NCBI GenBank assembly: GCA_012840355.1
Contig: DULN01000006.1
Location: forward strand, 5,514 to 69,513
From: Clostridiales bacterium
Lineage (GTDB): Bacteria > Bacillota > Clostridia > Oscillospirales > CAG-272
DNA: 64,000 bases
Reading direction: 5' to 3'
Positions 1 through 64,000 of the stretch are shown in pieces. Position 1 is the first letter of the stretch; every line of letters starts with the position of its first letter. The position numbers and the translations under genes are program-made. Below the pieces are notes generated by a model. It made no database searches and was not told the origin of the DNA. It saw only the letters and a list, made by a program, of their open reading frames with translations.

Positions 1-146
1 ACTGTTATAGTAGTATCATTATTGTCATTATTATCATTATTATCATTATTATCGTAATTACCGCTGCTTGCGCAGCCGTAAAGATTAAGTAGAAAAATAA
101 ATGCCAGCGAGATTATGCAAGCCCTAAAGATATTTTTTATAGCCAC
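1..146 (-). CDS. lipoprotein, 5' portion only (gene runs off the left edge)
   Basis: Minus strand reads AAGGAG, 9 nt, GTG (144-146), then MAIKNIFRACIISLAFIFLLNLYGCASSGNYDNNDNNDNNDNNDTTIT. This is a hydrophobic signal peptide ending in a lipobox-like LYGC. It is missing from the ORF track only because the window edge truncates it. Confidence 0.5.
   Translation of the reverse strand, partial: MAIKNIFRACIISLAFIFLLNLYGCASSGNYDNNDNNDNNDNNDTTIT
18..53. repeat. 4 x 9-bp in-frame tandem repeat
   Basis: ATTATTGTC followed by ATTATTATC x3 on the + strand. It encodes (DNN)4 in the post-lipobox linker of the partial lipoprotein. Confidence 0.85.
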
Positions 147-316
147 AAAAACTATCTCCTTATGAAAACAAAATTATAGATTATTTCTAAAAAACACTTT
201 ATTTGTTATGAAAAAATGGTATAATAGAAAATACTTACACCAGAAGCAGAGAAAGCTTGCATTCAATTATATCGCAAAACTTAAATATATACAAGATAAT
301 ATTAGGAGGGATAAAG

Positions 317-1018
317 TTGGCGGAGATTATCCAGATAAACGATACCACATGGAGAATTGAAGATAACGGCGTCAGATTTTTCCTCTTAACCGGCGCGGAT
401 AAGGCTCTGCTCGTTGACAGCGGCAGAGGTACCCCGAATGCAAAGCAGATTGCAGAGGGTATTACAAAACTGCCACTAATGCTTCTTAACACGCACGCCG
501 ATCCGGACCATATCTCCGGTAACGGCAGTTTTGAGTATATTTATATGCATCCTGCCGAAGAAGGACTCTACAGGGCGCACGGGGGCAAAGGCACAATTTT
601 GCCTGTAAATGATAGCGATATAATAGAGCTTGGCAACAGACCCCTGAAAATATTTTACATACCCGGGCATACCCCCGGCAGCATTGCCGTGCTGGATATA
701 AAAAACAGGGCGCTTATATCGGGAGACTCGGTCCAAGACGGGAACATCTTTATGTTTGGGAAACACAGGAATATGTCCCGCTATCTGGAGAGCATGAAGA
801 AGCTGTCTAAGTATACCGATGAGTTTGACACGGTATATCCGTCGCACGGCAGCTTCCCGGTCGGTCCCGATTTGATTGGCAAGCTTATCGAAGGCGCGGA
901 GCAGATTATAAGCGGCAAAGCGCAAGGGGAGATCATTGAAAGGTTCGGCGCGCCGGTAATGCTTTATAAATTCCCATATGCCGGATTTTTGTGCGACGTT
1001 CCCGCGGACAAAGAGTAA
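317..1018 (+). CDS. MBL-fold metallo-hydrolase
   Basis: ORF 257-1018. Start moved to TTG 317, 6 nt after AGGAGGG (304-310). Metallo-beta-lactamase signature LLNTHADPDH, later PGHTPGS. No signal peptide. Confidence 0.8.
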   Translation: MAEIIQINDTTWRIEDNGVRFFLLTGADKALLVDSGRGTPNAKQIAEGITKLPLMLLNTHADPDHISGNGSFEYIYMHPAEEGLYRAHGGKGTILPVNDSDIIELGNRPLKIFYIPGHTPGSIAVLDIKNRALISGDSVQDGNIFMFGKHRNMSRYLESMKKLSKYTDEFDTVYPSHGSFPVGPDLIGKLIEGAEQIISGKAQGEIIERFGAPVMLYKFPYAGFLCDVPADKE

Positions 1019-1135
1019 GGGTGACGATTATCGTTTGCTAAGATTTAAGCATGCAATATACCCATAAAAGCGTTAAGAGGATAAGCAAAAAGTTGACCCT
1101 TAATTAATACTTTACATAAAATGGAGGGCGCGCTT

Positions 1136-2623
1136 ATGTCAAATCCTTCTCGGAGACTGGTTGCCTTAACGCTTGTTGTTGCCATCCTTTTTACGCTGGT
1201 ATCCTGTGCCGAAAAAACCGCCAATGTTGCAGACGCATCGAAAAAACCGGGTGATTCGTCAGCTTTGCAAGATGCCGAGACGGCATCCGATTACATTGCA
1301 AAACTCAGCGGCCAAAATTTCGGCGGGGAAACCTTTACGATATTGTGCACGCATACCGAGGAAAGACCTAATATGCCGTTCGAAGAAGAAGTTGGAGATA
1401 TATTTTATGACTCGGCATATAGGCGTGACCGCATAGTTGAAGACCTATTTAATATAAATATCGAATATATATCGGACACAGACCGCGGTGCCGTAAGGAC
1501 AAAGGTGATGAACACTGTTAATGCGCAGGAAGACGCGTATGATTTGCTTTTGACCACCACCGCGGATGGGTTCAACACCCTCGCTCCGGGCGGGTATCTG
1601 TATGACCTGCGCTCTGTGGACTCGCTGCTTTTGGACGAGGATTGGTGGTGCCAGTCGATGAACGAGGAGATGGTCGTCAACGGCAAACAGTATGTGGCGA
1701 CGGGACCGGCATGTTTGGCATACCTGTATAGCACATTTTTTGTTATTTTCAATATAAACCTTGCTTCTGACCGCGGGATTTCAGATGAAAGCCTGTATAA
1801 TGCCGTTATTGACGGAAAATGGACAATTGATATGCTCGCTAGCCTAATTAAAGGAGTGTACGCCGACCTGAACAACAATGGGAGAGCCGATACCGAGGAC
1901 TTTTATGGACTTGACCTTGACGACTCGCAGGGCAACGCCCTTTACGCCGGGGCAGGGCTTAAGACGACCCAAAGAAACCCGGACGGTATACCCGAACTCG
2001 TCATCGACAGCGAGCGCTCGATAACCGTGCTAGATAAATTCAACTCCCTTTTCACTACTCAAGATGTTATACAGACCGAATCACTTGGAAATGACCCGTC
2101 AGGATTGTCGTACAAAATCTCGCTTTTCAAGAATAGGCGCTCGCTGTTTAGCTTAAACCGTGCAGCTTTCGTCATGTCATACCTCAGGGATATGGAAGAC
2201 GACTACGGTATCCTTCCCGTTCCTAAATACGAAGAATCGCAGAAATCGTATTATACGCTCTTTGACCCTTGGATGCCGAGCGGGATCGGGCTTCTTAAAA
2301 CCGTTTCCGATGCGGAAAAAGTCGGCATTGTAACAGACGCAATGGCATACTTGGGCTACACCACAGTGCAGCCCAATGTCTTGAGCCTCACGCTGAAAGA
2401 AAAAATCGCGCGCGACGAGAATTCCAAAAAAATGCTCGACATCGTATACGATAACATCACCGTCGATCTCAACACAATATTCAACTTTGGCGAAACCTCT
2501 ATATATTTGAGACAATATGCGGTCGGCAGCACTTCCAATTTCATCTCTACTTATAAAAAAGTAGCCAAAGCAGCCCAAAAAGCGCTTGAAAAGCTTATGG
2601 AGCAGTACGACGTCATAACATAA
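1136..2623 (+). CDS. extracellular solute-binding lipoprotein (sugar-ABC SBP family 1 / LplA-like), paralogue 1
   Basis: ORF 1121-2623. ATG 1136 lies 7 nt after GGAGGG. Signal peptide with lipobox LVSC. Shares family motifs DGKWTID and MEDDYGILPVPKY...YYT with the seven other paralogues in the window. Confidence 0.75.
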   Translation: MSNPSRRLVALTLVVAILFTLVSCAEKTANVADASKKPGDSSALQDAETASDYIAKLSGQNFGGETFTILCTHTEERPNMPFEEEVGDIFYDSAYRRDRIVEDLFNINIEYISDTDRGAVRTKVMNTVNAQEDAYDLLLTTTADGFNTLAPGGYLYDLRSVDSLLLDEDWWCQSMNEEMVVNGKQYVATGPACLAYLYSTFFVIFNINLASDRGISDESLYNAVIDGKWTIDMLASLIKGVYADLNNNGRADTEDFYGLDLDDSQGNALYAGAGLKTTQRNPDGIPELVIDSERSITVLDKFNSLFTTQDVIQTESLGNDPSGLSYKISLFKNRRSLFSLNRAAFVMSYLRDMEDDYGILPVPKYEESQKSYYTLFDPWMPSGIGLLKTVSDAEKVGIVTDAMAYLGYTTVQPNVLSLTLKEKIARDENSKKMLDIVYDNITVDLNTIFNFGETSIYLRQYAVGSTSNFISTYKKVAKAAQKALEKLMEQYDVIT

Positions 2624-2656
2624 AACGCCGATGTTGGTGTAATTAAATAAACTAAA

Positions 2657-2700
2657 CCTCCTGTGATAGCAAAACCTATCGCAGGAGGTTTTAAATGCTT
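2657..2700. terminator. intrinsic terminator between convergent genes
   Basis: CCTCCTGTGATAG (2657-2669) pairs with CTATCGCAGGAGG (2676-2688) with one wobble, followed by a T-rich tract. Confidence 0.6.
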
Positions 2701-2764
2701 TTTATATTATCGGCTTATCGGCGGTATTAAAAGAACAAGCCAAGTATAAAACGCATCCATTTTG

Positions 2765-3889
2765 TTAGCCAACATTTTTACAGCCTAATATTAAGCATTT
2801 GCAGAACAAAATTCCAAAGCAATGTTTATCACATGGACAGTTGGGCATATCTGGATTGGGGCATGAGCAATTATCTTCGCTGCAATCGCAGTTTTCGCCG
2901 CACGTGCAATCGTTACCGCAGCCGCATTTTTGCTCATCATTGCCGCAATCGCAGTCGGTGCAGTCGCCGCCGCAGTCGCCGCATTCACTGCATGGGCAAT
3001 TGGAGCTGCCGCCGTTGCCGCAATCGCAGTCGGTGCAGTCGCCATCACACTCGCTGCAGCCATCGCACGGGCAATTGGAGCCGCCGCCATCACCACAACC
3101 GCATTCAGGGCAATCGCCGTCGCACTCGTCGCAAACGTCACATGGGCAGTTGGGCTGCTCGTCGCCGCCTTCGCCGCAGCCGCAGTCGGGGCAATCGCAG
3201 TCGTCGCATTCTTCACATGGGCAGGTAGGCTCTTCTACGCTTTGTTCGCAGCCCGGGCATTTGCATTCTGGGCAGTTGCCATTGCACTCGCAGCCATCGC
3301 CGGTGCAACCATCGCACGTGCACTTGGGCGGCTCAGGCTTGTTCGGTGTGCCCCCGCCGCCGCCACCGCCGGCGGGAGCCCAGCTTAAGCTAGGGGCGGG
3401 CATGTCGGGTTTTTCTATGAACTCATATGCGCCGATGTCGATTGTGCCGCTGACACGCGTGCCATTTTTTAAGTCGTAGCCTAATAGCACGTTGTGAGCG
3501 GTAGAAAATGAACGTGCATTACTGGTGTAATCGTCGTTATTTCCTTTGTCAACTAAAACCGAGCTGCTCTTTGGCTCAAAGCTGCCCGAGTTTTTGAACA
3601 GATCTTTATGATTGGACTTGGAAATGTCTATGTTATTATAGGTATCGTCGAAAAGAATAAAGTCTTGTGATTGCTCGCCTATTGCATTATTGTAAAACGC
3701 GTAAGTGCCGAGGACTTCTTCGCTTTTGCTTTCCCTATAGACCTGATCGCCGCCGTCATTGCCCCAAATTACATTGTTGTAAAATGCCAGATTGATATTG
3801 TCGTCGACAGTTATATGTACGCCGGCACCTGCTTTGCCTTTTTCTTCGGATATACCGTTGTAAACAATAGTGTTGTTTATAAGTGTTGT
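2765..3889 (-). pseudogene. surface beta-helix (Pmp / choice-of-anchor-like) protein, 3' fragment with Cys-rich repeat tail
   Basis: Hand translation shows this frame is open from 3889 down to the stop at 2765. The ORF track shows only 2765-3490 because no ATG/GTG/TTG occurs upstream. It reads NNTIVYNGISEEKGKAGAGVHITVDDNINLAFYNNVIWGN...IDIGAYEF, then a G7/Pro linker, then ~185 aa with ~51 Cys. It joins the upstream fragment only if one copy of the 13-bp duplication is removed. Confidence 0.75.
2927..3229 (-). repeat. four tandem 72-81-bp coding repeats (7-Cys units)
   Basis: Units are PTCPCEECDDCDCPDCGCGEGGDEQ / PNCPCDVCDECDGDCPECGCGDGGGS / NCPCDGCSECDGDCTDCDCGNGGSS / NCPCSECGDCGGDCTDCDCGNDEQK. 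The DNA units are also visibly similar, e.g. GCAATCGCAGTCGGTGCAGTCGCC occurs twice on the + strand. Confidence 0.85.
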
Positions 3890-4538
3890 TTATAATACGG
3901 GCATTTGCTGCGCCGGCGATATAAATTGCGCCGCCGGATATAGCCGCGTTATTGTAAGCAATAAGGTTATTTGTGATATATACGTCGCTCGAAGTGTCAA
4001 TATAAACTCCGGCGCCGTTTATTGCTTCGTTATTTTCAATGCGGGAATGGGATATTATAGCGGGACCGGCGACATTGATTGTCCCATCGCTTTCGGGGGC
4101 TTTGTTCCCATGAATGTAACAGGACAGTAGCGAGCCGTTGTCTAAATTAATGGCGCCGCCTGTTACTATCGAGTTTTCCAGCACGCCGCCAGATTCAAGC
4201 TCGGCAATGCTACCGCTTCCGTCGGATGTGGACTCTATTGTCACACCGCTAACGACTCCGCCGGCAATCTTAACAACAACTCCACTGACTTTTAAAACCG
4301 TGGGCGATATGAATTCCCAAGGCTCGATAATGCCGTTTTTGTCACGGTCAACTTTGATTCTGCCGCCTTCATAAACCTCGTTGCCGGAAAAGCTACCGTA
4401 AAGGTATACCCCTTCTTTGATTTCAAGCGGTTTTGTTATGTTGTAATCCCCGCCCTTAAGGAATACCTTTACCTTTTCGCCTGGCTGCGGCTCATAGCCA
4501 AGCGCCGCTGAAACCACTGTAGCCGAAACTACCACCAT
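3756..4538 (-). pseudogene. surface beta-helix protein, 5' fragment (N-terminally truncated, frameshifted tail)
   Basis: Part of ORF 3756-4667. Parallel beta-helix repeats (IENNEAINGAGVYIDTSSDVYITNNLIAYNNAAISGGAIYIAGAANARIINNT), then nonsense tail YKQHYCLQ... after the 13-bp duplication. No signal peptide and no SD. Sequence above ~4497 is antisense to the neighbouring SBP remnant. Confidence 0.65.
3869..3894. repeat. perfect 13-bp tandem duplication (frameshifting)
   Basis: AGTGTTGTTTATA at 3869-3881 and again at 3882-3894 (+ strand). Removing one copy changes the upstream frame (codon tops = 2 mod 3) to the downstream frame (1 mod 3). Confidence 0.9.
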
Positions 4539-5826
4539 ACTCGACACTTTGCCGAAAGTGGACCTAAAAGGGCTAACGGTTCGCGCGCTGGCACGAAAAA
4601 ACTCGTGGTGGCAGCTTACAGAGATTAGCGCTACCGAGCTAAACGGAGAAGTTATCAACGACGCCATTTACAACCGCAACCTGAAGCTTGAGTCAACTTG
4701 CAATATAAAGTTTTTGACGGAACATGTCGACTCCGTCGGAAATACAATCCGCGCGCTCATAATGGCAAATGATAGCACATATGAATTTATTCTTGCGAAT
4801 ATGAACGAGAGTGCAACGCTTGCGGGCGACGGCATGCTTATTAATCTTTACAGCATTCCGACGCTTGATATGTCAAACCCTGCGTGGGACCAAAACGCCA
4901 ATGATTATTTCAGCATAGCAGGCAAGCTTTATTATGGGGTATCCGACATATCGCTTGGCAAAAACGAAGCGATTTGGTGCTACATGTTCAACAAACGGCT
5001 AATAAAGGATTTTGCGCTTGATGATCCGTACCAGCTAGTTCGAGAGGGCAAATGGACATTTGACATATCGCACCAAATGATGACCGTTGCAACCGCCGAC
5101 CTTAATGGAGATGGCAAAATAACCGCCGACGCTGACCGGTATGGTTTAGCGACACACGAGGTAAACTACTATGCGCTGCTAATTGCCGGCGGCGAGCCAC
5201 TTGCGCGCGCAGGCAGCGAAGGGGTTCCGGTGATTACTGCCGGCAGCGACAGGTTTATATCGGTCTATGATAAAATTGTTTTGCTGTTTACCCAAAACGA
5301 CATGACGCTAATCGAGTATGAGGGCAAGGCATTTATGGCTGGCCGCGCGCTGCTCTGCGGGCAGGTTTTAGCATGCGTGCGCCTATTTAGGCCGATGGAA
5401 GACGACTTTGGCATAATCCCCTTGCCCAAATATGACGAGCTGCAAAAGCAGTATTACTCTTATGTAATACCTTACGATATTTTTTCAGCTTCGGTGCCTG
5501 TTACGGCAAATGATTTAGAAGTATCGGGCTATGTGCTGCAGGCACTCGCCATCCTTTCGGATTATTATATCACGCCGGCTTATTATGATATTACGATTAC
5601 TGGCAAAGGGTTGCGCGACGAGGAGTCGGCAGAGATGCTTGACATAATACTTGATAGTACCGTCTACGACCTGGCGCGCATGTATGATTGGGGCGCGGTA
5701 GCGTCTAGCATAGTGGCGAATATGATGTCGGGCAAAGATTTCATGTCGTTCTATAAAAAACGCGAGAAAGCGGCAAACTCTGCCTTGCAAAAAACCGTCG
5801 ATGCTTTTATTTCAAGCGCTACATAG
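4498..5826 (+). pseudogene. solute-binding lipoprotein paralogue 2, 5'-truncated (no signal peptide or lipobox)
   Basis: ORF 4549-5826. The frame is open from 4498, just after an in-frame TAG at 4495-4497. It begins in the low-complexity linker (SAAETTVAETTTILDTLPKVDLKG), then has family motifs INDAIYNRN, EGKWTFD, MEDDFGIIPLPKY. About 30-50 N-terminal residues, including the signal peptide and lipobox, are missing relative to the paralogues. Confidence 0.7.
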
Positions 5827-5848
5827 CCTTAAGCAATTTTAAATAAAA

Positions 5849-5873
5849 CCGCCTGAATGCAGGCGGCTTTTTT
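5849..5873 (+). terminator. intrinsic terminator
   Basis: CCGCCTG (5849-5855) / CAGGCGG (5860-5866) followed by a T6 run. Confidence 0.6.
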
Positions 5874-6090
5874 ATCAAGGTTAACTGCTGAGCTTATATT
5901 TGCCGTGCAGTTTTTTACGATATTGCTAACAAATGCATGCTATAAGCTTCATAAACCCTGTAAATTACCTCCCGGAGCGTTTTTTGCCCCGGATTTTAAG
6001 CTATGATACTTGTAATATGTGAGAATTTGTATTATAATTGTAATGCTTTTAAGTAGTTGACCCATATAAATTTTCATGGAGGTTAAGCAA

Positions 6091-7482
6091 ATGTCACGGA
6101 AACTAATAGCGCTCGTACTTGCCTTTATTATGGCATTCGCCGTGTTCGCCCTTGCCGGCTGTTCAGGCGGCGAGTCGTCGTCGGGCGATGCCGAAACAAG
6201 TGCGGGCAACGAACCGTCGGAGACAACCCCGGTCGAATCCACTGAAGAGGAAGCAACAGTTGAAGAAGAAACAACCGCAGCTGAAGAAACACCTTCCGCA
6301 AGCTCCGAGCCGAAAGAGGAAACTGCGGGCCCGGAATTCGGCTATATAATTGAGGAGTACTCTGAGTATCATTACACCACTTTCGTCTGCCCCTATACTG
6401 ACGGCAACGGCGTGGTTGGCGGTAGCGCCGCTAACGGCTATTTCGACCCGGCAACCGACGAAATGGCGGCGTTCATCGCGCAGAATCCCGAGTGGTATAA
6501 GGACACAAAGCTCATGGAGAGCTGGGATATTGCGAGCGCACCGTTCGGCGACCGCATCGGCGTTATGATGGCGGCAGAAACGCCTTTCATCACCGACCCG
6601 GTTAACGTCAACGGCCTTATGGTCTACAAGACTTTTGAGATCAAAGACCTTAGCGACGACATTCATTACTCGCTCAATGTATTTTACGATAACACGGTTT
6701 ACATTTATATAAACGGCAAGCCATACTTTATAAATGACGCCAACTGCGGCGTTGGCGACTGGAACGGCGACTATGAGCCGATAAACTACAATATCGACGA
6801 CCAGCCGCTCACGCTTAAGGACTTCCTCGTTGAAGGCACAAACTACATAGCGATCTCGATTAAGAACTGCTGGGGCGGGCGCGAGCTTGACCTTTCGCTT
6901 ACTTACGAGAAATCGTCCACGAAGGCTTCGCTCAGGTTCTTTGACCCGGGCGCTGAGTGGCATTACAAAGTATTCTATTGCCCGTACACCGACGGTAACG
7001 GCGAAATCGACGGCAGCGCTGCCGGCGGTTATTACGATGAAGCCACCGACGAGATGGCTAAGTTCATAGCCGAAAATCCCAACTTCACGACCGACGCCGA
7101 GATGCTCAAGTCCTGGCCGACCGCCAAGTCGCCTTTTAGCGCGGTGGCAGAAGAGATCGGCTGGACCGGCAGCAACCACGGCCTCATTCTCTACAGGACT
7201 ATCGAGATCACCGACGTTGAGAAGCTCAAGACAGCCGACTACTTCGACTGGTATTGCTTCTACGACAACACGATCCATGTATACCTCAACGGCACCGAGA
7301 TATTTGTCGACGACGGTAACTGCGTAGCTCAGGACTGGAACGGCGGACTTACCCATTACGAGCTCGACACCGCCACTGTGGCTGAGCTGTTCAAACAGGG
7401 CGAGAACCACCTCGTTGTCACCATCAAAGACGCGTGGGGCGGCCGTGAGTTCAACGCCGGCTTCTCCGCCGAGTGGAAGTAA
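6091..7482 (+). CDS. secreted lipoprotein with acidic linker and two tandem ~190-aa repeats, function unknown
   Basis: ORF 6076-7482. ATG 6091 after GGAGG. Signal peptide ...VFALAGC. E/T/S-rich linker. Two homologous halves: (Y/W)HY..F.CPYTDGNG...GSAA.GY.D.ATDEMA.FIA.NP ... FYDNT(V/I).(I/V)Y(I/L)NG ... KN/DCWGGRE. Confidence 0.75.
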   Translation: MSRKLIALVLAFIMAFAVFALAGCSGGESSSGDAETSAGNEPSETTPVESTEEEATVEEETTAAEETPSASSEPKEETAGPEFGYIIEEYSEYHYTTFVCPYTDGNGVVGGSAANGYFDPATDEMAAFIAQNPEWYKDTKLMESWDIASAPFGDRIGVMMAAETPFITDPVNVNGLMVYKTFEIKDLSDDIHYSLNVFYDNTVYIYINGKPYFINDANCGVGDWNGDYEPINYNIDDQPLTLKDFLVEGTNYIAISIKNCWGGRELDLSLTYEKSSTKASLRFFDPGAEWHYKVFYCPYTDGNGEIDGSAAGGYYDEATDEMAKFIAENPNFTTDAEMLKSWPTAKSPFSAVAEEIGWTGSNHGLILYRTIEITDVEKLKTADYFDWYCFYDNTIHVYLNGTEIFVDDGNCVAQDWNGGLTHYELDTATVAELFKQGENHLVVTIKDAWGGREFNAGFSAEWK

Positions 7483-7502
7483 TATAGTATAAAGTAAAAT
7501 TT

Positions 7503-7545
7503 AAAACGCCTATTCCGGGCAATCCGGGATAGGCGTTTTGTTTTG
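7503..7545 (+). terminator. intrinsic terminator
   Basis: AAAACGCCTAT (7503-7513) pairs with ATAGGCGTTTT (7529-7539), inner CCGGG/CCGGG arms, then TTTTGTTTT. Confidence 0.7.
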
Positions 7546-7661
7546 CGGGCTTTTTTGATAAAAATTATAAAAGGTAGTGCAACCGTAGCGTTTTTCTGCT
7601 ATAATTTCGGTGGTCACTCAAGGAGAGAGACAAAAGATAGCTAAAAAAGGGAGGAGCAAAA

Positions 7662-9503
7662 ATGCTTAGACCCGTTGCAATGGAATTTTTGCCGCCGCGC
7701 GACATTAAGCCGCTTGGCTGGCTAAGGCGGCAGCTTGAAATACAGGCGAACGGGCTTTCCGGCAATCTTGATAAAATGTGGCCGGATGTGCGCGACAGCC
7801 GCTGGGTTGGTGGCGACAGGGAAGGCTGGGAGCGGGTTCCTTATTGGCTTGACGGTTTTATTCCGCTCGCCTACCTGCTTGACGACAAGGACATGCAGAG
7901 CCGTGCGGCAAAATATATGGACGCAATTCTGAACCGCCAGGAACCGGACGGCTGGATTTGCCCCTGCCCGCCGGAACATCGCGGCGGCTATGATATGTGG
8001 GCGCTAATTTTAATGGCTAAAGTTATGATGGTCTATGCGGAGTGCTCCGGCGACGAGCGCATTGTTCCGGCGCTGACCGCAGCCCTTCGCAATTTCAGCA
8101 ACCATATCAACTCCTGCACACTGTTCAACTGGGGCGCGGCGAGATGGTTTGAGGCGCTGATACCGATTTTCTGGCTCTACGAGAAAACCAGCGAAGATTG
8201 GCTGCTTGACCTTGCGCACAAGCTGAGGGTGCAGGGCTTTGACTACCAGACCCTGTTTGAGCATTACAGGGACATGGTCCCGCAGAGGCGCTGGACTTAC
8301 CTTACGCATGTAGTAAACCTTTCGATGTGCTTAAAATCGGGCGCGCTGATAAGCAGGATGTATGGCGGGGACCCGAATAGATTTGCAAAACTCGCGATAG
8401 AAACGCTTGACAAGTACCATGGCATGGCATGCGGCCAATTTACAGGCGACGAATGCGTCTCGGGCGACAGCCCCGTGCAAGGCACCGAGCTTTGCGGCGT
8501 GGTCGAAGCGATGTATTCATATGAGCAGCTGCTCTCGATTACCGGCGATCCATACTGGGGCGACAGGCTCGAGAAGCTTGCGTTTAACGCTCTTCCCGCT
8601 ACCATCAGCGAGGATATGTGGACCCACCAGTACGACCAGATGACAAACCAAGTGCAGTGCTCAAGGCTACCCGACGGGCATGTGATCTTCCGCACCAATT
8701 CCGGCGAGTCCCACCTGTTCGGGCTTGAACCGAACTATGGCTGCTGCACCGCAAACTTTAACCAGGGCTGGCCGAAATTTGCGCTGTCGGCTTTCATGCG
8801 CACGCCGGGTGGGCTGGCTTCGGTCATACCGGTTCCGTCTGAGGCGCGAATTGAAATAGGCGGCACAGAGGTAAAGTGCAGGCTCGACACAGAATACCCG
8901 TTCAAAGGCTTGCTCGTATACACTATTGATGCCGAAAAACCGGTTGAGCTTGAGTTTTCAATCCGCATACCCGGTTCGGCTGCTGCGGCGTATGTCGACG
9001 GCGAGCAGGTAAAATGCGGCGAGTTTTACCGCATAAAGCGAACCTGGTCGGGGCAAAGCAAAATTGAAGTTAAGCTCGTTTTCGAGTGCTCGCTTGTAGC
9101 CCGCCCGCGCGGCATGGCTTGCCTTTGGAGAGGCCCGCTGCTTTACTCGCTCGAGTTAAACGAGGAATGGAGGCCGTTCGAGTACATAAGAGGCGGCGTT
9201 GAGCGCAAATTCCCATATTGCGACTACGAGCTCTACACAGACTCGGATTGGGCGTTCGGCTTTGCCAGCGGCGAGTTTGAGGTCCACGAAAACGAGGTCT
9301 CGGATATCCCGTTCTCGCACTCCAAACCGCCGGTGGTTATCGAAACTTATATGTACCCGCTTGACTGGAAGATGGAGTATGGTATATGCGCGGTCGAGCC
9401 AAACTCGCGCAAGCCGACTGGGCCTGCAGTTAAAAAACGCTTTATCCCCTACGGCTGCGCGAGGCTGCGCATGACCGAAATGCCTGAAAAGTGCGAAGAA
9501 TAA
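7662..9503 (+). CDS. GH127-type (DUF1680, beta-L-arabinofuranosidase-like) glycoside hydrolase
   Basis: SD GGGAGGAG upstream of ATG 7662. N-terminal LGWLRRQLEIQANGLSGNLDKMWPDV...GWERVPYWLDG typical of this family. Candidate Zn/Cys site E-x-C (GTELCG) plus CC (YGCCTANF). No signal peptide. Confidence 0.75.
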   Translation: MLRPVAMEFLPPRDIKPLGWLRRQLEIQANGLSGNLDKMWPDVRDSRWVGGDREGWERVPYWLDGFIPLAYLLDDKDMQSRAAKYMDAILNRQEPDGWICPCPPEHRGGYDMWALILMAKVMMVYAECSGDERIVPALTAALRNFSNHINSCTLFNWGAARWFEALIPIFWLYEKTSEDWLLDLAHKLRVQGFDYQTLFEHYRDMVPQRRWTYLTHVVNLSMCLKSGALISRMYGGDPNRFAKLAIETLDKYHGMACGQFTGDECVSGDSPVQGTELCGVVEAMYSYEQLLSITGDPYWGDRLEKLAFNALPATISEDMWTHQYDQMTNQVQCSRLPDGHVIFRTNSGESHLFGLEPNYGCCTANFNQGWPKFALSAFMRTPGGLASVIPVPSEARIEIGGTEVKCRLDTEYPFKGLLVYTIDAEKPVELEFSIRIPGSAAAAYVDGEQVKCGEFYRIKRTWSGQSKIEVKLVFECSLVARPRGMACLWRGPLLYSLELNEEWRPFEYIRGGVERKFPYCDYELYTDSDWAFGFASGEFEVHENEVSDIPFSHSKPPVVIETYMYPLDWKMEYGICAVEPNSRKPTGPAVKKRFIPYGCARLRMTEMPEKCEE

Positions 9504-9512
9504 AAAGCAAAT

Positions 9513-9561
9513 AAAAAATGCCTGATATTGCCCGAAAATGGGCAAGGTCAGGCATTTTTTG
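9513..9561. terminator. bidirectional intrinsic terminator
   Basis: A-run, ATGCCTGA (9518-9525) ... TCAGGCAT (9548-9555) with inner TTGCCC/GGGCAA, then a T6 run. It lies between convergent genes. Confidence 0.7.
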
Positions 9562-9596
9562 TTGGAGGTTAGTTTGCGGCTCAAATCAATGCCTAT

Positions 9597-12161
9597 TTAT
9601 GCTTCTATACACAACGTATCGTATACGCATACGGGGCTGACAAACATAATTTTGCCGCCTTCAATGTCAAACGGCGCCTTTTCGCCGCTGTTGTAAGCCG
9701 CTTTCGCAGCAAAACCGCCTGGGAGTATGAAGGCATTTAAATTTAGTTTTCCCTTTAGTACCGTGAGGACAATCTTATCAATTCCGATTTGCACTGTTCC
9801 CCAAGCGCCGTCGACGGACCAAAAACACATAAACGGCCGCTCTTTTGTAACCGGGTCAAACCCGATCTCGCCTTTAGTCATGTCAAACCTAAAGCCTGAG
9901 AACGCGGCAAGCAGCGCAAAGCTTGCCATCGAGCGCGCATAACTTGCCCCGCACTCAATTTCCGAATAGGGATTGCGCTTTTTGCCGTCGTACCGGTCGC
10001 GGATTGCCCTCACTACCTCGGTTCCTTCATCGACGAGTCCCTCCTGAATCATCAGCCCCGCTGCCGCATACTCAAATCCTGTCATGCACTCTTCGGCGTA
10101 CGGGATTGGGATTTGCGGCTTGTACTCGCCTTGCGGCCACTCGCAAATTACAACGCCGCGCTCGTCGTTTAGAGCGAACACCCTGCAGGGGTTAAACACT
10201 TCGCGCATGGATTTGAAATTTATCTCATATAGCGAGCGCGCTGCGGTCTTGCGATGATTCTTGTCAAATATATCTCCAATCCCAATCAATGTGGCGTGCC
10301 ACTGCGCGACGAGCTGGTCGATTTCGCAGCCGCAGCCATATTGGTATTTTATTTCGTTCTTCTCGCTGTTCCAGTAGTAGCTGTAAATACTGGGGTCATA
10401 TTCCGCAAAGCGGTCGAGCAGGGATTTGTTGGACACGTCAATTTTCTGAATGTAGTAGCGCCCGTTATAAAGCTCGTTTTCTACATGTTTTTTGCCTTTT
10501 TCTAAAATCACGCGGTATTCTTCGGCTTTATCATGCTCACCAAGGTAGTCGGCGATTTCGGCGCAGGCGGCGAGAGCGGCGAGATAGAAACCCGTGAGCC
10601 ACGAGCTTGAGCCGAAAAGTTCGACGTCCAGCGTGTGGTGCTGCCGTCCCGTCAGCACTCCGGATTTGTCAGGGTCCCATAAATCGCGGTTATCGGGGCT
10701 CCACGCATACTCCAGCGTCTTTTTGACAGTGCCCCAATATTTACGCAGCCATGCGTCGTCGCCCGAAAGTTTCCACTCGCGGTAGAAGCGGAGGATGCTG
10801 CCCATCTGCCCGTCGACGCAAGCCCTGAAGTTCCACTTCCCGCTGCCGAGCGGCAGCATGGTGCGGAACATCATCTCCCCGTTTTCTTTGACGTTGTTTT
10901 CGTAATTGATTTCTAGAATATTCCGTGCAAGCCGCGGGAACAGGAAGGGAAGGGAATACTGATACTGCCATACATGGTCGCAAGTTCCCTCACACGAGCC
11001 GCTGTTTGCGTTTGTGCCTTCAAAAGCCCAAAACTCGCCGTTTTCAAGCCTAAGGCAGGTAGCGCTTTTAAGGACCGCTAGGTTTGAAGCGGCGGCGTCG
11101 ACGCATTCAGGCGGAAGCGAGCTCCCGAAGAGCGCATTGCTAAATTTCATCGATTCACAGTAAAGCGTATCCCAATTTTCAAAGCAGTACCGCTGTACAT
11201 CTATTGCGCTATTAAACCGCCGGCAGTACTCGTGTTTCCACACCGGCCTTTGATTGTCCCAATACTTTACGAAGTTCGGGAAGTACCACGTCAGCAAAAA
11301 GCGGATCTTTTTGCTTTCGCCGGGCATGAGCCTGACATGTGCGGCGAGTGTCGCCATATCTCCAGTGTCAATCTTGCCGTTGAGGTTATTGTTATCATAA
11401 TGGCGGTTTTTCAGCTTGCCGGGCGACGAAAACTCGCGCCAGAAGGTCACAAGGTCGTCAAACCACCCGCTACGGTACCAGTATTCCTGATATGAAACAT
11501 CCAGCCAGTTGGTCGACACCAAAAGCTCGCCATACTCGGGTTGCTCGGGCGTGTAGTTTTTGCTTGAAAGAAGGATAGAAGACGTACTGCCGTCCGAAAG
11601 GAACTTGTCAAACCCGCCGTCGGAAGTCCGGAACGGATTCCCTACTGAAAAAGCAAGCGTGTAGTCGGTTTCTTCGCTAAAGGTGTTTTTTATATTCCAC
11701 TCGAAAAATGCCGCTGGCAATGAGCTGTTGTCCTCGTCGCCCGGGATGAAAGGGTTAAAGGCGAGAAGCTCAATATCTGCGGGCATTTTTTCAGCGCTGT
11801 ATGTTATGTTTGCGAAAGGGAAAAATCCGCGGAATGCGACGTCGCTAAAGTGCGGGATCCCGGCGAGCGTGGTACGGTTCGGGCCATGTCCATAGCCCCA
11901 GGAATGGTGGTGCGCGGCGTATGGCACGCCCATGAGGTCCTTTGTCAAATCTCCGTGCAAAACCCGCGCGTCTAAAACTTTTCCACTCCGCTCGGCTTTG
12001 ATTGCAAAATGGGTGTATTCGTTTACTGAAAACTTATTAGCCCTACCGGTTAACTCCCAGTCGACAAGCGCGCCTATACCGGAAATCCCAATCCCGCCTG
12101 TCCCTATGCCCGAGAGCGGGAAGACAATTTCCCTCAAATACTCTCCCCTGTATGTTTTCAT
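9597..12161 (-). CDS. GH116-family beta-glucosidase / GBA2-type glucosylceramidase-like enzyme
   Basis: 854 aa. GGAGGG 7 nt upstream. N-terminal IVFPLSGIGTGGIGISG...VDWEL typical of the GH116 N-domain, followed by a long C-terminal catalytic region. Cytoplasmic. Directly downstream of SBP 12246-13745 on the same strand. Confidence 0.8.
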   Translation of the reverse strand: MKTYRGEYLREIVFPLSGIGTGGIGISGIGALVDWELTGRANKFSVNEYTHFAIKAERSGKVLDARVLHGDLTKDLMGVPYAAHHHSWGYGHGPNRTTLAGIPHFSDVAFRGFFPFANITYSAEKMPADIELLAFNPFIPGDEDNSSLPAAFFEWNIKNTFSEETDYTLAFSVGNPFRTSDGGFDKFLSDGSTSSILLSSKNYTPEQPEYGELLVSTNWLDVSYQEYWYRSGWFDDLVTFWREFSSPGKLKNRHYDNNNLNGKIDTGDMATLAAHVRLMPGESKKIRFLLTWYFPNFVKYWDNQRPVWKHEYCRRFNSAIDVQRYCFENWDTLYCESMKFSNALFGSSLPPECVDAAASNLAVLKSATCLRLENGEFWAFEGTNANSGSCEGTCDHVWQYQYSLPFLFPRLARNILEINYENNVKENGEMMFRTMLPLGSGKWNFRACVDGQMGSILRFYREWKLSGDDAWLRKYWGTVKKTLEYAWSPDNRDLWDPDKSGVLTGRQHHTLDVELFGSSSWLTGFYLAALAACAEIADYLGEHDKAEEYRVILEKGKKHVENELYNGRYYIQKIDVSNKSLLDRFAEYDPSIYSYYWNSEKNEIKYQYGCGCEIDQLVAQWHATLIGIGDIFDKNHRKTAARSLYEINFKSMREVFNPCRVFALNDERGVVICEWPQGEYKPQIPIPYAEECMTGFEYAAAGLMIQEGLVDEGTEVVRAIRDRYDGKKRNPYSEIECGASYARSMASFALLAAFSGFRFDMTKGEIGFDPVTKERPFMCFWSVDGAWGTVQIGIDKIVLTVLKGKLNLNAFILPGGFAAKAAYNSGEKAPFDIEGGKIMFVSPVCVYDTLCIEA

Positions 12162-12245
12162 CGCTCATCCCTCCGAAAAGGCATTAAAATCGCCCGTTTG
12201 CCTAAGCCGCATTTTCACGGATGGCAAACGGGGCGAGCTTAAAGT

Positions 12246-13745
12246 TTACGCGTTTTGGTTGCTGTAGAAGTTTTCAAAATACTCGATGACCGATTCGTAA
12301 TGCTTCATTATGGACTTTTCGTATTTTGCCCAATATGATGCGACGTTGGGGTTGTTTTGGTCAACAAGGTTTTGTATGATGAATGCCGCGCCGCTCCATG
12401 CGTCGTAGACATAGCCGAAATCAAACACCCGGCTGTTTACAATCATGTCGAGCATCGCAATCGATTCTTCGTCGCGGGTGCCTTTGAACTTCAGGGCGAC
12501 GTCATAGTAAGCGGGTACGACTTTTTTATAGCTTTCAGCGCAAAGCGCCTCGGTGATAACGCCGATAAGCTCGGTATTCGAAACGGTTATCGGCACAGCC
12601 ATTACCTGATGGCTGCCGTCGACCATCGTGTAATATTTCGACTGGTTTTCGTCCCATTTCGGGTAGGGCAAAATCGCGTAATCGTCCTCAAGGTCGCGGA
12701 AATATCCGAGCGCGTCTCCTATGTTGGCGTTAGCGAAGACAGAAAGCCCGCGCGCAAACATGTCGCGGCCGTACATGTGCCTAAATGCCCCGTCGACGTT
12801 GGTGTAATTTCGGTCCATGCGAATGCCTTCGTAGGTGGTAAACCCTTCGAGAATCTTTTGCACGATGCTCGCAGTCTTATCGAGGTTGAGCGAGAATTCC
12901 AGCTTTCCTTCATTATTTTTTCTATAAATCGGGTTGTCAAATGCCCAGAGGTACGCGCATACATTAGACATGCAGTCTGATGTTAAGCCGTAAAGATCGT
13001 CGTTGTCAACCTGGCTGTTGTGGTTTTGGTCGACGTAAATGTCTTTAGAAAGGCTGATAAGATAGTCGATAGTCCAGCTTCCGTCGTTTACAATCTTATA
13101 TAGGTCCGGGATGCCGTAATCCGCCCCAAGCTTTTTATTATAGAAAACGCAGTACGTCTTGCCAATTGCGGATAAAATGAAGTCCCCGATTGCGGTAATG
13201 CAAACGCCGTTGTATGTAAGGTCGTTGATGTTGGAGTCGGACCACCAAGGCTTTTCGAAATTCACTTTAGGGATATCGTACCAGTTTAAAAAGTAACCGT
13301 TAGGCACGATTTGGCCAAGGACCACCACATGCCAGCACACGAGGTCAATCGCATCCTCGTTTGCGGTGACGGTATTGATTATAATCCCGGTTTCGCGGTG
13401 CCCGGTATCGTTTACAACGGTAATTTTGCAGTTAAAGCGTTCTTCAACCGTGCGGTTGCGCGTGTAAATCGCGTCGTCGACCACATCGCCAGAGCTTTCT
13501 TCCATAAAGTAGTGGTCGGTCATATTGTTGCAAGTCGCGATACGGAATTTATACCCGTCAAAATTGTAGCTGCCCAGCTCGTCGTCAATTTTTTCACGGC
13601 TGTTTAACCCCTCGCTTTCGCTTTGTAGCTCGGCAGTACTGGTGGTGTCTTCCGGCAGCGTCGATTTACCCGAAGACGCATTGCTGCAAGCGCCGAAGGC
13701 TAATACGGCGACGAGCAATAATAAAGATATTAGCCTTTTTGACAC
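12246..13745 (-). CDS. solute-binding lipoprotein paralogue 3
   Basis: GTG 13745 after AAAGGGG. Lipobox FGAC. Motifs VDDAIYTRN, DGSWTID, LEDDYAILPYPKW...YYT. Confidence 0.8.
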   Translation of the reverse strand: MSKRLISLLLLVAVLAFGACSNASSGKSTLPEDTTSTAELQSESEGLNSREKIDDELGSYNFDGYKFRIATCNNMTDHYFMEESSGDVVDDAIYTRNRTVEERFNCKITVVNDTGHRETGIIINTVTANEDAIDLVCWHVVVLGQIVPNGYFLNWYDIPKVNFEKPWWSDSNINDLTYNGVCITAIGDFILSAIGKTYCVFYNKKLGADYGIPDLYKIVNDGSWTIDYLISLSKDIYVDQNHNSQVDNDDLYGLTSDCMSNVCAYLWAFDNPIYRKNNEGKLEFSLNLDKTASIVQKILEGFTTYEGIRMDRNYTNVDGAFRHMYGRDMFARGLSVFANANIGDALGYFRDLEDDYAILPYPKWDENQSKYYTMVDGSHQVMAVPITVSNTELIGVITEALCAESYKKVVPAYYDVALKFKGTRDEESIAMLDMIVNSRVFDFGYVYDAWSGAAFIIQNLVDQNNPNVASYWAKYEKSIMKHYESVIEYFENFYSNQNA

Positions 13746-13815
13746 TCAAATATCCCCTTTCGTTCTTCGATTCGGCTGGGTATTGGCGCACGAAAATTTT
13801 TCACATATCAGGTTC

Positions 13816-13844
13816 ATTGTAGCAAACGTTACAGACGATGTCAA
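13816..13844 (-). promoter_or_regulatory. sigma-A-type promoter for SBP 3 / GH116
   Basis: Minus strand has TTGACA (13844-13839), a 17-nt spacer, then TACAAT (13821-13816), about 70 nt upstream of the start codon. Confidence 0.5.
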
Positions 13845-13991
13845 CAATTCTGCCCAATTTTGGCATACATTTTCTTTTACGGAATATTAAGATAATTAAC
13901 AGTGTGTTAAAAAACGGTTCTTTCGTAGTTAACAATGAAATTTTATGCTAGCTGTTGCAATATTTCTCAAAATACAGCGGAGGATGTGTGT

Positions 13992-15485
13992 ATGATGCTG
14001 AGCCCGAGACGGTTTATAGCGTTTGCTTTAGCGTTTTTGACTGCGCTATTAGCTGCTTCATGCGGCGGCGCAGCAAACAGCCCAGTATCAAAGGTTGACA
14101 CCGAAAATGCTGCTGATGCGACTTCGGGGGAGATTGCGGAAACGAATAAGATAAACTGGGAATCGGCAAACCTGCCGAAGAAAGACTTTGATGGCAGGGA
14201 ATTTGTTGTCCTTACTCGTGAGCCTCCTAACAAGCAGCTTACGTGGTATATGGTCGTGCCCGAAGAGCTAAATGGCGAGTCTCTAAACGACGCGATGTAC
14301 AACCGCAACGCGAAAATAGGCGAAATATACAACACATCAATTGTTTCGCATTATTCGACGGCTATAAGGACCGACGCTAGCAATGCGATAGCTTCGGGCG
14401 ATACCACATTCAGCGCTGTATTCGGCAGGATTTCAGATACATACCCCCTTGCGCAGGAAGGGCAGTTTTTAAATTTCCATAACCTGCCTTATACAAACCT
14501 TGAAGCCCCGTGGTGGGACCAGTCTATAGTTCGTGACCTTACGTATCGCGGCGCTTTATATAATCTCACAGGCGATATTTCTCCGGCAACGAACGTGCGC
14601 GTGTACACAATGGTATTTAACAAGGACATGTGTAAGAGCTTGAATCTCGACTACCCATATCAGTATGTGTACGACGGCACATGGACAATTGATAGGTTTA
14701 ATCAATACATAACAGACGTAAACACCGACCTTAACGGCGACTCGGTGATGGACTATAATGACCGCTGGGGGTTCTTCAGCCAGGACGGGTGCTCCTGGAT
14801 GATGTATTTCGCCGGCGGCGGCCAAGTGGTTGTAAAAGACCCGAGCGGCGAGCTTGTTGTCGCTTACAATACCGACCGCAATATACAGCTCGCGATTAAA
14901 GCGCTTGAGATTGCTATTGATAAATCGAAAACTCTGATGGCGAACCATTATGTCGCTAATAACGGCGGGAACTGGGCCACGGCTACCGCGTGGTTTGCAA
15001 ACGGCGGGGCGCTGTTCCGCTCGTCGGTTCTTGAGCCGATACCTCGCGATTTGCGCTCGCTTGAGGTTAACTTCGGCATAGTCCCGTTCCCGAAGCTCGA
15101 CGAAAAACAGATCCAGTATTACACGCTGCCCGAAGAAACCTCAATAATGTTCAGCGTGCCGGTGACCGCCGACCCTGAATTCGCATCGCTTATCCTCGAG
15201 TCGCTTGCGGCTGAGTCGGTGTCTACCATATCCCCCGCGTTTTATGACATCTGCCTTAACGGCAAAGTCGTGCGCGACGAAGAGTCGAAAGGAATGCTTG
15301 ACATTATATTTTCAAACAAGATATTCGACATCGGGTATATCACTAACATCGGAAATTTCAGGACAATGCTTGTAAACCTTGAAAAGAGCGCAAGCACCGA
15401 CGTTGCTTCAACATTTGCAAAAACGCTCAAGTCGGCAGAAACTACGCTGCAAAAACTCTGCGAGAACTTTGAAAAGATAGGCTAA
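13992..15485 (+). CDS. solute-binding lipoprotein paralogue 4
   Basis: ORF 13935-15485. ATG 13992 after GGAGG. Signal peptide ...LLAASC. Motifs LNDAMYNRN, DGTWTID, NFGIVPFPKL...YYT. Confidence 0.8.
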   Translation: MMLSPRRFIAFALAFLTALLAASCGGAANSPVSKVDTENAADATSGEIAETNKINWESANLPKKDFDGREFVVLTREPPNKQLTWYMVVPEELNGESLNDAMYNRNAKIGEIYNTSIVSHYSTAIRTDASNAIASGDTTFSAVFGRISDTYPLAQEGQFLNFHNLPYTNLEAPWWDQSIVRDLTYRGALYNLTGDISPATNVRVYTMVFNKDMCKSLNLDYPYQYVYDGTWTIDRFNQYITDVNTDLNGDSVMDYNDRWGFFSQDGCSWMMYFAGGGQVVVKDPSGELVVAYNTDRNIQLAIKALEIAIDKSKTLMANHYVANNGGNWATATAWFANGGALFRSSVLEPIPRDLRSLEVNFGIVPFPKLDEKQIQYYTLPEETSIMFSVPVTADPEFASLILESLAAESVSTISPAFYDICLNGKVVRDEESKGMLDIIFSNKIFDIGYITNIGNFRTMLVNLEKSASTDVASTFAKTLKSAETTLQKLCENFEKIG

Positions 15486-15496
15486 AGGAATAAATA

Positions 15497-15533
15497 AGCC
15501 GGCGGCTCCTATTGGGGAGGCTGCCGGCTTTTA
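15497..15533 (+). terminator. intrinsic terminator
   Basis: AGCCGGCGGCTCC ... GGGAGGCTGCCGGCT hairpin followed by TTTT. Confidence 0.7.
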
Positions 15534-15640
15534 ATATTCTCTTAAAGCACCATAATGTAAAAATAATCGTTGCTATTGCCGAAATTATGTAGGCTAAAAA
15601 GCTGCCACAGGGTGTGCTTTTCCATGTGGAAGCGTTTCTT

Positions 15641-16378
15641 TTATAATTCTATATCAGCTACAACCATCCTGTGATCCGACGCCACGATACAGGGGATGTC
15701 GGCAAATAACACTTTCAAATCTAATGAAACGAATATATAGTCGATTTTGCGGGTGGGATTATCTGACGGGAAGCTGTATTTTACCTCCCCGAAAAACTCC
15801 GCCGTGTCGGCCATCCGCTCGTAAATGGGCAAAAGCTTTTCGTTGTTCGGCTCCATATTAAAGTCGCCCATAAGGACATGGGGCGTATCGCAGCCGTCAA
15901 GTAGCTCTACGGCAGCCGTTACAGCGTTCTTTTGCTCGCTGCGCGCGAGCCCGAAATGGGATCCGAAAACTGTAAGCTCTTTTTCGCCTATTTTTATCCT
16001 CGCCCGCATTATACAGCGTGATTCATAATACGCATTCTCGTCCTTAACCGGCGGGTCGGGGATTTTTATAACCTCAAATTCGGCAATCGGATGTTTTGAA
16101 AGCAGCGCGTTGCCATATGGCAAATCGGGCGGGAGCTTTATCGCCTCCCCGAATCTGTAGTAGCCAAATCCGGCGTTTTCGGCTAAAATTTTAGTTTGGT
16201 CTAAATAATCCGGATGGCTCCCTTCGCCCCTGACCTCGTTTAGCACCGCAACGTCTGCGTTTTGTGACTTAATTGCGCCGGCTATTAGGTCGAAATCTAA
16301 AATCTCCCTGCCTTCTTTCTTTGAGCGTAAATAGTCGCGGCAGTGTTGAATGTTGTAGCTTAAAAGCCTAATTTTCAT
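15641..16378 (-). CDS. endonuclease/exonuclease/phosphatase (EEP) family protein
   Basis: ORF 15641-16393. ATG 16378 (MKIRLLSYNIQHC) lies 6 nt after GGAGG. C-terminal SDHRMVVADIEL is typical of the EEP fold. Confidence 0.8.
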   Translation of the reverse strand: MKIRLLSYNIQHCRDYLRSKKEGREILDFDLIAGAIKSQNADVAVLNEVRGEGSHPDYLDQTKILAENAGFGYYRFGEAIKLPPDLPYGNALLSKHPIAEFEVIKIPDPPVKDENAYYESRCIMRARIKIGEKELTVFGSHFGLARSEQKNAVTAAVELLDGCDTPHVLMGDFNMEPNNEKLLPIYERMADTAEFFGEVKYSFPSDNPTRKIDYIFVSLDLKVLFADIPCIVASDHRMVVADIEL

Positions 16379-16415
16379 ATTTGCCTCCATCATAAGCCTG
16401 CGCTGGTATCGTGGC

Positions 16416-16736
16416 TTATTCGCTTTGGGTTTCCCCGTCTATCCAAGCGAGATACGTGGCGCTTCCTTGCTCGATATCTAGCATTATAATTTCCGGCACC
16501 TCGTACGGGTGAAGCTCGAGGAGCTTTTTCTCAATGAGCGGGTAGAGCTCCTTTTTTGTTTTAATAAGCACTAAAATTTCATCCTCACGGCAAAGCTCGC
16601 CTTTCCAAGTGTAGTGGCTCTTTATTCCTATCTGCTGGACGCATGCGGCAAGCTTTGATTTAATAAGCTCCTCAATAACCGGCTGCGCTTGCTCTTCATT
16701 TTGTAATGTGGTCATAACTATTCCGTATTTGCCCAT
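16416..16736 (-). CDS. cutA: divalent-cation tolerance protein CutA
   Basis: 106 aa. ...KLAACVQQIGIKSHYTWKGEL...LIKT...HPYEVPEII pattern characteristic of CutA1. SD AAGAGG. Confidence 0.8.
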   Translation of the reverse strand: MGKYGIVMTTLQNEEQAQPVIEELIKSKLAACVQQIGIKSHYTWKGELCREDEILVLIKTKKELYPLIEKKLLELHPYEVPEIIMLDIEQGSATYLAWIDGETQSE

Positions 16737-16914
16737 TGATATGCCTCTTGTTTCGCAATAATGGACTGCTTTAATTTTATAAAGTTTTTAGAGGGATGTC
16801 AACTTTGAGCCGGTCAAAGCCGAGCCTAAAGCTAGGCTACGCCACCTGCGCGCAGGCCGCAACGCTGCTTATGAGGTATGTATATTTCTTTGGCAAATAA
16901 CCGAATAAGTTAAT

Positions 16915-16957
16915 CCCCCTGCTTGCCCGTTTGGCAAGCAGAGGTTTTTTGGTTTTT
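16915..16957 (+). terminator. orphan intrinsic terminator-like hairpin
   Basis: CTGCTTGCC (16919-16927) / GGCAAGCAG (16933-16941) followed by a T6 run. No + strand gene lies upstream. Confidence 0.5.
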
Positions 16958-16962
16958 CGTGG

Positions 16963-16991
16963 TTGACAACAGAACTTCTTTGTGTTACGAT
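16963..16991 (+). promoter_or_regulatory. sigma-A-type promoter for the heparinase-like gene
   Basis: TTGACA (16963-16968), 17-nt spacer, TGT-TACGAT (16983-16991). A second TGGTATAAT lies at 17002-17010. Confidence 0.45.
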
Positions 16992-17085
16992 AGCCGTCGA
17001 GTGGTATAATATAGTAAAACCCGCAAGACGTATCGCGCGTTTTGTAGGCAGTCCGCTCAAAAACTGCTTGAAAGGAGCCATAGCC

Positions 17086-18945
17086 GTGTTTGTCGAGTGG
17101 CTAAGAAGAAACAGGGTAATCGATTTTATCGAAGCCCCCGAGAGTTTTCACCCATATCCCAAAGCGTCCGAGAGGGACAAATGGGAGAACATTCCCGAGG
17201 AAGTGGCAAGCGCTTGTGTGCGGCAGGCGGAAAAATATTTAGGATTTGAGTGGCCTTCGCTTCCCGCGACCAGCTTTATGGCTTATATGAGGACAGGCGA
17301 CAGAAGGGTATACGAAGACCGCCATTTCCCAAGGCGTAGGGCTTTGGCGGCATTGGTGCTCGGCGAATGCGTGGAAGGTAAGGGCAGGTTTATAGACGAC
17401 ATTATAAACGGCATCTGGTGCATTTGCGAGGAGTCATTCTGGGGGGTGTCCGCCCATAACGGCGTGCGGGCAAACGAGCCGCTCCCCGACGTCGAGGACA
17501 GATACATAGACCTTTTCGCCGCCGAAACGGGCGGGCTTTTGGCTTGGACGAAATACCTTTTGGCCGACGAGCTTGACAAGGTTACTCACCTGGTGTCAAG
17601 AAGGATAGATATTGAGCTTGAGGAGCGCATTAAAAAGCCGTTTTTGTGCCGCGAGGACTTCTGGTGGATGGGAACCGTAAACAGGGCGGTCAACAACTGG
17701 ACCCCGTGGATCGTCGCAAACGTAATGAGCGTTTTCCTTTTATGCGAGCCCGACAGCGTCCGTCGAGCCAAAGCTATTGAAAAAATGTTCAGGTGCCTTG
17801 ACTGCTTTGTAAACTCATACCACGACGACGGTGGCTGCGACGAAGGCACCTCATATTGGAATGTCGCGGGCGGTGCGCTGTTCGATTGCCTCGACCAGCT
17901 TTATAAAGCATCGAGCGGCAAAATCGATTTCTTCCAGAACGAGCTGGTCCGCCAGATCGGTCGCTATATTTACCGCTGCCATATCGCGGACAAATACTTT
18001 ATAAACTTTGCGGATGGCGGCGCGAGGATCGATATTGCAAAAGACATGATTTATCGCTATGGCAAGCGTATCGGCGACCCGGCTATGGTGGCGCTTGCCG
18101 TCGGAGTTCCGACAAATGCCGATTTCAGGTCTGAAGCGCTCAGGCGAGCGCTGCCGGCTATATTCAACTACGCGGAGCTGGCAAGCCAAAAATCGGAGCC
18201 TCCATATGTCCGGGACGTGTGGATGGACGGCATACAGGTTATGGTCGCACGCGAGAAAGCCGGCTCTGCAGAAGGGCTATACCTCGCGGCAAAAGGAGGG
18301 CACAACGCCGAAAGCCACAACCACAACGACGTCGGATCCTGCATTGTGTTCGTCGACGGGCTACCGGGCATAATAGACGTCGGGGTCGAGACCTATACAA
18401 AGAAGACCTTCAGCTCACAAAGGTATGAAATTTGGACAATGCAGTCCCAGTACCATAACTTGCCGACTATAAACGGAAAAATGCAAAGCCCAGGCGGGCA
18501 ATACCGCGCTACTAATGTCAAATATGATATGAGCGATGACGAGGCGGTTTTCTCGTTGGATATAAATAACGCATACCCGAAAGACGCGAATGTAAAGCTA
18601 TATAGCCGCACATACAGAATGCACCGTAAGGAAAGCGAAAAAGGGTATATTGAGATTACCGACAGCTTCGTGCTTGAAACCGGCGAGGGCACGATATGCT
18701 GGAACTTCATGGTGTGGAAGAAGCCCGAGGTTATAGAGAGCGGGCTGATTAAAATAAAGATAAACGAAGAAACCGCATTCTATATGCAGTTTAGCGAAGA
18801 AAACGTAAAGGTCGACATCGAGCATTGCGACACAAGCGACGCACGGCTCAGGTCCGCATGGGGTGCGGATGGCGTGTATAGGATTGTAATGACTAAAACG
18901 GTTCCAAAGGAAGGGTGTTTCAGCGTCAAGGCATATAAAGCTTAA
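17086..18945 (+). CDS. heparinase II/III-family protein
   Basis: ORF 16963-18945. GTG 17086 lies 8 nt after AAAGGAG. GGHNAESHNHNDVGSCIVFVDG motif is typical of the heparinase II/III C-terminal domain. No signal peptide. Confidence 0.75.
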   Translation: MFVEWLRRNRVIDFIEAPESFHPYPKASERDKWENIPEEVASACVRQAEKYLGFEWPSLPATSFMAYMRTGDRRVYEDRHFPRRRALAALVLGECVEGKGRFIDDIINGIWCICEESFWGVSAHNGVRANEPLPDVEDRYIDLFAAETGGLLAWTKYLLADELDKVTHLVSRRIDIELEERIKKPFLCREDFWWMGTVNRAVNNWTPWIVANVMSVFLLCEPDSVRRAKAIEKMFRCLDCFVNSYHDDGGCDEGTSYWNVAGGALFDCLDQLYKASSGKIDFFQNELVRQIGRYIYRCHIADKYFINFADGGARIDIAKDMIYRYGKRIGDPAMVALAVGVPTNADFRSEALRRALPAIFNYAELASQKSEPPYVRDVWMDGIQVMVAREKAGSAEGLYLAAKGGHNAESHNHNDVGSCIVFVDGLPGIIDVGVETYTKKTFSSQRYEIWTMQSQYHNLPTINGKMQSPGGQYRATNVKYDMSDDEAVFSLDINNAYPKDANVKLYSRTYRMHRKESEKGYIEITDSFVLETGEGTICWNFMVWKKPEVIESGLIKIKINEETAFYMQFSEENVKVDIEHCDTSDARLRSAWGADGVYRIVMTKTVPKEGCFSVKAYKA

Positions 18946-18954
18946 AGACTTTAC

Positions 18955-18986
18955 GGGGCAAGGTTATCGCCTTGCCCCTATTTTTT
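18955..18986 (+). terminator. intrinsic terminator
   Basis: GGGGCAAGG (18955-18963) / CCTTGCCCC (18970-18978) followed by a T6 run. Confidence 0.7.
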
Positions 18987-19196
18987 AACCGTGCTTGTTA
19001 CAAACCTGACGGCTGGCGCGCCATATTATGGAGCCGCAAGGTGCGGAAGCGCATTTTCAGCTTGAATAAAATATCGAAAATAACACTAATTATTAGTTGT
19101 GCAAAATATTGACAGTGGGAATCCTCTGTAATATAATGAAATTGAACAAAAGCCGTTGCGGGTTAACGCTCGGCAAAATGCTAGGGAGGCAAGTTT

Positions 19197-20681
19197 ATGG
19201 GCAAGAAAACTATAGCCTTTTTGCTTGCGCTTATACTTTTGGTTGTTTTCGTTTTCTCGTCTTGCGCAGGGGACAATAAGACCAGCCAGACGGCAGACAC
19301 GACCGCCGTACAGGACACCACGGAAGCTGAGGAAGAGGAAAGATACATATATCCACAGCTTGATTTGGGCGGCGAAGACTTCACTCTCCTCGGCACAACG
19401 ACGACATGGGGCTTTTATGAGTATCTTGACCGCGATACAATGACCGGCGAAGTCCTCGACGATGCTATTTATAATCGGAACCGCTTTATTGAGAAAACTT
19501 TCAACCTTAAAATCGCTGTCGCCGAAGAGATAATAGATAACGTGTATAGTAAAATTAACACCGTTATCAAGGCGGGAGAAGACGCGTACGACGCGATATT
19601 CTGCCCGGGCTGGACGGGTGACACGACATATCTCGGCTCATATGCTGCTCAGCATATGTTTTATGATTTGTCAAAGATTTCCGAAATCAACTTTGACGGC
19701 AACTGGTGGAACCAAAAGCTACGCACCGAAGGGGCTTTAGGCAAAGACGGCGCGTTGTTTTTTGCAGCGTGCGATATAAATATATTCACCCTTCAGGGTA
19801 CATGGTGCCTCTTCTTTAATGAAAAATTGTTTGAGGACCTAAACCTTGAGCGGCCTTATAAACTTGTAAAAGACGGGACATGGACGTTTGACAAGTTCGC
19901 GGAGCTTGTCAAAGCCGGAGCAAACCTCAACGGCGACGACAGCTTCTCGTGGAACGCTAACGGGAAATGCATTTACGGCTATACTTCGTTCAATGCAGGT
20001 ACTCTAACGTTGCTGCTCGGCTCGGGCGAGCGGTTTGTCAGCAAGGACGACCAAGGCTATCCGGTGCTTGCGATTGAAACCCAGCGCTTCTATGACGTTT
20101 GCACGAAAGTAGCCGACCTGCTCTCCACGCAAGGGTATTATCTGAACGCTAACGAGTCGGTCGACAGCCTGTTCCATTATGAAAACATCTTTATGAACGG
20201 CAGGGCGCTTTTCACCTGCGCCGAGCTGAAAGCCGCCTCGCGCCTGAGGACGATGGAAGACCCGTACGGCATAGTGCCGGCGCCAAAATTTGAGGAGGCC
20301 CAGAAAGAATACTACTCGGCAAAAACCAGGCAGGCGTTCCTATTGGTTATCCCGGTGACAAACCCCGACCCCAATACCACCGGCGCGGTAATGGACGCGA
20401 TGGCGTATGTAAGCTACAGGGACGTCACGCCGATATTCTATGACGTGACGCTCTCGCAGAAGGGGCTGCGCAACGAGGAATCAATAGAGATGCTGAAGTT
20501 AATCCGCGACACGCAGTATTTTGACGCCGGCATCATCTACGGATGGACATCGGCGCTCAACGGCGCGATCATATCCGCGGTGGACGGCGGCAACAGCAGT
20601 GTGGCTTCGATTATTGAAAGGTACAAAAAACAGATTGACTCGAGCATTCAGAAAACCATGGACGCGTTTTACGGGGAGTAA
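19197..20681 (+). CDS. solute-binding lipoprotein paralogue 5
   Basis: SD GGGAGG. Lipobox FSSC. Motifs LDDAIYNRN, DGTWTFD, MEDPYGIVPAPKF...YYS. Confidence 0.8.
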   Translation: MGKKTIAFLLALILLVVFVFSSCAGDNKTSQTADTTAVQDTTEAEEEERYIYPQLDLGGEDFTLLGTTTTWGFYEYLDRDTMTGEVLDDAIYNRNRFIEKTFNLKIAVAEEIIDNVYSKINTVIKAGEDAYDAIFCPGWTGDTTYLGSYAAQHMFYDLSKISEINFDGNWWNQKLRTEGALGKDGALFFAACDINIFTLQGTWCLFFNEKLFEDLNLERPYKLVKDGTWTFDKFAELVKAGANLNGDDSFSWNANGKCIYGYTSFNAGTLTLLLGSGERFVSKDDQGYPVLAIETQRFYDVCTKVADLLSTQGYYLNANESVDSLFHYENIFMNGRALFTCAELKAASRLRTMEDPYGIVPAPKFEEAQKEYYSAKTRQAFLLVIPVTNPDPNTTGAVMDAMAYVSYRDVTPIFYDVTLSQKGLRNEESIEMLKLIRDTQYFDAGIIYGWTSALNGAIISAVDGGNSSVASIIERYKKQIDSSIQKTMDAFYGE

Positions 20682-20695
20682 AACATAGCCAAAAT

Positions 20696-20737
20696 AGGGC
20701 TTTTCGAGTTCTGATCATCTCGTAAAGCCCTTTTTTG
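20696..20737 (+). terminator. intrinsic terminator
   Basis: AGGGCTTTTCGAG ... CTCGTAAAGCCCT hairpin followed by a T6 run. Confidence 0.65.
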
Positions 20738-21256
20738 TTTGCCTTAACAAAGCAATAATTTAATGAAAAAAATAACTATAAACTTGCGCAATTTTATTAA
20801 TTAATAATTGTCTGTTAAAAACACAATGTGTGCCGAATTAAATCAATTTTTGACTTCGTATTAATTCTTATTTTGAATATTTATACAATTTTTCTTTCAC
20901 TATGTATTCAATATATTTTCCTTCGGAAAAAGATATATCCTTTTGAATCCATATAAATGAGTAGGAAAAAGGGTAAATATGCTATTTCCACGGAAATTAG
21001 CCTTGCAGGCGGAAAAATTTAGACTTTCACTTACAAAAAGCAGGGCGTATGGCCGCAAAAGAAGCAATTTATGTAAAATGCTGCAAGATCCTCTAATAAA
21101 GATAATTTAACCATGAAAATTGGTTATTAAAAACCTAAAATATTTTTTTATTTCGTATTGCATTTTACTTAAAAATATATTAAAATGCATATTTGTACTA
21201 GCTAAGGTTGCACTTTGTTTTAGTAAATTAATATAGTAATGCGTTGGAGGGTTTTC

Positions 21257-22183
21257 GTGGACACAAAACTTGCTAAATATATACTAAAGCGTTTGATTCT
21301 TGCGATTGTTACTATTTTTTTAATTATAACGATTACGTTCTTCTCGATGCACGCCATACCCGGCGGGCCATTTTTGAGCGAAAAATCGCCAAGCGCCGAA
21401 GTTACGGCTGCGCTCGAGGCTAAATACGGGCTTGACAAACCGCTCGGCGAGCAATTCGTCGAGTACCTCAAGGGAGTTATGAGATTTGATTTTGGCCCTT
21501 CCATAAAGCAAAGGGGGCGCATGGTGTCCGACATCATCAAGGAAGGGTTTAAAGTCAGCATGAAAATCGGCGCGGTTGCTGCTGCTATTGCCATTACTAT
21601 TGGGTTGGTGTTCGGCTCCCTAGCCGCCGTTTTCCATAACAAATTTCTGGACAAGCTTATAATGGTTTTATCGACAGCCTTTGTCGCGATGCCATCGTTC
21701 ATCGTGGCAACGTTTATGCTTTTGGTATTTTGCGTGGAGCTAAACCTATTGCCCGCGAACGGCGATACTGTCGGTGGGCTTGTACTCCCAGTCATAGCAT
21801 TGAGCCTTTACCCAATGTCGTATATAACAAGGCTCACGCGTTCGAGCATGCTCGACGTGCTTGGGCAGGACTATATACGCACAGCGCGTGCTAAAGGCCT
21901 AAAGCCCTCAAAGATTATTTTCAAGCATGCCTTAAGGAACGCAGTGACGCCGGTTATCACCTATTCCGGCCCGATGCTAGCTTATATACTTACCGGCAGC
22001 CTTGTTGTAGAGAAAATATTCGCGGTGCCCGGGCTTGGCAAATATTTCGTTTCGAGCATCACAAACCGCGACTACACCTTGATTATGGGCACCACAATCT
22101 TCCTTGCCACGCTTATAGTGATCCTCATGCTGGTATCCGACATCCTTTATAAAATATTCGATCCCCGTGTGGATTTGTCGTAA
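21257..22183 (+). CDS. Opp/Dpp-type peptide ABC transporter permease (OppB-like)
   Basis: ORF 21239-22183. GTG 21257 after GGAGGG. N-terminal KYILKRLILAIVTIF...FFSMHAIPGGPF and multiple TM segments typical of OppB/DppB. Confidence 0.85.
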   Translation: MDTKLAKYILKRLILAIVTIFLIITITFFSMHAIPGGPFLSEKSPSAEVTAALEAKYGLDKPLGEQFVEYLKGVMRFDFGPSIKQRGRMVSDIIKEGFKVSMKIGAVAAAIAITIGLVFGSLAAVFHNKFLDKLIMVLSTAFVAMPSFIVATFMLLVFCVELNLLPANGDTVGGLVLPVIALSLYPMSYITRLTRSSMLDVLGQDYIRTARAKGLKPSKIIFKHALRNAVTPVITYSGPMLAYILTGSLVVEKIFAVPGLGKYFVSSITNRDYTLIMGTTIFLATLIVILMLVSDILYKIFDPRVDLS

Positions 22184-22198
22184 TGTGGAGGCTTACCG

Positions 22199-23293
22199 AT
22201 GCCAAAAAACTCAACTCATGACATAGACACCATGCCGAAAAAGAATCCGCTTAGCTTTCAGATAGATTTAAAAGATTTCGATCTTGCCACAAGCGAAGAG
22301 AAGGCGCTGCAGGACCGGATGCGCGAAAGCACCACCTTCTTAAAGGACGGTCTTAAAAGGCTGTGGCGTAACAAAATAGCGATGGCTTGCTTCTTTATAA
22401 TTGTTGCAATCGTTTTGTTAGTGACTATAGTCCCGATATTTTATCCCTATTCATACGACCAGCAGCTTGGTATAACCCCCGGGCAGCCTATTGATTCATC
22501 TTATAACAACCTCAAGCCCTTTGAGTTCGGCGAAACCGAAAAGCAGCGCATCGCGCAAGGCGAGAAAATATTCCCTCACATTTTCGGCACCGACAACCAC
22601 GGGCGGGATTACTTCATCAGGATAATTTACGGAACCCGGATTTCGCTAATGGTCGGCTTTTTCGCCAGCATAATCGTTTTGATAATAGGCGTCGTTTACG
22701 GATCCGTAGCCGGATACCTCGGCGGAAAAGTAGACCTTCTGTTGATGCGTATCGTCGACATTATTTACTCGCTGCCCGATATGTTAATGATAATCCTGCT
22801 TTCGGTCGTCCTTAAAATAGCGTTTGGAAACGTCATAGACAACTCGCCGCTTTCAAAGCTAGGCAGCGGGATGATAAGCATATTTATAGTTTTTGCCTTG
22901 CTTTACTGGGTGGGCATGGCGCGGCTTATTAGGGGACAGATTTTGTCGATTAAACAGCAGGAGTTTGTGCTTGCCGCGAAATCCATCGGCGCAAGCTCAT
23001 ACCGGATTATAACAAAACACCTGCTTCCAAACTGCATTAGCGTTATAATTATTTCGACCGCGCTTCAAATCCCGTCCGCGATATTCACAGAGAGCTTCCT
23101 TAGCTTCTTAGGCCTCGGCGTGTCCATCCCGATGCCCAGTCTCGGATCGCTGGCTTCGGAGGCTCTGGCAAGCGTGTACAGCTATCCGCACAGGCTAATA
23201 ATCCCGGCTGTGGTCATCTGCCTAATAGTCCTTTCGCTCAACCTGCTTGGCGACGGGCTTCGCGACGCATTTGACCCGAAGCTGAAAAAATAA
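22199..23293 (+). CDS. Opp/Dpp-type peptide ABC transporter permease (OppC-like)
   Basis: SD TGGAGG. Long hydrophilic N-terminus, then TM bundle. HIFGTDNHGRDYF motif typical of OppC/DppC. Confidence 0.85.
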   Translation: MPKNSTHDIDTMPKKNPLSFQIDLKDFDLATSEEKALQDRMRESTTFLKDGLKRLWRNKIAMACFFIIVAIVLLVTIVPIFYPYSYDQQLGITPGQPIDSSYNNLKPFEFGETEKQRIAQGEKIFPHIFGTDNHGRDYFIRIIYGTRISLMVGFFASIIVLIIGVVYGSVAGYLGGKVDLLLMRIVDIIYSLPDMLMIILLSVVLKIAFGNVIDNSPLSKLGSGMISIFIVFALLYWVGMARLIRGQILSIKQQEFVLAAKSIGASSYRIITKHLLPNCISVIIISTALQIPSAIFTESFLSFLGLGVSIPMPSLGSLASEALASVYSYPHRLIIPAVVICLIVLSLNLLGDGLRDAFDPKLKK

Positions 23294-23322
23294 ATCAGTT
23301 GCTATGTTGATATGAGGAAAAA

Positions 23323-24339
23323 ATGAAATTGCTGACAGTTGAAAATTTGCATACATCCTTTTTCACCCCTTCCGGCGAGGTAAAGGCGGTAAACGGCGTC
23401 AGCTTTGAGCTGGAAGAGGGAAAGGTTTTGGGTATCGTGGGAGAGTCCGGCTCGGGAAAGAGCGTGACCGCATACTCAATACTTCAGATACTCACTCCTC
23501 CCGGCCGCATCGTGAGCGGCAGCATTAAGTTCAGAGGGCAGGAGCTGGTTGGGGCTGGCGAAGAGGTGATGCAAAAGATACGGGGTAATAAAATAAGCAT
23601 CATATTCCAGGACCCCATGACAAGCCTTAACCCGGTCTTCACAATCGGGAATCAGCTAATGGAAACGCTCCTGCTTCATACCGACCTTGAAAAAAAACAG
23701 GCTTACGAAAGAGCGATTGAGCTCTTGACGCTTGTCGGTGTAAACGAGCCTGAAAAGCGTATACGCCAATACCCGCACGAGTTTTCGGGCGGCATGCGCC
23801 AAAGAGTCATGATTGCGATGGCTTTGGCTTGCAATCCCGACATACTTATAGCCGACGAGCCGACGACGGCGCTCGACGTCACAATCCAGGCGCAGATACT
23901 CGACCTGATGAAGGAGCTGCAGAAAAAGCTTGGCATGGCGATAATACTCATCACGCATGACCTAGGCGTGGTCGCGGAAATGTGCGACGAGGTTATCGTT
24001 ATGTACGCGGGTAGTATCTGCGAGAGAGGCTCGGTTGACGACATTTTCTATAATCCGAAACACGAGTACACGAAAGGGTTGCTCAGGTCGCTTCCGTCTG
24101 TTGAAAAGAGAGAGCGACTGCGCCCGATCGGAGGCTCTCCGGTTGACCTTTTGAATATGCCCGACGGCTGCCCGTTCGCACCGCGATGCGACGCAGCAAT
24201 GAAGGTGTGCCTAAGGCACATGCCGAAAGAAATCGCCGTCGGCGACGGGCATTATTCGCGCTGCTGGAAGAACATAAAGGACAAGCTGGCCGACGGCTCT
24301 ATTACACTGGAGCGTTTGAAGGAGCTCTGCGAGAAATGA
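23323..24339 (+). CDS. Opp/Dpp-type ABC transporter ATP-binding protein (OppD-like)
   Basis: Walker A GESGSGKS, signature FSGGMRQR, Walker [13 protein letters not shown], and a C-terminal oligopeptide-transporter extension with Cys pairs. Confidence 0.9.
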
Positions 24340-25310
24340 ATAATGGCGAGTGTAAAAACCTGCTTGAAGTTAAAAACCTAAAGCAGTATTTCAGTATACC
24401 TAACGGCCTTTTCGAATCGCTGACACTCAAGGCGGTTGACGACGTTTCATTTGTCATAAAAGAAGGGGAAACGTTGGGCCTTGTCGGCGAGTCAGGTTGC
24501 GGCAAGACGACTGTCGGGCGCAGCATTTTGCATCTATATAAACCGACATCAGGGAAAATTATATTCGACGGGGTAAAAATCGAGAGCAAAAAAACAATTA
24601 AAGAATATAGAAAAAAGGCCCAGATGGTCTTTCAGGACCCATATTCTTCGCTAGACCCGCGAATGACAGTAGGCGACATAATCGGCGAACCTCTAGACGT
24701 GCACAAGCTCTATAGCACAAAGAAAGAGCGCAGCGAACGGATTTTGGAACTGATGTCCCTTGTCGGGCTTAACAGCGAGCACGCAACACGTTATGCGCAT
24801 GAGTTCTCGGGTGGCCAGAGGCAGCGCATTGGCATTGCCCGGGCCTTGGCGGTAAACCCGAAGTTTATAGTCTGCGACGAGCCTGTATCGGCGCTCGACG
24901 TCTCGATTCAGGCGCAGATTATAAACATGTTCGAGGATCTGCAAAAGAAGCTGGGCCTTACCTACCTGTTTATCGCGCATAACCTTTTGGTGGTTAAGCA
25001 CATCTCAAACAGGATTGCCGTCATGTACCTCGGCAAGATTGTAGAAATTGCACCATCGGAGGAGCTGTATAATAAGCCGCTGCACCCCTACTCGATATCT
25101 CTGCTTTCCGCCGTGCCGGTTCCCGACCCGAATCATTCTCGGAATAAGAATCGCGTGACGCTAGCCGGCGATATACCAAGCCCGCTGCGTGTTCCGAGCG
25201 GCTGCGCATTCCGCACCAGATGCCCGCGCGCTACAAAGGAATGCGCCGAGATAGTGCCGCCCCTTGAGGAAAAATCCCCCGGGCATTTCGCAGCCTGCAT
25301 CCATGTTTGA
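24336..25310 (+). CDS. Opp/Dpp-type ABC transporter ATP-binding protein (OppF-like)
   Basis: ORF 24186-25310. ATG 24336 overlaps the OppD stop (ATGA). Walker A GESGCGKT, signature FSGGQRQR, Walker B FIVCDEPVSALD. Confidence 0.9.
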   Translation: MNNGECKNLLEVKNLKQYFSIPNGLFESLTLKAVDDVSFVIKEGETLGLVGESGCGKTTVGRSILHLYKPTSGKIIFDGVKIESKKTIKEYRKKAQMVFQDPYSSLDPRMTVGDIIGEPLDVHKLYSTKKERSERILELMSLVGLNSEHATRYAHEFSGGQRQRIGIARALAVNPKFIVCDEPVSALDVSIQAQIINMFEDLQKKLGLTYLFIAHNLLVVKHISNRIAVMYLGKIVEIAPSEELYNKPLHPYSISLLSAVPVPDPNHSRNKNRVTLAGDIPSPLRVPSGCAFRTRCPRATKECAEIVPPLEEKSPGHFAACIHV

Positions 25311-25362
25311 GCAAGTCAAAAAGTGCCAATAATTTAAAATTATATATAGGAGGAAAACACCT

Positions 25363-27117
25363 ATGAAAAAGACCCTAAGCTTACTTTTAGTGTTGGTTAT
25401 GGTGCTTGGCACGCTGCTTCTTGCCGGGTGCTCGAAGAAGGCATCCGACTTAGTGGTCTGCCTTGGACCGTATCCCGACACAATCGACCCCGCGCTTAAC
25501 AGTGCGGTGGACGGCGCAAGCTATATTGTCCACGCATTCGCAGGCCTTGTGGGTTGGAAGCAGTCCAACGATGGGGAACAGCTTGAGCTTTACCCTGACT
25601 GTGCAAAAGAGCTTCCGACTCCCACCACCCTGCCCGATGGCAAAGTCCAGTATGTCTTTGAGCTGAAAGACGACCTCAAGTGGAGCGACGGCACCCCGCT
25701 CACGGCTCACGATTTCGTGTATGCTTGGAATAGGGCTGCCGATCCCGCGACCGGTGCCGACTACGGCTATATGTTCGACATCATTGACGGTTATGAGGAT
25801 GTCGTAAACGGCGTTCCGGGCGCGAAGCTTAACGTAACGGCTTCCGAAGACGGCAAATTCCTGACCGTCGTTCTCCCTGTTGACGTTCCTTACTTCTACG
25901 AGATCTGCGCATTCCCGACTTATATGCCTGTAAAGCAATCCGTAGTGGACGGCAACGAGTCTTGGGCGACCAAGGCGGAGACCTATATCGGCAACGGCCC
26001 GTATAAAGTCACTGAGTTCTCCGAAAGCCGCATCGTGATGGAGAAGAACGAGTACTATCACGATAAAGATTTGGTTAAGGTCGACAAGATCATCTTCGCG
26101 TTCAACGAAGACGACCACTCGATTCTTGCTAACTTCAAGAACGGCTCGTATCTGTTTATCGACGGCGTACCGAACGAAGAAATTGATACTCTGAAACAGG
26201 AGTATCCGAACGAGTTCTTCATCAAAGGCCAGCTCGGTACCTATTATATAAGCTTCAACGTAAACGACCCCGTTCTGGATGGCTTCACTCAGGAAGAGAA
26301 GGCTAAGATCAGATGGGCTCTGTCGCTGCTTATCGACAGAAACTACATTGTCAAAGAGATTGGTAAGGCCGGGCAGGTTCCCGCTAACGCATTTGTCGCA
26401 ATGGGTCTGACCGAACCCGACGGCGTTGAGTTTATAAAGAGGAACGGTACGAATCGCGACGGTAAAGGCTATTTCAGCATCGATCCAAACGACTACGCAG
26501 CCAACTGCGAGAGAGCGCTTGAACTGTTCAAAGAGGTCGCAGCTTCTTCGGGTAAGTTCACCGTTGAAGACAATGTATTAAAGGGCTTCCCGACGATTAC
26601 GTATATTACCAACCCCGGAACCGGTCATGAAGCCATTGCGACCAACCTGCAGGGTATCTACTCGCAGTATGGCATTACGATGAAGATTGAGGTCCAGGAG
26701 TGGAGCACATTCCTTAACACCCGCAAGGAAGGCAACTACTCGGTAGCAAGAAACGGTTGGCTTGCCGACTACAACGACCCGATCTCCTTCCTTGACATGT
26801 GGACCACGAACAGCGGTAACAACGACGTTCAGTTTGGCCGCGGCGAGCATGCCACCTTCGCCGGCTACACCTATAAGGGCCAGAGCGGCAAGACTTGGGC
26901 GGAGTCCTATGACAAGCTGATTGCAGAAATCAAGGCGACGAAGGATCCCGCTACCCGCTTCGACCTTATGCATCAGGCTGAGGACATCCTCATGGAGACC
27001 GGCGCTATCTGCCCGATCTACTACTACACCGACATCTATATGTCGAGTAAGAACCTCAAAGGTTATCTTGTAAGCCCGCTTGGCTACAAGATCTTCACCA
27101 CCGCTTATGTTGGATAA
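25363..27117 (+). CDS. peptide-binding lipoprotein (SBP family 5, OppA-like)
   Basis: SD AGGAGG. Signal peptide ...LLLAGC. 584 aa, of the size and composition of OppA/DppA-type binding proteins. Last gene of the opp-like operon. Confidence 0.85.
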   Translation: MKKTLSLLLVLVMVLGTLLLAGCSKKASDLVVCLGPYPDTIDPALNSAVDGASYIVHAFAGLVGWKQSNDGEQLELYPDCAKELPTPTTLPDGKVQYVFELKDDLKWSDGTPLTAHDFVYAWNRAADPATGADYGYMFDIIDGYEDVVNGVPGAKLNVTASEDGKFLTVVLPVDVPYFYEICAFPTYMPVKQSVVDGNESWATKAETYIGNGPYKVTEFSESRIVMEKNEYYHDKDLVKVDKIIFAFNEDDHSILANFKNGSYLFIDGVPNEEIDTLKQEYPNEFFIKGQLGTYYISFNVNDPVLDGFTQEEKAKIRWALSLLIDRNYIVKEIGKAGQVPANAFVAMGLTEPDGVEFIKRNGTNRDGKGYFSIDPNDYAANCERALELFKEVAASSGKFTVEDNVLKGFPTITYITNPGTGHEAIATNLQGIYSQYGITMKIEVQEWSTFLNTRKEGNYSVARNGWLADYNDPISFLDMWTTNSGNNDVQFGRGEHATFAGYTYKGQSGKTWAESYDKLIAEIKATKDPATRFDLMHQAEDILMETGAICPIYYYTDIYMSSKNLKGYLVSPLGYKIFTTAYVG

Positions 27118-27130
27118 TCGATAAAAAATA

Positions 27131-27169
27131 ACTGCGCCTTGCCGTGAAAGCGGTAAGGCGCAGTTTTTT
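27131..27169. terminator. bidirectional intrinsic terminator
   Basis: ACTGCGCCTTGCCG ... CGGTAAGGCGCAGT hairpin followed by a T6 run. It lies between convergent genes. Confidence 0.7.
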
Positions 27170-27179
27170 GTATTTATGC

Positions 27180-28343
27180 TTAGTTTTCGGCGGTTAGGCG
27201 GGCTTCGTTTTTTAACGCAAGGTATACGTTTTCAATTTCGTCAATACTCCGTTCGAGCGCATATTGTTGCGCGAAATGCACGCATTTTTCCTCGGCTTCC
27301 CTTAGCTTTTCAGGATGTTCCAGCCAAAAGTCAATTTTCTCTGCCAGCGACGCGGGGGAGCCTGATTTGAAAAGGTGTTCCTCCCCAAGCGCAAACTGGG
27401 TCGCGGCGCTGCGCTTGCTGTCGGATATAATTGGTACCAGACCGCATGAGAGCGCTTCTATACACGATATTCCCTCAATTTCAACGTCGGAAGCATGTAT
27501 GTAAAGGTCACAGCCGTGCATGAGCTTTATAAGCTCCTCGCGGTTATAATAGCCGAACACCGGGGTATGGGGCAGCTTTTTGCCCATGCGGCGCAGCTTT
27601 TTCTCCCAGGGGCCGCTCCCGGCAAAATAAAGCTGAATGCGGTCTGCATGTCGGGATTTTTTTACGGCCCGGATAACTACGTCTTGCCTTTTTTCAGGGG
27701 AAAGCCTACCAACTATTAAAATTTTAATAGGATTTGAATCGTGCTTCTTTGGCTCGGCGGGCGGGCGGAACGTCGGGTGCACGCCGTTTGAAATAATGTG
27801 CAGTTTTGCTTTGTACCCATGCTTTTTCAGCTGTTCTGCTATAAATTTAGAAGGGCAGTGGATGTGTGAAAACCTCTGATAAAAGAGGGCGCCGAATAAA
27901 AAATATATAAGATGCGCGGCGGGAGGGAACCATTTAAGCCCGATATTGTATGTGATGTTTTCAGGCTGTATATGGAACGCCGCGATGGCGGGTACGCCCA
28001 TCTGTTTTGCGATACGCTGCGCCATATCGCTGAGCCACCAAGGTTGGTAAGTATGGACTACGTCGGCGCCCTCGATGGCTTTTTCTAGCGTGGAGCGGAC
28101 CGGTTTTGCAAAAAGTGTGTGCTGCCGATGCGCCAGCATGCTCGCGATGGGGATTTTAAGCTCGGGCAGATAAAATATTTCAAACCCGGTCTCGGGGTCA
28201 ATGCCGCTTTTTTCAGGATCGCCGCAGGTTACAACGCGAATCATATGCCCGCGCTTTGAAAGCGCTTCGGCGAACCGCATTGACGATATCGTGGTCCCGT
28301 TGTTGTTTATATTAAAAGTGTCGTTCACGAGCGTAATAATCAT
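27180..28343 (-). CDS. GT4-family glycosyltransferase (diacylglycerol glycosyltransferase-like)
   Basis: SD GAGGAG. 387 aa. N-terminal MIITLVNDTF...NGTTISSMRFAEALSKRGH and a C-terminal E-x7-E-like region (ASDVEIEGISCIEALSCG) typical of GT-B/GT4. Confidence 0.75.
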   Translation of the reverse strand: MIITLVNDTFNINNNGTTISSMRFAEALSKRGHMIRVVTCGDPEKSGIDPETGFEIFYLPELKIPIASMLAHRQHTLFAKPVRSTLEKAIEGADVVHTYQPWWLSDMAQRIAKQMGVPAIAAFHIQPENITYNIGLKWFPPAAHLIYFLFGALFYQRFSHIHCPSKFIAEQLKKHGYKAKLHIISNGVHPTFRPPAEPKKHDSNPIKILIVGRLSPEKRQDVVIRAVKKSRHADRIQLYFAGSGPWEKKLRRMGKKLPHTPVFGYYNREELIKLMHGCDLYIHASDVEIEGISCIEALSCGLVPIISDSKRSAATQFALGEEHLFKSGSPASLAEKIDFWLEHPEKLREAEEKCVHFAQQYALERSIDEIENVYLALKNEARLTAEN

Positions 28344-28575
28344 AAAAAATTAACTCCTCACCTTGATGCAGCCTAAAACGCCTGTGCGGCCATGCATTTT
28401 ACATGTCTTTTTTTGTCTAATTTTATTAATTATATATTAAAACCGAGCAAATATCAATAATATATAAAGGTAAAAAATGTAGCATTAGCGCACGAGTGAA
28501 CATAAAACCCCGCCAAATATGGCAGGGCTTTTTTCTTATGCGTTTTTGCTTGTGTGCGCGCTATTACCTCTCAGT

Positions 28576-29370
28576 TTAAAACGCTCCTGCCAGCGACCAC
28601 ATTTTCGTTTCCCCAAGGCTCAACTTTACTTCAATTTTGGTTACATTGTGCCCATAGTATCGGCGCTCGTAAACTTCATAAGGCGAGCAGGGGCGCTTAA
28701 ACCGGATTATGCGCTTGCCGTCGCAGCTCGCATGGATGGAGACAAAGTTTTCGTTTGCGAAAAGCACGTCGTCCGAGGTCGTGTATATATGGCAGCCCGA
28801 CCATTTGGCGAGCGAAGCCAAAAGCTCGCTGCGTAGCACCTTCGCGGCGCAATATACGCTTGGGAAGCCGTGCCTGTATGAAACCGCGAGCGCAGCCTTT
28901 CCGTCTGAGCAGTATCGGCCAAGTACCTCGGCGACCGGGTCGTCAATGTAGAACAACGGGTTGACATATGCGGGGGGTAACACGGTCGGGCTTATCCAAA
29001 TATTGCTGTGCACGTCGCGGTCGATATGGCCGTAGCGGCGCGTTGGGCTTGCAAAACTCATTGCCGGGTGGCTGGTGTCGACCTTAAAGTACGGGAACGC
29101 GGTTTTGGCTTCCATGCAGACGTTCATGCCGACGGTTTCGGAGATGTTTTTGGCGTCCGTTACAGGATCGGCATCGGGGCAAATATAGCCGGGCGCGTAA
29201 AGCCAAACAACTGTAGCCCCGTTTTTGCGCGCTTTATCGAAAATGGCCCGCCGCTCCGCTTCTGTGAGGTAATAGCAATTGAGCATAACGTACATTTTAT
29301 AGTCCGGCATATCCGCCCGGGCTAGGTCGTCATGGAAATACCAGTCCACCGGCGCGCCAATCCGGTGCAA
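28576..29370 (-). pseudogene. GH42-like glycoside hydrolase, 3' fragment
   Basis: YKMYVMLNCYYLTEAERRAI...GATVVWLYAPGY resembles the trimerisation-type middle domain of GH42-like enzymes. It continues ORF 29322-30149 in a different frame. Confidence 0.6.
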
Positions 29371-30149
29371 ATCGGATGTGCGGTAATGAGGAACACGCCT
29401 ACGTTTGCCGGCATTTTCGCGTTCATGTCAAGTTTCATGCCGATGGAGCGCCCTTCGACCTCCCAATTCCGCAGAGCCGAAAGAATTTTGTCGTCGGCGT
29501 CCCATATGTATTGCCGCTCGGATGGCTCGGGGATTATCGGGCGCTCAAACGTGGCGTCTGGGCGGCCCCAAACGCGGCGCAAGGTTGCCTCGTCGCCATA
29601 CTTTCTGCGCAGGTATTTTTCATATTCCTTGCGGAACGGCTCGGAAAAGTCGCCGTAAGCGCCTCTCGATTTGACAAGCCCGGTCGGGTAATACCACTCG
29701 CTTGTCCCACCGGCACAGAGGAAAAAGCCGATGATTCTGTCAAAGTGGGGGGATTTTTCAAGCTCGTCGAAATACTCGTCAAGCGCAGCGTCGGCGTCCC
29801 TCCGCCAGGCTTCGGAACATAACGAGTGCATTCCGTCGATCGGCTCGCCTGAAACCGAGGTGCATATCGTGCGCTCATGTGAGCCGTCGGAATAGGTCAC
29901 CATTTCCTCAGGGTGCGAGTTTACCCACTCGGGCGGCGGGCTGACGTTTAGCCTTAACATAACATATGCGTCGGGGACGGCAGAAAGCAATAGCTCAAGG
30001 TCGGAAAGCGTCCTTTCAAGCCCAGACGGATGCTTTTCATCGCCCGGCTGGTTCCAGTGGGTGTCCGCCGTGACAAAGTAAATCTTCAGCCCCGCGTCGC
30101 CAAGTTTTTTAAGGTATTCCGGATTGCGAATTGGTACAGTTATAAGCAT
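29322..30149 (-). pseudogene. GH42-like glycoside hydrolase, 5' fragment
   Basis: TIM-barrel-like part (SAVPDAYVMLRLNVSPPPEWVNSHPEE...GFFLCAGGTSEWYY...YLRRKYGDEATLRRVWG). The tail after ...ANVGVFL is out of frame with the next ORF. The only SD-preceded start (GTG 30220) is also out of frame with the body. Confidence 0.6.
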
Positions 30150-30534
30150 GGGAGGGTATACGATCCCGTTGATAATAATTGCAGGCAGCGCTCTACTTTC
30201 GCTTTCGTGCGTGTGCTCACCGCAAAACCTCCAATGGATAATATATTAGAAAATAGCACAAACAAGAAAAACAACAAATAAATGGAAGTATGGCTACACG
30301 CTGCCAATTATAGCATTAAGGCGATGAGATTACAAGTATATTAGTAAAATGCGGCTTGTGAAGTATTGTGTAAAGTGATATTTTTGCAGAGAGGCAGATT
30401 TTGCAAAGATGAAATTATTGCAATAAAGTAAAATATTATGTATAATATCAATAATATTATCGTGTGATATAGCATTAAATGATAATCATTACAAAATCTA
30501 TACAATAAATCATAAGCTAGAAGGGGAAAATCAT

Positions 30535-32010
30535 ATGTGGCGCAAATTATCGGTAATGCTGGCTTTTATATTAGAGCTAGTCCTTTTGCTCGTTTCATGC
30601 GGCAGTGGGGAGGTTCAAAGTAAAACCCCTGTAGAAAATCCAAATACGGTCGACTCAGCCGAGACGACAGCCGACGAGTTCGGATATGTTGCCCCGAATG
30701 TTGAAAAAGAGGATTTCGGGGGCAGGAAGTTTAACATAATTTATCCACAATGGTCGCTTTACAACCACTACTATTTCGCCACCGAGTATAACGGCGAAGT
30801 GGTAAACGACGCGATTTACGACCGTGCGCGCTATGTCGAAGAGATGCTAAACATTAAGTTTGAGTACATAACCCGCGGGTATATTGAGACTATCCTGCCG
30901 GAAGTGCAGAAAGTGGTGCGCGCGGGCGACCCCGGCTATGATTTGGCGCTGACCCATTGTGCTACATCGCTTTTGAGCTACGTCACCGATAAGCTGGTTT
31001 TGAACTGGAATGATATCCCCGGCGCCGATTTAAGCATGCTTTATTGGAACCAGTCGGTGCGCGAAAGTTTTGAGGTTTATGGAATGTTGCCGTTTATGTC
31101 AAGCGATTATATATTGCCCGACGTAAACTCGATTTTCTTCAACAAAGGCATAATCGACGACATGAAGCTCGAAGACCCATACGAGCTTGTGCTTTCCGGC
31201 AAATGGACATGGGATAAGCTGAAGGCAATGGCAACGGAGGCTACAAAAGACTTAAACGGCAACAGCAAGATGGACGACGAGGACCAATACGGTTTTGTCG
31301 GCGAACGCGGCTGGCAGTTTACATCCGCACTTATATCTTGCAACCAGTTCTTATTCGGTAAAGGGCCGGATAATCTCCCCGCAATATTGTGCGACAACGA
31401 GAAGACGCAAAATGTGCTCGATTTAATTTGCGGGATTATCCACAACAAGAGTATAGCCTACACATGGGCGTATTCCTCGGCATATGACCCCAACCAAGGC
31501 GGCAAGCCTCCGGTGGATTTTAGGAGCAACCGCTCGCTGTTTTACCTGACTCCGCTAAGCCTTGCAACCACTTTCCGCGACGCGGAGGTCGATTATGGCA
31601 TAATTCCCCTGCCAAAATACGATGAGGCGCAGGATAATTATCTGACCCTCAACTGGGCGGGCTTTATGTGCGTGCCGGCGTCGGTCTCCGACCCGCGGCT
31701 TGTGGGGCTGGTGTCCGAGCTACTCGCCGCAGAAAGCTCACGCACGGTTATACCCGCATTCTATGACGTGCTGCTCGGCGAAAAGATTGCGCGCGACCCT
31801 ATTTCGAAAAAGATGCTCGATATAATATTTGAATGGAACGTCTACGACCTCGGCGTCAACCTCGGGTATTACGGCTTATTTAGCTCGCAGATAGATAGTT
31901 CAAAGCCCAACAACTCGAGGTACTTAAGGGCACAAAGGAATACAATCGAAAAAGTCATATCAGATTATGTCGAAGGCTGCAAAGAATACATGGAGCTTAC
32001 GTCAAAATAA
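30535..32010 (+). CDS. solute-binding lipoprotein paralogue 6
   Basis: SD GAAGGGG. Lipobox LVSC. Motifs VNDAIYDRA, SGKWTWD, VDYGIIPLPKY...YLT. Confidence 0.8.
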   Translation: MWRKLSVMLAFILELVLLLVSCGSGEVQSKTPVENPNTVDSAETTADEFGYVAPNVEKEDFGGRKFNIIYPQWSLYNHYYFATEYNGEVVNDAIYDRARYVEEMLNIKFEYITRGYIETILPEVQKVVRAGDPGYDLALTHCATSLLSYVTDKLVLNWNDIPGADLSMLYWNQSVRESFEVYGMLPFMSSDYILPDVNSIFFNKGIIDDMKLEDPYELVLSGKWTWDKLKAMATEATKDLNGNSKMDDEDQYGFVGERGWQFTSALISCNQFLFGKGPDNLPAILCDNEKTQNVLDLICGIIHNKSIAYTWAYSSAYDPNQGGKPPVDFRSNRSLFYLTPLSLATTFRDAEVDYGIIPLPKYDEAQDNYLTLNWAGFMCVPASVSDPRLVGLVSELLAAESSRTVIPAFYDVLLGEKIARDPISKKMLDIIFEWNVYDLGVNLGYYGLFSSQIDSSKPNNSRYLRAQRNTIEKVISDYVEGCKEYMELTSK

Positions 32011-32026
32011 ACGCTAAACTTTATAA

Positions 32027-32062
32027 GCCCTCCGAAGCGAAAGCTTGGGAGGGCATTGTTTT
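32027..32062 (+). terminator. intrinsic terminator
   Basis: GCCCTCC (32027-32033) ... GGAGGGC (32048-32054) with inner GAAGC/GCTTG arms, then a T-rich tail. Confidence 0.6.
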
Positions 32063-32173
32063 ACGAAAGGGGCTGTGTTTTATGTTAGATTATGGGTAAA
32101 ACTTGTTGTCTTTGAAGCGAGATATGGTATAATCATTGCTAGGGAAAAATAAGTATAATCGGCAACAATAGCT

Positions 32174-32698
32174 ATGGTAATAAGGGAAGCGAATTCTTGC
32201 GAGATTGATGAGCTTGTCGAGTTTTACGACCGGATGTGCAAAGTGCTGGCAAACAGCCCGTTTTTGCCGAACGGCAACAAAGGCGGTTACCCTTCAAGGG
32301 AAATGATTGAGGGCGCAGTTAAAAATAAAGAACAGTATGTCGGCGTAGTAGACGGCAAAATAGTCGCTGCATATATACTTAATCACGACTGCGACCCTGC
32401 TTACGATAAGGCGAATTGGCAAATCAGCGCCGCGCGGTCGGAGGTTATGGTGCTTCACGCTTTGCGTGTTATGCCCGAGTACGGCGGCCGCGGCTATGCC
32501 AAAAGGCTCATGGAGCATGCGCTATCGGTAGCAAAAAGCAAAAACCAAAAGGCAATCCGGCTCGACTGCGTGGATGGAAACACGGCGGCGCAAAAGCTGT
32601 ATTTATCATTCGGATTCAAAAATATAGGCTCCGTGCCGATTTTTTACGAGGATATCGGGACTGAGGTTGACTGCCTGCTGTTTGAACTTTCACTTTAG
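32174..32698 (+). CDS. GNAT-family N-acetyltransferase
   Basis: 174 aa. Acetyl-CoA motif region LRVMPEYGGRGYAKRLMEHAL and C-terminal KLYLSFGF typical of GNAT. Confidence 0.8.
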   Translation: MVIREANSCEIDELVEFYDRMCKVLANSPFLPNGNKGGYPSREMIEGAVKNKEQYVGVVDGKIVAAYILNHDCDPAYDKANWQISAARSEVMVLHALRVMPEYGGRGYAKRLMEHALSVAKSKNQKAIRLDCVDGNTAAQKLYLSFGFKNIGSVPIFYEDIGTEVDCLLFELSL

Positions 32699-32710
32699 GG
32701 GGAGCTTTAT

Positions 32711-34195
32711 ATGGTTAAAACCACACCTGAGCATGGCGGAATACATAGCGCCCATATAAAAGAGTGGATTGAAGGAATTGAAAACGCAAAGCTTTCGACG
32801 CACGACATAATAATCGCGCGCGGGGACGAAATTCTGTTTGAAAACTACCGCCCGCCGTTTCATGCGGATTTTGCGCACCGCATGTATTCGGTTACAAAAA
32901 GCATTGTGGCGATAGCCGTCGGCTTTGCAATACAAGACGGGCTTGTAAGCCTTGACGACCCTATTGACAAGTATTTCCCCGACGAAGTCAAAGAAACCAA
33001 GGACCCGAACATGGGCGTGCAGACTATTCGCCAGATGCTGATGATGAGCACGCCCAAAAGAGGGCGCAGTTGGTTTATCGCGCGCAGCGACGACCGGGTT
33101 AGGCAGTATTTCAGGGATACGGTAACGACTGCGCCCTGCGGTAGCGCGTTTATGTACGATAGCTCAGGCTCGTTTGTGCTCGGCGCAATGGTCGAGCGGC
33201 TTACGAAAAAGAAGCTGATTGAGTATCTTAGGGAAAAGCTGTTTGACAGAATCGGGGTTTCAAAAGAAGCGCGGTTTTTGTTTTGCCCCGGAGGGCATTC
33301 GTGGGGCGACTCCGCGTTGGTCGCAAAGCCGCGTGACCTGCTTCTTGTTGCCCGGTTTATGCTTAACGGCGGCAGCTGGGAAGGCGAGCAGTTGCTTGAC
33401 CCCGAGTATGTAAAGGCTGCGACCTCGAAACAGATTGATACTTTAAGCGAGAGAAAGGGGTTTACCGGCCAAGGTTATGGTTATCAAATCTGGATGTGCT
33501 ATGACGGCAGCTTCCTGTTTAACGGCATGGGCTGCCAGTTTGCGCTCTGCATACCAAAGAGCGACATCATAATGATTTACAACGGCGACAACCAGGGTAT
33601 TGACTACGCCGGCGAGCTTATAATCGGCTCGTTTTTTGAAAAAATCGCGCGCAGGGCTAAAATGCCCGACGAAAGCGGAAGCTACTCGCTGCCGGAAAAC
33701 CCCGAGGCGCAAAAAGAGCTAAGTGACTATGTCAGCTCGCTAGTGCTCGCATATGAAGATGGCGAAAAGCATGCTACAATTGAAAAAGAGATAAACGGGC
33801 GCTGGTATGCGTTTGGCGAAAACCCAATGGGTATAAAAAAGCTCCGCTTTTTATTTAGTGAGGACAACGGGAAACTCGAGTACACAAACGCTCAAGGCGA
33901 CAAGGTGCTGAATTTCGGGCTTTGTAAAAACGAGTTTGGGCTCTTCCCGGAAGAGGGCTATTCAAGAGAGGTCGGCTCGGTGTTTTGCCCGGGCAACTAT
34001 TATAGGTGCGCAGCCTCGGCTGCATGGAAATCGGACAGCCACCTTTTGCTTAATGTGCAGATTATTGACGACTATTTTGGCAGGCTTTGGGCCGATTTTG
34101 TGTTCGACTCAGGGACGGTTTCGGTAAAAATGCGTAAAGTCGCCGAGGATTTTCTCTTTACATACGAGGGAGAAGCCGTCGGGACAATGGTTTAA
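32711..34195 (+). CDS. serine hydrolase, beta-lactamase / class C-like family
   Basis: SD AGGGGGAG. S-x-x-K motif in MYSVTKSIVAIAVG. 494 aa. No signal peptide. Confidence 0.75.
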   Translation: MVKTTPEHGGIHSAHIKEWIEGIENAKLSTHDIIIARGDEILFENYRPPFHADFAHRMYSVTKSIVAIAVGFAIQDGLVSLDDPIDKYFPDEVKETKDPNMGVQTIRQMLMMSTPKRGRSWFIARSDDRVRQYFRDTVTTAPCGSAFMYDSSGSFVLGAMVERLTKKKLIEYLREKLFDRIGVSKEARFLFCPGGHSWGDSALVAKPRDLLLVARFMLNGGSWEGEQLLDPEYVKAATSKQIDTLSERKGFTGQGYGYQIWMCYDGSFLFNGMGCQFALCIPKSDIIMIYNGDNQGIDYAGELIIGSFFEKIARRAKMPDESGSYSLPENPEAQKELSDYVSSLVLAYEDGEKHATIEKEINGRWYAFGENPMGIKKLRFLFSEDNGKLEYTNAQGDKVLNFGLCKNEFGLFPEEGYSREVGSVFCPGNYYRCAASAAWKSDSHLLLNVQIIDDYFGRLWADFVFDSGTVSVKMRKVAEDFLFTYEGEAVGTMV

Positions 34196-34259
34196 GGTAT
34201 ACGAAATCGGGCATAAAACGTCGAAGAGTTTAAAGGGAAAGTTTGCAGAGGATAATCTT

Positions 34260-34884
34260 ATGGCAGAATGCGCGCAAAGAAATGGCATGCAGGAATGGTT
34301 AACAAAGCTTTTTGAAGCGTTTCCTTACCCGCTTCAGATATTTTCCAGCGACGGCACATCAAGGATGATAAATGATGCGGCAGTTGAGATGATAGGCATC
34401 GTAAACAAGGAAGATCATGTTGGGAATTACAATGTTTTCGAGGACCCGTTAGTCCGAAAGCTTGGCGTGACCGAAAAGGCAAAAGAGGTGCTAAAAGGCA
34501 AAATAGTTTATATAACTGATTTTCTCGCGCCATATGATGAACTCATTCTGCATTTTAACTTGAGGGAACGGAACCTAAAATATATAAACGCGGATATAAC
34601 CTGCTTCCCTTTGGTGTCCGACGACGGGAAAATAGAGTATTTCGCGGCGGTTTTCATATTCAAAGACCTTTATATGGGTAAAGAAGAGGTCGAGCTGGGC
34701 AAACAGTACTTAAAGTCACATTGGAAAGAGCCTTTCTGCGCTGACGAGATCGCAAAGGCCGTACACATGAGCAAATCGCATTTTTACAAAGCTGTTTAAA
34801 AAGCATGTGGGGAAAACTCCGTATGAGTATTACCTGGATTTTAAAATCGGCAAACTCAAGGAGCTGCTGCGATACATGGTATGA
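34260..34884 (+). pseudogene. PAS-like sensor / AraC-type HTH regulator, frameshifted and 3'-truncated
   Basis: ORF 34260-34799 ends ...IAKAVHMSKSHFYKAV*. The +1 frame from 34789 continues KLFKKHVGKTPYEYYLDFKIGKLKELLRYMV* (stop 34882-34884). That is the first AraC HTH only; the second HTH is absent. Confidence 0.7.
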
Positions 34885-35105
34885 AATAAAAAACAACGTG
34901 GTAACCGGCTCGACTGCAAGCGGCAAAGAGTTTTCGTTTACATATACCCCGAGCAAGGAATAAGGGTCAAAAATATTGGCACCTCATTTGCCTTTTTTTA
35001 TGGCATATGGGGTGTTTTTTATTGGGGTAAAATCTAAATACTTGTTAGACTTTGGTTTTTGTGATATACTTTGCTTAAGAAAAACTTTCGAAAGGAAGTG
35101 AAGTT

Positions 35106-36965
35106 ATGGGCAGATTGCTGACGGAGATTATTTCTTATAACGCGGGCGACCTCTTCGACGTGGTTTGCGATTATAAATCCGTAGGCGGCGAGTTTATAAA
35201 CGACGGGCATATCTCAAAATACAAAACCGAAAAAGTAAAGCTTGAAGCGAAAACGGATATAAGCGAAGACGAGGTATACATGCGGTGTGACACAATTGTA
35301 AATATCTCGGGCGATACCGTAAATATAACGCTGCTTGCCTCAAGATTTGTGCTGCCTGACGGCGACTATGAAGTATATACGCAATATAGTAACTGGCACA
35401 ACGAGAGCATGGGATGCTGGCAGCCGCTTGTGACCGGGGTGTTCGCAAAAGTGGAAAGCGTGCGGACAACGGTTGGCGCTGCGCCGGTCCTTGCGATTTG
35501 GAACCGGCAGCAAAACCGTGGGATAGTATTCCATCTATTGCCGATGTATTCGTGGTCGATGAGCGCCCGGCGGTTTGACATCGGCGGCGGAAAAAGCCGT
35601 GTAGAGGTTACGATGGGCCCGAGTGCAAAGCGTTTTGAGCTGAAGCTGGAGCCTGGCGAGTGCTTGGAGTACGCAAGGATTATATATTACGAGTTTAGAA
35701 ACAAAACCGACCTTGACTGCTGGAAGCTTCACCGCTATCTCAACAAAATAGCGCCGCGGCGCTCCATGCCGGTAATCTACAACACATGGTTTTCGGCGTT
35801 CGACTGGTTTACTTTTGAGTCGCTGGAAAAGCAAGTGGAACTTGCTGCGAAGATCGGCGCCGAGTATTTCGTAATAGACGCAGGCTGGTTTGGCGAGGCG
35901 GGAAACTGGTGGCAAAGCGTTGGCGACTGGGAGGAATACCAGCACGGAGCGCTTAAAGGGCGCATGAAGGATATTTCGGACAAAGCCCGTGCGCTTGGAA
36001 TGAAATTTGGGCTTTGGTTTGAGATAGACAGGGCCGCGCCGGCGGCAAAGTCGCCCGGGCTTCATCCCGACTACTATATAAGCTACGGCGGTCAGTACTT
36101 TGTAAACTACGCAAACCCCGAGGCGAGAAAATACATACTTGACCTGCTCACCGATAGGATTAAACGCTATAATATCGGCTTTATAAAGTTTGACTTTAAC
36201 GCCGATATGTTTAACGACCCGCAGGGTCAGGCGTTTATTAGGTATTACCAAGGTTATGTTGAGTTCCTCAAAGAGCTGAAACGGCGCCACCCCGACCTTT
36301 ACTGCGAAAACTGCGCTTCGGGCGGCATGCGCATGCAGCTTGCAAACGGGTTCTATTTTGACAGTTTCTGGCTCTCCGACAACCAGTGTGCCATCGAGGG
36401 CGTGCGGATTTTCAAGGATACGATGCTCAGGATGCCGCCGCAGTGGATTGAAAAATGGGCGGTTATCGAGACGATCACCGATTTCGAGCCGGTTTACAGC
36501 GGCGGGAAGACCGAGAAAATCGTTACGACTCACGATGCCGGCTGGGACATGCTCGGCAGCGTGAGAAGCTCGTGGCTGCGCGGGTTCATGTCCGGCAGCC
36601 CGCTCGGCATAAGCTGCAACCTTACAAAGCTTTCGGAAAATACTCTTGAGATGCTTGCAAGCCATATCGAGAAATTCAAAAAAGACCGGGAGCTTTATAT
36701 ATCCGCCGAAGGTAGAATCCTTGCCGATACCGAAACGCTCACCTCTCTTGAGTTTTGCAGCGTAGATAAGTCGAAGATAAAGATATTTACGTTCGTCAAG
36801 CGCTCGACCCATTATTTTGCGGTGATTTACCCTGTGGTCGACCCGGCAAAAACGTACGTTGTAAACGGCGAGAAGATAAGCGGTGAGGATATTGAAAGGT
36901 ATGGCATAAAGGTCGACACCGGGCAAACCGGTAAATGCGAAGAAACGGAGATTTATGAGGTGTAA
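35106..36965 (+). CDS. GH36-family alpha-galactosidase
   Basis: FVIDAGWF, nucleophile-region KFDFN, CASGGMR and WLSDNQ motifs in GH36 order. 619 aa. Cytoplasmic. Confidence 0.8.
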   Translation: MGRLLTEIISYNAGDLFDVVCDYKSVGGEFINDGHISKYKTEKVKLEAKTDISEDEVYMRCDTIVNISGDTVNITLLASRFVLPDGDYEVYTQYSNWHNESMGCWQPLVTGVFAKVESVRTTVGAAPVLAIWNRQQNRGIVFHLLPMYSWSMSARRFDIGGGKSRVEVTMGPSAKRFELKLEPGECLEYARIIYYEFRNKTDLDCWKLHRYLNKIAPRRSMPVIYNTWFSAFDWFTFESLEKQVELAAKIGAEYFVIDAGWFGEAGNWWQSVGDWEEYQHGALKGRMKDISDKARALGMKFGLWFEIDRAAPAAKSPGLHPDYYISYGGQYFVNYANPEARKYILDLLTDRIKRYNIGFIKFDFNADMFNDPQGQAFIRYYQGYVEFLKELKRRHPDLYCENCASGGMRMQLANGFYFDSFWLSDNQCAIEGVRIFKDTMLRMPPQWIEKWAVIETITDFEPVYSGGKTEKIVTTHDAGWDMLGSVRSSWLRGFMSGSPLGISCNLTKLSENTLEMLASHIEKFKKDRELYISAEGRILADTETLTSLEFCSVDKSKIKIFTFVKRSTHYFAVIYPVVDPAKTYVVNGEKISGEDIERYGIKVDTGQTGKCEETEIYEV

Positions 36966-36983
36966 AAACAAATAGAAAAAGGA

Positions 36984-37012
36984 GCCGCCCAAATCGGGCG
37001 GCCCGTTTTTTT
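36984..37012. terminator. bidirectional intrinsic terminator
   Basis: GCCGCCC (36984-36990) / GGGCGGC (36996-37002) followed by a T7 run. It overlaps the stop of the convergent SBP gene. Confidence 0.65.
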
Positions 37013-38492
37013 AGTCCTCAAGCCTGCTGTACATTTCAATTATATCCTGCAAGCCTTTTTCCGCGCCTTTTTGTATGCGCGCCCATTCGGATGCGACGTC
37101 GTATTTTTTGCTTCCAAGCAAAGTCCTGCAGATAAGCCCGGCGTTGTTTAGCGCGTAGTTATAAGCGTAAACAAAGTCTGTCTTCGCCGAGTTTTTAATC
37201 AAATCGATTATAATCCCAGCGGTGTTGTCGCGCGTGTATTTGACTTTCAGTGCCATCTCATAGAATGCCGGTATAACAGTCCGATAGTTTTGCGCGCAAA
37301 TCGCTTCTAGCGTCGCGCTCGCTTCATCGAATATCTGGCATGTTACCGGAATGCAGTATACCGTAGCGCTGTCGTGAACAAGCGCACCATATTCTTTTTG
37401 GGACTCGTTGAATTTTGGGAAAGGTATTATCCCATACTCTTCTTTCATTTCCCTCAAGGATAGGCAGGACACAAAGCGGTTTATTAAAAACAGCGTGCCG
37501 CCATTTGCAAAACGCGTTCGCATCAGCGTTTCATCAGAGGTGACGTAGACGCCTTCGTTGTTATAGTAAAGGTCATAAAGGGTTTGCATATAGCTTACAA
37601 AATAGTCGGTCAAAACATTGAGCGAGGGGATTCCGTCACTGTCTCGAGTGCACATCACATTGCCCGCCGTATATGTAAAATGATCGGGTTCGGTGCTGGT
37701 GCGTGCCATAAAGCCGTATAAATCGTTCTCGTCACGCTTACTGTCACCGTTTATATCCCGGTATGCAAGCTTGCAGTATTTCGATAGCTCATCGTAGGTC
37801 CATTTCCCGTCAAGCACAAGTTTGTAAATGTTGTCCGCCGGCGTCCCTAGGTCTTCCATCATGTTTTTGTTAAAGAAAATGCAGCTCATATTGTAAATAC
37901 TGGACAGCGAAATGTCGCCGTTTAAAAAGAAAGTTTTAGCTTTTCCAATCTTTAGCTCGTTTATGTAGTCCTCCCACCACCACGGCTGTGAAAGTTCAAT
38001 ATATTGGCTTTTGTTCAGGTTCATGTACATGCCCTCGAGCGCTTGGGGCAGGACAATCCACTGCGCGCCGCTGACAAGGTCAAAGTCGTCGGAACCGGAG
38101 GTTATCGAGTTGCGCAGCACGTTCCCATGGTCGGCAGGCGCGCCGTCGAATGTGGCAACGATTTTTATGTTGAGCCTTTCCTCCACCATGCGGTTGCGAT
38201 TATAAACCGCGTCGTCGACAATGTCGCCGGAAAGTTCAGGGTATACTTCCTGAACGTTAATATCCCCGGAGCGGCTAGTTATGCGTATGGAGATACCGCC
38301 GAAATCGAGGTCGTCAGGCAGCGAGTCGGGCGTGAGTTCGCGCGGGATTTCGGAAGTTTCGTCAATATCGGATGCCATTTCTTTTATTGAGCCGTTTTTA
38401 GCCGTTTCCGATGTACCCGCGCATGCCGTAAATGTAACAGTTAGAGCTATCAAAAGCGACAGAAAATTTAAAATACCCATGCGCCTTAACAT
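37011..38492 (-). CDS. solute-binding lipoprotein paralogue 7
   Basis: SD AAGGAGG. Lipobox FTAC. Motifs VDDAVYNRN, DGKWTYD, MKEEYGIIPFPKF. Confidence 0.8.
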   Translation of the reverse strand: MLRRMGILNFLSLLIALTVTFTACAGTSETAKNGSIKEMASDIDETSEIPRELTPDSLPDDLDFGGISIRITSRSGDINVQEVYPELSGDIVDDAVYNRNRMVEERLNIKIVATFDGAPADHGNVLRNSITSGSDDFDLVSGAQWIVLPQALEGMYMNLNKSQYIELSQPWWWEDYINELKIGKAKTFFLNGDISLSSIYNMSCIFFNKNMMEDLGTPADNIYKLVLDGKWTYDELSKYCKLAYRDINGDSKRDENDLYGFMARTSTEPDHFTYTAGNVMCTRDSDGIPSLNVLTDYFVSYMQTLYDLYYNNEGVYVTSDETLMRTRFANGGTLFLINRFVSCLSLREMKEEYGIIPFPKFNESQKEYGALVHDSATVYCIPVTCQIFDEASATLEAICAQNYRTVIPAFYEMALKVKYTRDNTAGIIIDLIKNSAKTDFVYAYNYALNNAGLICRTLLGSKKYDVASEWARIQKGAEKGLQDIIEMYSRLED

Positions 38493-38649
38493 AAAATGCC
38501 TCCTTTTTCCATTGCTGCATATTATTATATCATATTTATTAATGTTGGCGCAAATAATTAATATATAGAATTAGATATTTATAAAAATTACATAAAACAT
38601 ATCATAATATTTGTACGAAAAACATGTTGCGCTGTCACAGGTCTCGGAT

Positions 38650-38688
38650 TTTGAAAAAGAAAAGGAGCAGAAAAGGTGGTTCTGCTCC
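38650..38688 (-). terminator. intrinsic terminator after the FAD-oxidoreductase gene
   Basis: GGAGCAGAA (38664-38672) / TTCTGCTCC (38680-38688). On the minus strand it is followed by TTTTCTTTTTC. Confidence 0.6.
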
Positions 38689-38722
38689 TTAAATAATAAC
38701 TGCTTGCACGTGCTGCATTTTA

Positions 38723-39892
38723 TCAAGGCGAAATTCGCACGCCATTTTTTATAAGGGATTGCTGCAGTGCTTTTATATCAAGCGATGCAAATTCGTCGCT
38801 CATCGCGGCGGCGGTGCCTGCTGCCTGACCGGTGACGGCGCAGCATGGGATCACACGCGTGACGTCCCACATACGATCGGTCACCGAAATGCATCTCCCG
38901 GCGGCGAGGAGGTTTTTGATTTCTTTCCCATACAGCGCTTCAAAAGGTATCGCGTATACGGGCCCGCTGCGGCGCCAGTCGCCGGTAAGCCCAACTGAGG
39001 TTTCCAAGGACTCATGCGGGTGTTCGTCGCTCAGCACCGTGACGCCTTCAAGCCTGCGGGTCATCCTTAGCTGAGGTATGGCTGGCACGGCGACTGGCCA
39101 GTATTGTTTTGCGGTTTCCCTTTGGCGGAGCACATCAAATAGGATTTGCTCGTGCGAGCGGTAGAGCATCTCGCTTATCTCAAAGGCGTCAAGCCCGGAA
39201 TACCTCTCCGCGCCTGTATCATCGTATATACCGTCAGCCGAGCCTAGTATTTTTAAGCCATACGCGCCGTCGCGATGGTAATAATACCATGCTGCAAGCA
39301 GGTTCTTTTTCGCAAACACCGCGGTTTTTGCGTCGGCGAGCCGGCAAATGTCCGCATCGCCGGTCGCGTCGACAAAGGATTTCGCGGCAATTGCAACCCT
39401 GCCGCTTTTCGTTTCAAATATAACCGAGCGGATTTTACCATCTTTGACTGATGTGGCGCAAGCTAGCACCCCGTAAAGGATTTTCACCCCCTCGTCGAGA
39501 AGCAGTCGCTCCGCTTCAATTGCAAAAAGATGAGGGTTAAACTGCACCTCGTAGCGCACGGCTTTCCTCTCTTCCGGATTGCCGCCGTCGAGCCACGCCT
39601 TGGGGTATTTTCCCTCTGCACCATGCTTGATCGAAAGCTTTAGTAGCTCCTCACCGATCCCGAAGATAACCTGGTTGCCCATTCCGTCGCAGAGTGGAAG
39701 GTAGATTGTGACAAGCCCCAAAGTCGCAAGCCCGCCGAGCAAAAACTCCCTTTCTGCCAGAACAACGCGAGCTCCATGGCGCGCAGCCGCCAATGCCGCC
39801 GCGATGCCCGCCACGCCGCCGCCCACGACTAAAACGTCGCAGTCGCATAAAATCGGCACCTTTTGCTTTTCCTCTTCTATGTAGCCGCTCAA
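38723..39892 (-). CDS. FAD-dependent oxidoreductase (FAD_oxidored / PF12831-like)
   Basis: ORF 38723-39931. Preferred start TTG 39892, 5 nt after AGGAGGG. Dinucleotide-binding motif DVLVVGGGVAGIAAALAAARHGARV. C-terminal AGRCIS...VTGQAAGTAAA. Confidence 0.75.
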   Translation of the reverse strand: MSGYIEEEKQKVPILCDCDVLVVGGGVAGIAAALAAARHGARVVLAEREFLLGGLATLGLVTIYLPLCDGMGNQVIFGIGEELLKLSIKHGAEGKYPKAWLDGGNPEERKAVRYEVQFNPHLFAIEAERLLLDEGVKILYGVLACATSVKDGKIRSVIFETKSGRVAIAAKSFVDATGDADICRLADAKTAVFAKKNLLAAWYYYHRDGAYGLKILGSADGIYDDTGAERYSGLDAFEISEMLYRSHEQILFDVLRQRETAKQYWPVAVPAIPQLRMTRRLEGVTVLSDEHPHESLETSVGLTGDWRRSGPVYAIPFEALYGKEIKNLLAAGRCISVTDRMWDVTRVIPCCAVTGQAAGTAAAMSDEFASLDIKALQQSLIKNGVRISP

Positions 39893-40071
39893 AAAAATCC
39901 CTCCTAAAATTGCAGCTGGCTTGTAACGCATGCTGCCTATACCCGCGCTAACATGTTACTAACATAATTATACCATGGATATTTAAAATACCGTACTTTG
40001 CATAAAGAATATTGAAAAAAGGCTAAAAATGGGATATACTTAGATTAGCCAACAATAGTGGGGGTGTAAGA

Positions 40072-40380
40072 ATGCCTGAATTCGGGCACGCGTTTTCCGG
40101 ACTAGCAAAGGATCGCAAGCTCACGCACGAGGAGCTTATCCGGGCTATTAGATTCATGATCGCCGCTGAGTACGAGGCGATACAGCTTTATATGCAGCTT
40201 GCAGAGTCGACCGACAACAAGCTGGCAATAGAGGTGCTTCGCGACATCGCCGATGAAGAGAGGGTCCATGCCGGCGAGTTTTTAAGGTTGCTTAAGGAGC
40301 TTGCGCCTGACGAGGAAAAATTCTACGCCGAAGGTGTCGAAGAAGTAGAAGAGATCATCAAAAAGCTGAAAAAACAGTAA
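40072..40380 (+). CDS. EncFtn-like (encapsulated-ferritin family) small ferritin-like protein
   Basis: 102 aa. LTHEELIRAIRFMIAAEYEAIQLYMQLAESTDN...LRDIADEERVHAGEFLRLLKEL carries the E ... ExxH pattern of the EncFtn-type di-iron site. The C-terminus (EEVEEIIKKLKKQ) lacks an encapsulin targeting peptide. Confidence 0.65.
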   Translation: MPEFGHAFSGLAKDRKLTHEELIRAIRFMIAAEYEAIQLYMQLAESTDNKLAIEVLRDIADEERVHAGEFLRLLKELAPDEEKFYAEGVEEVEEIIKKLKKQ

Positions 40381-40388
40381 AAACTATG

Positions 40389-40423
40389 GCACCCTGCGCC
40401 AAAGCCGCGTAGGGTGCTTTTTG
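40389..40423 (+). terminator. intrinsic terminator
   Basis: GCACCCT (40389-40395) ... AGGGTGC (40411-40417) followed by a T5 run. Confidence 0.65.
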
Positions 40424-40523
40424 GCGCGTGGCTCAGGATTATTTTTTGTTTTGGCTTGATATTATTTCCAGCGCAAGCTATTATAATAACAATGGCTTAA
40501 AAATTAAATGGAGGAAGCCCATA

Positions 40524-42518
40524 ATGAAGCATGTCATATACATAAAACCCGGAGCGGCAGGCGGCGACGGCACAAAAAATGAGCCAATCGGCAACATTTT
40601 CGAGGCTCAAAAGAAAGTGCGGGAGCTGCTAGCGGCCCCCGATACAGAAAGCGTCACCGTGAAGATTGCGCCGGGCGAGTATAATATAGTCTCGCCGATA
40701 GAGTTTGACTCTAGCGACTCGGGAAAGCCGGGCAGCCCAGTCGTTTGGGAGTGCGAAGGGGGGCGCGCGCTGATTCATGCGTCGATAGCTGTTGGGAAAG
40801 GGCAAATAACGAGGGTTTTGCCGGACGACCCGCTTTATAGCAGGCTGCCTTGCCCGGAGAAGACGCTGCAGTTTGACCTTGGCAAGCTTGGGGTTGCGCC
40901 TGAGGTGTATTCAGAAGGCTGCCATGGGTTTGGCATGGCTTACTCGGGCAAAAACCCCATGCGGGACGGCTCGGATATCGAGCTTTTTGTAGACGGCATG
41001 CCGTTTATCCGCGCGCGTTATCCGAACGATGGTTTTGTAGAGGTTGAGCGGTCGTCGGACAGGGAGAGCGCGGTCTTCGGCTACAGTGACCCTCGTCCTG
41101 AAAGCTGGGCATCGCTTGAGGGCGTGCGGCTGCATGGATACTTTTATTTCGATTGGGCCGACGCCTCGGTAGCGCTTGGCGAGCTTGATAAAGAAAACAA
41201 AACAATAACTCTTGCCGAGATGCCGCACTATGGTATAAAAAACGGCCAGCGCTATTACTATTACAATATCCCTGAAGAGCTTGATATGCCCGGTGAGTGG
41301 TACCTTGACGCTTCAACTGGACGCGCGTATTTTCTACCGCCTGAAAACTTTGGCGAGGTACGTGTTACAGTTGCAAAACACCGGCTGTTACGGGCAAACG
41401 GCGCGTCGAATATTGTTTTCCGTAACCTTGCATTCGGCTATACTCGAGCCGACGCGATAGATATAACCGGCGGCGAAAACCTCATTTTCGAAGGCTGTGA
41501 AATCTACAACATTGGTAAAAAAGCGGTGCTGATAGGGCACGGCGGCAATACGCCGTTCGGCGTGCTCGGAGACGGCGGTAAAAACCACCTCTTTACCGGC
41601 TGCCGCGTGCATAGCTGCGGGTTTGGCGGCTTTGATATAAGGGCTGGTGACCGCAACACTCTCGAGCCGACCGGCATAACGATTGAGCGCTGCGATATTC
41701 ACGGCTGCTCGCGCATCGGCAAAACCTACTGCTTCGGGATAGCGCTAAACGCGGTGGGCGCGCGGGTGGCTCATAACAAACTGCACGACTCACCGCACAG
41801 CGTGCTATTTTTCTCGGGCAACGATAACATAATCGAGTACAACGAGGTATACGACGTGCTGCGAGAGTCGGACGATGCCTCGGCGTTTTATACCGGCAGG
41901 GACTACACCTCACAGGGGCATATTATAAGGTATAACTTCTTCCACGATTTAGCCAGCGATGCGCATGTTGGGGTCGGGATTTTCGGCGTGTATGCCGATG
42001 ACAACTCGGCTAATGTCACTTTCTACGGCAACGTATTCCTCAACGTCCAATCCGCTTGCCACCTGCACGGCGGGCATGATATAACATTTGAGAACAACCT
42101 AATTGTCGGAGGTAGGCCGGAATCGAAGTTCGCGGTGTCGCTGAGCCAATATTGGTTCCCCGGCTCGCTCAAAGAGGGCGGCGAGCATATTAGGCGGCTT
42201 GAGGCTACGCCGTGGCAAAACGAGGTGTGGAAAAAGAAATACCCGAAAATAGCCGAATACCTATCGTGGGACCCCGAAACAGAGCAGCGCTTTCCGCATT
42301 ATGCGAGGATAGTAAATAATGTGATAATAAACCACAAGCATATAGACATTAACTTCGACCATACAAACCCGAAATACAAAAACACGGTCGAAGGCAACGT
42401 CTGGATGTCGGTCGACCCCGCGATGCAAACTAAAGAACATCTACCCGAACTTATGAAAATGGCAGCCGAGGCTTGCCCTGGGTTCAAAGAGCTTCCGCTT
42501 GACGAAATTTTAGGCTAA
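40524..42518 (+). CDS. right-handed parallel beta-helix repeat protein, cytoplasmic (putative glycan lyase/hydrolase)
   Basis: ORF 40428-42518. ATG 40524 after TGGAGGA. Repeated beta-helix turns (NLIFEGCEIYNIG, ITIERCDIHGC, NIIEYNEVYDV, IIRYNFFHDL, ITFENNLIVG). No signal peptide. Confidence 0.7.
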   Translation: MKHVIYIKPGAAGGDGTKNEPIGNIFEAQKKVRELLAAPDTESVTVKIAPGEYNIVSPIEFDSSDSGKPGSPVVWECEGGRALIHASIAVGKGQITRVLPDDPLYSRLPCPEKTLQFDLGKLGVAPEVYSEGCHGFGMAYSGKNPMRDGSDIELFVDGMPFIRARYPNDGFVEVERSSDRESAVFGYSDPRPESWASLEGVRLHGYFYFDWADASVALGELDKENKTITLAEMPHYGIKNGQRYYYYNIPEELDMPGEWYLDASTGRAYFLPPENFGEVRVTVAKHRLLRANGASNIVFRNLAFGYTRADAIDITGGENLIFEGCEIYNIGKKAVLIGHGGNTPFGVLGDGGKNHLFTGCRVHSCGFGGFDIRAGDRNTLEPTGITIERCDIHGCSRIGKTYCFGIALNAVGARVAHNKLHDSPHSVLFFSGNDNIIEYNEVYDVLRESDDASAFYTGRDYTSQGHIIRYNFFHDLASDAHVGVGIFGVYADDNSANVTFYGNVFLNVQSACHLHGGHDITFENNLIVGGRPESKFAVSLSQYWFPGSLKEGGEHIRRLEATPWQNEVWKKKYPKIAEYLSWDPETEQRFPHYARIVNNVIINHKHIDINFDHTNPKYKNTVEGNVWMSVDPAMQTKEHLPELMKMAAEACPGFKELPLDEILG

Positions 42519-42527
42519 AAAAACATA

Positions 42528-42577
42528 CCCCACCTTTGCGGCGGAGTTTGCCTGCATAGGTGGGGCATTATTTTTTG
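42528..42577 (+). terminator. intrinsic terminator
   Basis: CCCCACCT (42528-42535) ... AGGTGGGG (42558-42565) followed by CATTATTTTTT. Confidence 0.65.
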
Positions 42578-42943
42578 CCCAGCAGCTTGCGAAGCTGAAA
42601 AGCTCGGATAGCTATCCCTGCAGCGCTCCCGGGTTATTACCAGGGGCGCCGAAAGGACGGACGGCGTATCAAACGCAACAAGGAAGTGGTTCATTTTACT
42701 AGTCCTTAACTTTGTAGTATAGCAGATTTTATCATCGCGCGAAGCCGATGTCAATGTGACATCTTTAAATTATTTGGTATAGCTGTTAATTTATTGTTAA
42801 AGAGCTTGGTGTATAAAGTAATTATCAGCGGATTTTCGGTCCCCGCCATAAAATGCGATATTGCATCCGCGTGCAATTTGAGAATATGACCTGTCTTTCG
42901 GCATGGATGCTATGACGGGAATTCTGGAACGGGATGTGATATT

Positions 42944-43645
42944 GTGGAAAGGCGCCTTTTATCGGTTGATTGGGACTATTTTGTCAAAGAGGACGATATA
43001 AACTACGGTTCATATGCTGAAAGCCGAAAAAACCTGGTCGACACCTGGTATAAAAGATATATAAAAGAAAAAGCGCAAGGCAGGGATATAGAAAAACTAT
43101 ACCACCTTTTACCGGAAAACCGGATGTTTTGGGAAAAAATTGAGCAATATTTCGCGTTTACGGGCGATGTTGAGGTTTATGTTTCAGACTCGCATGCTTT
43201 GTCTTACGAAATAGCAAAAAAGACAGGCTGCGACACCGTCTATCTTTTTGACTCGCACACCGATCTCGGCTATGGCGGGCCACAGTCGCTCGATTTTGAG
43301 CTTAACTGTTCAAACTGGCTCGGAATGCTTTTGAGGGATAGGGTAGCAAAAGCGGCGTACATATTCCTAAGCATGCACACCCACGAGCGGCCCGAGATGT
43401 TTGACTGGGCAAACAGGGCTTTTAATATCAAATACTGTGACTTAGCCGAGTTTGTGCAAAAGATTACGGTTTCGGCTGTCCACATCTGCAGGTCGGGCGC
43501 GTGGACCCCGCCGTGGTTTGACAGCGAATTTGAAGAATTTGTCGCCGCGCTCGGGATTGCATATAAAACTATTGACTGCCCCAAAAGGGATTGGGAGCCC
43601 GAAAATCTTAATTTTTCGCAGGAAATACTGTACCTACTAGCTTAA
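42944..43645 (+). CDS. hypothetical protein (possibly UPF0489 / arginase-fold-like)
   Basis: 233-aa ORF, GTG start, weak SD. SVDWDYF and YLFDSHTDLGYG motifs resemble the D-x-D and D-x-H-x-D metal motifs of arginase/deacetylase-like folds. The assignment is tentative. Confidence 0.5.
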   Translation: MERRLLSVDWDYFVKEDDINYGSYAESRKNLVDTWYKRYIKEKAQGRDIEKLYHLLPENRMFWEKIEQYFAFTGDVEVYVSDSHALSYEIAKKTGCDTVYLFDSHTDLGYGGPQSLDFELNCSNWLGMLLRDRVAKAAYIFLSMHTHERPEMFDWANRAFNIKYCDLAEFVQKITVSAVHICRSGAWTPPWFDSEFEEFVAALGIAYKTIDCPKRDWEPENLNFSQEILYLLA

Positions 43646-43759
43646 GACCTCTTGGCAAAATTACGCCGAGGGGTTTTCATCTTTTTGTTGTCTTTGCCAT
43701 CCGGCGGTAATATAATTAAGAGGGCATATCGGCTAAAAGCAACATTCGAGAAGGCTTGT

Positions 43760-44044
43760 ATGATGGCAAATGCGGCTGCGGACAGCGTCCATATGATGGT
43801 GCCGCGGGAAAAGATGAGCCGCGGAGCGAGGCTTATGAGGGTAGTTTACGGCTTGTACCCGGCGCGCCAATTTTACCAGGCGGAGTTTGGCTTTTACTCG
43901 ATCGAGCGCTGGAGGAAGAGAAGGGTAAATAGTCGTTACACCGACCTAAACGCCTTGTTCGGTTACGACCCGCCCGGAAGGCATCATCTCGGCGGGCTAG
44001 GATGGTGCGAGGCGGGTGCCGGGCGGAGCTATTTTGGCTTTTGA
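43760..44044 (+). pseudogene. possible N-terminal remnant of a URO-D-like gene
   Basis: Part of ORF 43652-44044. From MMANAAADSVHMMVPREKMSRGARL...ERWRK...LNALFGYDP it loosely resembles the N-termini of the two URO-D-like genes further right. The ORF dies inside the 3' end of the convergent AraC gene. Weak call. Confidence 0.3.
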
Positions 44045-44913
44045 AGCTTTGCGTTTTTATCGCGGTATTCCTGCGGGGTCTGAGATTTTAATGCCTTAAA
44101 ATCCGCGATGAAGTGGCTGACGGATTTGTACCCTGTTTCAATCGCGACTCGCTTTATCGGGTAGCTTGTCAAATCAAGGAGCTGGCATGCCTTCATTATC
44201 CGGTATTTTTTAATATACTCAATCGGCGTGTGTCCGGTGTAATATTTGAAAATGCGAATGGTGTGGCCGGCGGATTTGCAAATAAGCCTGCTGAGGTCGT
44301 CTATAGTGATTTTTTCCATATAGTGCGCTTCGATATAGCTTAGGATTTCCTTGATTATATCGCCGTTGTCGGGTCCCATGCTAACGTCTTTGACGGCTTG
44401 CTCGAGCAAGTCGTGCAGCAGCAAGCCGATAATGCGCGAGTCGTTTATTTCGGCTTCTATGCCGAAGTTTTGAGACTCGAGCAATATGTCTATTTTGTCG
44501 GTAAGCTGCCGGATGTTGGTGGCGGGGAAGACATACCCGCGCTTTTGAGATATAAAATCGAGGATGTTTGTGTTTTTGCTCTTTTTAATGTTTATCCAGA
44601 AAAATTCCCAAACGGCACCCTTAGTGCTATAGCTGTGCTGAATGCTTGGCGGGAATATGCATATCTTGTTTTTGTCGGCTTTGTAGCTGTTATTGTTTAT
44701 AACTATATCTCCGCACCCGCCGATCGAAAGGATTACAAGATACTCGTCTTGCAAGCCTTCCGGCCTGTGTAACCCGTAATTTTCGTTAACACAATGCCAA
44801 CCAAAGTGAGTCGCCACATTTAGGATACCGTCAAGCGTCCCGGAACTAATGCGACGTATTTCCTTGGTTTCCCCGCAATAAGTGTCGTTGATGTAAAGCT
44901 TGGATTTGTCCAT
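44029..44913 (-). CDS. AraC-family transcriptional regulator
   Basis: ORF 44029-44973. ATG 44913 (MDKSKLY) after GAGGA. Cupin-like N-domain and complete double HTH (...DLSRLICKSAGHTIRIFKYYTGHTPIEYIKKYRIMKACQLL...IETGYKSVSHFIADFKALKSQTPQEYR). Confidence 0.85.
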   Translation of the reverse strand: MDKSKLYINDTYCGETKEIRRISSGTLDGILNVATHFGWHCVNENYGLHRPEGLQDEYLVILSIGGCGDIVINNNSYKADKNKICIFPPSIQHSYSTKGAVWEFFWINIKKSKNTNILDFISQKRGYVFPATNIRQLTDKIDILLESQNFGIEAEINDSRIIGLLLHDLLEQAVKDVSMGPDNGDIIKEILSYIEAHYMEKITIDDLSRLICKSAGHTIRIFKYYTGHTPIEYIKKYRIMKACQLLDLTSYPIKRVAIETGYKSVSHFIADFKALKSQTPQEYRDKNAKLQKPK

Positions 44914-45204
44914 TTTTATCCTCGACTTTATTGTAACCAAAGTGAACTGTTGCGATGTAGACAGAAAAGTCAAGCGGAAAGAAAGATATTAATATACCTA
45001 ATTATAAATCCTGAATCCTAGATTTTCAATCACAAAACCGCATAGTCAGAATTCACCAGCATATATCGCGAGGGGATATATCCCTTTGCTAATTATTTCG
45101 TGGAAAATTTTAATATAAAAAGCAACAATGCTTAATATTGTCAGTGCTCCTTAATTGTTTGCTATAATGTAGCAAAAATAAAAGCACGGAGAGGTGAAGG
45201 GCAA

Positions 45205-46899
45205 TTGAGGCATGTGACTCATGAGGTAGACTTATGCGTCGTCGGTGGCGGGATGGCGGGGCTGTGCGCCGCAATCGCCGCGGCAAGGCATGGCATACGC
45301 GTCGCTTTGATGCATGACCGCCCTGTGCTTGGCGGCAACGCGTCAAGCGAGGTACGAATGCATATCTGCGGCGCGCGCGGCGAAGGCAACAGAGAGACCG
45401 GCATACTTGAGGAAATAATCCTTGAAAACTACTACAGAAACCACAACATGTCCTACTCTATTTGGGACAGTGTGCTTTACGAAAAAGCGAGATTTGAAAA
45501 AAACATCACTTTGCTATTAAACTGCACATGCCAAACCGCGAATACCGACCCTACAGATGGACGCATACTATCGGTAATCGGGTGGACGCTAAACAGCGAA
45601 ACATATCATACGGTCAAAGCGAAATTTTTCGCCGACTGCTCCGGCGACTCGATTTTGGCGCCGCTGACCGGAGCCGAGCATGTGATGGGCAGAGAAGGGC
45701 GCAACGAGTATGGCGAGTCCATTGCGCCTGAGAATGCCGACAAAAAGACCATGGGCATGAGCATTATAATGATGTTGCGCGAGACCGACAGCCCGCAGCC
45801 TTACACTCCGCCCGAATGGGCGTATAAGTTCCAGACAGACGCCGATATGCCGGTTGCCGACCACTCGGTAAACACAAATTTTTGGTGGATTGAATACGGC
45901 GGCACGCTTGACTGCATACACGACACCGACGAGATTCGCGACGAGCTGTTAAAAATCGCGTTTGGCGTGTGGGACCATATGAAAAACTGCGGCGAACACG
46001 GCTGCGAAAACTGGGTGCTCGACTGGGTCGGCTTTTTGCCCGGCAAGCGCGAGAGCCGGCGCTACCGCGGGCCATATGTGGTGACCCAGCACGACGTGGA
46101 GTCGGGCGGTAAGTTCGACGACGTTATTGCCTATGGCGGCTGGCCAATGGACGACCACTTCCCGGAAGGCTTTTACTATCGCAAAGGTCACCCCACCATC
46201 TATCACCCGGCGCCGTCGCCGTGGGGGATACCATACCGCGCGGTGTACTCGGTGAATATCCCCAACCTCTTCTTTGCGGGCAGGAACATAAGCGTCACGC
46301 ACTCGGCGTTCAGCTCCTCGCGCGTGATGGGTACCTGCGCCATGCTCGGCCAAGCGGTGGGCACCGCCGCAGCACTTGCAGTGCATAGTGGCGCGGGCTC
46401 ATGCGCGGAAGTAGATGTAGGAGAGCTGCAAACGGATTTGCTTTGGGACGACTGCATGCTTCCGGGAAAGCCCAGAGTGCCAACAGACAAGACAATGGCG
46501 GCAAAGACAAGCTATCCAATGCTGAAGGACGGGGACGACCGTTCAAATCCTGCCGTTGTACCGCCAGGCGAGGAGATTACATATACATGGGACAATCCCA
46601 CATATATAGAGGAAGTGCGCATCGTATTTGATAGCGACCTCGGCCGCAATAGGTTAAATATGCCCTCAAATTATCCTTTAAATATGCCAAAGGAACATAT
46701 GCCAAATACACTGGTGAAAGAGTATAAGATAGTCACCATAACCGAAAGCGGCGAGGAGCAAACCGTTGCGCATGAAACTAATAACCGCGCGCGTCTGATC
46801 AAAAAGCAGGTCGATATGCGCTGCAAAGCAATAAAGCTTGTCCCACTCGCCACCTGGGGCAAGCCGACAGCCGCGGTATTTTCTATGGATGTAAAATAG
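45205..46899 (+). CDS. FAD-dependent oxidoreductase (PF12831-like) with C-terminal beta-sandwich domain
   Basis: DLCVVGGGMAGLCAAIAAARHGIRV...GGNASSE dinucleotide motif. 564 aa. Divergent from the AraC gene. Start TTG 45205 is uncertain (GTG 45214 is the alternative). Confidence 0.75.
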   Translation: MRHVTHEVDLCVVGGGMAGLCAAIAAARHGIRVALMHDRPVLGGNASSEVRMHICGARGEGNRETGILEEIILENYYRNHNMSYSIWDSVLYEKARFEKNITLLLNCTCQTANTDPTDGRILSVIGWTLNSETYHTVKAKFFADCSGDSILAPLTGAEHVMGREGRNEYGESIAPENADKKTMGMSIIMMLRETDSPQPYTPPEWAYKFQTDADMPVADHSVNTNFWWIEYGGTLDCIHDTDEIRDELLKIAFGVWDHMKNCGEHGCENWVLDWVGFLPGKRESRRYRGPYVVTQHDVESGGKFDDVIAYGGWPMDDHFPEGFYYRKGHPTIYHPAPSPWGIPYRAVYSVNIPNLFFAGRNISVTHSAFSSSRVMGTCAMLGQAVGTAAALAVHSGAGSCAEVDVGELQTDLLWDDCMLPGKPRVPTDKTMAAKTSYPMLKDGDDRSNPAVVPPGEEITYTWDNPTYIEEVRIVFDSDLGRNRLNMPSNYPLNMPKEHMPNTLVKEYKIVTITESGEEQTVAHETNNRARLIKKQVDMRCKAIKLVPLATWGKPTAAVFSMDVK

Positions 46900-47054
46900 G
46901 TCTTTGGAGAATTTTAATAAAATATTAAAACTTATGCGCCTTTGTGTTTAAATAAAGCAAACAATTGCTCGGCGGCATTGACTTAATTTTGATATGAATG
47001 TATACTTAACCTAGTGGGATATGTTGGTTACTGGCGTTGAGGAGGTATAGGAAA

Positions 47055-48134
47055 ATGAATAGAAAAATCAGGGCTGTGCAATATGGATGCGGCAAAATGA
47101 GCGTGTACCTTATGCGTTACATGCTAGAAAAGGGAGCGGAAATAGTCGCCGCGTTCGATATTGACCCCGCGATTATTGGTAAAGACATAGGCGAGATAAT
47201 CGGCACGGAGCCTCACGGCGTTAAAGTTACCGACGCGCGGGAAGCCGACAGCGTGCTTGCCGAGCTGAAACCTGACGTCTGCGTTATCGCGACTCGCAGC
47301 ACAATGGCAGAGGTTAAAGAAGCCTTTACGGTCTGCGCCAAAAATGGCGTAAACGCTATATCGACCTGCGAAGAAGCGCTTTATCCGTGGAACTCTTCAC
47401 CTGAAATCACAAAAGAGCTCGACGAGCTAGCCAAAAAGTATAACTGCACGCTCGCCGGAAGCGGCTACCCGGACATGTATTGGGGCGTGATGATAGACAC
47501 CATCGCAGGCTCGATGCATAAAATCACAAGGATAGAAGGCGTAAGCTGCTACAATGTCGAAGATTACGGTATCGCGCTGGCCGAAGGGCATGGAGCCGGC
47601 CTTTCGCTAGACGAGTTTGCCGAAAAGATCGGCAAATACAACGACCTTACGCCCGACGAAATAAAGGAGAAAATCGAAAATGGCGAAGTCGAGCCGAGCT
47701 ATATGTGGAACCAGAACGGCTGGCTCTGCGCAAGGCTCGGGCTTACCCCGATTTTGCAAACCCAGAAATGTATCCCCACGACGCACGACACCGACCTATT
47801 CTCCAGCACGCTTGGGATTACGATAAAGGCTGGATATGCGACCGGAATGGCTGCGGTCGTAACAACAGAAACCGCAGAAGGCATTACAATCGAAACCCAG
47901 TGCATCGGTAAGGTTTACGCACCGGGAGAGTTCGACAAAAACGAGTGGACGTTCTACGGCGAGCCGGACACAACGATAGTCGTTAACCGCCCGGCGACCG
48001 TCGAGCTGACATGCGCCACCTTGGTCAACAGGATTCCCTCACTTATAAACAGCGAGCCGGGCTATATAACGACCGACAAACTTCCGAACAACGTCTATCT
48101 TGTCAGGCCGATGCATGAATATGTAAAAGTGTAA
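47055..48134 (+). CDS. NAD(P)-dependent dehydrogenase, DapB-N / 2,4-diaminopentanoate dehydrogenase-like (native amine dehydrogenase family)
   Basis: ORF 47037-48134. ATG 47055 after GAGGAGG. KIRAVQYGCGKMSVYLMRYMLEKGAEIVAAFDIDP Rossmann N-terminus and ...TLAGSGYPDMYWG resemble the Ord / nat-AmDH family. Confidence 0.6.
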   Translation: MNRKIRAVQYGCGKMSVYLMRYMLEKGAEIVAAFDIDPAIIGKDIGEIIGTEPHGVKVTDAREADSVLAELKPDVCVIATRSTMAEVKEAFTVCAKNGVNAISTCEEALYPWNSSPEITKELDELAKKYNCTLAGSGYPDMYWGVMIDTIAGSMHKITRIEGVSCYNVEDYGIALAEGHGAGLSLDEFAEKIGKYNDLTPDEIKEKIENGEVEPSYMWNQNGWLCARLGLTPILQTQKCIPTTHDTDLFSSTLGITIKAGYATGMAAVVTTETAEGITIETQCIGKVYAPGEFDKNEWTFYGEPDTTIVVNRPATVELTCATLVNRIPSLINSEPGYITTDKLPNNVYLVRPMHEYVKV

Positions 48135-48166
48135 TTCAGACATTTGACGCAAAGCCAACTAAAAAA

Positions 48167-48206
48167 GCCGCACAGCCGGTGTTCTTCGGCATGCGGCTCT
48201 AATTTT
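48167..48206. terminator. hairpin between convergent genes (weak T-tract)
   Basis: GCCGCA (48167-48172) ... TGCGGC (48192-48197) with inner CCGG..CGG pairing, then CTCTAATTTT. Confidence 0.45.
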
Positions 48207-48244
48207 GCCCGTTTTGTCTTTGGCTAATCCGTGGGGTTTTACTT

Positions 48245-49270
48245 TTACTCGCTTTTTCGGCTGTGCGCAGCGCGAGACATAGCCAAAACGTTCGCGGGAG
48301 GAACATTCGGGAGGATCTCTTCATGGCTCGGCGAGATGACGATGTTCGGGCCAAGGATTTCGCGCACGCGGTAGACTTCGGCTTCGACTTCCTCGGGAGC
48401 GGCGTTTACGAAGAAGCTCTGCGCGTCGATTCCTCCGACAAAGGCGAGATCATTTTTGTATTGCGAAAGCGACTTTGCGTCCATGCCCGCCGCCTGTGCC
48501 TGGATTGGGTGCAGTGCGTCGACGCCCGCCTCTATTAGGTCGGGTATGACGCGGTAAATCGAGCCGCAGGAATGAAGCATCACAAACTTGCCGTATTTTT
48601 TAGCTACCGCAACAAGGCGCTTGACGGAGGGCAGCACGAATTTTCGGAACATCTCGGGCGAAATCATCAGGTCGCGCTGCGTGCCGAAATCGTTGCCGAA
48701 AAAGAAGATGTCAGCGCGGTCGCCAAGCCCCGCGAAAAACTTTTCGTTAGCCTCTACATAAAAGTCCACCACATGCTCGGTCACGGCTTCGACGACCGCA
48801 GGGTTTTCGTACATTTTTACAAAATAGTTTTCCATGCCGAAAAAGTCGGCGACGATATGGTAAAAGCAGCTCCACATACCGGTGAATACAGCTTTGTCAG
48901 AGTGGCGCTCGATCGCGGCGTACACATCGGAAAAGTCGAGGTATTTAGGGTCGGGCCAAGGATAGCGCTCGACCTCGGTGACGTCCTCAGTATCGGCAAA
49001 CGTGCCGCCGGCGCTGAGTGTCGGCCTGCCGCTCGTCCCCCATGCGGTATCGAACATCGGGCGGCCTTCGGGGTGCTTATAGCCCCCGTCGGCGGAAATC
49101 CAGCGGCAGTCGTCGTTAAGGAAAGTGTAAATTGCTTCGTAAGTAGGCTCTATGCCCCATTCTTTCGCCATATTCGGCACGGAGGCAGGGTTGGGATGGC
49201 CGGTCCAAAAGGCCAGCCCGTCGTTATTCTTGCGCATGAAAATGTTTTTGACAATATCGCGTGAAGTCAT
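48245..49270 (-). CDS. uroporphyrinogen decarboxylase (URO-D)-family protein, paralogue A
   Basis: ORF 48245-49282. ATG 49270 (MTSRDIV) after GAGGA. TIM-barrel URO-D/MtaA-like C-terminal half (MLHSCGSIYRVIPDLIEAGVDALHPIQ...GGID). No corrinoid protein gene nearby. Confidence 0.7.
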   Translation of the reverse strand: MTSRDIVKNIFMRKNNDGLAFWTGHPNPASVPNMAKEWGIEPTYEAIYTFLNDDCRWISADGGYKHPEGRPMFDTAWGTSGRPTLSAGGTFADTEDVTEVERYPWPDPKYLDFSDVYAAIERHSDKAVFTGMWSCFYHIVADFFGMENYFVKMYENPAVVEAVTEHVVDFYVEANEKFFAGLGDRADIFFFGNDFGTQRDLMISPEMFRKFVLPSVKRLVAVAKKYGKFVMLHSCGSIYRVIPDLIEAGVDALHPIQAQAAGMDAKSLSQYKNDLAFVGGIDAQSFFVNAAPEEVEAEVYRVREILGPNIVISPSHEEILPNVPPANVLAMSRAAHSRKSE

Positions 49271-49462
49271 ATTTATCCTCATGTATTGTGTCTCTTTAGT
49301 GATGTATAATTATATCACAGACCGAAGCTTATGTAAATAAAAAGCGCGCCGGTATTAGGTTATAGCGCGAATTTGTAAAAAGCGATTGAAAAATTTTATC
49401 CTTTTAATTATAATATTCTCGTATGAACGAAACACAACAAATATTGGAATTGGGGTATTTTT

Positions 49463-50521
49463 ATGGACAAAATCACGGTTGCAGTAATCGGGTGCGGAAG
49501 AATTGCCGACTCCGCGCATTTCCCTGCGCTTTCGAAAATGAAAGACGTGGAAATAAAATACGCGTGCGACATAATCGAAAGCAAGGCAAAGGACAAGGTT
49601 GAAAAGTTCGGTGCACGCTATGCTATTACAGACTATAAAGTCGCGCTCGCCGACCCCGAGGTCGACGCCGTTTATGTACTGACGCCGAACTACTCGCACT
49701 ATACAATTACAATGGACGCGCTCGAGGCGGGCAAGCACGTCTTCTGCGAAAAGCCGATTACCGTTAACTATGAGCTGTCGTGCGAGATGGCGAAAAAAGC
49801 CGAGGAAAAAGGCAAGCAGCTAGTCATAGGCGTATGCAACCGCTACCACAGGACTGTCGAGACAATCGAGGAGATGAACCGAACTGGCAAGCTCGGGAAA
49901 ATTTACCACATTTACTGCTCGTTCCGCGCGCACCGCTCGATACCCGGGCTCGGCGGCCCGTTTACGATTAAGGCGCAGTCGGGCGGCGGCGTGCTTATAG
50001 ACTGGGGCGTGCATTTCTTCGACCTTATCCTATATATCCTCGGCGGGGCGAAAATCGAGTCCGTTTCCGCCGACGCATACAGCGAGATGGCAAAAGACAT
50101 CAAGTCATACGTCTATAGGGACATGTGGGCAGGCCCGCCCGTACTTGACGGTATAAACGACGTCGAAGACTTTATCACCGGCTATATAAGGACCGACAAG
50201 GCTAGCATCTCATTCAACGGCGCCTGGGCACAGAACATTGAGAAAAACGAGATGTTTATCGACTTCCTCGGCGACAAGGGCGGCATCCGCATGGACTACT
50301 GCGGATATTTCACCTACTATACGGTTGAAAACGGACAATTCGTCCAAGATCGCCCGCAGTATGACATCCCCAACATGTACGAGCGCGAGGACGCCGACTT
50401 TATAAAGGCTATCCGCACGGGCGAGCGGACGAGAAACCACATCGAAAAGGTGCTCGAGAGCGCAAAATTGCTTGACTTTATTTATAAGTCTGCTGAAGAG
50501 AAAAAGGAAATCCGCGTATAA
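49463..50521 (+). CDS. Gfo/Idh/MocA-family NAD(P)-dependent oxidoreductase
   Basis: ITVAVIGCGRIADSAHFPAL Rossmann start and EKPI motif (HVFCEKPITV). 352 aa. Confidence 0.85.
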   Translation: MDKITVAVIGCGRIADSAHFPALSKMKDVEIKYACDIIESKAKDKVEKFGARYAITDYKVALADPEVDAVYVLTPNYSHYTITMDALEAGKHVFCEKPITVNYELSCEMAKKAEEKGKQLVIGVCNRYHRTVETIEEMNRTGKLGKIYHIYCSFRAHRSIPGLGGPFTIKAQSGGGVLIDWGVHFFDLILYILGGAKIESVSADAYSEMAKDIKSYVYRDMWAGPPVLDGINDVEDFITGYIRTDKASISFNGAWAQNIEKNEMFIDFLGDKGGIRMDYCGYFTYYTVENGQFVQDRPQYDIPNMYEREDADFIKAIRTGERTRNHIEKVLESAKLLDFIYKSAEEKKEIRV

Positions 50522-50553
50522 GCTTGCCGTGGAAGCTGCGATGAAATAAAAAA

Positions 50554-50586
50554 GGCAGTGCACTTTTTGCGCTGCCTTTTTATTTT
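50554..50586. terminator. bidirectional intrinsic terminator
   Basis: GGCAGTGC (50554-50561) / GCGCTGCC (50569-50576, one mismatch), flanked by an A-run and a T-run. Confidence 0.6.
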
Positions 50587-51674
50587 TAGTCGTACCTGCC
50601 AAGCTCGAGCGCCTTTTTTACGAAATACTTATATGTTTCGTAATTAACCGTCTTGGGTATAGAGTGGTCGGAATGCACGGCATAGCCGTAGCCTTGCTTG
50701 ACAACCGGGATTTTCTTTTCAAGCTCCTCGTCGATTAGCTTTTTGTCGTTGGAATACAGCACGCGCACGTCGATTCCGCCCATAAACGACAGGCGCTTGC
50801 CGTATTTCTCGTACAGGCGCAATAGGTCCATGCCCGCCTTTACCTCTATGACTTGGAGCATATCCATGCCGGCTCGCAAAAGTCCGTCGACCAGCGGCTC
50901 CACAAACCCGCACGAGTGGACGATTACAGGCAGGTCAAGGCTTTTTGCAAAATCGAAAGTGTACTTGTGCGCGGGATAAAGAAACTTATCATAAAACGCC
51001 GGGCTCATGAAAGGCGCGCCTTTATAGCCCATGTCCTCGTAGTACCAGATGCCGTCGGGCTTGCCCTCGCGCTCGAAAAGGAGTTTTTGCGCCTTGACGG
51101 TCATCTCCGCATAAGTTTGAGCCATGTCAATTACCCAATCGGGGTCGTAAATCATCGCCGCGAGCAGCTCCTCATGCCCGACAAGCGGATGCATCAGCTC
51201 GAACACATTGGTCCCGCTCCAAACGAAGAAAAGCTGACGCTCTTCGGCGTATTTTTTCGTTTGCCTGTATGCCTCAAAATTGATTCGGCGCTCAAGGTCC
51301 GCTTCATTTGTTATAAGGGGCTTGACAAGCTCCTCCCATTTTTCGCGGGAGTCGATGCCAAATCCGATATGTTCGGGCGTCGAGTCGTGCTTTTTGTGCC
51401 GGCGCAGCGTAGCCCAGTTTCCGTCAAGATATGTGGCCGTGTCTTCGTCTTCGGAAATTTTAACAGGCTGAAAATCGATCCTAGCCGTGAAGTTGGTAGG
51501 CCAGCATTCGACCATATCGAAGCCAAACTCGGCGGTAAAATCCCCAGGGCATCCTTGGTTCGATACCCATTCGGCATAGGTATCGTTCCAAAAATGCTCG
51601 TACAGTCCCACCCGGTCGGCCGGCTCGCGCCGTAGTATACGGGACATGCGTTCTTTACCTGTAAGCTGTTCCAT
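50586..51674 (-). CDS. uroporphyrinogen decarboxylase (URO-D)-family protein, paralogue B
   Basis: SD AGAGGTG. 362 aa. VIVHSCGFVEPLVDGLLRAGMDMLQVIE...GGID matches the same URO-D/MtaA-like core as paralogue A. Confidence 0.7.
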   Translation of the reverse strand: MEQLTGKERMSRILRREPADRVGLYEHFWNDTYAEWVSNQGCPGDFTAEFGFDMVECWPTNFTARIDFQPVKISEDEDTATYLDGNWATLRRHKKHDSTPEHIGFGIDSREKWEELVKPLITNEADLERRINFEAYRQTKKYAEERQLFFVWSGTNVFELMHPLVGHEELLAAMIYDPDWVIDMAQTYAEMTVKAQKLLFEREGKPDGIWYYEDMGYKGAPFMSPAFYDKFLYPAHKYTFDFAKSLDLPVIVHSCGFVEPLVDGLLRAGMDMLQVIEVKAGMDLLRLYEKYGKRLSFMGGIDVRVLYSNDKKLIDEELEKKIPVVKQGYGYAVHSDHSIPKTVNYETYKYFVKKALELGRYD

Positions 51675-51868
51675 TGCGCACCTCTAATAAAAATACTATG
51701 GGCTTTTCCGCCCGGATATAACCATGGGTCAAGGTTAGTATAATACATTTCGGCTGCCATTTCAATAAAAGAGCAGAGGTTTCTTAAGAAACCATATATT
51801 GAAAAATAATCAAAAATGTGGTATTATTTCTATTGTGCTTTAGTATGAAGGTGTAAGCGGAGAGCGAA

Positions 51869-53653
51869 ATGGACAAGCTCAAAATGCACACCCGCGACAA
51901 GACTAAGGATAACATAAAGAAAATTGCCGAGCTATTCCCGGAGGTCTTAACCGAAGCGGCGAAAGGCTTCCTTCCAGATGGCAGCCCAATTGTAGAACCG
52001 GCGATAAATTTTGACGCGCTTTGCGCCGAGCTTTCGGACGCGTTGGCAGGTAGTGGGGAAGAACGATACGAGTTCACTTGGCCTGGCAAAAAAAGGACGA
52101 TGATGCTTGCGAGGGCTCCCACATATAAGACAATACGCCCCCGCCGCGAGGAGAGCGTGAATTTTGACGATACCGAAAACCTCTTTATAGAGGGCGACAA
52201 CCTTGAAGCGCTGAAGCTGTTGCAAAAGGCTTATTCTGGCAAGATAAAAGTTATATATATCGATCCGCCTTATAATACCGGCAACGAGTTTATATATACC
52301 GACGACTTTAGGATAAGCTTGCGCGATTATATATCGCGCTGCGGGCAGGGCGAATACAGCGGGCGGATGCACTCGGATTGGCTTAACATGATGTACCCGC
52401 GCCTTATTGTGGCAAGGGATTTGCTGCGCGAGGACGGGGTGATATTTGTCAGCATCGACGACACCGAAATGGCAAACACGGTAAAAATCATGAATGAGAT
52501 TTTCGGAGAGCGCAACAAGGTGGCAGAGCTTGTAGTTATCCGGTCCGAGGGCGGCGGCATAGCGAAACAGGTTGTAAGAGGGCACGATTACCTTTTGGTA
52601 TATGCCAAAAACATCTCAAAATTCACGCCGCTCGCGAGGCCTAAGGAGATCCGAGGCAAGGTGATTGAAAAAGACGGTGAAAAGTACTGGATCCAAGAAG
52701 ACTGGCTGAGGAAAAAATTCAGCAAATACGGCAGCTGCCATTATGAGGAGATACTTGAGTACAAAGGCGAAAAGGTAAAAAAACAGGTAGACGAAAAGCT
52801 AAAAAAAGGCGAGTATGTGCTTGTCCCAAAACCGAACGGCATGCACATTGTGGGCAAGTTGCGCAATATAAAAAAAGACACATCGAAATTTTACAGCGTG
52901 CTAAAACACCTTTCGGCTACAGGGATAAAAGACCTTGCAGCGCTTGGGCTTGATGGGTGCTTTGATTACCCAAAGCCGCTCTCACTGTTAAAAGAAATAA
53001 TCCTCGGAGCAACATATTTCACCGCATGCGAAGGCGACATTGTGCTAGATTTCTTCGCGGGCTCGGCGACAACTGCTCATGCGGTCATGCAGCTAAACGC
53101 CGAGGACGGCGGCAACCGCAAATTTATAATGGTGCAGCTTCCTGAGCCTTGCGGCGAGCAGTCGGTTGCTTACAAAGCAGGCTTTAAAACTGTAGCCGAT
53201 ATCGGTAAAGAGCGAATCCGCCGCGCGGGAAAGAAAATACTAGAAGAGCGCCCGGAGCTTGTGGGCAAGCTTGACGTAGGATTCCGGGTGCTATTTGTCG
53301 ACAGCGGCAACGTGATGGACGCATATTTTACCCGGAGCCGTGAGGAGACGGGCGGCATAATCTTTATTAAAGAGGGCCGCACGCACGAAGATTTATTGTT
53401 TTGGGCGATGCTTGAGCTTGGTGTACCGCCGAGCGGCAAAATATCGATGCTCGAGCTTGCGGGCAAAAAAGTTTACGAGGTGGATAACGGAAAGCTTTTC
53501 GCCTTTTTTGACGGGCAGCTCACTGCGGAGGTGGTAAAAGAGATAGCCTGCCGGCAGCCGGACTATGCGGTGTTTTGCGACGAAGGCGCATCTAAAAAAA
53601 TCGAGCAAATTTTTGCGGATCATAGCCCGTCGACAAAGGTTAAGCTGCTTTAA
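51869..53653 (+). CDS. type III R-M Mod-like DNA methyltransferase (beta-class N6A/N4C), solitary
   Basis: N-terminal ...IKKIAELFPEVLTE...ERYEFTWPGKK...NLFIEGDNLEALKLLQ. Motif IV IYIDPPYNTGNEFIYTDDF precedes motif I DFFAGSATTAHAV, which is the Mod/beta-class order. No res-like helicase-nuclease ORF is adjacent. Confidence 0.85.
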   Translation: MDKLKMHTRDKTKDNIKKIAELFPEVLTEAAKGFLPDGSPIVEPAINFDALCAELSDALAGSGEERYEFTWPGKKRTMMLARAPTYKTIRPRREESVNFDDTENLFIEGDNLEALKLLQKAYSGKIKVIYIDPPYNTGNEFIYTDDFRISLRDYISRCGQGEYSGRMHSDWLNMMYPRLIVARDLLREDGVIFVSIDDTEMANTVKIMNEIFGERNKVAELVVIRSEGGGIAKQVVRGHDYLLVYAKNISKFTPLARPKEIRGKVIEKDGEKYWIQEDWLRKKFSKYGSCHYEEILEYKGEKVKKQVDEKLKKGEYVLVPKPNGMHIVGKLRNIKKDTSKFYSVLKHLSATGIKDLAALGLDGCFDYPKPLSLLKEIILGATYFTACEGDIVLDFFAGSATTAHAVMQLNAEDGGNRKFIMVQLPEPCGEQSVAYKAGFKTVADIGKERIRRAGKKILEERPELVGKLDVGFRVLFVDSGNVMDAYFTRSREETGGIIFIKEGRTHEDLLFWAMLELGVPPSGKISMLELAGKKVYEVDNGKLFAFFDGQLTAEVVKEIACRQPDYAVFCDEGASKKIEQIFADHSPSTKVKLL

Positions 53654-53683
53654 TATAAAAGGTTGTAGACATGGACGCAAAAA

Positions 53684-53722
53684 AGCGCACCGTATCATGT
53701 GATATGGTGCGCTAAATTTTTA
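53684..53722. terminator. bidirectional intrinsic terminator
   Basis: AGCGCACC (53684-53691) / GGTGCGCT (53706-53713), flanked by A5 and ATTTTTA. Confidence 0.65.
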
Positions 53723-54904
53723 TTCGGTCGCAAAGTTTGTAAAATATCCTTTAATGAGTACGACGGGCGTGCCTCTGTCGCCGCTGCCGCTGACAAGGTC
53801 GCAAAGGCTGCCCACAAGATCGGTTATCCTTCTTGGGGTTGTGCCCTGCGACTTCATATTGCCGACAAGGTTTTTGTCTTTTTTCTTTATTTGTTCTTTC
53901 ATTGCGCGCTCGAGCTCCTCGCCGGACAACGTTGCGAAATCGTTGTCGGCAAAATACTTGATTTTAAGCTCGTTAGGCGTCCCGGCAAGCCCGCTTGTGT
54001 ACGCCGGCGAGATTACCGGGTCCGCAAGCTCCCAAATCCCTCCGACCGGGTCTTTGAAACCGCCGTCGCCGTATATAAGTACCTCTATGTTTTTACCGGT
54101 CTTTTCTTTCAAAGCTGCGGCTAAGGAGTCGACGAAAGCCTGACAGTCTCTCGGGAAAAGCTTGACGGTGTCTTCGGTCGCTTTGTTCGAGCCTAGCAGA
54201 CCAAATTCCGGGTTATATCCGCTGCCGTCGACCGGCGCAGTTAGAATTTGGTCGAGCCTATAGCTTATCTCAGCGCCTGCCTTCTTTATGAGCTTTTGCG
54301 TCCTGAATCTCGAGTGGATGTCGCAGTTTAAGATATTTTTCGTGTATTTTAGGATATATGTCGGGTCGTTCGACAAAATAATCTCGATGTTCGGGCTAAT
54401 GCTGCTGTAAAAATCAATATAATCGATCCCGGTAAAGGGGTGCACGGTGGCGTTCTTGCCGAAAATCTTTCTGAACCCTTCCGCAGTAAAGCTGTCTGTG
54501 TAGGGGTTAATACCCGACTCGTCGAATATTTCCCTGTCAACCAAAGGGTTCCCGACTTCGTCGGCAGGATAGGAAAGCTGCACATAGAGCTTTTGGACGC
54601 CCATCGCAATCGCCCGAAGCAGGATCGAAAAACGGTTGCGGCTTAAAATTGGGAAAACGAGGCCAAGCTCGCCGCCGCCGAACTTTTCCTTTATATCTTT
54701 CGCTATCTGCTCGCAGCTGGCATAGTTGCCCTGCGTTCTTGCCACAAGCGCTTCGGTGACGCCTACAATGTCGCCATCGCTGAAGCCGAAGCCTTCATGT
54801 TCCGCCGCGCGGAGCAAGCTTTCGACAATGCCGCCGATTACATTGTCGCCACGCCTGAAGATGGGGGTTATAATGCCTTTTGCGGTCACGCCGGAATAGC
54901 GCAT
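53720..54904 (-). CDS. CofE-like (F420-0:gamma-glutamyl ligase family) protein
   Basis: SD AAAGGAA. 394 aa. N-terminal ...GDIVGVTEALVARTQGNY... and C-terminal ...LVSGSGDRGTPVVLIKG resemble the F420_ligase fold, long Firmicute form. Confidence 0.65.
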   Translation of the reverse strand: MRYSGVTAKGIITPIFRRGDNVIGGIVESLLRAAEHEGFGFSDGDIVGVTEALVARTQGNYASCEQIAKDIKEKFGGGELGLVFPILSRNRFSILLRAIAMGVQKLYVQLSYPADEVGNPLVDREIFDESGINPYTDSFTAEGFRKIFGKNATVHPFTGIDYIDFYSSISPNIEIILSNDPTYILKYTKNILNCDIHSRFRTQKLIKKAGAEISYRLDQILTAPVDGSGYNPEFGLLGSNKATEDTVKLFPRDCQAFVDSLAAALKEKTGKNIEVLIYGDGGFKDPVGGIWELADPVISPAYTSGLAGTPNELKIKYFADNDFATLSGEELERAMKEQIKKKDKNLVGNMKSQGTTPRRITDLVGSLCDLVSGSGDRGTPVVLIKGYFTNFATE

Positions 54905-55090
54905 TTGCCAGGTTCCTTTCTGCTTTATTGATTCGCATTAATTATATCAGCGATAATATTATAAGTCAAATTAATATAATTTAAGTTTTTGTTGTCGCTT
55001 TTGCTCTTTTGTGTGAATGACAGCATTACGCACACATATTTCCTACCTTTTTCAATATTATTATGTCTGCTAGCAGAAACCGGATTTTGA

Positions 55091-55140
55091 CAAAAATAAA
55101 AATGCAGAGGCTTCCGGCGCGGCGAAAGCGGTCTCTGCAT
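55091..55140 (-). terminator. terminator/attenuator hairpin in the leader of the CofE-like gene
   Basis: ATGCAGAG (55102-55109) / CTCTGCAT (55133-55140) enclosing a GC-rich insert. On the minus strand it is followed by TTTTTATTTTTG. It lies ~190 nt upstream of the start codon with no ORF in between. Confidence 0.5.
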
Positions 55141-55338
55141 CTTCGGTGTACGCTGCGTGCAGTAAGAGAGGGTACATAGCAATGGTAATTTAACTCGCAG
55201 CGCACTTAAAATACATTTGTCATTATTATATTTCTTTTATTTTTCAGAAAAAATAATATGCCGCGGCTCATATTCATCCGCTCACACCGCCTCAGTGGCA
55301 GAATATAATCTAAATGAATATCATTGTCGGGTGAGAAT

Positions 55339-56160
55339 ATGGGATATTTTGTTGAGGTTAGCGGCAAAGTCAAAATATATGTCGAGGACCTAAACCCAAA
55401 TGCTGAAAAAGCGATAGTTTTCCTCCACGGCTGGCCGGGCGACCATACGCTGTTTGAGTATCAATTCGATAAGCTATACTCGCTGGGCTACAGGTGCATA
55501 GGTCTTGACACAAGGGGGTTCGGCAATTCCGACAAACCTTGCTGGGGATATGACTATAATACCTTGTCCGACGACGTTAGGGAAGTTGTAGAGGCACTTG
55601 GGCTAAGAAATTTTACGTTGCTAGGGCATTCCACCGGCGGCGCGATAGCGGCAAGGTATATGGGGCGGCACAAAGAATACGGCGTTAGGAATTTGGTGCT
55701 TGTCGCTGCAGCCGCGCCGAGCCTTATAAAGCGGCCGAACTTCCCGTATGGGGTCGAAAAGCTCTCGATAATTCAGACGATAAACGATACATATAACGAT
55801 CGGCCCCAAATGCTGCGCAATTTTGGCGAAAGGTTTTTCTTCAAGAATACATCGGAAGCGTTTAACGACTGGTTTTTCCAAATCGGGCTTAAAGCAGCAG
55901 GCTGGGCGACCGCGGCGGTTGCGCAGACTTGGATTAACGAGGTGCTTTTTGAGGATTTGAAAAAGATAAGCGTCCCGACGCTGATAATGCAGGGTGTGCA
56001 TGACAAGATTGTGCCGATGGAGCTTGCCGATGAACAGCATAGGCTAATCCGCAACTCAAAGCTTGCGACGTTCGAGTACTCCGGTCACGGGGTTTTCTAT
56101 GACCAGAAAGACGAGTTCAACGATATATTGGTAAGATTCGTAGAGAACAGGCTATATTGA
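55339..56160 (+). CDS. alpha/beta-fold hydrolase
   Basis: ORF 55324-56160. ATG 55339. HGWPGD oxyanion region and nucleophile elbow GHSTGG. C-terminal ...SGHGVFYDQ. Confidence 0.85.
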   Translation: MGYFVEVSGKVKIYVEDLNPNAEKAIVFLHGWPGDHTLFEYQFDKLYSLGYRCIGLDTRGFGNSDKPCWGYDYNTLSDDVREVVEALGLRNFTLLGHSTGGAIAARYMGRHKEYGVRNLVLVAAAAPSLIKRPNFPYGVEKLSIIQTINDTYNDRPQMLRNFGERFFFKNTSEAFNDWFFQIGLKAAGWATAAVAQTWINEVLFEDLKKISVPTLIMQGVHDKIVPMELADEQHRLIRNSKLATFEYSGHGVFYDQKDEFNDILVRFVENRLY

Positions 56161-56396
56161 TAGAGTACATAAAAATGCTCGGTGCCGGCTTTAGCACCGA
56201 GATTTTTTATAGCTTTTTGCATTATCCCCCATGTTCGGTTATCCTCCTGCACGCGCCGGTCGAGGGTTATAAAATATGCGCTAAAGCCTGACACTCGCAC
56301 GACGAGGTTTTGGTATTTTTCGAGTTTGCGCATCGCGTCGAGGAGCACCTCGCGCGAGACTGAGTTAATCAGTATCACCTGCCCGCCGCGGCTCAT
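56097..56396 (-). pseudogene. C-terminal remnant of a glycyl-radical enzyme (PFL-like)
   Basis: MSRGGQVILINSVSREVLLDAMRKLEKYQNLVVRVSGFSAYFITLDRRVQED matches the GG.H.qfNvv...L.dA...PekY..L.VRVsGy/fSA.F glycyl-radical signature. There is no SD and no upstream enzyme body. The reading frame overruns into the convergent hydrolase gene. Confidence 0.6.
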
Positions 56397-56545
56397 GATG
56401 CAAAGCTTTATTGATAGAGATTGCCGAAATACTACTAAAAAGACAAAGAACACCATAAATACTATTGAATTACAGAAGGCATTTAGTTATAGTATTAATG
56501 TAATCCGCTTTGGCGGGAACGATTAACGAAAGCGGGGGTCGCAGC

Positions 56546-56896
56546 ATGAGAAAAGCTACCGCAATATTGCTTATGGCTTTATTGCCGCTTGCTTTTTTGG
56601 CGATATCGTGCTCGGATAAGGCAGCGCAGGTAAAGGCGCCGGGGGGGACAATGGCAAGCTCTTTGGAAAGTTACGCGGAAACCACAAGGAAAAGCGCCGG
56701 TGTGCCCAGCAGGGACTATGGCGGGAAGTCTTTTGACATCTTTGTCTCGGGGAACTGGGCTAACGATTGGACCGAATCATATGATTTTCACGCGCCGGAA
56801 ATGAACGGCGAGCTTATCAATGACGTTGGTCAGAAAGCACACATGGACGATGGACAATTTTGTCAGGATGGCAAGGCAAGTATCGAGCGACCTTAA
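56546..56896 (+). pseudogene. solute-binding lipoprotein paralogue 8, 5' fragment
   Basis: ORF 56510-56896. ATG 56546. Lipobox AISC. It follows the family up to ...EMNGELIND and then leaves the frame. Confidence 0.7.
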
Positions 56897-57641
56897 CGGC
56901 GATTCGAAGTTCGACCACAATGACCTTTACGGGATGTGTGTCTGGCAGGATGGTATGCTTGCCGCTATTAATGCCGCCGGCGGGCGGATAGGCAGGATTA
57001 ACGAAAATGGCGAAATTGAGCTGACGCTTAACACCGAGCGCAATGTCGATATGCTGATGAAGTTTATGAGCCTGGTGTGCGACCGGACGGTTGCTTATTC
57101 AATTTACCACTCGGGCGACCATATTGAAAACATGTTTGCAAACGACCAAGTGTTGTTTTATAATCGTTATTTGAATATAGTGAAAAAATACCGCAACATG
57201 GAAACCGATTTCGGGATTTTGCCGTTCCCGCTTTATGAAGAGGCGCAAAAGGAATACCACACGACTGTGCACGCTTATGGCAACTCGTTTATATGCGTGC
57301 CACTGGTCGTCGAGGACGTCGAGATGACGGGAATAGTGCTTGAAGATATGTCGTGCGAGTCGGTGTACATAATAACCCCAGCTTATTATGAGATTTCGCT
57401 TCAAGGCAAGCTTTTGCGCGACAACGAGTCGAGCGAGATGCTCGATATAATCCTTTCCACAAGGCTTTACGACGTCGGCGCCTCTTATCAAATCGGCACG
57501 TACAACGAGCGTATAATGGATATGTTCAGAAACAACACCACCGACTTTGCCTCGATGTATAAAAAGTTTGAAAAAATAGCGCTGAAAGACGTAGAAAAGA
57601 TCAACGAGGCGTTTTCAGAGGTTTTAGGCAAAAACGGCTGA
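56820..57641 (+). pseudogene. solute-binding lipoprotein paralogue 8, 3' fragment
   Basis: It resumes in another frame at LVRKHTWTMD (= DGxWTxD motif) and runs to the normal C-terminus (METDFGILPFPLY, PAYYEISLQGKLLRDNESSEMLD). About 130 residues between the two motifs are missing relative to the paralogues. Confidence 0.7.
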
Positions 57642-57662
57642 AGAAATAGATTGGAGAATTTT

Positions 57663-58508
57663 ATGTGGAATCATAGGCTTTGCATCGGAATAAGCGACTC
57701 TTTCGGGCTTGGGGTGCCCGAGCAGCTTGAGTTATTTTACGAGATAGGTTTTGACGGGTTTTTCACCGGCTGGTGGCGAGGCTGCCCGATTAAAGAGTGG
57801 CGGCAGCTCGCCGACAGTCTGGGGCTCTTATACCAATCGGTGCACGCTCCGTTTGGCTACGCCGCGAAAATGTGGGAAAAAACCGACGAAGCCGACGCGG
57901 CGGTAGAGGACCTTCTCGCTTGCCTGCATGATTGCGCCGAAAACCGCGTGCCTATTATGGTGATGCACGCATACATAGGGTTTGACCCTGCCGAGCCGAC
58001 CGAGGCTGGTCTTGAAGTTTACGGCAAAGTCATAGCCGAAGCGGAACGGCTCGGCGTGAAAATCGCGTTTGAGAACACCGAAGGCGAAAACTTCCTCGAG
58101 GCGCTGATGAGGCATTTTGCAAGCTCGCCGGCTGTGGGATTTTGCTGGGACAGCGGGCACGAGATGTGCTATAACCGCAGTGTAGACCTGTTAGCTTTAT
58201 ACGGCAAAAAGCTTATTTGCACGCACCTGCACGACAACCTCGGTATTAAAGATTTTGGCGGCAAAATTACATGGCGCGACGATTTGCATCTTTTGCCATT
58301 CGACGGCATCGCCGATTGGAAAGAGGTAGCGGCAAGGCTCGATAGGGAAGGCTATTGTGGCGAGCTTACGCTGGAACTTACAAGATCGAGCAAGCCCGGC
58401 AGGCATGAAAATGATATATACGCGAAAATGGATATAACCGATTTTCTTGCCGAAGCATACAAACGCGCCTGCAAGATAGCGGCGATGAGGAAAAACGGGG
58501 CTTGCTAA
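57663..58508 (+). CDS. sugar phosphate isomerase/epimerase (xylose isomerase-like TIM barrel)
   Basis: ORF 57651-58508. ATG 57663 after GGAG. VMHAY..., IAFENTEGE, WDSGHE, HLHDN metal/acid motifs typical of AP_endonuc_2 TIM barrels. Confidence 0.8.
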   Translation: MWNHRLCIGISDSFGLGVPEQLELFYEIGFDGFFTGWWRGCPIKEWRQLADSLGLLYQSVHAPFGYAAKMWEKTDEADAAVEDLLACLHDCAENRVPIMVMHAYIGFDPAEPTEAGLEVYGKVIAEAERLGVKIAFENTEGENFLEALMRHFASSPAVGFCWDSGHEMCYNRSVDLLALYGKKLICTHLHDNLGIKDFGGKITWRDDLHLLPFDGIADWKEVAARLDREGYCGELTLELTRSSKPGRHENDIYAKMDITDFLAEAYKRACKIAAMRKNGAC

Positions 58509-58536
58509 CCTGACATATCGCTTTGGGGGAAGCTAA

Positions 58537-59307
58537 ATGAAAATACATGTTTTCGGCAGTTGTTCGGGCACCGAGCCTATGCCGGGGCGGCGCCATGTCG
58601 CTTTTGCAGCCGAAGCCGGCGGGAAGCTATATTGGTTTGACGCGGGCGAGGGCAGTTCGTATACTGCGCACCTGATGGGCCTCGATTTGCTAAAAGTTCG
58701 CTCGGTGTTTATATCGCACACCCATATGGACCATGTCGGCGGGCTTGGCAACTTGTTTTGGAATATCCGCAAGCTCACGCATGTTAAAAGCAGGCAGCCC
58801 GAGCATGACATCAAGCTTTTTATACCTAACTCATCCACTTGGGACGGCATCTATATGATGCTGAAAAACACCGAGGGCAACTTCCACTGCGATTTTAAAA
58901 TAAATGTACACCCGGTATCCGACGGCGTGCTGTACGAAGACGAAAATATTAAAGTCGAGGCGCTGCACAATATGCATCTCGGCAAGTCTGAGCCGTGGCT
59001 GTCGTACTCGTACCGCTTTTCGGCAGAAGGCAAAAGGGTAATTTACTCGGGCGACATCAGGGACTCGTCCGACCTTGATGAGTTCCTCAAAGACGGCTGT
59101 GATGTGCTTATGACCGAAACCGGACACCACACGCCCGACGCGATGCCGAGGCATATAGCGGAAAAAGGCTTTAAGGTAGGCAAGCTCATGTATATCCACT
59201 GTGGACCGAGCATACTCGCTGATGAAGAAAAAGCGGAGTCACTTATCCAATCCGTCTGGCCCGGAGATTTTGTAATATGCCGTGATGGGGTAACTTATGA
59301 GGCGTAA
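58537..59307 (+). CDS. MBL-fold metallo-hydrolase
   Basis: SD GGGGGAAG. ISHTHMDHVGG motif. 256 aa. Confidence 0.8.
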   Translation: MKIHVFGSCSGTEPMPGRRHVAFAAEAGGKLYWFDAGEGSSYTAHLMGLDLLKVRSVFISHTHMDHVGGLGNLFWNIRKLTHVKSRQPEHDIKLFIPNSSTWDGIYMMLKNTEGNFHCDFKINVHPVSDGVLYEDENIKVEALHNMHLGKSEPWLSYSYRFSAEGKRVIYSGDIRDSSDLDEFLKDGCDVLMTETGHHTPDAMPRHIAEKGFKVGKLMYIHCGPSILADEEKAESLIQSVWPGDFVICRDGVTYEA

Positions 59308-59795
59308 GGAGGGTAAAAGGGCTAATCGGCGCGATTTAAAGGCTTGAAAAGGCAAACATATTGAAACGACGATTTAGGAGTACACGAAAGGATAAAACGT
59401 CTAGGTAATTGAAGAAGGAATATGAATAACTTGTTGGAATAGTTTTTGGGGAGTATTTATAAAGATTTGCTAAAAAATTACGATATAATATATGATACGC
59501 CCCGCTAAAGCCTAAGATAAATGCTTGGGCTTTTAACAATATATAGTTTTTAGTCATTGAATTTTCACGATCTGGGCAAAATATACAAAATTGTCGGGAA
59601 ATTTTTGCCGTTGTTTGTTGGTGTCAAATAGCAAAACCATCTTTATTTTTTGGTAAAATTATGATATAATTTTATGTGTAGAAAAACATATATTCTAGAG
59701 TGCAAATTAGCCAAGATAAGCCGGCAAGCATAACCTTGCGCTAACCCACTCTTGTTTTGCGCTTTATTATCACATAACTTCAGGGAGGAGAAAGA

Positions 59796-62156
59796 ATGTC
59801 AAAGAAGTTTTTGTCGGTTTTTCTGGCACTTGTAATGGCATTTGCTTTGTTCCCGATTACAGGTGCAGCCGAAGGTGATGTGCCAGAGTTTTCGGACATG
59901 CCCGTCGGTGGGGCAGGCGAAGCTCTGCAATTCGCCGTTGACAATGGCCTACTAAATGGCTACGACGGCAAGATAATGCCATATGACCCGCTTACAAGGG
60001 CTCAGATGGCGGCGATAATGGCTCGTGCTTTCGGTGCGACCGAAAAAGCCGACGTGTCCGGTTATACCGACCTTGTCGGTGTGGACGAATGGATCGTCGA
60101 CAGCATGGCAAAAGCCCTCAAGATGGGCATCATGCAAGGTTATGACAACAAGATGGATCCGAACGGCTATATAACCCGCGAGCAGGCGTTTGTGGTGCTT
60201 GCAAGGGCGCTCAAGCTCGAGCCTTCTGCAACATCGCGCAAGTGGTATAGCGATGCGGACGAGCTGTCTGAGTGGGCAAAAGGTTATGTGTTTACACTTG
60301 TAAATGCCGGTTACATAACTGGAACTGGCGACACGCTGAATCCAAAGGATTATATAACCAGGGCTGATTTTGCCCAGCTGATGTACAACACAGTTAAGCA
60401 GTTTATAAACGTTCCCGGCGAGTATACAAAAGTAGCCGATGGCAACGTTGTTGTAAATGTCCCTGACGTGACGCTGAAGAACGTCACGATAAAAGGTGAC
60501 CTTATCGTCGGCGACGGCGTTGGCGAGGGCGACCTTACGCTCGACAACGTTGTAGTAAAAGGCAGGATGCTTGTCCGCGGCGGCGGTATAGAATCGATAG
60601 TTATCGTCGGCGGCGGCGTTGAGGGCAAAGTTATTGTCGCAAAGGCTGACGGCAATGTGCGCGTTGTCGTCGACGGCGCTGACGTGGAAGTTGTCGTTAT
60701 TGACGACGGCAAAAACGAAGTTGTCATCGAAGGTACCGTCGGTGCGGTTGATATTAACGCATCCGACGTGCCAGTGGCAATCCGCGGCGGCAAAGTTGGC
60801 GAAGTCAAAGTCAGCTGCGAAGGCTCGGCGGTTATCACCGTGGCTGACGATGCCGAAGTTGGCTCGATAGCAGTTGCCGACAGTGCGGAAGGCACCTCGA
60901 TTTTTGTCAAAGGCAGCGTTGCGGAGATTGAGACTTCGGCTGCTAATACGATGGTATACGGCAGCGGCGAAGTCGGCACCGTTTCAGTGGGCTCGACTGC
61001 TGACAACACTTCGGTCACGACGCCGAACACCGTTATAAACAACGGCGGCGCATCTGGCGTTACCGCAGCTGGCGGCAAAGAAGTGCCCGTAGTGGGCAGC
61101 GTTCAGAACAACGCCACAGGTACCAATATTGTGACATCGCCTGCGCCGAGCGATGGTGGCGAAACCGGTACCACTCCTACTCCCACACCCACCCCGCAGC
61201 CTCAGCCGATTCCGCAGGTACCGGCAGGGCCGGTTGTGGTTCCGGTATACGGTGTTAGGATTGAAGGTACACCCGAGCTTCGTCAGGTCCTGACTGCTGT
61301 AGTCAATCCGTCCAGTGCGACAGTAAAGTATCAGTGGCTGCGTTCTGATGATGGCGTTAATTTCGAAGAAATAGAGGGCGCCACGGGCAGAACTTACACG
61401 CTTACCGAAAGCGATTTGGGAATGTATATACAGGTTAAGGTCACCGGTATCCTGCCATATTTCGGAACGGTACAAAGCGCGCCTGTATATCTGGAAAAAA
61501 TTATTGAACTTGTTCCTGCCATCGGAGAAGGAAGCTACCACAAGGGACAGTCGTTTACTTCCACGGTAACTCTGAGAAGCAATTATGACATCCCCGAAGG
61601 TCTGACCACTACCGTCACATTGACCGATAAGTCCGGAGCCCCGGTTTATTTATCGACCCTGCTTGAATACATTTCTTTGACAACGCAGGTAGGCGATAAA
61701 GAGCCGAGCAAGACGTTTTTACCGCCGCTTAACCTATCGACGTTTTCTTACGGAGGGGCTGACGGGTTCGGCCTTTTCGCCTCTGAACCTCAGGTTACCA
61801 CTATCGAAGGGCGTGTAAAACTTGATGCGCCTGTCGGCACATATATAATCACCACAGAAACCAAGTACCAGGGTGAAACGGTCGCAACCGCAGTATACAC
61901 GGTGCATATTGAGCCGGTTGCGGAAGTCGCTAATATTACGGATCTCAACGCGGCGCTTCAAATAGAGGATGTTCAGACAATAGTATTCCTTAATGACATT
62001 ATAAGCGAGGACAGCCCCGTTGAAGTAAGACGTACTGTTACAATCGACGGTAACAATAAAACCCTTAGCTTTACAGGACTGTTCAACAACAGCAATAACG
62101 TAAATGACGGACTGGTAATTCATTCGTCGAATACTGTTGTCAAGAACCGACAGTAG
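59796..62156 (+). pseudogene. SLH-domain cell-wall-anchored surface protein, fragment 1 of 3
   Basis: SD GGGAGGAG. Signal peptide ...PITGAAEG. Three SLH repeats (FSDMP...AIMARAF; YTDLV...VVLARAL; YSDAD...AQLMYNTV), then a V/G/D-rich beta-solenoid-like region, a TP-rich linker and Ig-like repeats. It ends ...VVKNRQ* at TAG 62154-62156. Confidence 0.75.
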
Positions 62157-62164
62157 ACGCCAAC

Positions 62165-62572
62165 TTGCCTAATCCCGAAGTATGGATAGGCAGCTATGCG
62201 GTTCAGATACATAACACCACTGGCGTTATATTGGAAAACATAACCGCGACCGGCGCCAACGGCGGTATCTATGTAAACAGTTCTGTCGTAAAACTTGCAG
62301 GCACGGTAAACGTTTCGGGCAACGGCTTCGGCGGCATTGAGGTATCCAAGGGCAGAAGCCCGACCGACTTCCTGTCGCTGGATGTAAGCAATGTTATTCT
62401 CGTCAACAATACGGAAGCTTACGGACTGCCGACGATTTGGGAGGACAATGTCGAAGTAGCGAGCAATGTTTCCGGATATGGCGGTAAATTAACAGTAAAC
62501 AATAATGTTAAGCCCTATCAGGTACAGTACTACATTTATCCTCAGAATGCTGAACCGACTCCTTCAACATAA
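62165..62572 (+). pseudogene. SLH surface protein, fragment 2 of 3
   Basis: A different frame, open upstream through 62147, reads (P)TVDANLPNPEVWIGSYAVQIHNTTGVILENITATGANGGIYVNSS... and continues fragment 1 if 1 nt is restored near 62145-62150. Confidence 0.65.
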
Positions 62573-62623
62573 AAGTTATCATATGAGGCACCCAACAGTG
62601 TTGTCGCCAATCAGATCTATACG

Positions 62624-62947
62624 GTGGACGTTACGATTGAGCCTGATGTGGTCGGCTACCGTGGATATGACAGAGTCCTGTTTATAGTAGAAATACAAAA
62701 ACCTGAGGGAGCCACGGTAAATCTTCTTGCTGTAGACAGCAAAGGTAAACAGTTTGATGTGGCTCAGCTCGGATACTGGGGACCGCCGAACGGTTTCTCG
62801 ATCGACAAAGACTACATAGCAACAACCGCTTTTTCCGTGAAATTCAGTGATGCCGGCGAATATACAATTTCATTTAGTTTAGTGGATTTAGACGATGATG
62901 AAAATGTACTTGCCAGCAAAACAGTCACGGTAAATGTAACGGAATAA
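62624..62947 (+). pseudogene. SLH surface protein, fragment 3 of 3
   Basis: Same frame as fragment 2. The two are separated only by TAA at 62570-62572 (...AEPTPST*KLSYEAPNSVVANQIYTVDVTIEPD...). Confidence 0.65.
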
Positions 62948-62969
62948 GGCGATTAACCGAAAACCAAAA

Positions 62970-63013
62970 CCCCGTGGGAAAGCAATATATTCGCTCTCTC
63001 ACGGGGCGTTTTT
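62970..63013. terminator. bidirectional terminator
   Basis: CCCCGTG (62970-62976) ... CACGGGG (63000-63006) with partially paired interior. T-runs follow on both strands. Confidence 0.55.
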
Positions 63014-63386
63014 ATAACAGCTGCCCTTCAAACTTAAGCTCTTTCGCCATCCTGTCCCGGCCCACCACGGCATTTTCAAAAATCGCCTTAGCCGAGCCGA
63101 TGTGGCTTTCCGGCTCGGTCAGCGCGGGGCTGAACGCCTCGCGCATGAAATACGTATAATTTGTGGTGATCCGGTCGATAAGTTTTACCGTCGCCCGGCC
63201 GGTCGTGTCTGAGATAAGGTAGCTATAATAGTCGGAAAAACTTCTAAAACCCTCTTGCTCAAGCATGTTTTGAAGCCGGAAAACAAGAAGGTTTATTTTG
63301 TTTTCTTTTAAATGTATCCCATAATTGCTCTTAATATAGCTTGCAAGATGTTTGAATTCTTCAGCAGTTATGGTAAGCATTTTCAC
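63012..63386 (-). pseudogene. CheR-like methyltransferase, N-terminal domain only
   Basis: LTITAEEFKHLASYIKSNYGIHLKENKINLLVFRLQNMLEQEGFRSFSDYYSYL...LIDRITTNYTYFMRE is the CheR_N helix bundle plus the first catalytic-domain motif (TTNxTxFxRE). After that comes an unrelated ~35-aa tail and a stop. The SAM-binding domain is absent. No SD. Confidence 0.6.
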
Positions 63387-63400
63387 AAACTAACCAGAAA

Positions 63401-63430
63401 GTTAGAGGATAACAAAAGTTATCCTCTAAC
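63401..63430 (-). terminator. hairpin downstream of the MCP gene
   Basis: Perfect 13-bp inverted repeat GTTAGAGGATAAC (63401-63413) / GTTATCCTCTAAC (63418-63430), 4-nt loop. Weak U-tract (TTTCTGG) on the minus strand. Confidence 0.55.
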
Positions 63431-63458
63431 TTTCGACACAATCAATTTATAAACGACA

Positions 63459-64000
63459 TCAATATTTATCAAATTCTTTATCGCTCAGAATGATTTCAGG
63501 GGTATCATTGTCGTCTTCCTCATCGTGCTTATCAATTCCGTTACGCTGCTCAGCCGGCTTTATATCCGGCAGCTTTTCGACTTTCGGAGGTACAACAGCT
63601 TTTTTCGTTTCGGCGTCGGATTGTCTTAATTTGAACCTTGCAATCTGATCTTTGAGATTCTGAGCCTGGCTTGAAAGCTCCTCGCTTGCAGACGCGCTTT
63701 CTTCGGCGGTGGCTGAGTTCTTCTCCACGACTTCGGATACCAGCGAGATGCCTTCGTTTATCTGCGAGATGCCGGCTGCCTGTTCTTTTGAAGCGACTGC
63801 GATATTTTCGACCAATGATGCGACCTTCGTTACGTCTTCAACAATCTTGTCAAGCGCATCGGAAGTCTTCTTGGCGATTTCGGTGCCGCGCTCGATGTTG
63901 GAGATTGACGTTTCGATTAGCTCGGTAGTTTCTTTAGCGGCGTTGGCGCTTCTGGACGCAAGGTTTCTTACTTCGTCGGCGACTACCGCAAAGCCTCTGC
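63459..64000 (-). CDS. methyl-accepting chemotaxis protein, 3' part (gene starts beyond the right edge)
   Basis: Minus-strand frame is open to the window edge: ...GFAVVADEVRNLASRSANAAKETTELIE...VASKEQAAGISQINEGI...EESASASEELSSQAQNL (MCP signalling hairpin), then a ~50-aa charged linker ending ...SDKEFDKY*. Confidence 0.85.
   Translation of the reverse strand, partial: RGFAVVADEVRNLASRSANAAKETTELIETSISNIERGTEIAKKTSDALDKIVEDVTKVASLVENIAVASKEQAAGISQINEGISLVSEVVEKNSATAEESASASEELSSQAQNLKDQIARFKLRQSDAETKKAVVPPKVEKLPDIKPAEQRNGIDKHDEEDDNDTPEIILSDKEFDKY

Follow-up and report, generated by a model that had tools for sequence, protein, structure and literature searches.

Lipoproteins resembling sugar receptors, encoded apart from transporter genes in uncultured Clostridia

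The receptors of CUT1-type sugar importers are canonically encoded in an operon with two permease genes. The window considered here, the whole 64-kb stretch of DNA that was analysed, departs from that plan: it contains eight paralogues of a lipoprotein of about 490 amino acids, and the preliminary description of the sequence had found no cognate permease or ATPase gene for any of them. That claim is right for the window and, as set out below, extends to the family at large in the contexts surveyed. What, then, might so many receptors do apart from a transporter, and is their arrangement peculiar to this locus?

Eight copies of one lipoprotein gene

Alignment and a family HMM place all eight genes where they had been described (Table 1), with HMM scores from E = 1e-80 to 1e-165. 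Pairwise identity among the copies is 25-31%; six are intact, one has lost its start to a 693-bp deletion and one carries an internal deletion together with a frameshift. The start codons at 1136, 13992 and 56546 were confirmed. Signal peptide and lipobox, expected of Gram-positive CUT1 receptors, are present: the seven lipoboxes listed previously were all found in the window, and the lipobox cysteine is invariant in a 57-sequence family alignment. The internal motifs said to be shared hold approximately rather than exactly, since copy 1 reads YDSAYRRD and DGxWTxD deviates in copies 2, 6 and 8. Beyond the window, paralogue 1 is identical to P0001, which occurs on at least 24 contigs. At 50% identity the family resolves into about 7,700 clusters, and a MAG has at least three to eight copies. 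Large and uncatalogued, it is confined to one lineage of uncultured Clostridia from gut and digesters.

The two copies reported as damaged are genuinely so. Relative to three sibling assemblies the window is 693 bp short at a junction at 4507-4509, a deletion that takes the start of paralogue 2 along with that of a divergent beta-helix gene; the siblings' counterpart of paralogue 2 is intact, at 477-483 amino acids. Paralogue 8 survives as two fragments in different frames: the N-terminal one (56546-56893) retains the signal peptide with its lipobox, the other (56820-57641) is the C-terminal half, and about 130 residues of lobe 1 are gone.

An Opp/Dpp-type peptide operon had been named as the only place in the 64 kb with genes for ABC membrane components and ATPases, and it is: BPD_transp_1, or Walker A together with LSGGQ, occurs in no ORFs of the window other than those at 21239-25310, which are followed by an SBP_bac_5 gene at 25363-27117. 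The nearest solved relatives of this binding protein are the peptide binders DppE and OppA (down to 1e-67). The operon is unrelated to the lipoprotein family, and SBP_bac_5 matches none of the eight copies, its sole match being the gene at 25363-27117 (1.5e-66). At its right end, the window also carries an MCP gene and a CheR gene.

Table 1. Lipoprotein paralogues and other features of the 64-kb window
Feature	Position	Strand	Remarks
Paralogue 1	1136..2623	+	intact lipoprotein SBP, lipobox LVSC; ORF opens at 1121; HMM E = 1e-164
Paralogue 2	4498..5826	+	N-terminally truncated (4498/4549); no signal peptide or lipobox
GH127-like enzyme	7662..9503	+	PF07944, PF20736; no signal peptide
GH116 enzyme	9597..12161	-	PF12215 at 1.7e-52, PF04685; no signal peptide
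Paralogue 3	12246..13745	-	intact, lipobox FGAC; followed by the GH116 gene, same strand
Paralogue 4	13992..15485	+	intact, lipobox AASC; divergent from paralogue 3
Heparinase II/III-like protein	16963..18945	+	PF07940 (Hepar_II_III_C)
Paralogue 5	19197..20681	+	intact, lipobox FSSC; downstream of heparinase II/III-like gene; copy used for structure model
Opp/Dpp-type peptide ABC operon (OppB, C, D, F, A)	21239..27117	+	BPD_transp_1, OppC_N, ABC_tran + oligo_HPY twice, SBP_bac_5
Paralogue 6	30535..32010	+	intact, lipobox LVSC; weak SBP_bac_1 match, E = 0.037
GH36 alpha-galactosidase-like enzyme (Melibiase)	35106..36965	+	PF02065 at 4.9e-41; no signal peptide
Paralogue 7	37011..38492	-	intact, lipobox FTAC; downstream of FAD oxidoreductase gene, convergent with GH36 gene
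FAD-dependent oxidoreductase (FAD_oxidored)	38723..39931	-	PF12831 at 1.2e-56; upstream of paralogue 7
AraC-family regulator	44029..44973	-	the type most often found beside family genes elsewhere
Paralogue 8	56546..57641	+	pseudogene, lipobox AISC
Xylose-isomerase-like TIM barrel (AP_endonuc_2), then MBL-fold gene	57651..59307	+	downstream of paralogue 8

Fold and relatives

None of the eight copies rises above a Pfam or NCBIfam cut-off, the best match being that to SBP_bac_1 (14.5 bits, with the cut-off at 26), and none has a Pfam match to TctC. Some family homologues do carry precomputed PF01547 or PF13416 matches, and a profile of the family finds AbnE of Geobacillus stearothermophilus (6rjy) at E = 1.6e-7, with the family's 'WT.D' and 'YGI.P.PK' motifs lining up with standard CUT1 motifs of AbnE. 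The structure prediction suggested in the preliminary description returned a two-lobed PBP fold. An AlphaFold model of paralogue 5 (pLDDT 87.2, pTM 0.85) has CUT1 sugar SBPs as its top Foldseek matches (TM 0.6-0.7 on target), and the best 50 PDB matches are all of SBP fold, whether sugar SBPs, UgpB or MBP fusions (E = 1.5e-15 to 8e-13). Profile match and model together confirm the SBP fold, two-lobed like the CUT1 sugar receptors MalE, AbnE and RafE, which disposes of the first objection foreseen in the preliminary description, that the proteins might not adopt it.

The likeness to CUT1 receptors (AbnE, Lmo0181, RafE, MalE) thus embraces the fold, the profile homology to AbnE, the common 'WT.(D/E)' and 'YG(I/V).P.P' motifs and, in Gram-positives, lipoprotein anchoring. 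The family differs in falling below the Pfam and NCBIfam thresholds, in exceeding those receptors by some 80-100 residues and ending in a helical C-terminal extension, and in lacking the operonic permeases.

Receptor genes without adjoining permeases

Family members are typically orphans, beyond this window as well as within it. Our survey took in about 148 family genes on 120 eight-kb blocks from some 75 GTDB genomes of uncultured Clostridia, 85 of the genes having at least 2 kb of sequence downstream and 41 at least 2 kb on both sides. No cognate permease was found among them; the one CUT1-like fragment encountered lies on the opposite strand in a separate operon. The imbalance is extreme locally, with about 170 family genes to one CUT1-like permease fragment in 1.19 Mb. 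Likewise, in nine independent genomic contexts there is no BPD_transp_1 gene within up to 10 kb on either side (less at contig ends). In this lineage, receptor genes are uncoupled from transporter operons, repeatedly duplicated and scattered as stand-alone genes. The preliminary description had allowed that permease-less pairs of receptor and enzyme might be the ordinary, already described state; ordinary in the lineage they are, but our literature search found no paper describing such an arrangement for this family.

Could the orphan look stem from fragmented metagenome assemblies, or from highly divergent permease genes that were missed? Most related sequences do lie on MAG contigs, and a degenerate permease at one locus (L096) escaped the initial motif screen. 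The window, however, is 64 kb of contiguous sequence, several other contexts lie on contigs of 100-340 kb, and BPD_transp_1 is absent from the precomputed Pfam annotation of every context looked up. The search itself combined an EAA-motif permease detector, validated on MalG and SugB, with inspection of every ORF of at least five predicted TM segments and jackhmmer runs from six permease seeds. An artefact is therefore scarcely credible.

The genes that do adjoin the family speak of sugar metabolism, although less uniformly than the window implies. Pfam bears out the earlier labels GH127-like, GH116, heparinase-like, GH36, FAD oxidoreductase, TIM barrel and MBL; the supposed GH42-like gene (28576-30149, minus strand) has no Pfam or PDB sequence match. 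The claim that each receptor gene sits beside a glycan-processing enzyme describes most copies in the window, with pairings such as SBP-GH116, heparinase-like-SBP and FAD oxidoreductase-SBP, but it is no rule of the family: the genes directly beside 115 family members elsewhere are highly varied, led by AraC regulators (8/115) and then by cytoplasmic sugar enzymes. P0013, the one relative at about 47% identity with enough flanking sequence for the comparison (the contig of copy 3's relative being short), is a relative of copy 5 and has no adjoining heparinase-like gene, unlike copy 5 itself. Given that diversity and this lost pairing, any tight functional coupling of receptor to enzyme is putative. 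Loci elsewhere nevertheless include AraC / GH32 / fructokinase / SBP, AraC / SBP / heparinase-like, SBP / alpha-L-fucosidase and SBP / GH36 sets, and look like sugar-uptake loci from which the permeases alone are missing.

Uptake, sensing or capture

Since family genes almost never lie beside transporter genes, a small set of transporters encoded at other loci probably serves many receptors. We hold this modular reading with moderate confidence, and we infer the sugar ligands, the docking and the identity of the translocator. At the cell surface, each receptor would bind its own oligosaccharide or sugar derivative and dock on one of a few CUT1-type permease/ATPase translocators encoded elsewhere; the imported sugar would then be processed by the signal-peptide-less enzyme encoded beside the receptor and sensed by the adjoining cytoplasmic regulator. 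Import is a necessary step here, as neighbouring enzymes without signal peptides must have their substrates brought to them.

The same observations have been weighed against other roles. The lipoproteins may instead be extracellular sensors or co-receptors that signal to a membrane sensor, for example a chemoreceptor, histidine kinase or BlaR1-like transducer; parallels are ChvE, LuxP, some Bug proteins and, in Ruminiclostridium, the SBP-dependent three-component systems. Orphan status throughout the family, regulators as the commonest neighbours and the MCP and CheR genes mentioned above would all suit such a role, as would the fusion, in the same lineage, of a distantly related SBP domain (hhalign probability 89%) to a BlaR1-like M56 transducer; a sensory role has also been proposed for orphan TTT SBPs (PMC5994714). 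The adjoining AraC regulators, though, are cytoplasmic one-component proteins with cupin/AraC_binding domains that respond to sugar once it is imported, neither a histidine kinase nor an MCP recurs among the 115 neighbours, and the adjoining catabolic enzymes work in the cytoplasm, so that import is still required, all of which makes sensing unlikely. A role in capturing glycans at the surface, in the manner of SusD or SGBPs and with no hand-over to an ABC translocator, would agree with proteins that are lipid-anchored, many and diverse and have no permease gene nearby. It is distinctly improbable for proteins of a single SBP domain, devoid of CBM or cell-wall anchoring modules, with few secreted glycanases nearby and enzymes without signal peptides next door; loci of the AraC/GH32/fructokinase/SBP type, moreover, are classical small-sugar uptake sets.

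A translocator close at hand would be the permease of the Opp/Dpp-type operon (21239-25310), which lies centrally in the island. The 64 kb offers no other ABC translocator, and Opp does serve orphan SBPs of peptide type, MppA among them, but this operon has a peptide-type receptor of its own and no Opp operon lies beside family members in the other genomes examined. No docking of CUT1-fold SBPs onto Opp-type permeases is known, and use of this one by the eight receptors is very improbable.

For shared translocators encoded elsewhere, candidates do exist. BPD_transp_1 pairs of CUT1 type occur at other loci in six family-bearing MAGs (CAZVPD01, CAADYN01, JAPXNL01, JAGAVJ01, CAZLED01 and JAQVWU01), and in two of the six (at L183 and L214) the pair has no adjoining SBP gene, which lends the shared-translocator reading circumstantial support. 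These pairs sit in a conserved, unusual cluster of a BlaI-like repressor, a BlaR1-like M56 peptidase-SBP fusion, two permeases and an HlyD-like protein, and the cluster may be something other than a general sugar importer. As a tentative possibility, uptake could be organised as hub and spokes, with dozens of stand-alone receptors per genome, each with its own regulator and enzymes, served by one or two hub translocators, of which this highly conserved permease pair is a possible example; the lineage of gut and digester Clostridia would then have reorganised its sugar uptake as a whole. Alternatively, the receptors may work with no ABC translocator at all.

The arrangement is a variant on the known theme of orphan SBP expansion. 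The Bug/TctC proteins of tripartite tricarboxylate transporters in Bordetella, Cupriavidus and Rhodoplanes have likewise expanded in particular lineages, most being orphans; they far outnumber the membrane components, as the family here does in the local sequence surveyed, and the same two explanations, shared translocators and sensing, have been discussed for them (PMC5994714; PMC5812351). Their likeness to the present family is one of genomic behaviour only: they are a different protein family serving secondary TTT rather than ABC-class transport, Gram-negative, periplasmic and bound to carboxylates, whereas ours are Gram-positive lipoproteins with presumed glycan ligands, whose structural neighbours are CUT1 SBPs. 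Gram-positive polysaccharide utilisation loci offer a second parallel, in that both bring a regulator, a binding protein and a glycoside hydrolase together, but those loci include the transporter and the family's have neither membrane nor ATPase components. Permease-less receptors are also found singly. Bifidobacterium has LT-SBP homologues without adjacent permeases, and MppA of E. coli uses OppBCDF (PMC3173086). Both cases are isolated, involving one or a few genes per genome, whereas orphans are the norm in this family, whose copies number several to many in each genome.

Eight paralogues of a divergent sugar-type receptor

The window carries eight paralogous lipoprotein genes at the positions claimed in the preliminary description, with starts at 1136, 4498, 13745(-), 13992, 19197, 30535, 38492(-) and 56546 (copies 1 to 8), as ORF listing, translation and multiple alignment confirm. 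Pairwise identity to copy 1 is 25-31% across the paralogues, and a family HMM matches the six full-length copies at E = 1e-144 to 1e-164, the truncated copy at 1e-129 and the two pieces of the last copy at 5e-80 and 2e-10. All seven lipoboxes described earlier are present in the translated ORFs, and the alternative starts 1136, 13992 and 56546 are correct; the shared motifs had been drawn roughly right, with several copies departing from them by one or two residues in the alignment. Copy 2 (4498) is a true deletion allele: compared with three sibling assemblies (99.3-99.8% identical), in which this SBP is 477-483 aa long, the window is short of 693 bp at a junction at 4507-4509, a loss that takes out both the promoter region common to the divergent SBP and beta-helix genes and the start of each. 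Copy 8 (56546) is disrupted by an internal deletion of ~130 residues and a frameshift between its two pieces.

None of the eight copies scores above any Pfam or NCBIfam threshold, so their assignment as solute-binding proteins had to be tested. A profile built from all eight matches AbnE (6rjy), a binding protein for arabino-oligosaccharides, over 250 residues that include the region of the 'WT.(D/E)' and 'D.NGDGK.D..G' motifs (E = 1.6e-7). An AlphaFold2 model of copy 5, with 57 homologues as input, is confident (pLDDT 87.2, pTM 0.85), and its top Foldseek matches in the PDB—Lmo0181, TMBP, AbnE, UgpB, RafE, MalE3, GacH, CbpB and a beta-1,2-glucan binder—are all sugar-type SBPs (E = 1e-15 to 1e-13, target TM-score 0.6-0.7). 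The SBP fold, on which doubt had been left, is thus adopted according to profile match, model and Foldseek alike, which places the proteins among the CUT1-type binding proteins as divergent members whose helical C-terminus is longer.

The family extends well beyond this contig. A word-indexed search returned 108 homologues, mostly unnamed or 'hypothetical', from MAGs of Clostridia, Oscillospiraceae, Ruminococcaceae and Eubacteriales. When a profile was run exhaustively against 1.84 billion cluster representatives, 7,733 clusters matched at E ≤ 1e-30, and relaxing the cut-off to E ≤ 1e-3 raised the number to just 18,779, counts that indicate a large and discrete family, distinct from the general SBP_bac_1 population. 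When GTDB genomes were scanned with a back-translated 'YGI.P.PK..E.Q' motif, at least 120 blocks matched. Apart from one labelled Cloacimonadota and one labelled only 'bacterium', those listed belong to uncultured Clostridia living in guts, rumens and digesters, Candidatus Flemingibacterium being one of them; among these matches, individual MAGs hold at least 3-8 family genes. Copy 5 as sole query found no relative in the GTDB genomes, so the species of the window is absent from that set.

Genomic context and the search for permeases

Within the 64 kb, proteins with a BPD_transp_1 permease domain, or with Walker A and LSGGQ motifs, belong to the Opp operon only, in agreement with the preliminary description. 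The observation of receptors lacking cognate ABC genes is confirmed, and it reaches the whole family: across nine independent contexts and the 120 blocks, the permease-less arrangement is ordinary in the lineage rather than peculiar to the window. No BPD_transp_1 protein was found in the nine contexts, inspected up to ±10 kb where contigs allowed (several contigs extend up to 343 kb), and a 20-kb stretch commonly holds two or three paralogues there. In the 120 GTDB blocks listed, the family HMM finds ~148 genes, 85 with at least 2 kb downstream and 41 with at least 2 kb on both sides. Over 1.19 Mb, all multi-TM ORFs were inspected, an EAA-motif screen was run (checked on MalG and SugB) and jackhmmer was seeded with six permeases; the permeases found besides the window's Opp pair are a Pst pair, one of OpuA type and a lone CUT1-like fragment, which lies at locus L096, 4.4 kb from a family gene, on the opposite strand and inside a different operon.

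Layouts around family genes include AraC - SBP - heparinase-like, SBP - alpha-L-fucosidase, SBP - GH36, AraC / GH32 / fructokinase / SBP and AraC - SBP - PTS components. For instance, in a rumen MAG (L013, 9093-15748) a family SBP gene has an AraC regulator on one side and all the genes of a PTS (HPr, EI, EIIA, EIICB) on the other, in the same orientation, and at another locus, L073, a PTS EIIC gene adjoins a family gene.

Each receptor had also been placed beside a cytoplasmic glycan-processing enzyme. Pfam supports the GH127-like, GH116, heparinase II/III-like, GH36, FAD oxidoreductase, xylose-isomerase-like TIM-barrel and MBL neighbours, whose translations all lack an N-terminal signal sequence. 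The 'GH42-like' label was not reproduced, the region 28576-30149(-) giving no Pfam or PDB sequence match; it holds two ORFs, of 275 and 264 aa, which overlap and resemble a single gene split by a frameshift. Elsewhere, a Pfam census of 115 immediate neighbours returned very diverse functions, with AraC regulators the commonest (8), followed by SLH proteins, GH36, BNR/sialidase-like proteins, xylose-isomerase-like TIM barrels, uronate and fucose isomerases, and others. In the one relative with good coverage, ~47% identical to copy 5, the window's enzyme partner is not kept, so adjacency of receptor and enzyme is frequent but not obligatory. The contig of copy 3's relative is too short for its enzyme partner to be judged. 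The idea that SBP-enzyme pairs form conserved orthologous modules is unsupported by the relatives inspected.

Used as a lineage-specific probe, the L096 fragment recovered 79-82% identical homologues in two other MAGs, one of which also has orphan family genes. A profile built from these homologues reached 80 loci, six of them in family-bearing MAGs (CAZVPD01, CAADYN01, JAPXNL01, JAGAVJ01, CAZLED01 and JAQVWU01), where Pfam confirmed BPD_transp_1 pairs. Two of the permease pairs, at L183 and L214, have no adjoining SBP gene: the former is flanked by RimM/TrmD-like genes and an HlyD/MacB efflux set, and the latter has a family SBP 2.5 kb upstream on the same strand, with URO-D-like and CorA genes between. 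These family-bearing genomes therefore possess sugar-type permeases, and SBP-less pairs exist, which is what a shared-translocator model needs, with the caveat that permeases of the L096 type usually lie within a conserved BlaI/BlaR1-SBP cluster by Pfam census.

This cluster, which occurs in Clostridia and other Firmicutes, encodes in order a BlaI-like repressor, a fusion of a BlaR1-like M56 peptidase with an SBP_bac_1/8 domain (577-968 aa), a pair of BPD_transp_1 permeases and an HlyD_3-like protein. The kinship of the fused SBP domain to the family is distant (hhalign probability 89%). In the permeases the EAA motif is degenerate (EEASLETSS), and there is also a 'WNMVEQP' motif. ORFs flanking the 80 related permease pairs were assigned to HlyD_3 in 23/87 cases and to SBP_bac_1 in 24/87, and the locus of one permease homologue, P0286, also holds the cluster. 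It is unusual for an ABC importer-like module to be coupled to a signal transducer of the BlaR/BlaI type.

Coordinates of the disrupted paralogue, URO-D-family loci and BlaI/BlaR1-SBP clusters
Feature	Locus	Positions	Remark
Paralogue 8, N-terminal piece	window	56546-56893	signal peptide and lipobox kept
Paralogue 8, C-terminal half	window	56820-57641	separated from N-terminal piece by deletion and frameshift
URO-D-family locus	window	47037-51674
URO-D-family locus	L140	9656-11493
URO-D-family locus	L214	1718-2857
URO-D-family locus	L096	4925-5950
BlaI/BlaR1-SBP cluster	L229	5918-11959
BlaI/BlaR1-SBP cluster	L149 (=L145)	2173-6347
BlaI/BlaR1-SBP cluster	L146	6656-10399
BlaI/BlaR1-SBP cluster	L153	2559-7019

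A proposed model of many receptors and few translocators

By fold and remote homology the family belongs to the CUT1-type SBPs, but it falls below curated model thresholds and lacks operon linkage to permeases. Its genomic behaviour is like that of the Bug/TctC expansions of Bordetella and Rhodoplanes, where orphans make up the majority of SBPs and it has been proposed that they share membrane components or act in sensing (PMC5994714, PMC5812351); isolated orphan SBPs such as MppA (PMC3173086) and the LT-SBP homologues of Bifidobacterium (PMC8110962) are also comparable. We found no description in the literature of an orphan CUT1-like SBP family in Clostridia.

Of the mechanisms that fit the findings the simplest, and one to which we lean modestly, is that many receptors feed few translocators. 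In this scheme the stand-alone lipoproteins would bind different oligosaccharides and dock on CUT1 translocators that they share and whose genes lie elsewhere, and the imported sugar would be acted on by the neighbouring signal-peptide-less enzymes and cytoplasmic AraC regulators. The strongest argument for this model comes from loci such as AraC/GH32/fructokinase/SBP, which have everything expected of a sugar-utilisation set except the permease. Of the modular receptor-plus-enzyme architecture proposed in the preliminary description, the shared translocator gains circumstantial support from the permeases encoded elsewhere and the SBP-less pairs, but the enzyme is not an obligatory partner.

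A sensory or co-receptor role for the lipoproteins, for which a BlaR1-SBP fusion in the same lineage and the analogy with Bug proteins (PMC5994714) both speak, strikes us as unlikely. Pure surface glycan capture we consider improbable. Use of the local Opp permease by all eight receptors is very hard to credit: the operon's own binding protein belongs to SBP_bac_5, and its closest solved relatives are the peptide binders DppE and OppA. That the orphan state is an assembly or detection artefact is barely conceivable; a regular expression (E[AS][AS]..DGA) with a TM count misses the degenerate L096 permease, and phmmer and jackhmmer (six seeds) recover it.

Prediction of carbohydrate use from gut Firmicutes genomes assumes that a sugar ABC system comprises an SBP and two permeases in one operon. 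Thousands of SBPs that go undetected by Pfam and NCBIfam systematically violate this assumption, revealing a large receptor family that annotation has missed and a consistent departure from the SBP-permease operon rule. Most family genes are currently annotated as 'hypothetical', and both the receptors and the loci they mark are overlooked. A receptor with its neighbouring enzyme offers a simple marker for new glycan-utilisation modules in uncultured Clostridia. If many receptors do share few translocators, the lineage would provide a natural system for one permease pair recognising dozens of divergent binding proteins, and would show how substrate range can evolve via receptor duplication alone.

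Other features of the window and related loci

Between paralogue 2 and the GH127-like gene, 6076-7482(+) encodes a lipoprotein of 468 aa (lipobox LAGC). It has an acidic linker rich in Thr and Glu and contains two ~190-aa repeats ('Y.YT.F.CPYTDGNG...'), and matches no Pfam family. On the opposite strand, 2765-4667(-) holds a Cys-rich repeat ORF (2765-3490; 'CPC..C..C.GDC..C.CG') and a right-handed beta-helix ORF (3756-4667), which form a single 581-648-aa gene in sibling strains; the length of the repeat tract varies among strains. Downstream of paralogue 6, a 179-aa ORF at 34260-34799(+) without a Pfam match stops where an AraC-type HTH seems to start ('...AKAVHMSKSHFYKAV*') and might represent a truncated regulator. 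A DNA methyltransferase of the N6/N4 type (PF01555) is encoded on its own at 51869-53653(+), with no restriction partner visible within the window. At 59796-62947(+) lies an SLH-domain surface protein of 786 aa with a pectate-lyase-like adhesive domain and a stop at 62156; its apparent continuation in other frames (62165-62572, 62624-62947) suggests frameshifts.

In several genomes, family SBPs repeatedly have URO-D-family proteins as neighbours, often together with GFO_IDH_MocA oxidoreductases, and the URO-D-family protein at L096 is closely alike by eye to the product of 48245-49282 in the window.

Follow-up and report, generated by a model that had tools for sequence, protein, structure and literature searches.

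Why would a predicted secreted beta-helix protein of an anaerobic bacterium end in a region in which more than one residue in four is a cysteine? The question is raised by a gene in the window (the whole stretch of 64,000 nucleotides analysed here), which comes from an uncultured Clostridiales (Bacillota) bacterium; the same species is seen in biogas-fermenter assemblies. Translation of positions 2768–3322 on the minus strand yields 185 residues, 51 of them Cys by counting (27.6%, versus ~2% in the long ORFs of the window), which reproduces the 51-Cys tail of about 185 residues claimed in an earlier note on this DNA. The tail encoded in an independent biogas-fermenter metagenome assembly (L103) is identical to that of the window.

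The tail, which belongs to an ORF spanning 2765–3490, has a regular architecture. By translation, it begins with an N-terminal cluster of nine Cys, CTCDGCTGDGCECNGNCPECKCPGCEQSVEE (3230–3322, minus strand), and a C-terminal Cys cluster, CGCGNDCTCGENCDCSEDNCSCPNPDMPNCPCDK, follows further along (2825–2926, minus strand); both flanking clusters had been described before. Between them lie four tandem 7-Cys units of 25–26 residues each with Gly-rich spacers between them, all on the minus strand: unit 1, PTCPCEECDDCDCPDCGCGEGGDEQ (3155–3229); unit 2, PNCPCDVCDECDGDCPECGCGDGGGS (3077–3154); unit 3, NCPCDGCSECDGDCTDCDCGNGGSS (3002–3076); and unit 4, NCPCSECGDCGGDCTDCDCGNDEQK (2927–3001), whose last codon, AAA, is TAA in a common nonsense allele. 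TRF finds the repeat with a period of 75 bp (2.6 copies, 79% matches, 2938–3133). All four units of the earlier note exist, and units 2–4 fit the form it had given, CPC-x2-C-x2-C-x3-C-x2-C-x-C; unit 1 does not, having x1 in place of x3 in its variant spacing CxC-x2-C-x2-C-x-C-x2-C-x-C. Within the unit array, neighbouring Cys are 2–4 residue positions apart. In the intact allele, the acidic core of the tail (about 451–615 of P0010) comprises ~165 residues with 47 Cys (28%), 43 Asp plus Glu, 27 Gly and 2 basic, 3 aliphatic and 0 aromatic residues. The tail closes with a hydrophobic segment, truncated in the window to HCFGILFCKCLILGCKNVG (2768–2824, minus strand) from its full form HCFGILFCKCLILGCKKCWLTKWMRFILGLFF; the Kyte–Doolittle maximum is 1.87 when averaged over 15 residues and a borderline 1.52 over 19.

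The DNA of this region is open in several frames at once. It had been described as stop-free in five of six frames, which is correct for the core (2930–3216), and five overlapping ORFs of 131–241 residues are indeed listed; over the whole of 2768–3322, however, only two frames lack stops, and the other four contain 1, 3, 3 and 13. The five open frames of the core are one reason to consider a functionless low-complexity expansion, in which a GC-rich 75-bp repeat at the 3′ end of a gene that the cell can do without grew by replication slippage or unequal recombination, and the many Cys simply follow from the repeat codons TGC, GAC and GGC. The divergence among units 2–4 argues against such an origin. 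At ~76–79% DNA identity, all 21 Cys are kept: three of the seven Cys codons are variable and every change is synonymous (TGC/TGT), while 11 of the 15 variable non-Cys codons alter the residue. Counted pair by pair, the units show 6 synonymous and 0 non-synonymous changes at Cys codons, compared with 11 and 29 elsewhere (per-codon Fisher p = 0.043). As judged from this substitution pattern, the Cys reading frame is the frame under purifying selection. An alternative, Ala-rich or Ser/Pro/Gln-rich frame was rejected as the real one: in intact alleles the body reads straight on into the Cys frame, which also holds the synonymous changes.

The copy of the gene in the window is a pseudogene, a status missed in the earlier note. 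A 672-bp deletion, whose junction at 4507–4509 was located by BLAST against L002 and L070, took away codons 1–58, which include the start and the signal peptide, together with the promoter region between the genes and codons 1–38 of a divergent SBP-like gene; L101 has the undeleted arrangement at this site. A 13-bp tandem duplication, two copies of TATAAACAACACT (3869–3894, minus strand), shifts the frame, which cuts the tail ORF off from most of the body. The claimed fusion of tail and beta-helix body thus applies in the window copy to the distal part of the body, which is in frame, and not to most of it. The duplication is absent from L001, L002, L070 and L101, and the allele that carries it (P0012) occurs on seven contigs from independent assemblies. 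Near the 3′ end, alignments reveal an A5 run (2775–2779, minus strand; T5 on the plus strand) that is A6 in L001, L002, L070, L101 and L102. Losing this one base puts the sequence out of frame and brings in the early stop at 2765–2767. The ending KNVG* is a product of this deletion; other alleles read ...GCKKCWLTKWMRFILGLFF*.

Intact alleles exist. Full-length versions of 648 or 652 residues were found in other assemblies (P0010, P0016, P0017, P0019 and P0023), and P0010 lies in L101, where the gene neighbourhood matches that of the window. The earlier note had considered that there might be no intact homologue anywhere; that concern is answered by five full-length alleles, P0010 among them, and by a more distant homologue whose tail is analogous. 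The proposal that all copies are broken (window, L001, L002, L070 and L003) was dropped once the intact alleles turned up. The 648-residue protein consists of a signal-peptide-like N-terminus, a beta-helix, a Gly/Pro linker, the Cys-rich region and the hydrophobic end. The reading frame of intact alleles stays open for 648 codons, as far as a terminator-like hairpin followed by a U-rich tract between convergent genes (2654–2691; fold −23.9 kcal/mol, z = −5.9), which is difficult to reconcile with a functionless expansion. A simple terminator scan did not include this hairpin among its results, and an Rfam search of the window returned no match. We conclude that the 51-Cys tail is a genuine C-terminal module of a predicted secreted beta-helix protein.

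The number of units varies among alleles, as the earlier note had proposed to examine: there are alleles with 1, 3, 4 and 5 units, which are gained and lost through unequal recombination among the 75-bp repeats. Several short-read assemblies break within the repeat. Loss-of-function alleles (nonsense, frameshift or deletion) occupy most of the contigs of the species, and the common alleles P0014, P0015 and P0018 have lost the hydrophobic end. Most contigs carry such alleles, and in the diverged homologue (P0003) a TAA separates the signal peptide from the body; the protein is therefore often dispensable. Both the unstable unit number and the abundance of broken alleles are in line with a functionless expansion; the retained Cys codons and the open frame described above speak against it, and overall we regard it as improbable.

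The N-terminus of the intact protein, MNSSITRKRLNVLLALLLSLAILLYAIPAVAAS, is signal-peptide-like when read by eye, no predictor being used; it contains RKR and has no twin-arginine motif. Of the 385 residues in the mature beta-helix body that the intact allele encodes, one is Cys. In the window, the proximal body (from ...AALGYEPQPGEK; 3895–4509, minus strand) is out of frame with the tail, and the distal body (3419–3868, minus strand), in frame with the tail, ends in IDIGAYEF (3419–3442). The following linker, IEKPDMPAPSLSWAPAGGGGGGGTPNKPEPPK (3323–3418, minus strand), is Pro-rich with a G7 run, and its layout is matched in P0003. AlphaFold models residues 10–290 of P0003 as short strands with pLDDT values of 75–93, and all 50 of the 50 Foldseek matches listed against the PDB are parallel beta-helix proteins (best E = 1.4e-3). 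On these models, the body is a right-handed parallel beta-helix. PF13229 is assigned to P0012 in a precomputed table and P0013 is named a beta-helix repeat protein by NCBI; despite the table entry, our own hmmscan run found no Pfam family in the body at E ≤ 1. The choice-of-anchor Q model (NF041518) reaches 14.3 bits (E = 0.037, residues 362–412 ending DIGAYEF), below its 25-bit cut-off. A second beta-helix ORF in the window (40428–42518) is unrelated and lacks a Cys tail.

Relatives carry anchor or sorting modules in place of the tail. L004 (44% identity) continues after DIGAYEC with Ig-like and SLH domains, and the Bacteroidota relatives P0007, P0009 and P0011 have a T9SS C-terminal domain (PF18962) at the tail position, which bears out the claim that the tail sits where an anchor module would be expected. 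A closer homologue is P0003, encoded at locus L003 of a sediment metagenome and 51% identical. After DIGAYE, it features a G-run, a Pro/Glu linker, three 9-Cys units with further Cys, ~18 tandem GGGN(H/Q) units, roughly half with Gln in place of His, and a hydrophobic end. The Cys spacing of its units differs from that in the window, and BLASTP between the two tails is not significant (E = 0.52 after composition adjustment). A common origin of the tails therefore rests solely on position and layout. That the tails do not align favours a functionless expansion, as does the finding of the Cys-rich module in two lineages only. In the opposite direction, a homologue with a body this diverged has its own, separately repeated Cys-rich region at the same position. 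Scans of genomes (66 loci) and metagenomes (31 loci) for relatives of the body revealed no further Cys-rich tail outside the species; the one diverged homologue that has such a tail, L003, was picked up by a protein search.

The tail does not belong to any described domain that we could find, as the earlier note had suspected: there is no Pfam, NCBIfam or PDB-sequence match, and the exhaustive HMMER search was empty. Pfam and NCBIfam scans up to E = 10 with the body, the tail, the ancestral C-terminal end, isolated units and the P0003 tail gave nothing useful. Among the Pfam metallothionein families (PF00131, PF02069, PF02068, PF01439 and others), none matched the window tail at E ≤ 1. At E ≤ 10, PF02068 alone appeared, for the ancestral C-terminal end, at a chance-level 7.9 bits against a 31.8-bit cut-off (E = 5.3), and the isolated units and the P0003 tail had no Pfam match. 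Models of sorting and anchor domains (LPXTG, SLH, T9SS CTD, PEP-CTERM, GlyGly-CTERM and others) found neither the ancestral C-terminal end nor the P0003 tail at E ≤ 10. A phmmer search of PDB sequences gave chance matches only (E > 1), a literature search with the accessions gave no match, a word-index search with the tail retrieved P0001 only, a collapsed allele of the same species, and exhaustive HMMER of the tail ORF against 1.84 billion representatives gave 0 matches. Intact P0010 was missed by the word-index search, by exhaustive HMMER and by the protein search that had yielded L003, and it came to light only by way of P0003. These negatives therefore carry less weight than they seem to, relatives being probably masked by composition filters and by clustering at 50%. 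AlphaFold produced no confident fold for the window tail alone (mean pLDDT 42) or for the P0003 tail with an alignment (pLDDT 25–38). Neither model is informative; the missing fold fits a functionless expansion and also a fold that depends on metal, for which it is weak evidence.

What, then, might the tail do? Its best reading, which we hold with slightly less than even confidence, is that of a candidate extracellular, acidic, metallothionein-like module that binds metal through thiolates. This reading draws on composition, on the purifying selection on Cys and on the His/Gly repeat of P0003. The core has the high content of Cys in CxC and CxxC and the few or no aromatic residues by which metallothioneins are operationally defined, and the number of Cys per unit is odd (7 in the window, 9 in P0003). 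In the proposed mechanism, the intact protein would be exported, and its Cys region, taking the place of the SLH or T9SS anchor of relatives, would remain extracellular with its thiolates reduced, the habitat being anoxic. In that state it would coordinate soft metal ions (Zn, Cd, Cu(I), Ni or Co) in clusters like those of metallothioneins, with one binding module per 7-Cys unit and a capacity that would thus scale with unit number. The hydrophobic end may, judging from hydropathy only, anchor the protein to the membrane, and the role would be to capture or detoxify trace metals at the surface of the cell. Several observations run counter to metal binding: the unit spacing is unlike all patterns compared, the tail is far more acidic than typical metallothioneins, Pfam detects no metallothionein homology, the tails of the two lineages are not significantly alike, and the protein is often dispensable. 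No metal-related genes were seen among the 30 window ORFs scanned or the called genes beside P0003.

An iron–sulfur or redox module, in which CxxCxxCxxxC(P) of units 2–4 binds Fe–S or buffers thiol redox at the surface, finds some basis in unit 2, where CDVCDECDGDCP fits the ferredoxin motif CxxCxxCxxxCP, and in units 3 and 4, which have equal spacing with Thr for Pro. The full string is, however, confined to unit 2, the unit of P0003 is spaced differently, the tail lacks the hydrophobic residues typical of ferredoxin folds, and no Fer4-type Pfam match appears even at E ≤ 10. Given that no twin-arginine motif is present, a folded, cofactor-loaded domain would presumably not be exported, and we consider this module very unlikely. 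Even less probable, to the point of being far-fetched, is that the tail is a substrate for post-translational Cys modification such as the radical-SAM thioether cross-links of Cys-rich repeat peptides. The repeated Cys-rich character is all that recommends it; no radical SAM or maturase family occurs among the 30 larger window ORFs scanned or the called genes beside P0003 (L003), and the tail belongs to a 648-residue exported protein rather than a small precursor peptide.

A structural role deserves more weight. The linker and Cys repeats could be a wall-spanning stalk, perhaps cross-linked by disulfides or to the envelope, with Cys that are structural instead of metal ligands and a hydrophobic end that keeps the beta-helix domain at the membrane. 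The tail does occupy the position of the SLH and T9SS modules of relatives, a hydrophobic C-terminal segment is kept in both lineages (AlphaFold predicts a helix at 612–632 of P0003), and spacers of surface proteins typically vary in repeat number. Gram-positive wall spacers are usually rich in Pro, Thr, Ser and Gly, though, which a tail with 28% Cys does not resemble. An odd count of 7 or 9 Cys per unit misfits repeat domains in which all Cys are in disulfides, and disulfides are not expected to last in anoxic fermenters and sediment. Moreover, the Cys are conserved while the residues between them are free to vary, and the hydrophobic end is missing from the common alleles P0014, P0015 and P0018. 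We therefore judge a stalk with an anchor to be an unlikely explanation.

The proposed metal binding by thiolates has its nearest precedent in design in the long fungal copper-thioneins, which consist of tandem 7-Cys units and spacers with a Cu5 cluster per unit (PMC4755600); examples are Cryptococcus neoformans CnMT1/CnMT2 and Tremella mesenterica TmMT, with a Neurospora crassa-type unit (PMC4755600). Both they and the window tail have tandem 7-Cys units with Cys-free, Gly-rich spacers, lack aromatic residues and have apparently grown by unit amplification, and their sizes are comparable (122–257 residues in fungi, ~165–185 residues with 47–51 Cys here). The fungal pattern [CXC]-X5-[CXC]-X3-[CXC]-X2-C (PMC4755600) is not matched by units 1–4; only Cys number and spacer layout agree. 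Unlike the free-standing, cytosolic, eukaryotic proteins, the tail forms the C-terminal part of a bacterial beta-helix protein predicted to be exported, is strongly acidic and has no detected sequence homology to them, and its metal binding is putative. Bacterial metallothioneins (SmtA/BmtA, PmtA; PF02069) share the Cys-rich character and bacterial origin with this candidate metal binder, and PmtA is reported to lie on the cell surface of Pseudomonas aeruginosa (PMC11237414). In contrast to the tail, which has no Pfam match, they are non-repetitive proteins of ~55–80 residues with a zinc-finger-like fold containing His and aromatic residues. Choice-of-anchor Q and other DxGAYE beta-helix surface proteins resemble our protein in signal peptide, a body ending IDIGAYEF and a lineage-specific C-terminal module, but NF041518 stays below cut-off here and the module is not any catalogued sorting domain. 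Engineered surface display of metallothioneins or phytochelatins (PMC7458392) likewise combines an exported carrier, a poly-Cys segment rich in Glu, Asp and Gly and a possible membrane tether; those constructs are artificial, whereas the arrangement in this species is natural and its metal function putative. Finally, the GGGN(H/Q) repeats of P0003 recall the prion octarepeat PHGGGWGQ, in which Cu(II) and Zn(II) are bound by the core element His-Gly-Gly-Gly (PMC10249355, PMC2663819), but they contain no Trp or Pro and occur in the homologue only, not in the window species.

If the tail binds metals, bacteria would possess the modular 7-Cys metallothionein design in a form that is exported, on a surface protein and in place of a wall anchor. 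That design has so far been described in fungi; modular ciliate metallothioneins are also mentioned (PMC4755600), and our comparison covered the fungal ones. A novel type of extracellular element for handling metals would thereby be added in anaerobes, along with a ready-made scaffold for metal recovery. More specific still, and in our estimate doubtful, is the candidate of a natural cell-surface metallothionein: an exported beta-helix protein carrying a modular, high-capacity thiolate metal sponge that captures or detoxifies trace metals in sulfidic digesters, its capacity tuned by gain and loss of units. On that reading, no exported bacterial metallothionein domain of tandem-modular build would have come before it, and engineered surface display would have a counterpart in nature. 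Natural alleles with 1–5 units would allow a direct test of capacity against unit number. The reach of the finding is limited because the module is found in two lineages only, many alleles are broken and the window copy is dead. Aerobic Firmicutes tend to keep cysteine out of exported proteins (PMC2823432). Should the tail bind no metal, it would still be a clear case of a Cys-rich repeat maintained by selection in a protein that an anaerobic Firmicutes bacterium exports.

On the best-supported reading, the Cys-rich tail of the beta-helix protein is a candidate exported, reduced, poly-thiolate metal-binding module, in which each 7-Cys unit would act as one cluster-forming element and metal capacity would rise with unit number. 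The tail lies at the end of a minus-strand ORF of 241 aa (2765-3490), as a 185-residue stretch at 2768-3322. The 217 residues that follow IDIGAYEF include 51 Cys, 37 Gly, 28 Asp, 22 Pro and 18 Glu; all 51 cysteines fall within the 185-residue stretch, and hydrophobic residues are nearly absent until the terminal HCFGILFCKCLILGCKNVG. Cysteine averages ~2% in the long ORFs of the window. The 51-Cys tail described in the earlier note is present in the translation, and an identical one is encoded by an independent biogas-fermenter assembly (L103): the observation was correct, and the tail is a genuine module. G+C is 0.60-0.64 over the tail versus 0.49 for the window. All four units quoted in that note were located on the minus strand, at 3155-3229, 3077-3154, 3002-3076 and 2927-3001 (units 1 to 4), in an array with a 75-bp period (TRF). 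The single spacing proposed for them, CxC-x2-C-x2-C-x3-C-x2-C-x-C, holds for units 2-4 but not for unit 1, which has x1 in place of x3. Similarly, five of six frames are stop-free across 2930-3216 only, and two are open over the whole interval. Unit 2 contains the string CxxCxxCxxxCP, as might be expected of an Fe-S or redox module, but no match to the Fer4 family was found; we rank this explanation third in likelihood among four rivals to metal binding.

The DNA of units 2-4 is only ~76-79% identical, yet 21 of 21 cysteines are kept. Three Cys codons vary, every change being a synonymous TGC/TGT exchange, while the residue is altered in 11 of the 15 variable non-Cys codons. This difference fixes the reading frame and indicates that the tail cysteines are under selection. 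In the intact protein, the Cys core holds 47 Cys in 165 residues, with 43 acidic versus 2 basic residues, 27 Gly and no aromatics. The suggestion that the tail is not a described domain was borne out, as the module has no match in Pfam, NCBIfam or PDB sequences. With the tail as query, 1.84 billion representatives searched exhaustively by HMMER likewise gave no hit. All these searches also missed P0010, an intact allele of the same species, so filters and clustering restrict the weight of the negative.

A homologue from a sediment metagenome (P0003, encoded in L003), with a body 51% identical, has the same layout: signal peptide, body ending in IDIGAYES, G-run, Pro/Glu-rich linker and Cys units. 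There are three near-identical units of 24 residues, GCPCKDGCSEECDCPKECGCECCH, each containing nine Cys (72-bp period, 95% matches), and more Cys clusters come after them. Between the Cys-rich region and the hydrophobic end stand ~18 GGGN(H/Q) repeats (tandem 15 bp, L003 10528-10796), a His/Gly stretch reminiscent of metal-binding octarepeats. The hydrophobic end is predicted by AlphaFold to be a helix; a structural stalk with a hydrophobic anchor is the likeliest of the four rivals to metal binding. The tails of P0003 and the window show no significant sequence similarity (E = 0.52), and we therefore infer common descent of the module in both lineages from position and architecture. The P0003 gene carries an in-frame TAA (L003 8973-8975) between the signal-peptide ORF and the body, directly followed by ATG; a TCA-to-TAA change would explain it, and a restart at the ATG would give a product without signal peptide.

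The top Foldseek matches to the P0003 model, which is confident at residues 10-290, are all right-handed parallel beta-helix proteins, including PL6 lyases, mannuronan epimerases, pectate lyases and tailspikes. For the reconstructed body (window 3419-4509), hmmscan gave no Pfam family at E <= 1, contrary to a precomputed table that lists PF13229 and a weak PF05048 for the window allele; a choice_anch_Q match falls below threshold. The most conserved stretch, DRDKNGIIEPWE (window ~4310-4345, minus strand; search pattern NGIIE[PS]WE), is common to Bacteroidota and Clostridia relatives and by eye looks like a putative EF-hand/dockerin-like calcium loop. The mature body of the intact protein has one Cys. 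A second, unrelated beta-helix protein at 40428-42518 (plus strand; 696 aa, PF13229) is without a Cys-rich tail and apparently without a signal peptide. In a 44%-identical relative (L004), Ig-like and SLH domains follow DIGAYEC, and in Bacteroidota relatives PF18962 follows DxGAYE, which supports the earlier view that the tail stands at the usual anchor-module position. A frameshift interrupts the L004 gene (6004-8762), which comes from a long-read MAG. Of the 97 loci fetched, those of the other distant relatives all lack a Cys-rich tail, and the module was found in two lineages only.

The window copy of the gene is a decayed pseudogene, with lesions defined by comparison with contigs of 99+% identity (L001, L002, L070 and L101). 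The tail ORF is out of frame with ORF 3756-4667, which holds most of the body, because the 13-bp sequence TATAAACAACACT is tandemly duplicated at 3869-3894; with a single copy the translation reads ...ARIINNTIVYNG... and the frame is continuous. A 672-bp deletion (junction 4507-4509) has removed the first 58 codons, including the signal peptide, and the intergenic region, and a 1-bp loss in the A-run at 2775-2779 changes the ending ...GCKKCWLTKWMRFILGLFF to ...GCKNVG. The window allele (P0012; NCBI HHW24460.1, 'Clostridiales bacterium') recurs on seven contigs in a biogas-fermenter study (samples DRR066655-58), and the lesions are therefore real rather than errors of one assembly. The divergent SBP-like gene (ORF 4549-5826, plus strand) has lost its promoter and its 38 initial codons, which cover the signal peptide and lipobox, to the same deletion; it encodes 477 aa in L101 and L002 and is thus probably also a pseudogene in the window.

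The earlier note had called for intact homologues and for variation in repeat number, and both were found. P0010 (648 aa), recovered by a search seeded with a diverged homologue, stands at the head of 17 sequences clustered at 90% identity and differs from the reconstructed undamaged gene at two body residues (D/G and G/S). P0010, P0016, P0017, P0019 and P0023 (648/652 aa) are full length with four units. P0018 (639 aa) has five units and has lost the hydrophobic end through a 64-bp deletion. In P0014 and P0015 (581/585 aa; 7 and 5 contigs, also L070), an AAA-to-TAA stop after ...GNDEQ ends the protein before its last Cys cluster and hydrophobic segment; P0020, P0022 and P0025 (500-532 aa) combine this same stop with a 5' deletion, and P0020 and P0025 have three units. 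The fragmented L001 allele is deleted at its 5' end, carries a distinct 1-bp frameshift and, having lost 309 bp in frame, retains a single unit; that of L002, also fragmented, has three deletions. L104 carries the window's pseudogene allele, but with five units and 58 Cys. Unit number thus takes the values 1, 3, 4 and 5. From the same fermenter samples, four short-read assemblies (L105-L108) end inside the repeat region (locus position ~3930-4080), and sister samples disagree (four units in L103 versus five in L104), so unit number is uncertain in any short-read assembly, the window included. Among contigs on record, intact alleles are fewer than loss-of-function alleles. The many broken alleles, together with tails that do not align between the two lineages, favour a repeat that expanded without function in a dispensable gene, the second likeliest of the four rivals.

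Contigs 99.4-99.9% identical to the window also differ from it by coding-region deletions of 125-444 bp (window coordinates 10842-11285, 5547-5761, 6435-6559 and 1609-1752): two such deletions in L001 span 444 bp, splitting the GH116 gene, and 215 bp, and two in L002 span 125 and 144 bp. Either small deletions between strains are unusually common or the differences are assembly artefacts. The tail gene is surrounded by genes of carbohydrate utilisation (SBP-like lipoproteins, GH116, GH127, a heparinase-like protein, melibiase and ABC transporters) and the neighbourhood of P0003 differs, so context offers no functional clue. The tail could instead be a substrate for Cys-modifying enzymes, but none were seen among the 30 window ORFs scanned, and this is the least likely of the four rivals. 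A strong hairpin (2654-2691) lies between the tail gene and the convergent SBP gene. Many window ORFs of ~500 aa have no Pfam match (1121-2623, 4549-5826, 12246-13745, 13935-15485, 19197-20681, 30535-32010 and 37011-38492); ORF 1121-2623 has a lipoprotein-type N-terminus (…LVSCAEK), ORF 4549-5826 is its 5'-truncated homologue, and both look like members of an expanded sugar-binding-protein family.

The metal-binding reading is favoured by several arguments, each of them indirect: the metallothionein-like composition, the anoxic habitats (biogas fermenter and sediment) and an odd Cys count in each unit, at variance with domains in which every Cys is disulfide-bonded. The tail of the window species also parallels long fungal copper-thioneins in design, which likewise consist of tandem 7-Cys units with spacers (PMC4755600). 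A further parallel comes from P0003, whose His/Gly repeat resembles the prion octarepeat, which binds copper and zinc (PMC10249355). The tail would represent a candidate metallothionein-like Cys-repeat module in a setting without precedent: exported, fused and bacterial.
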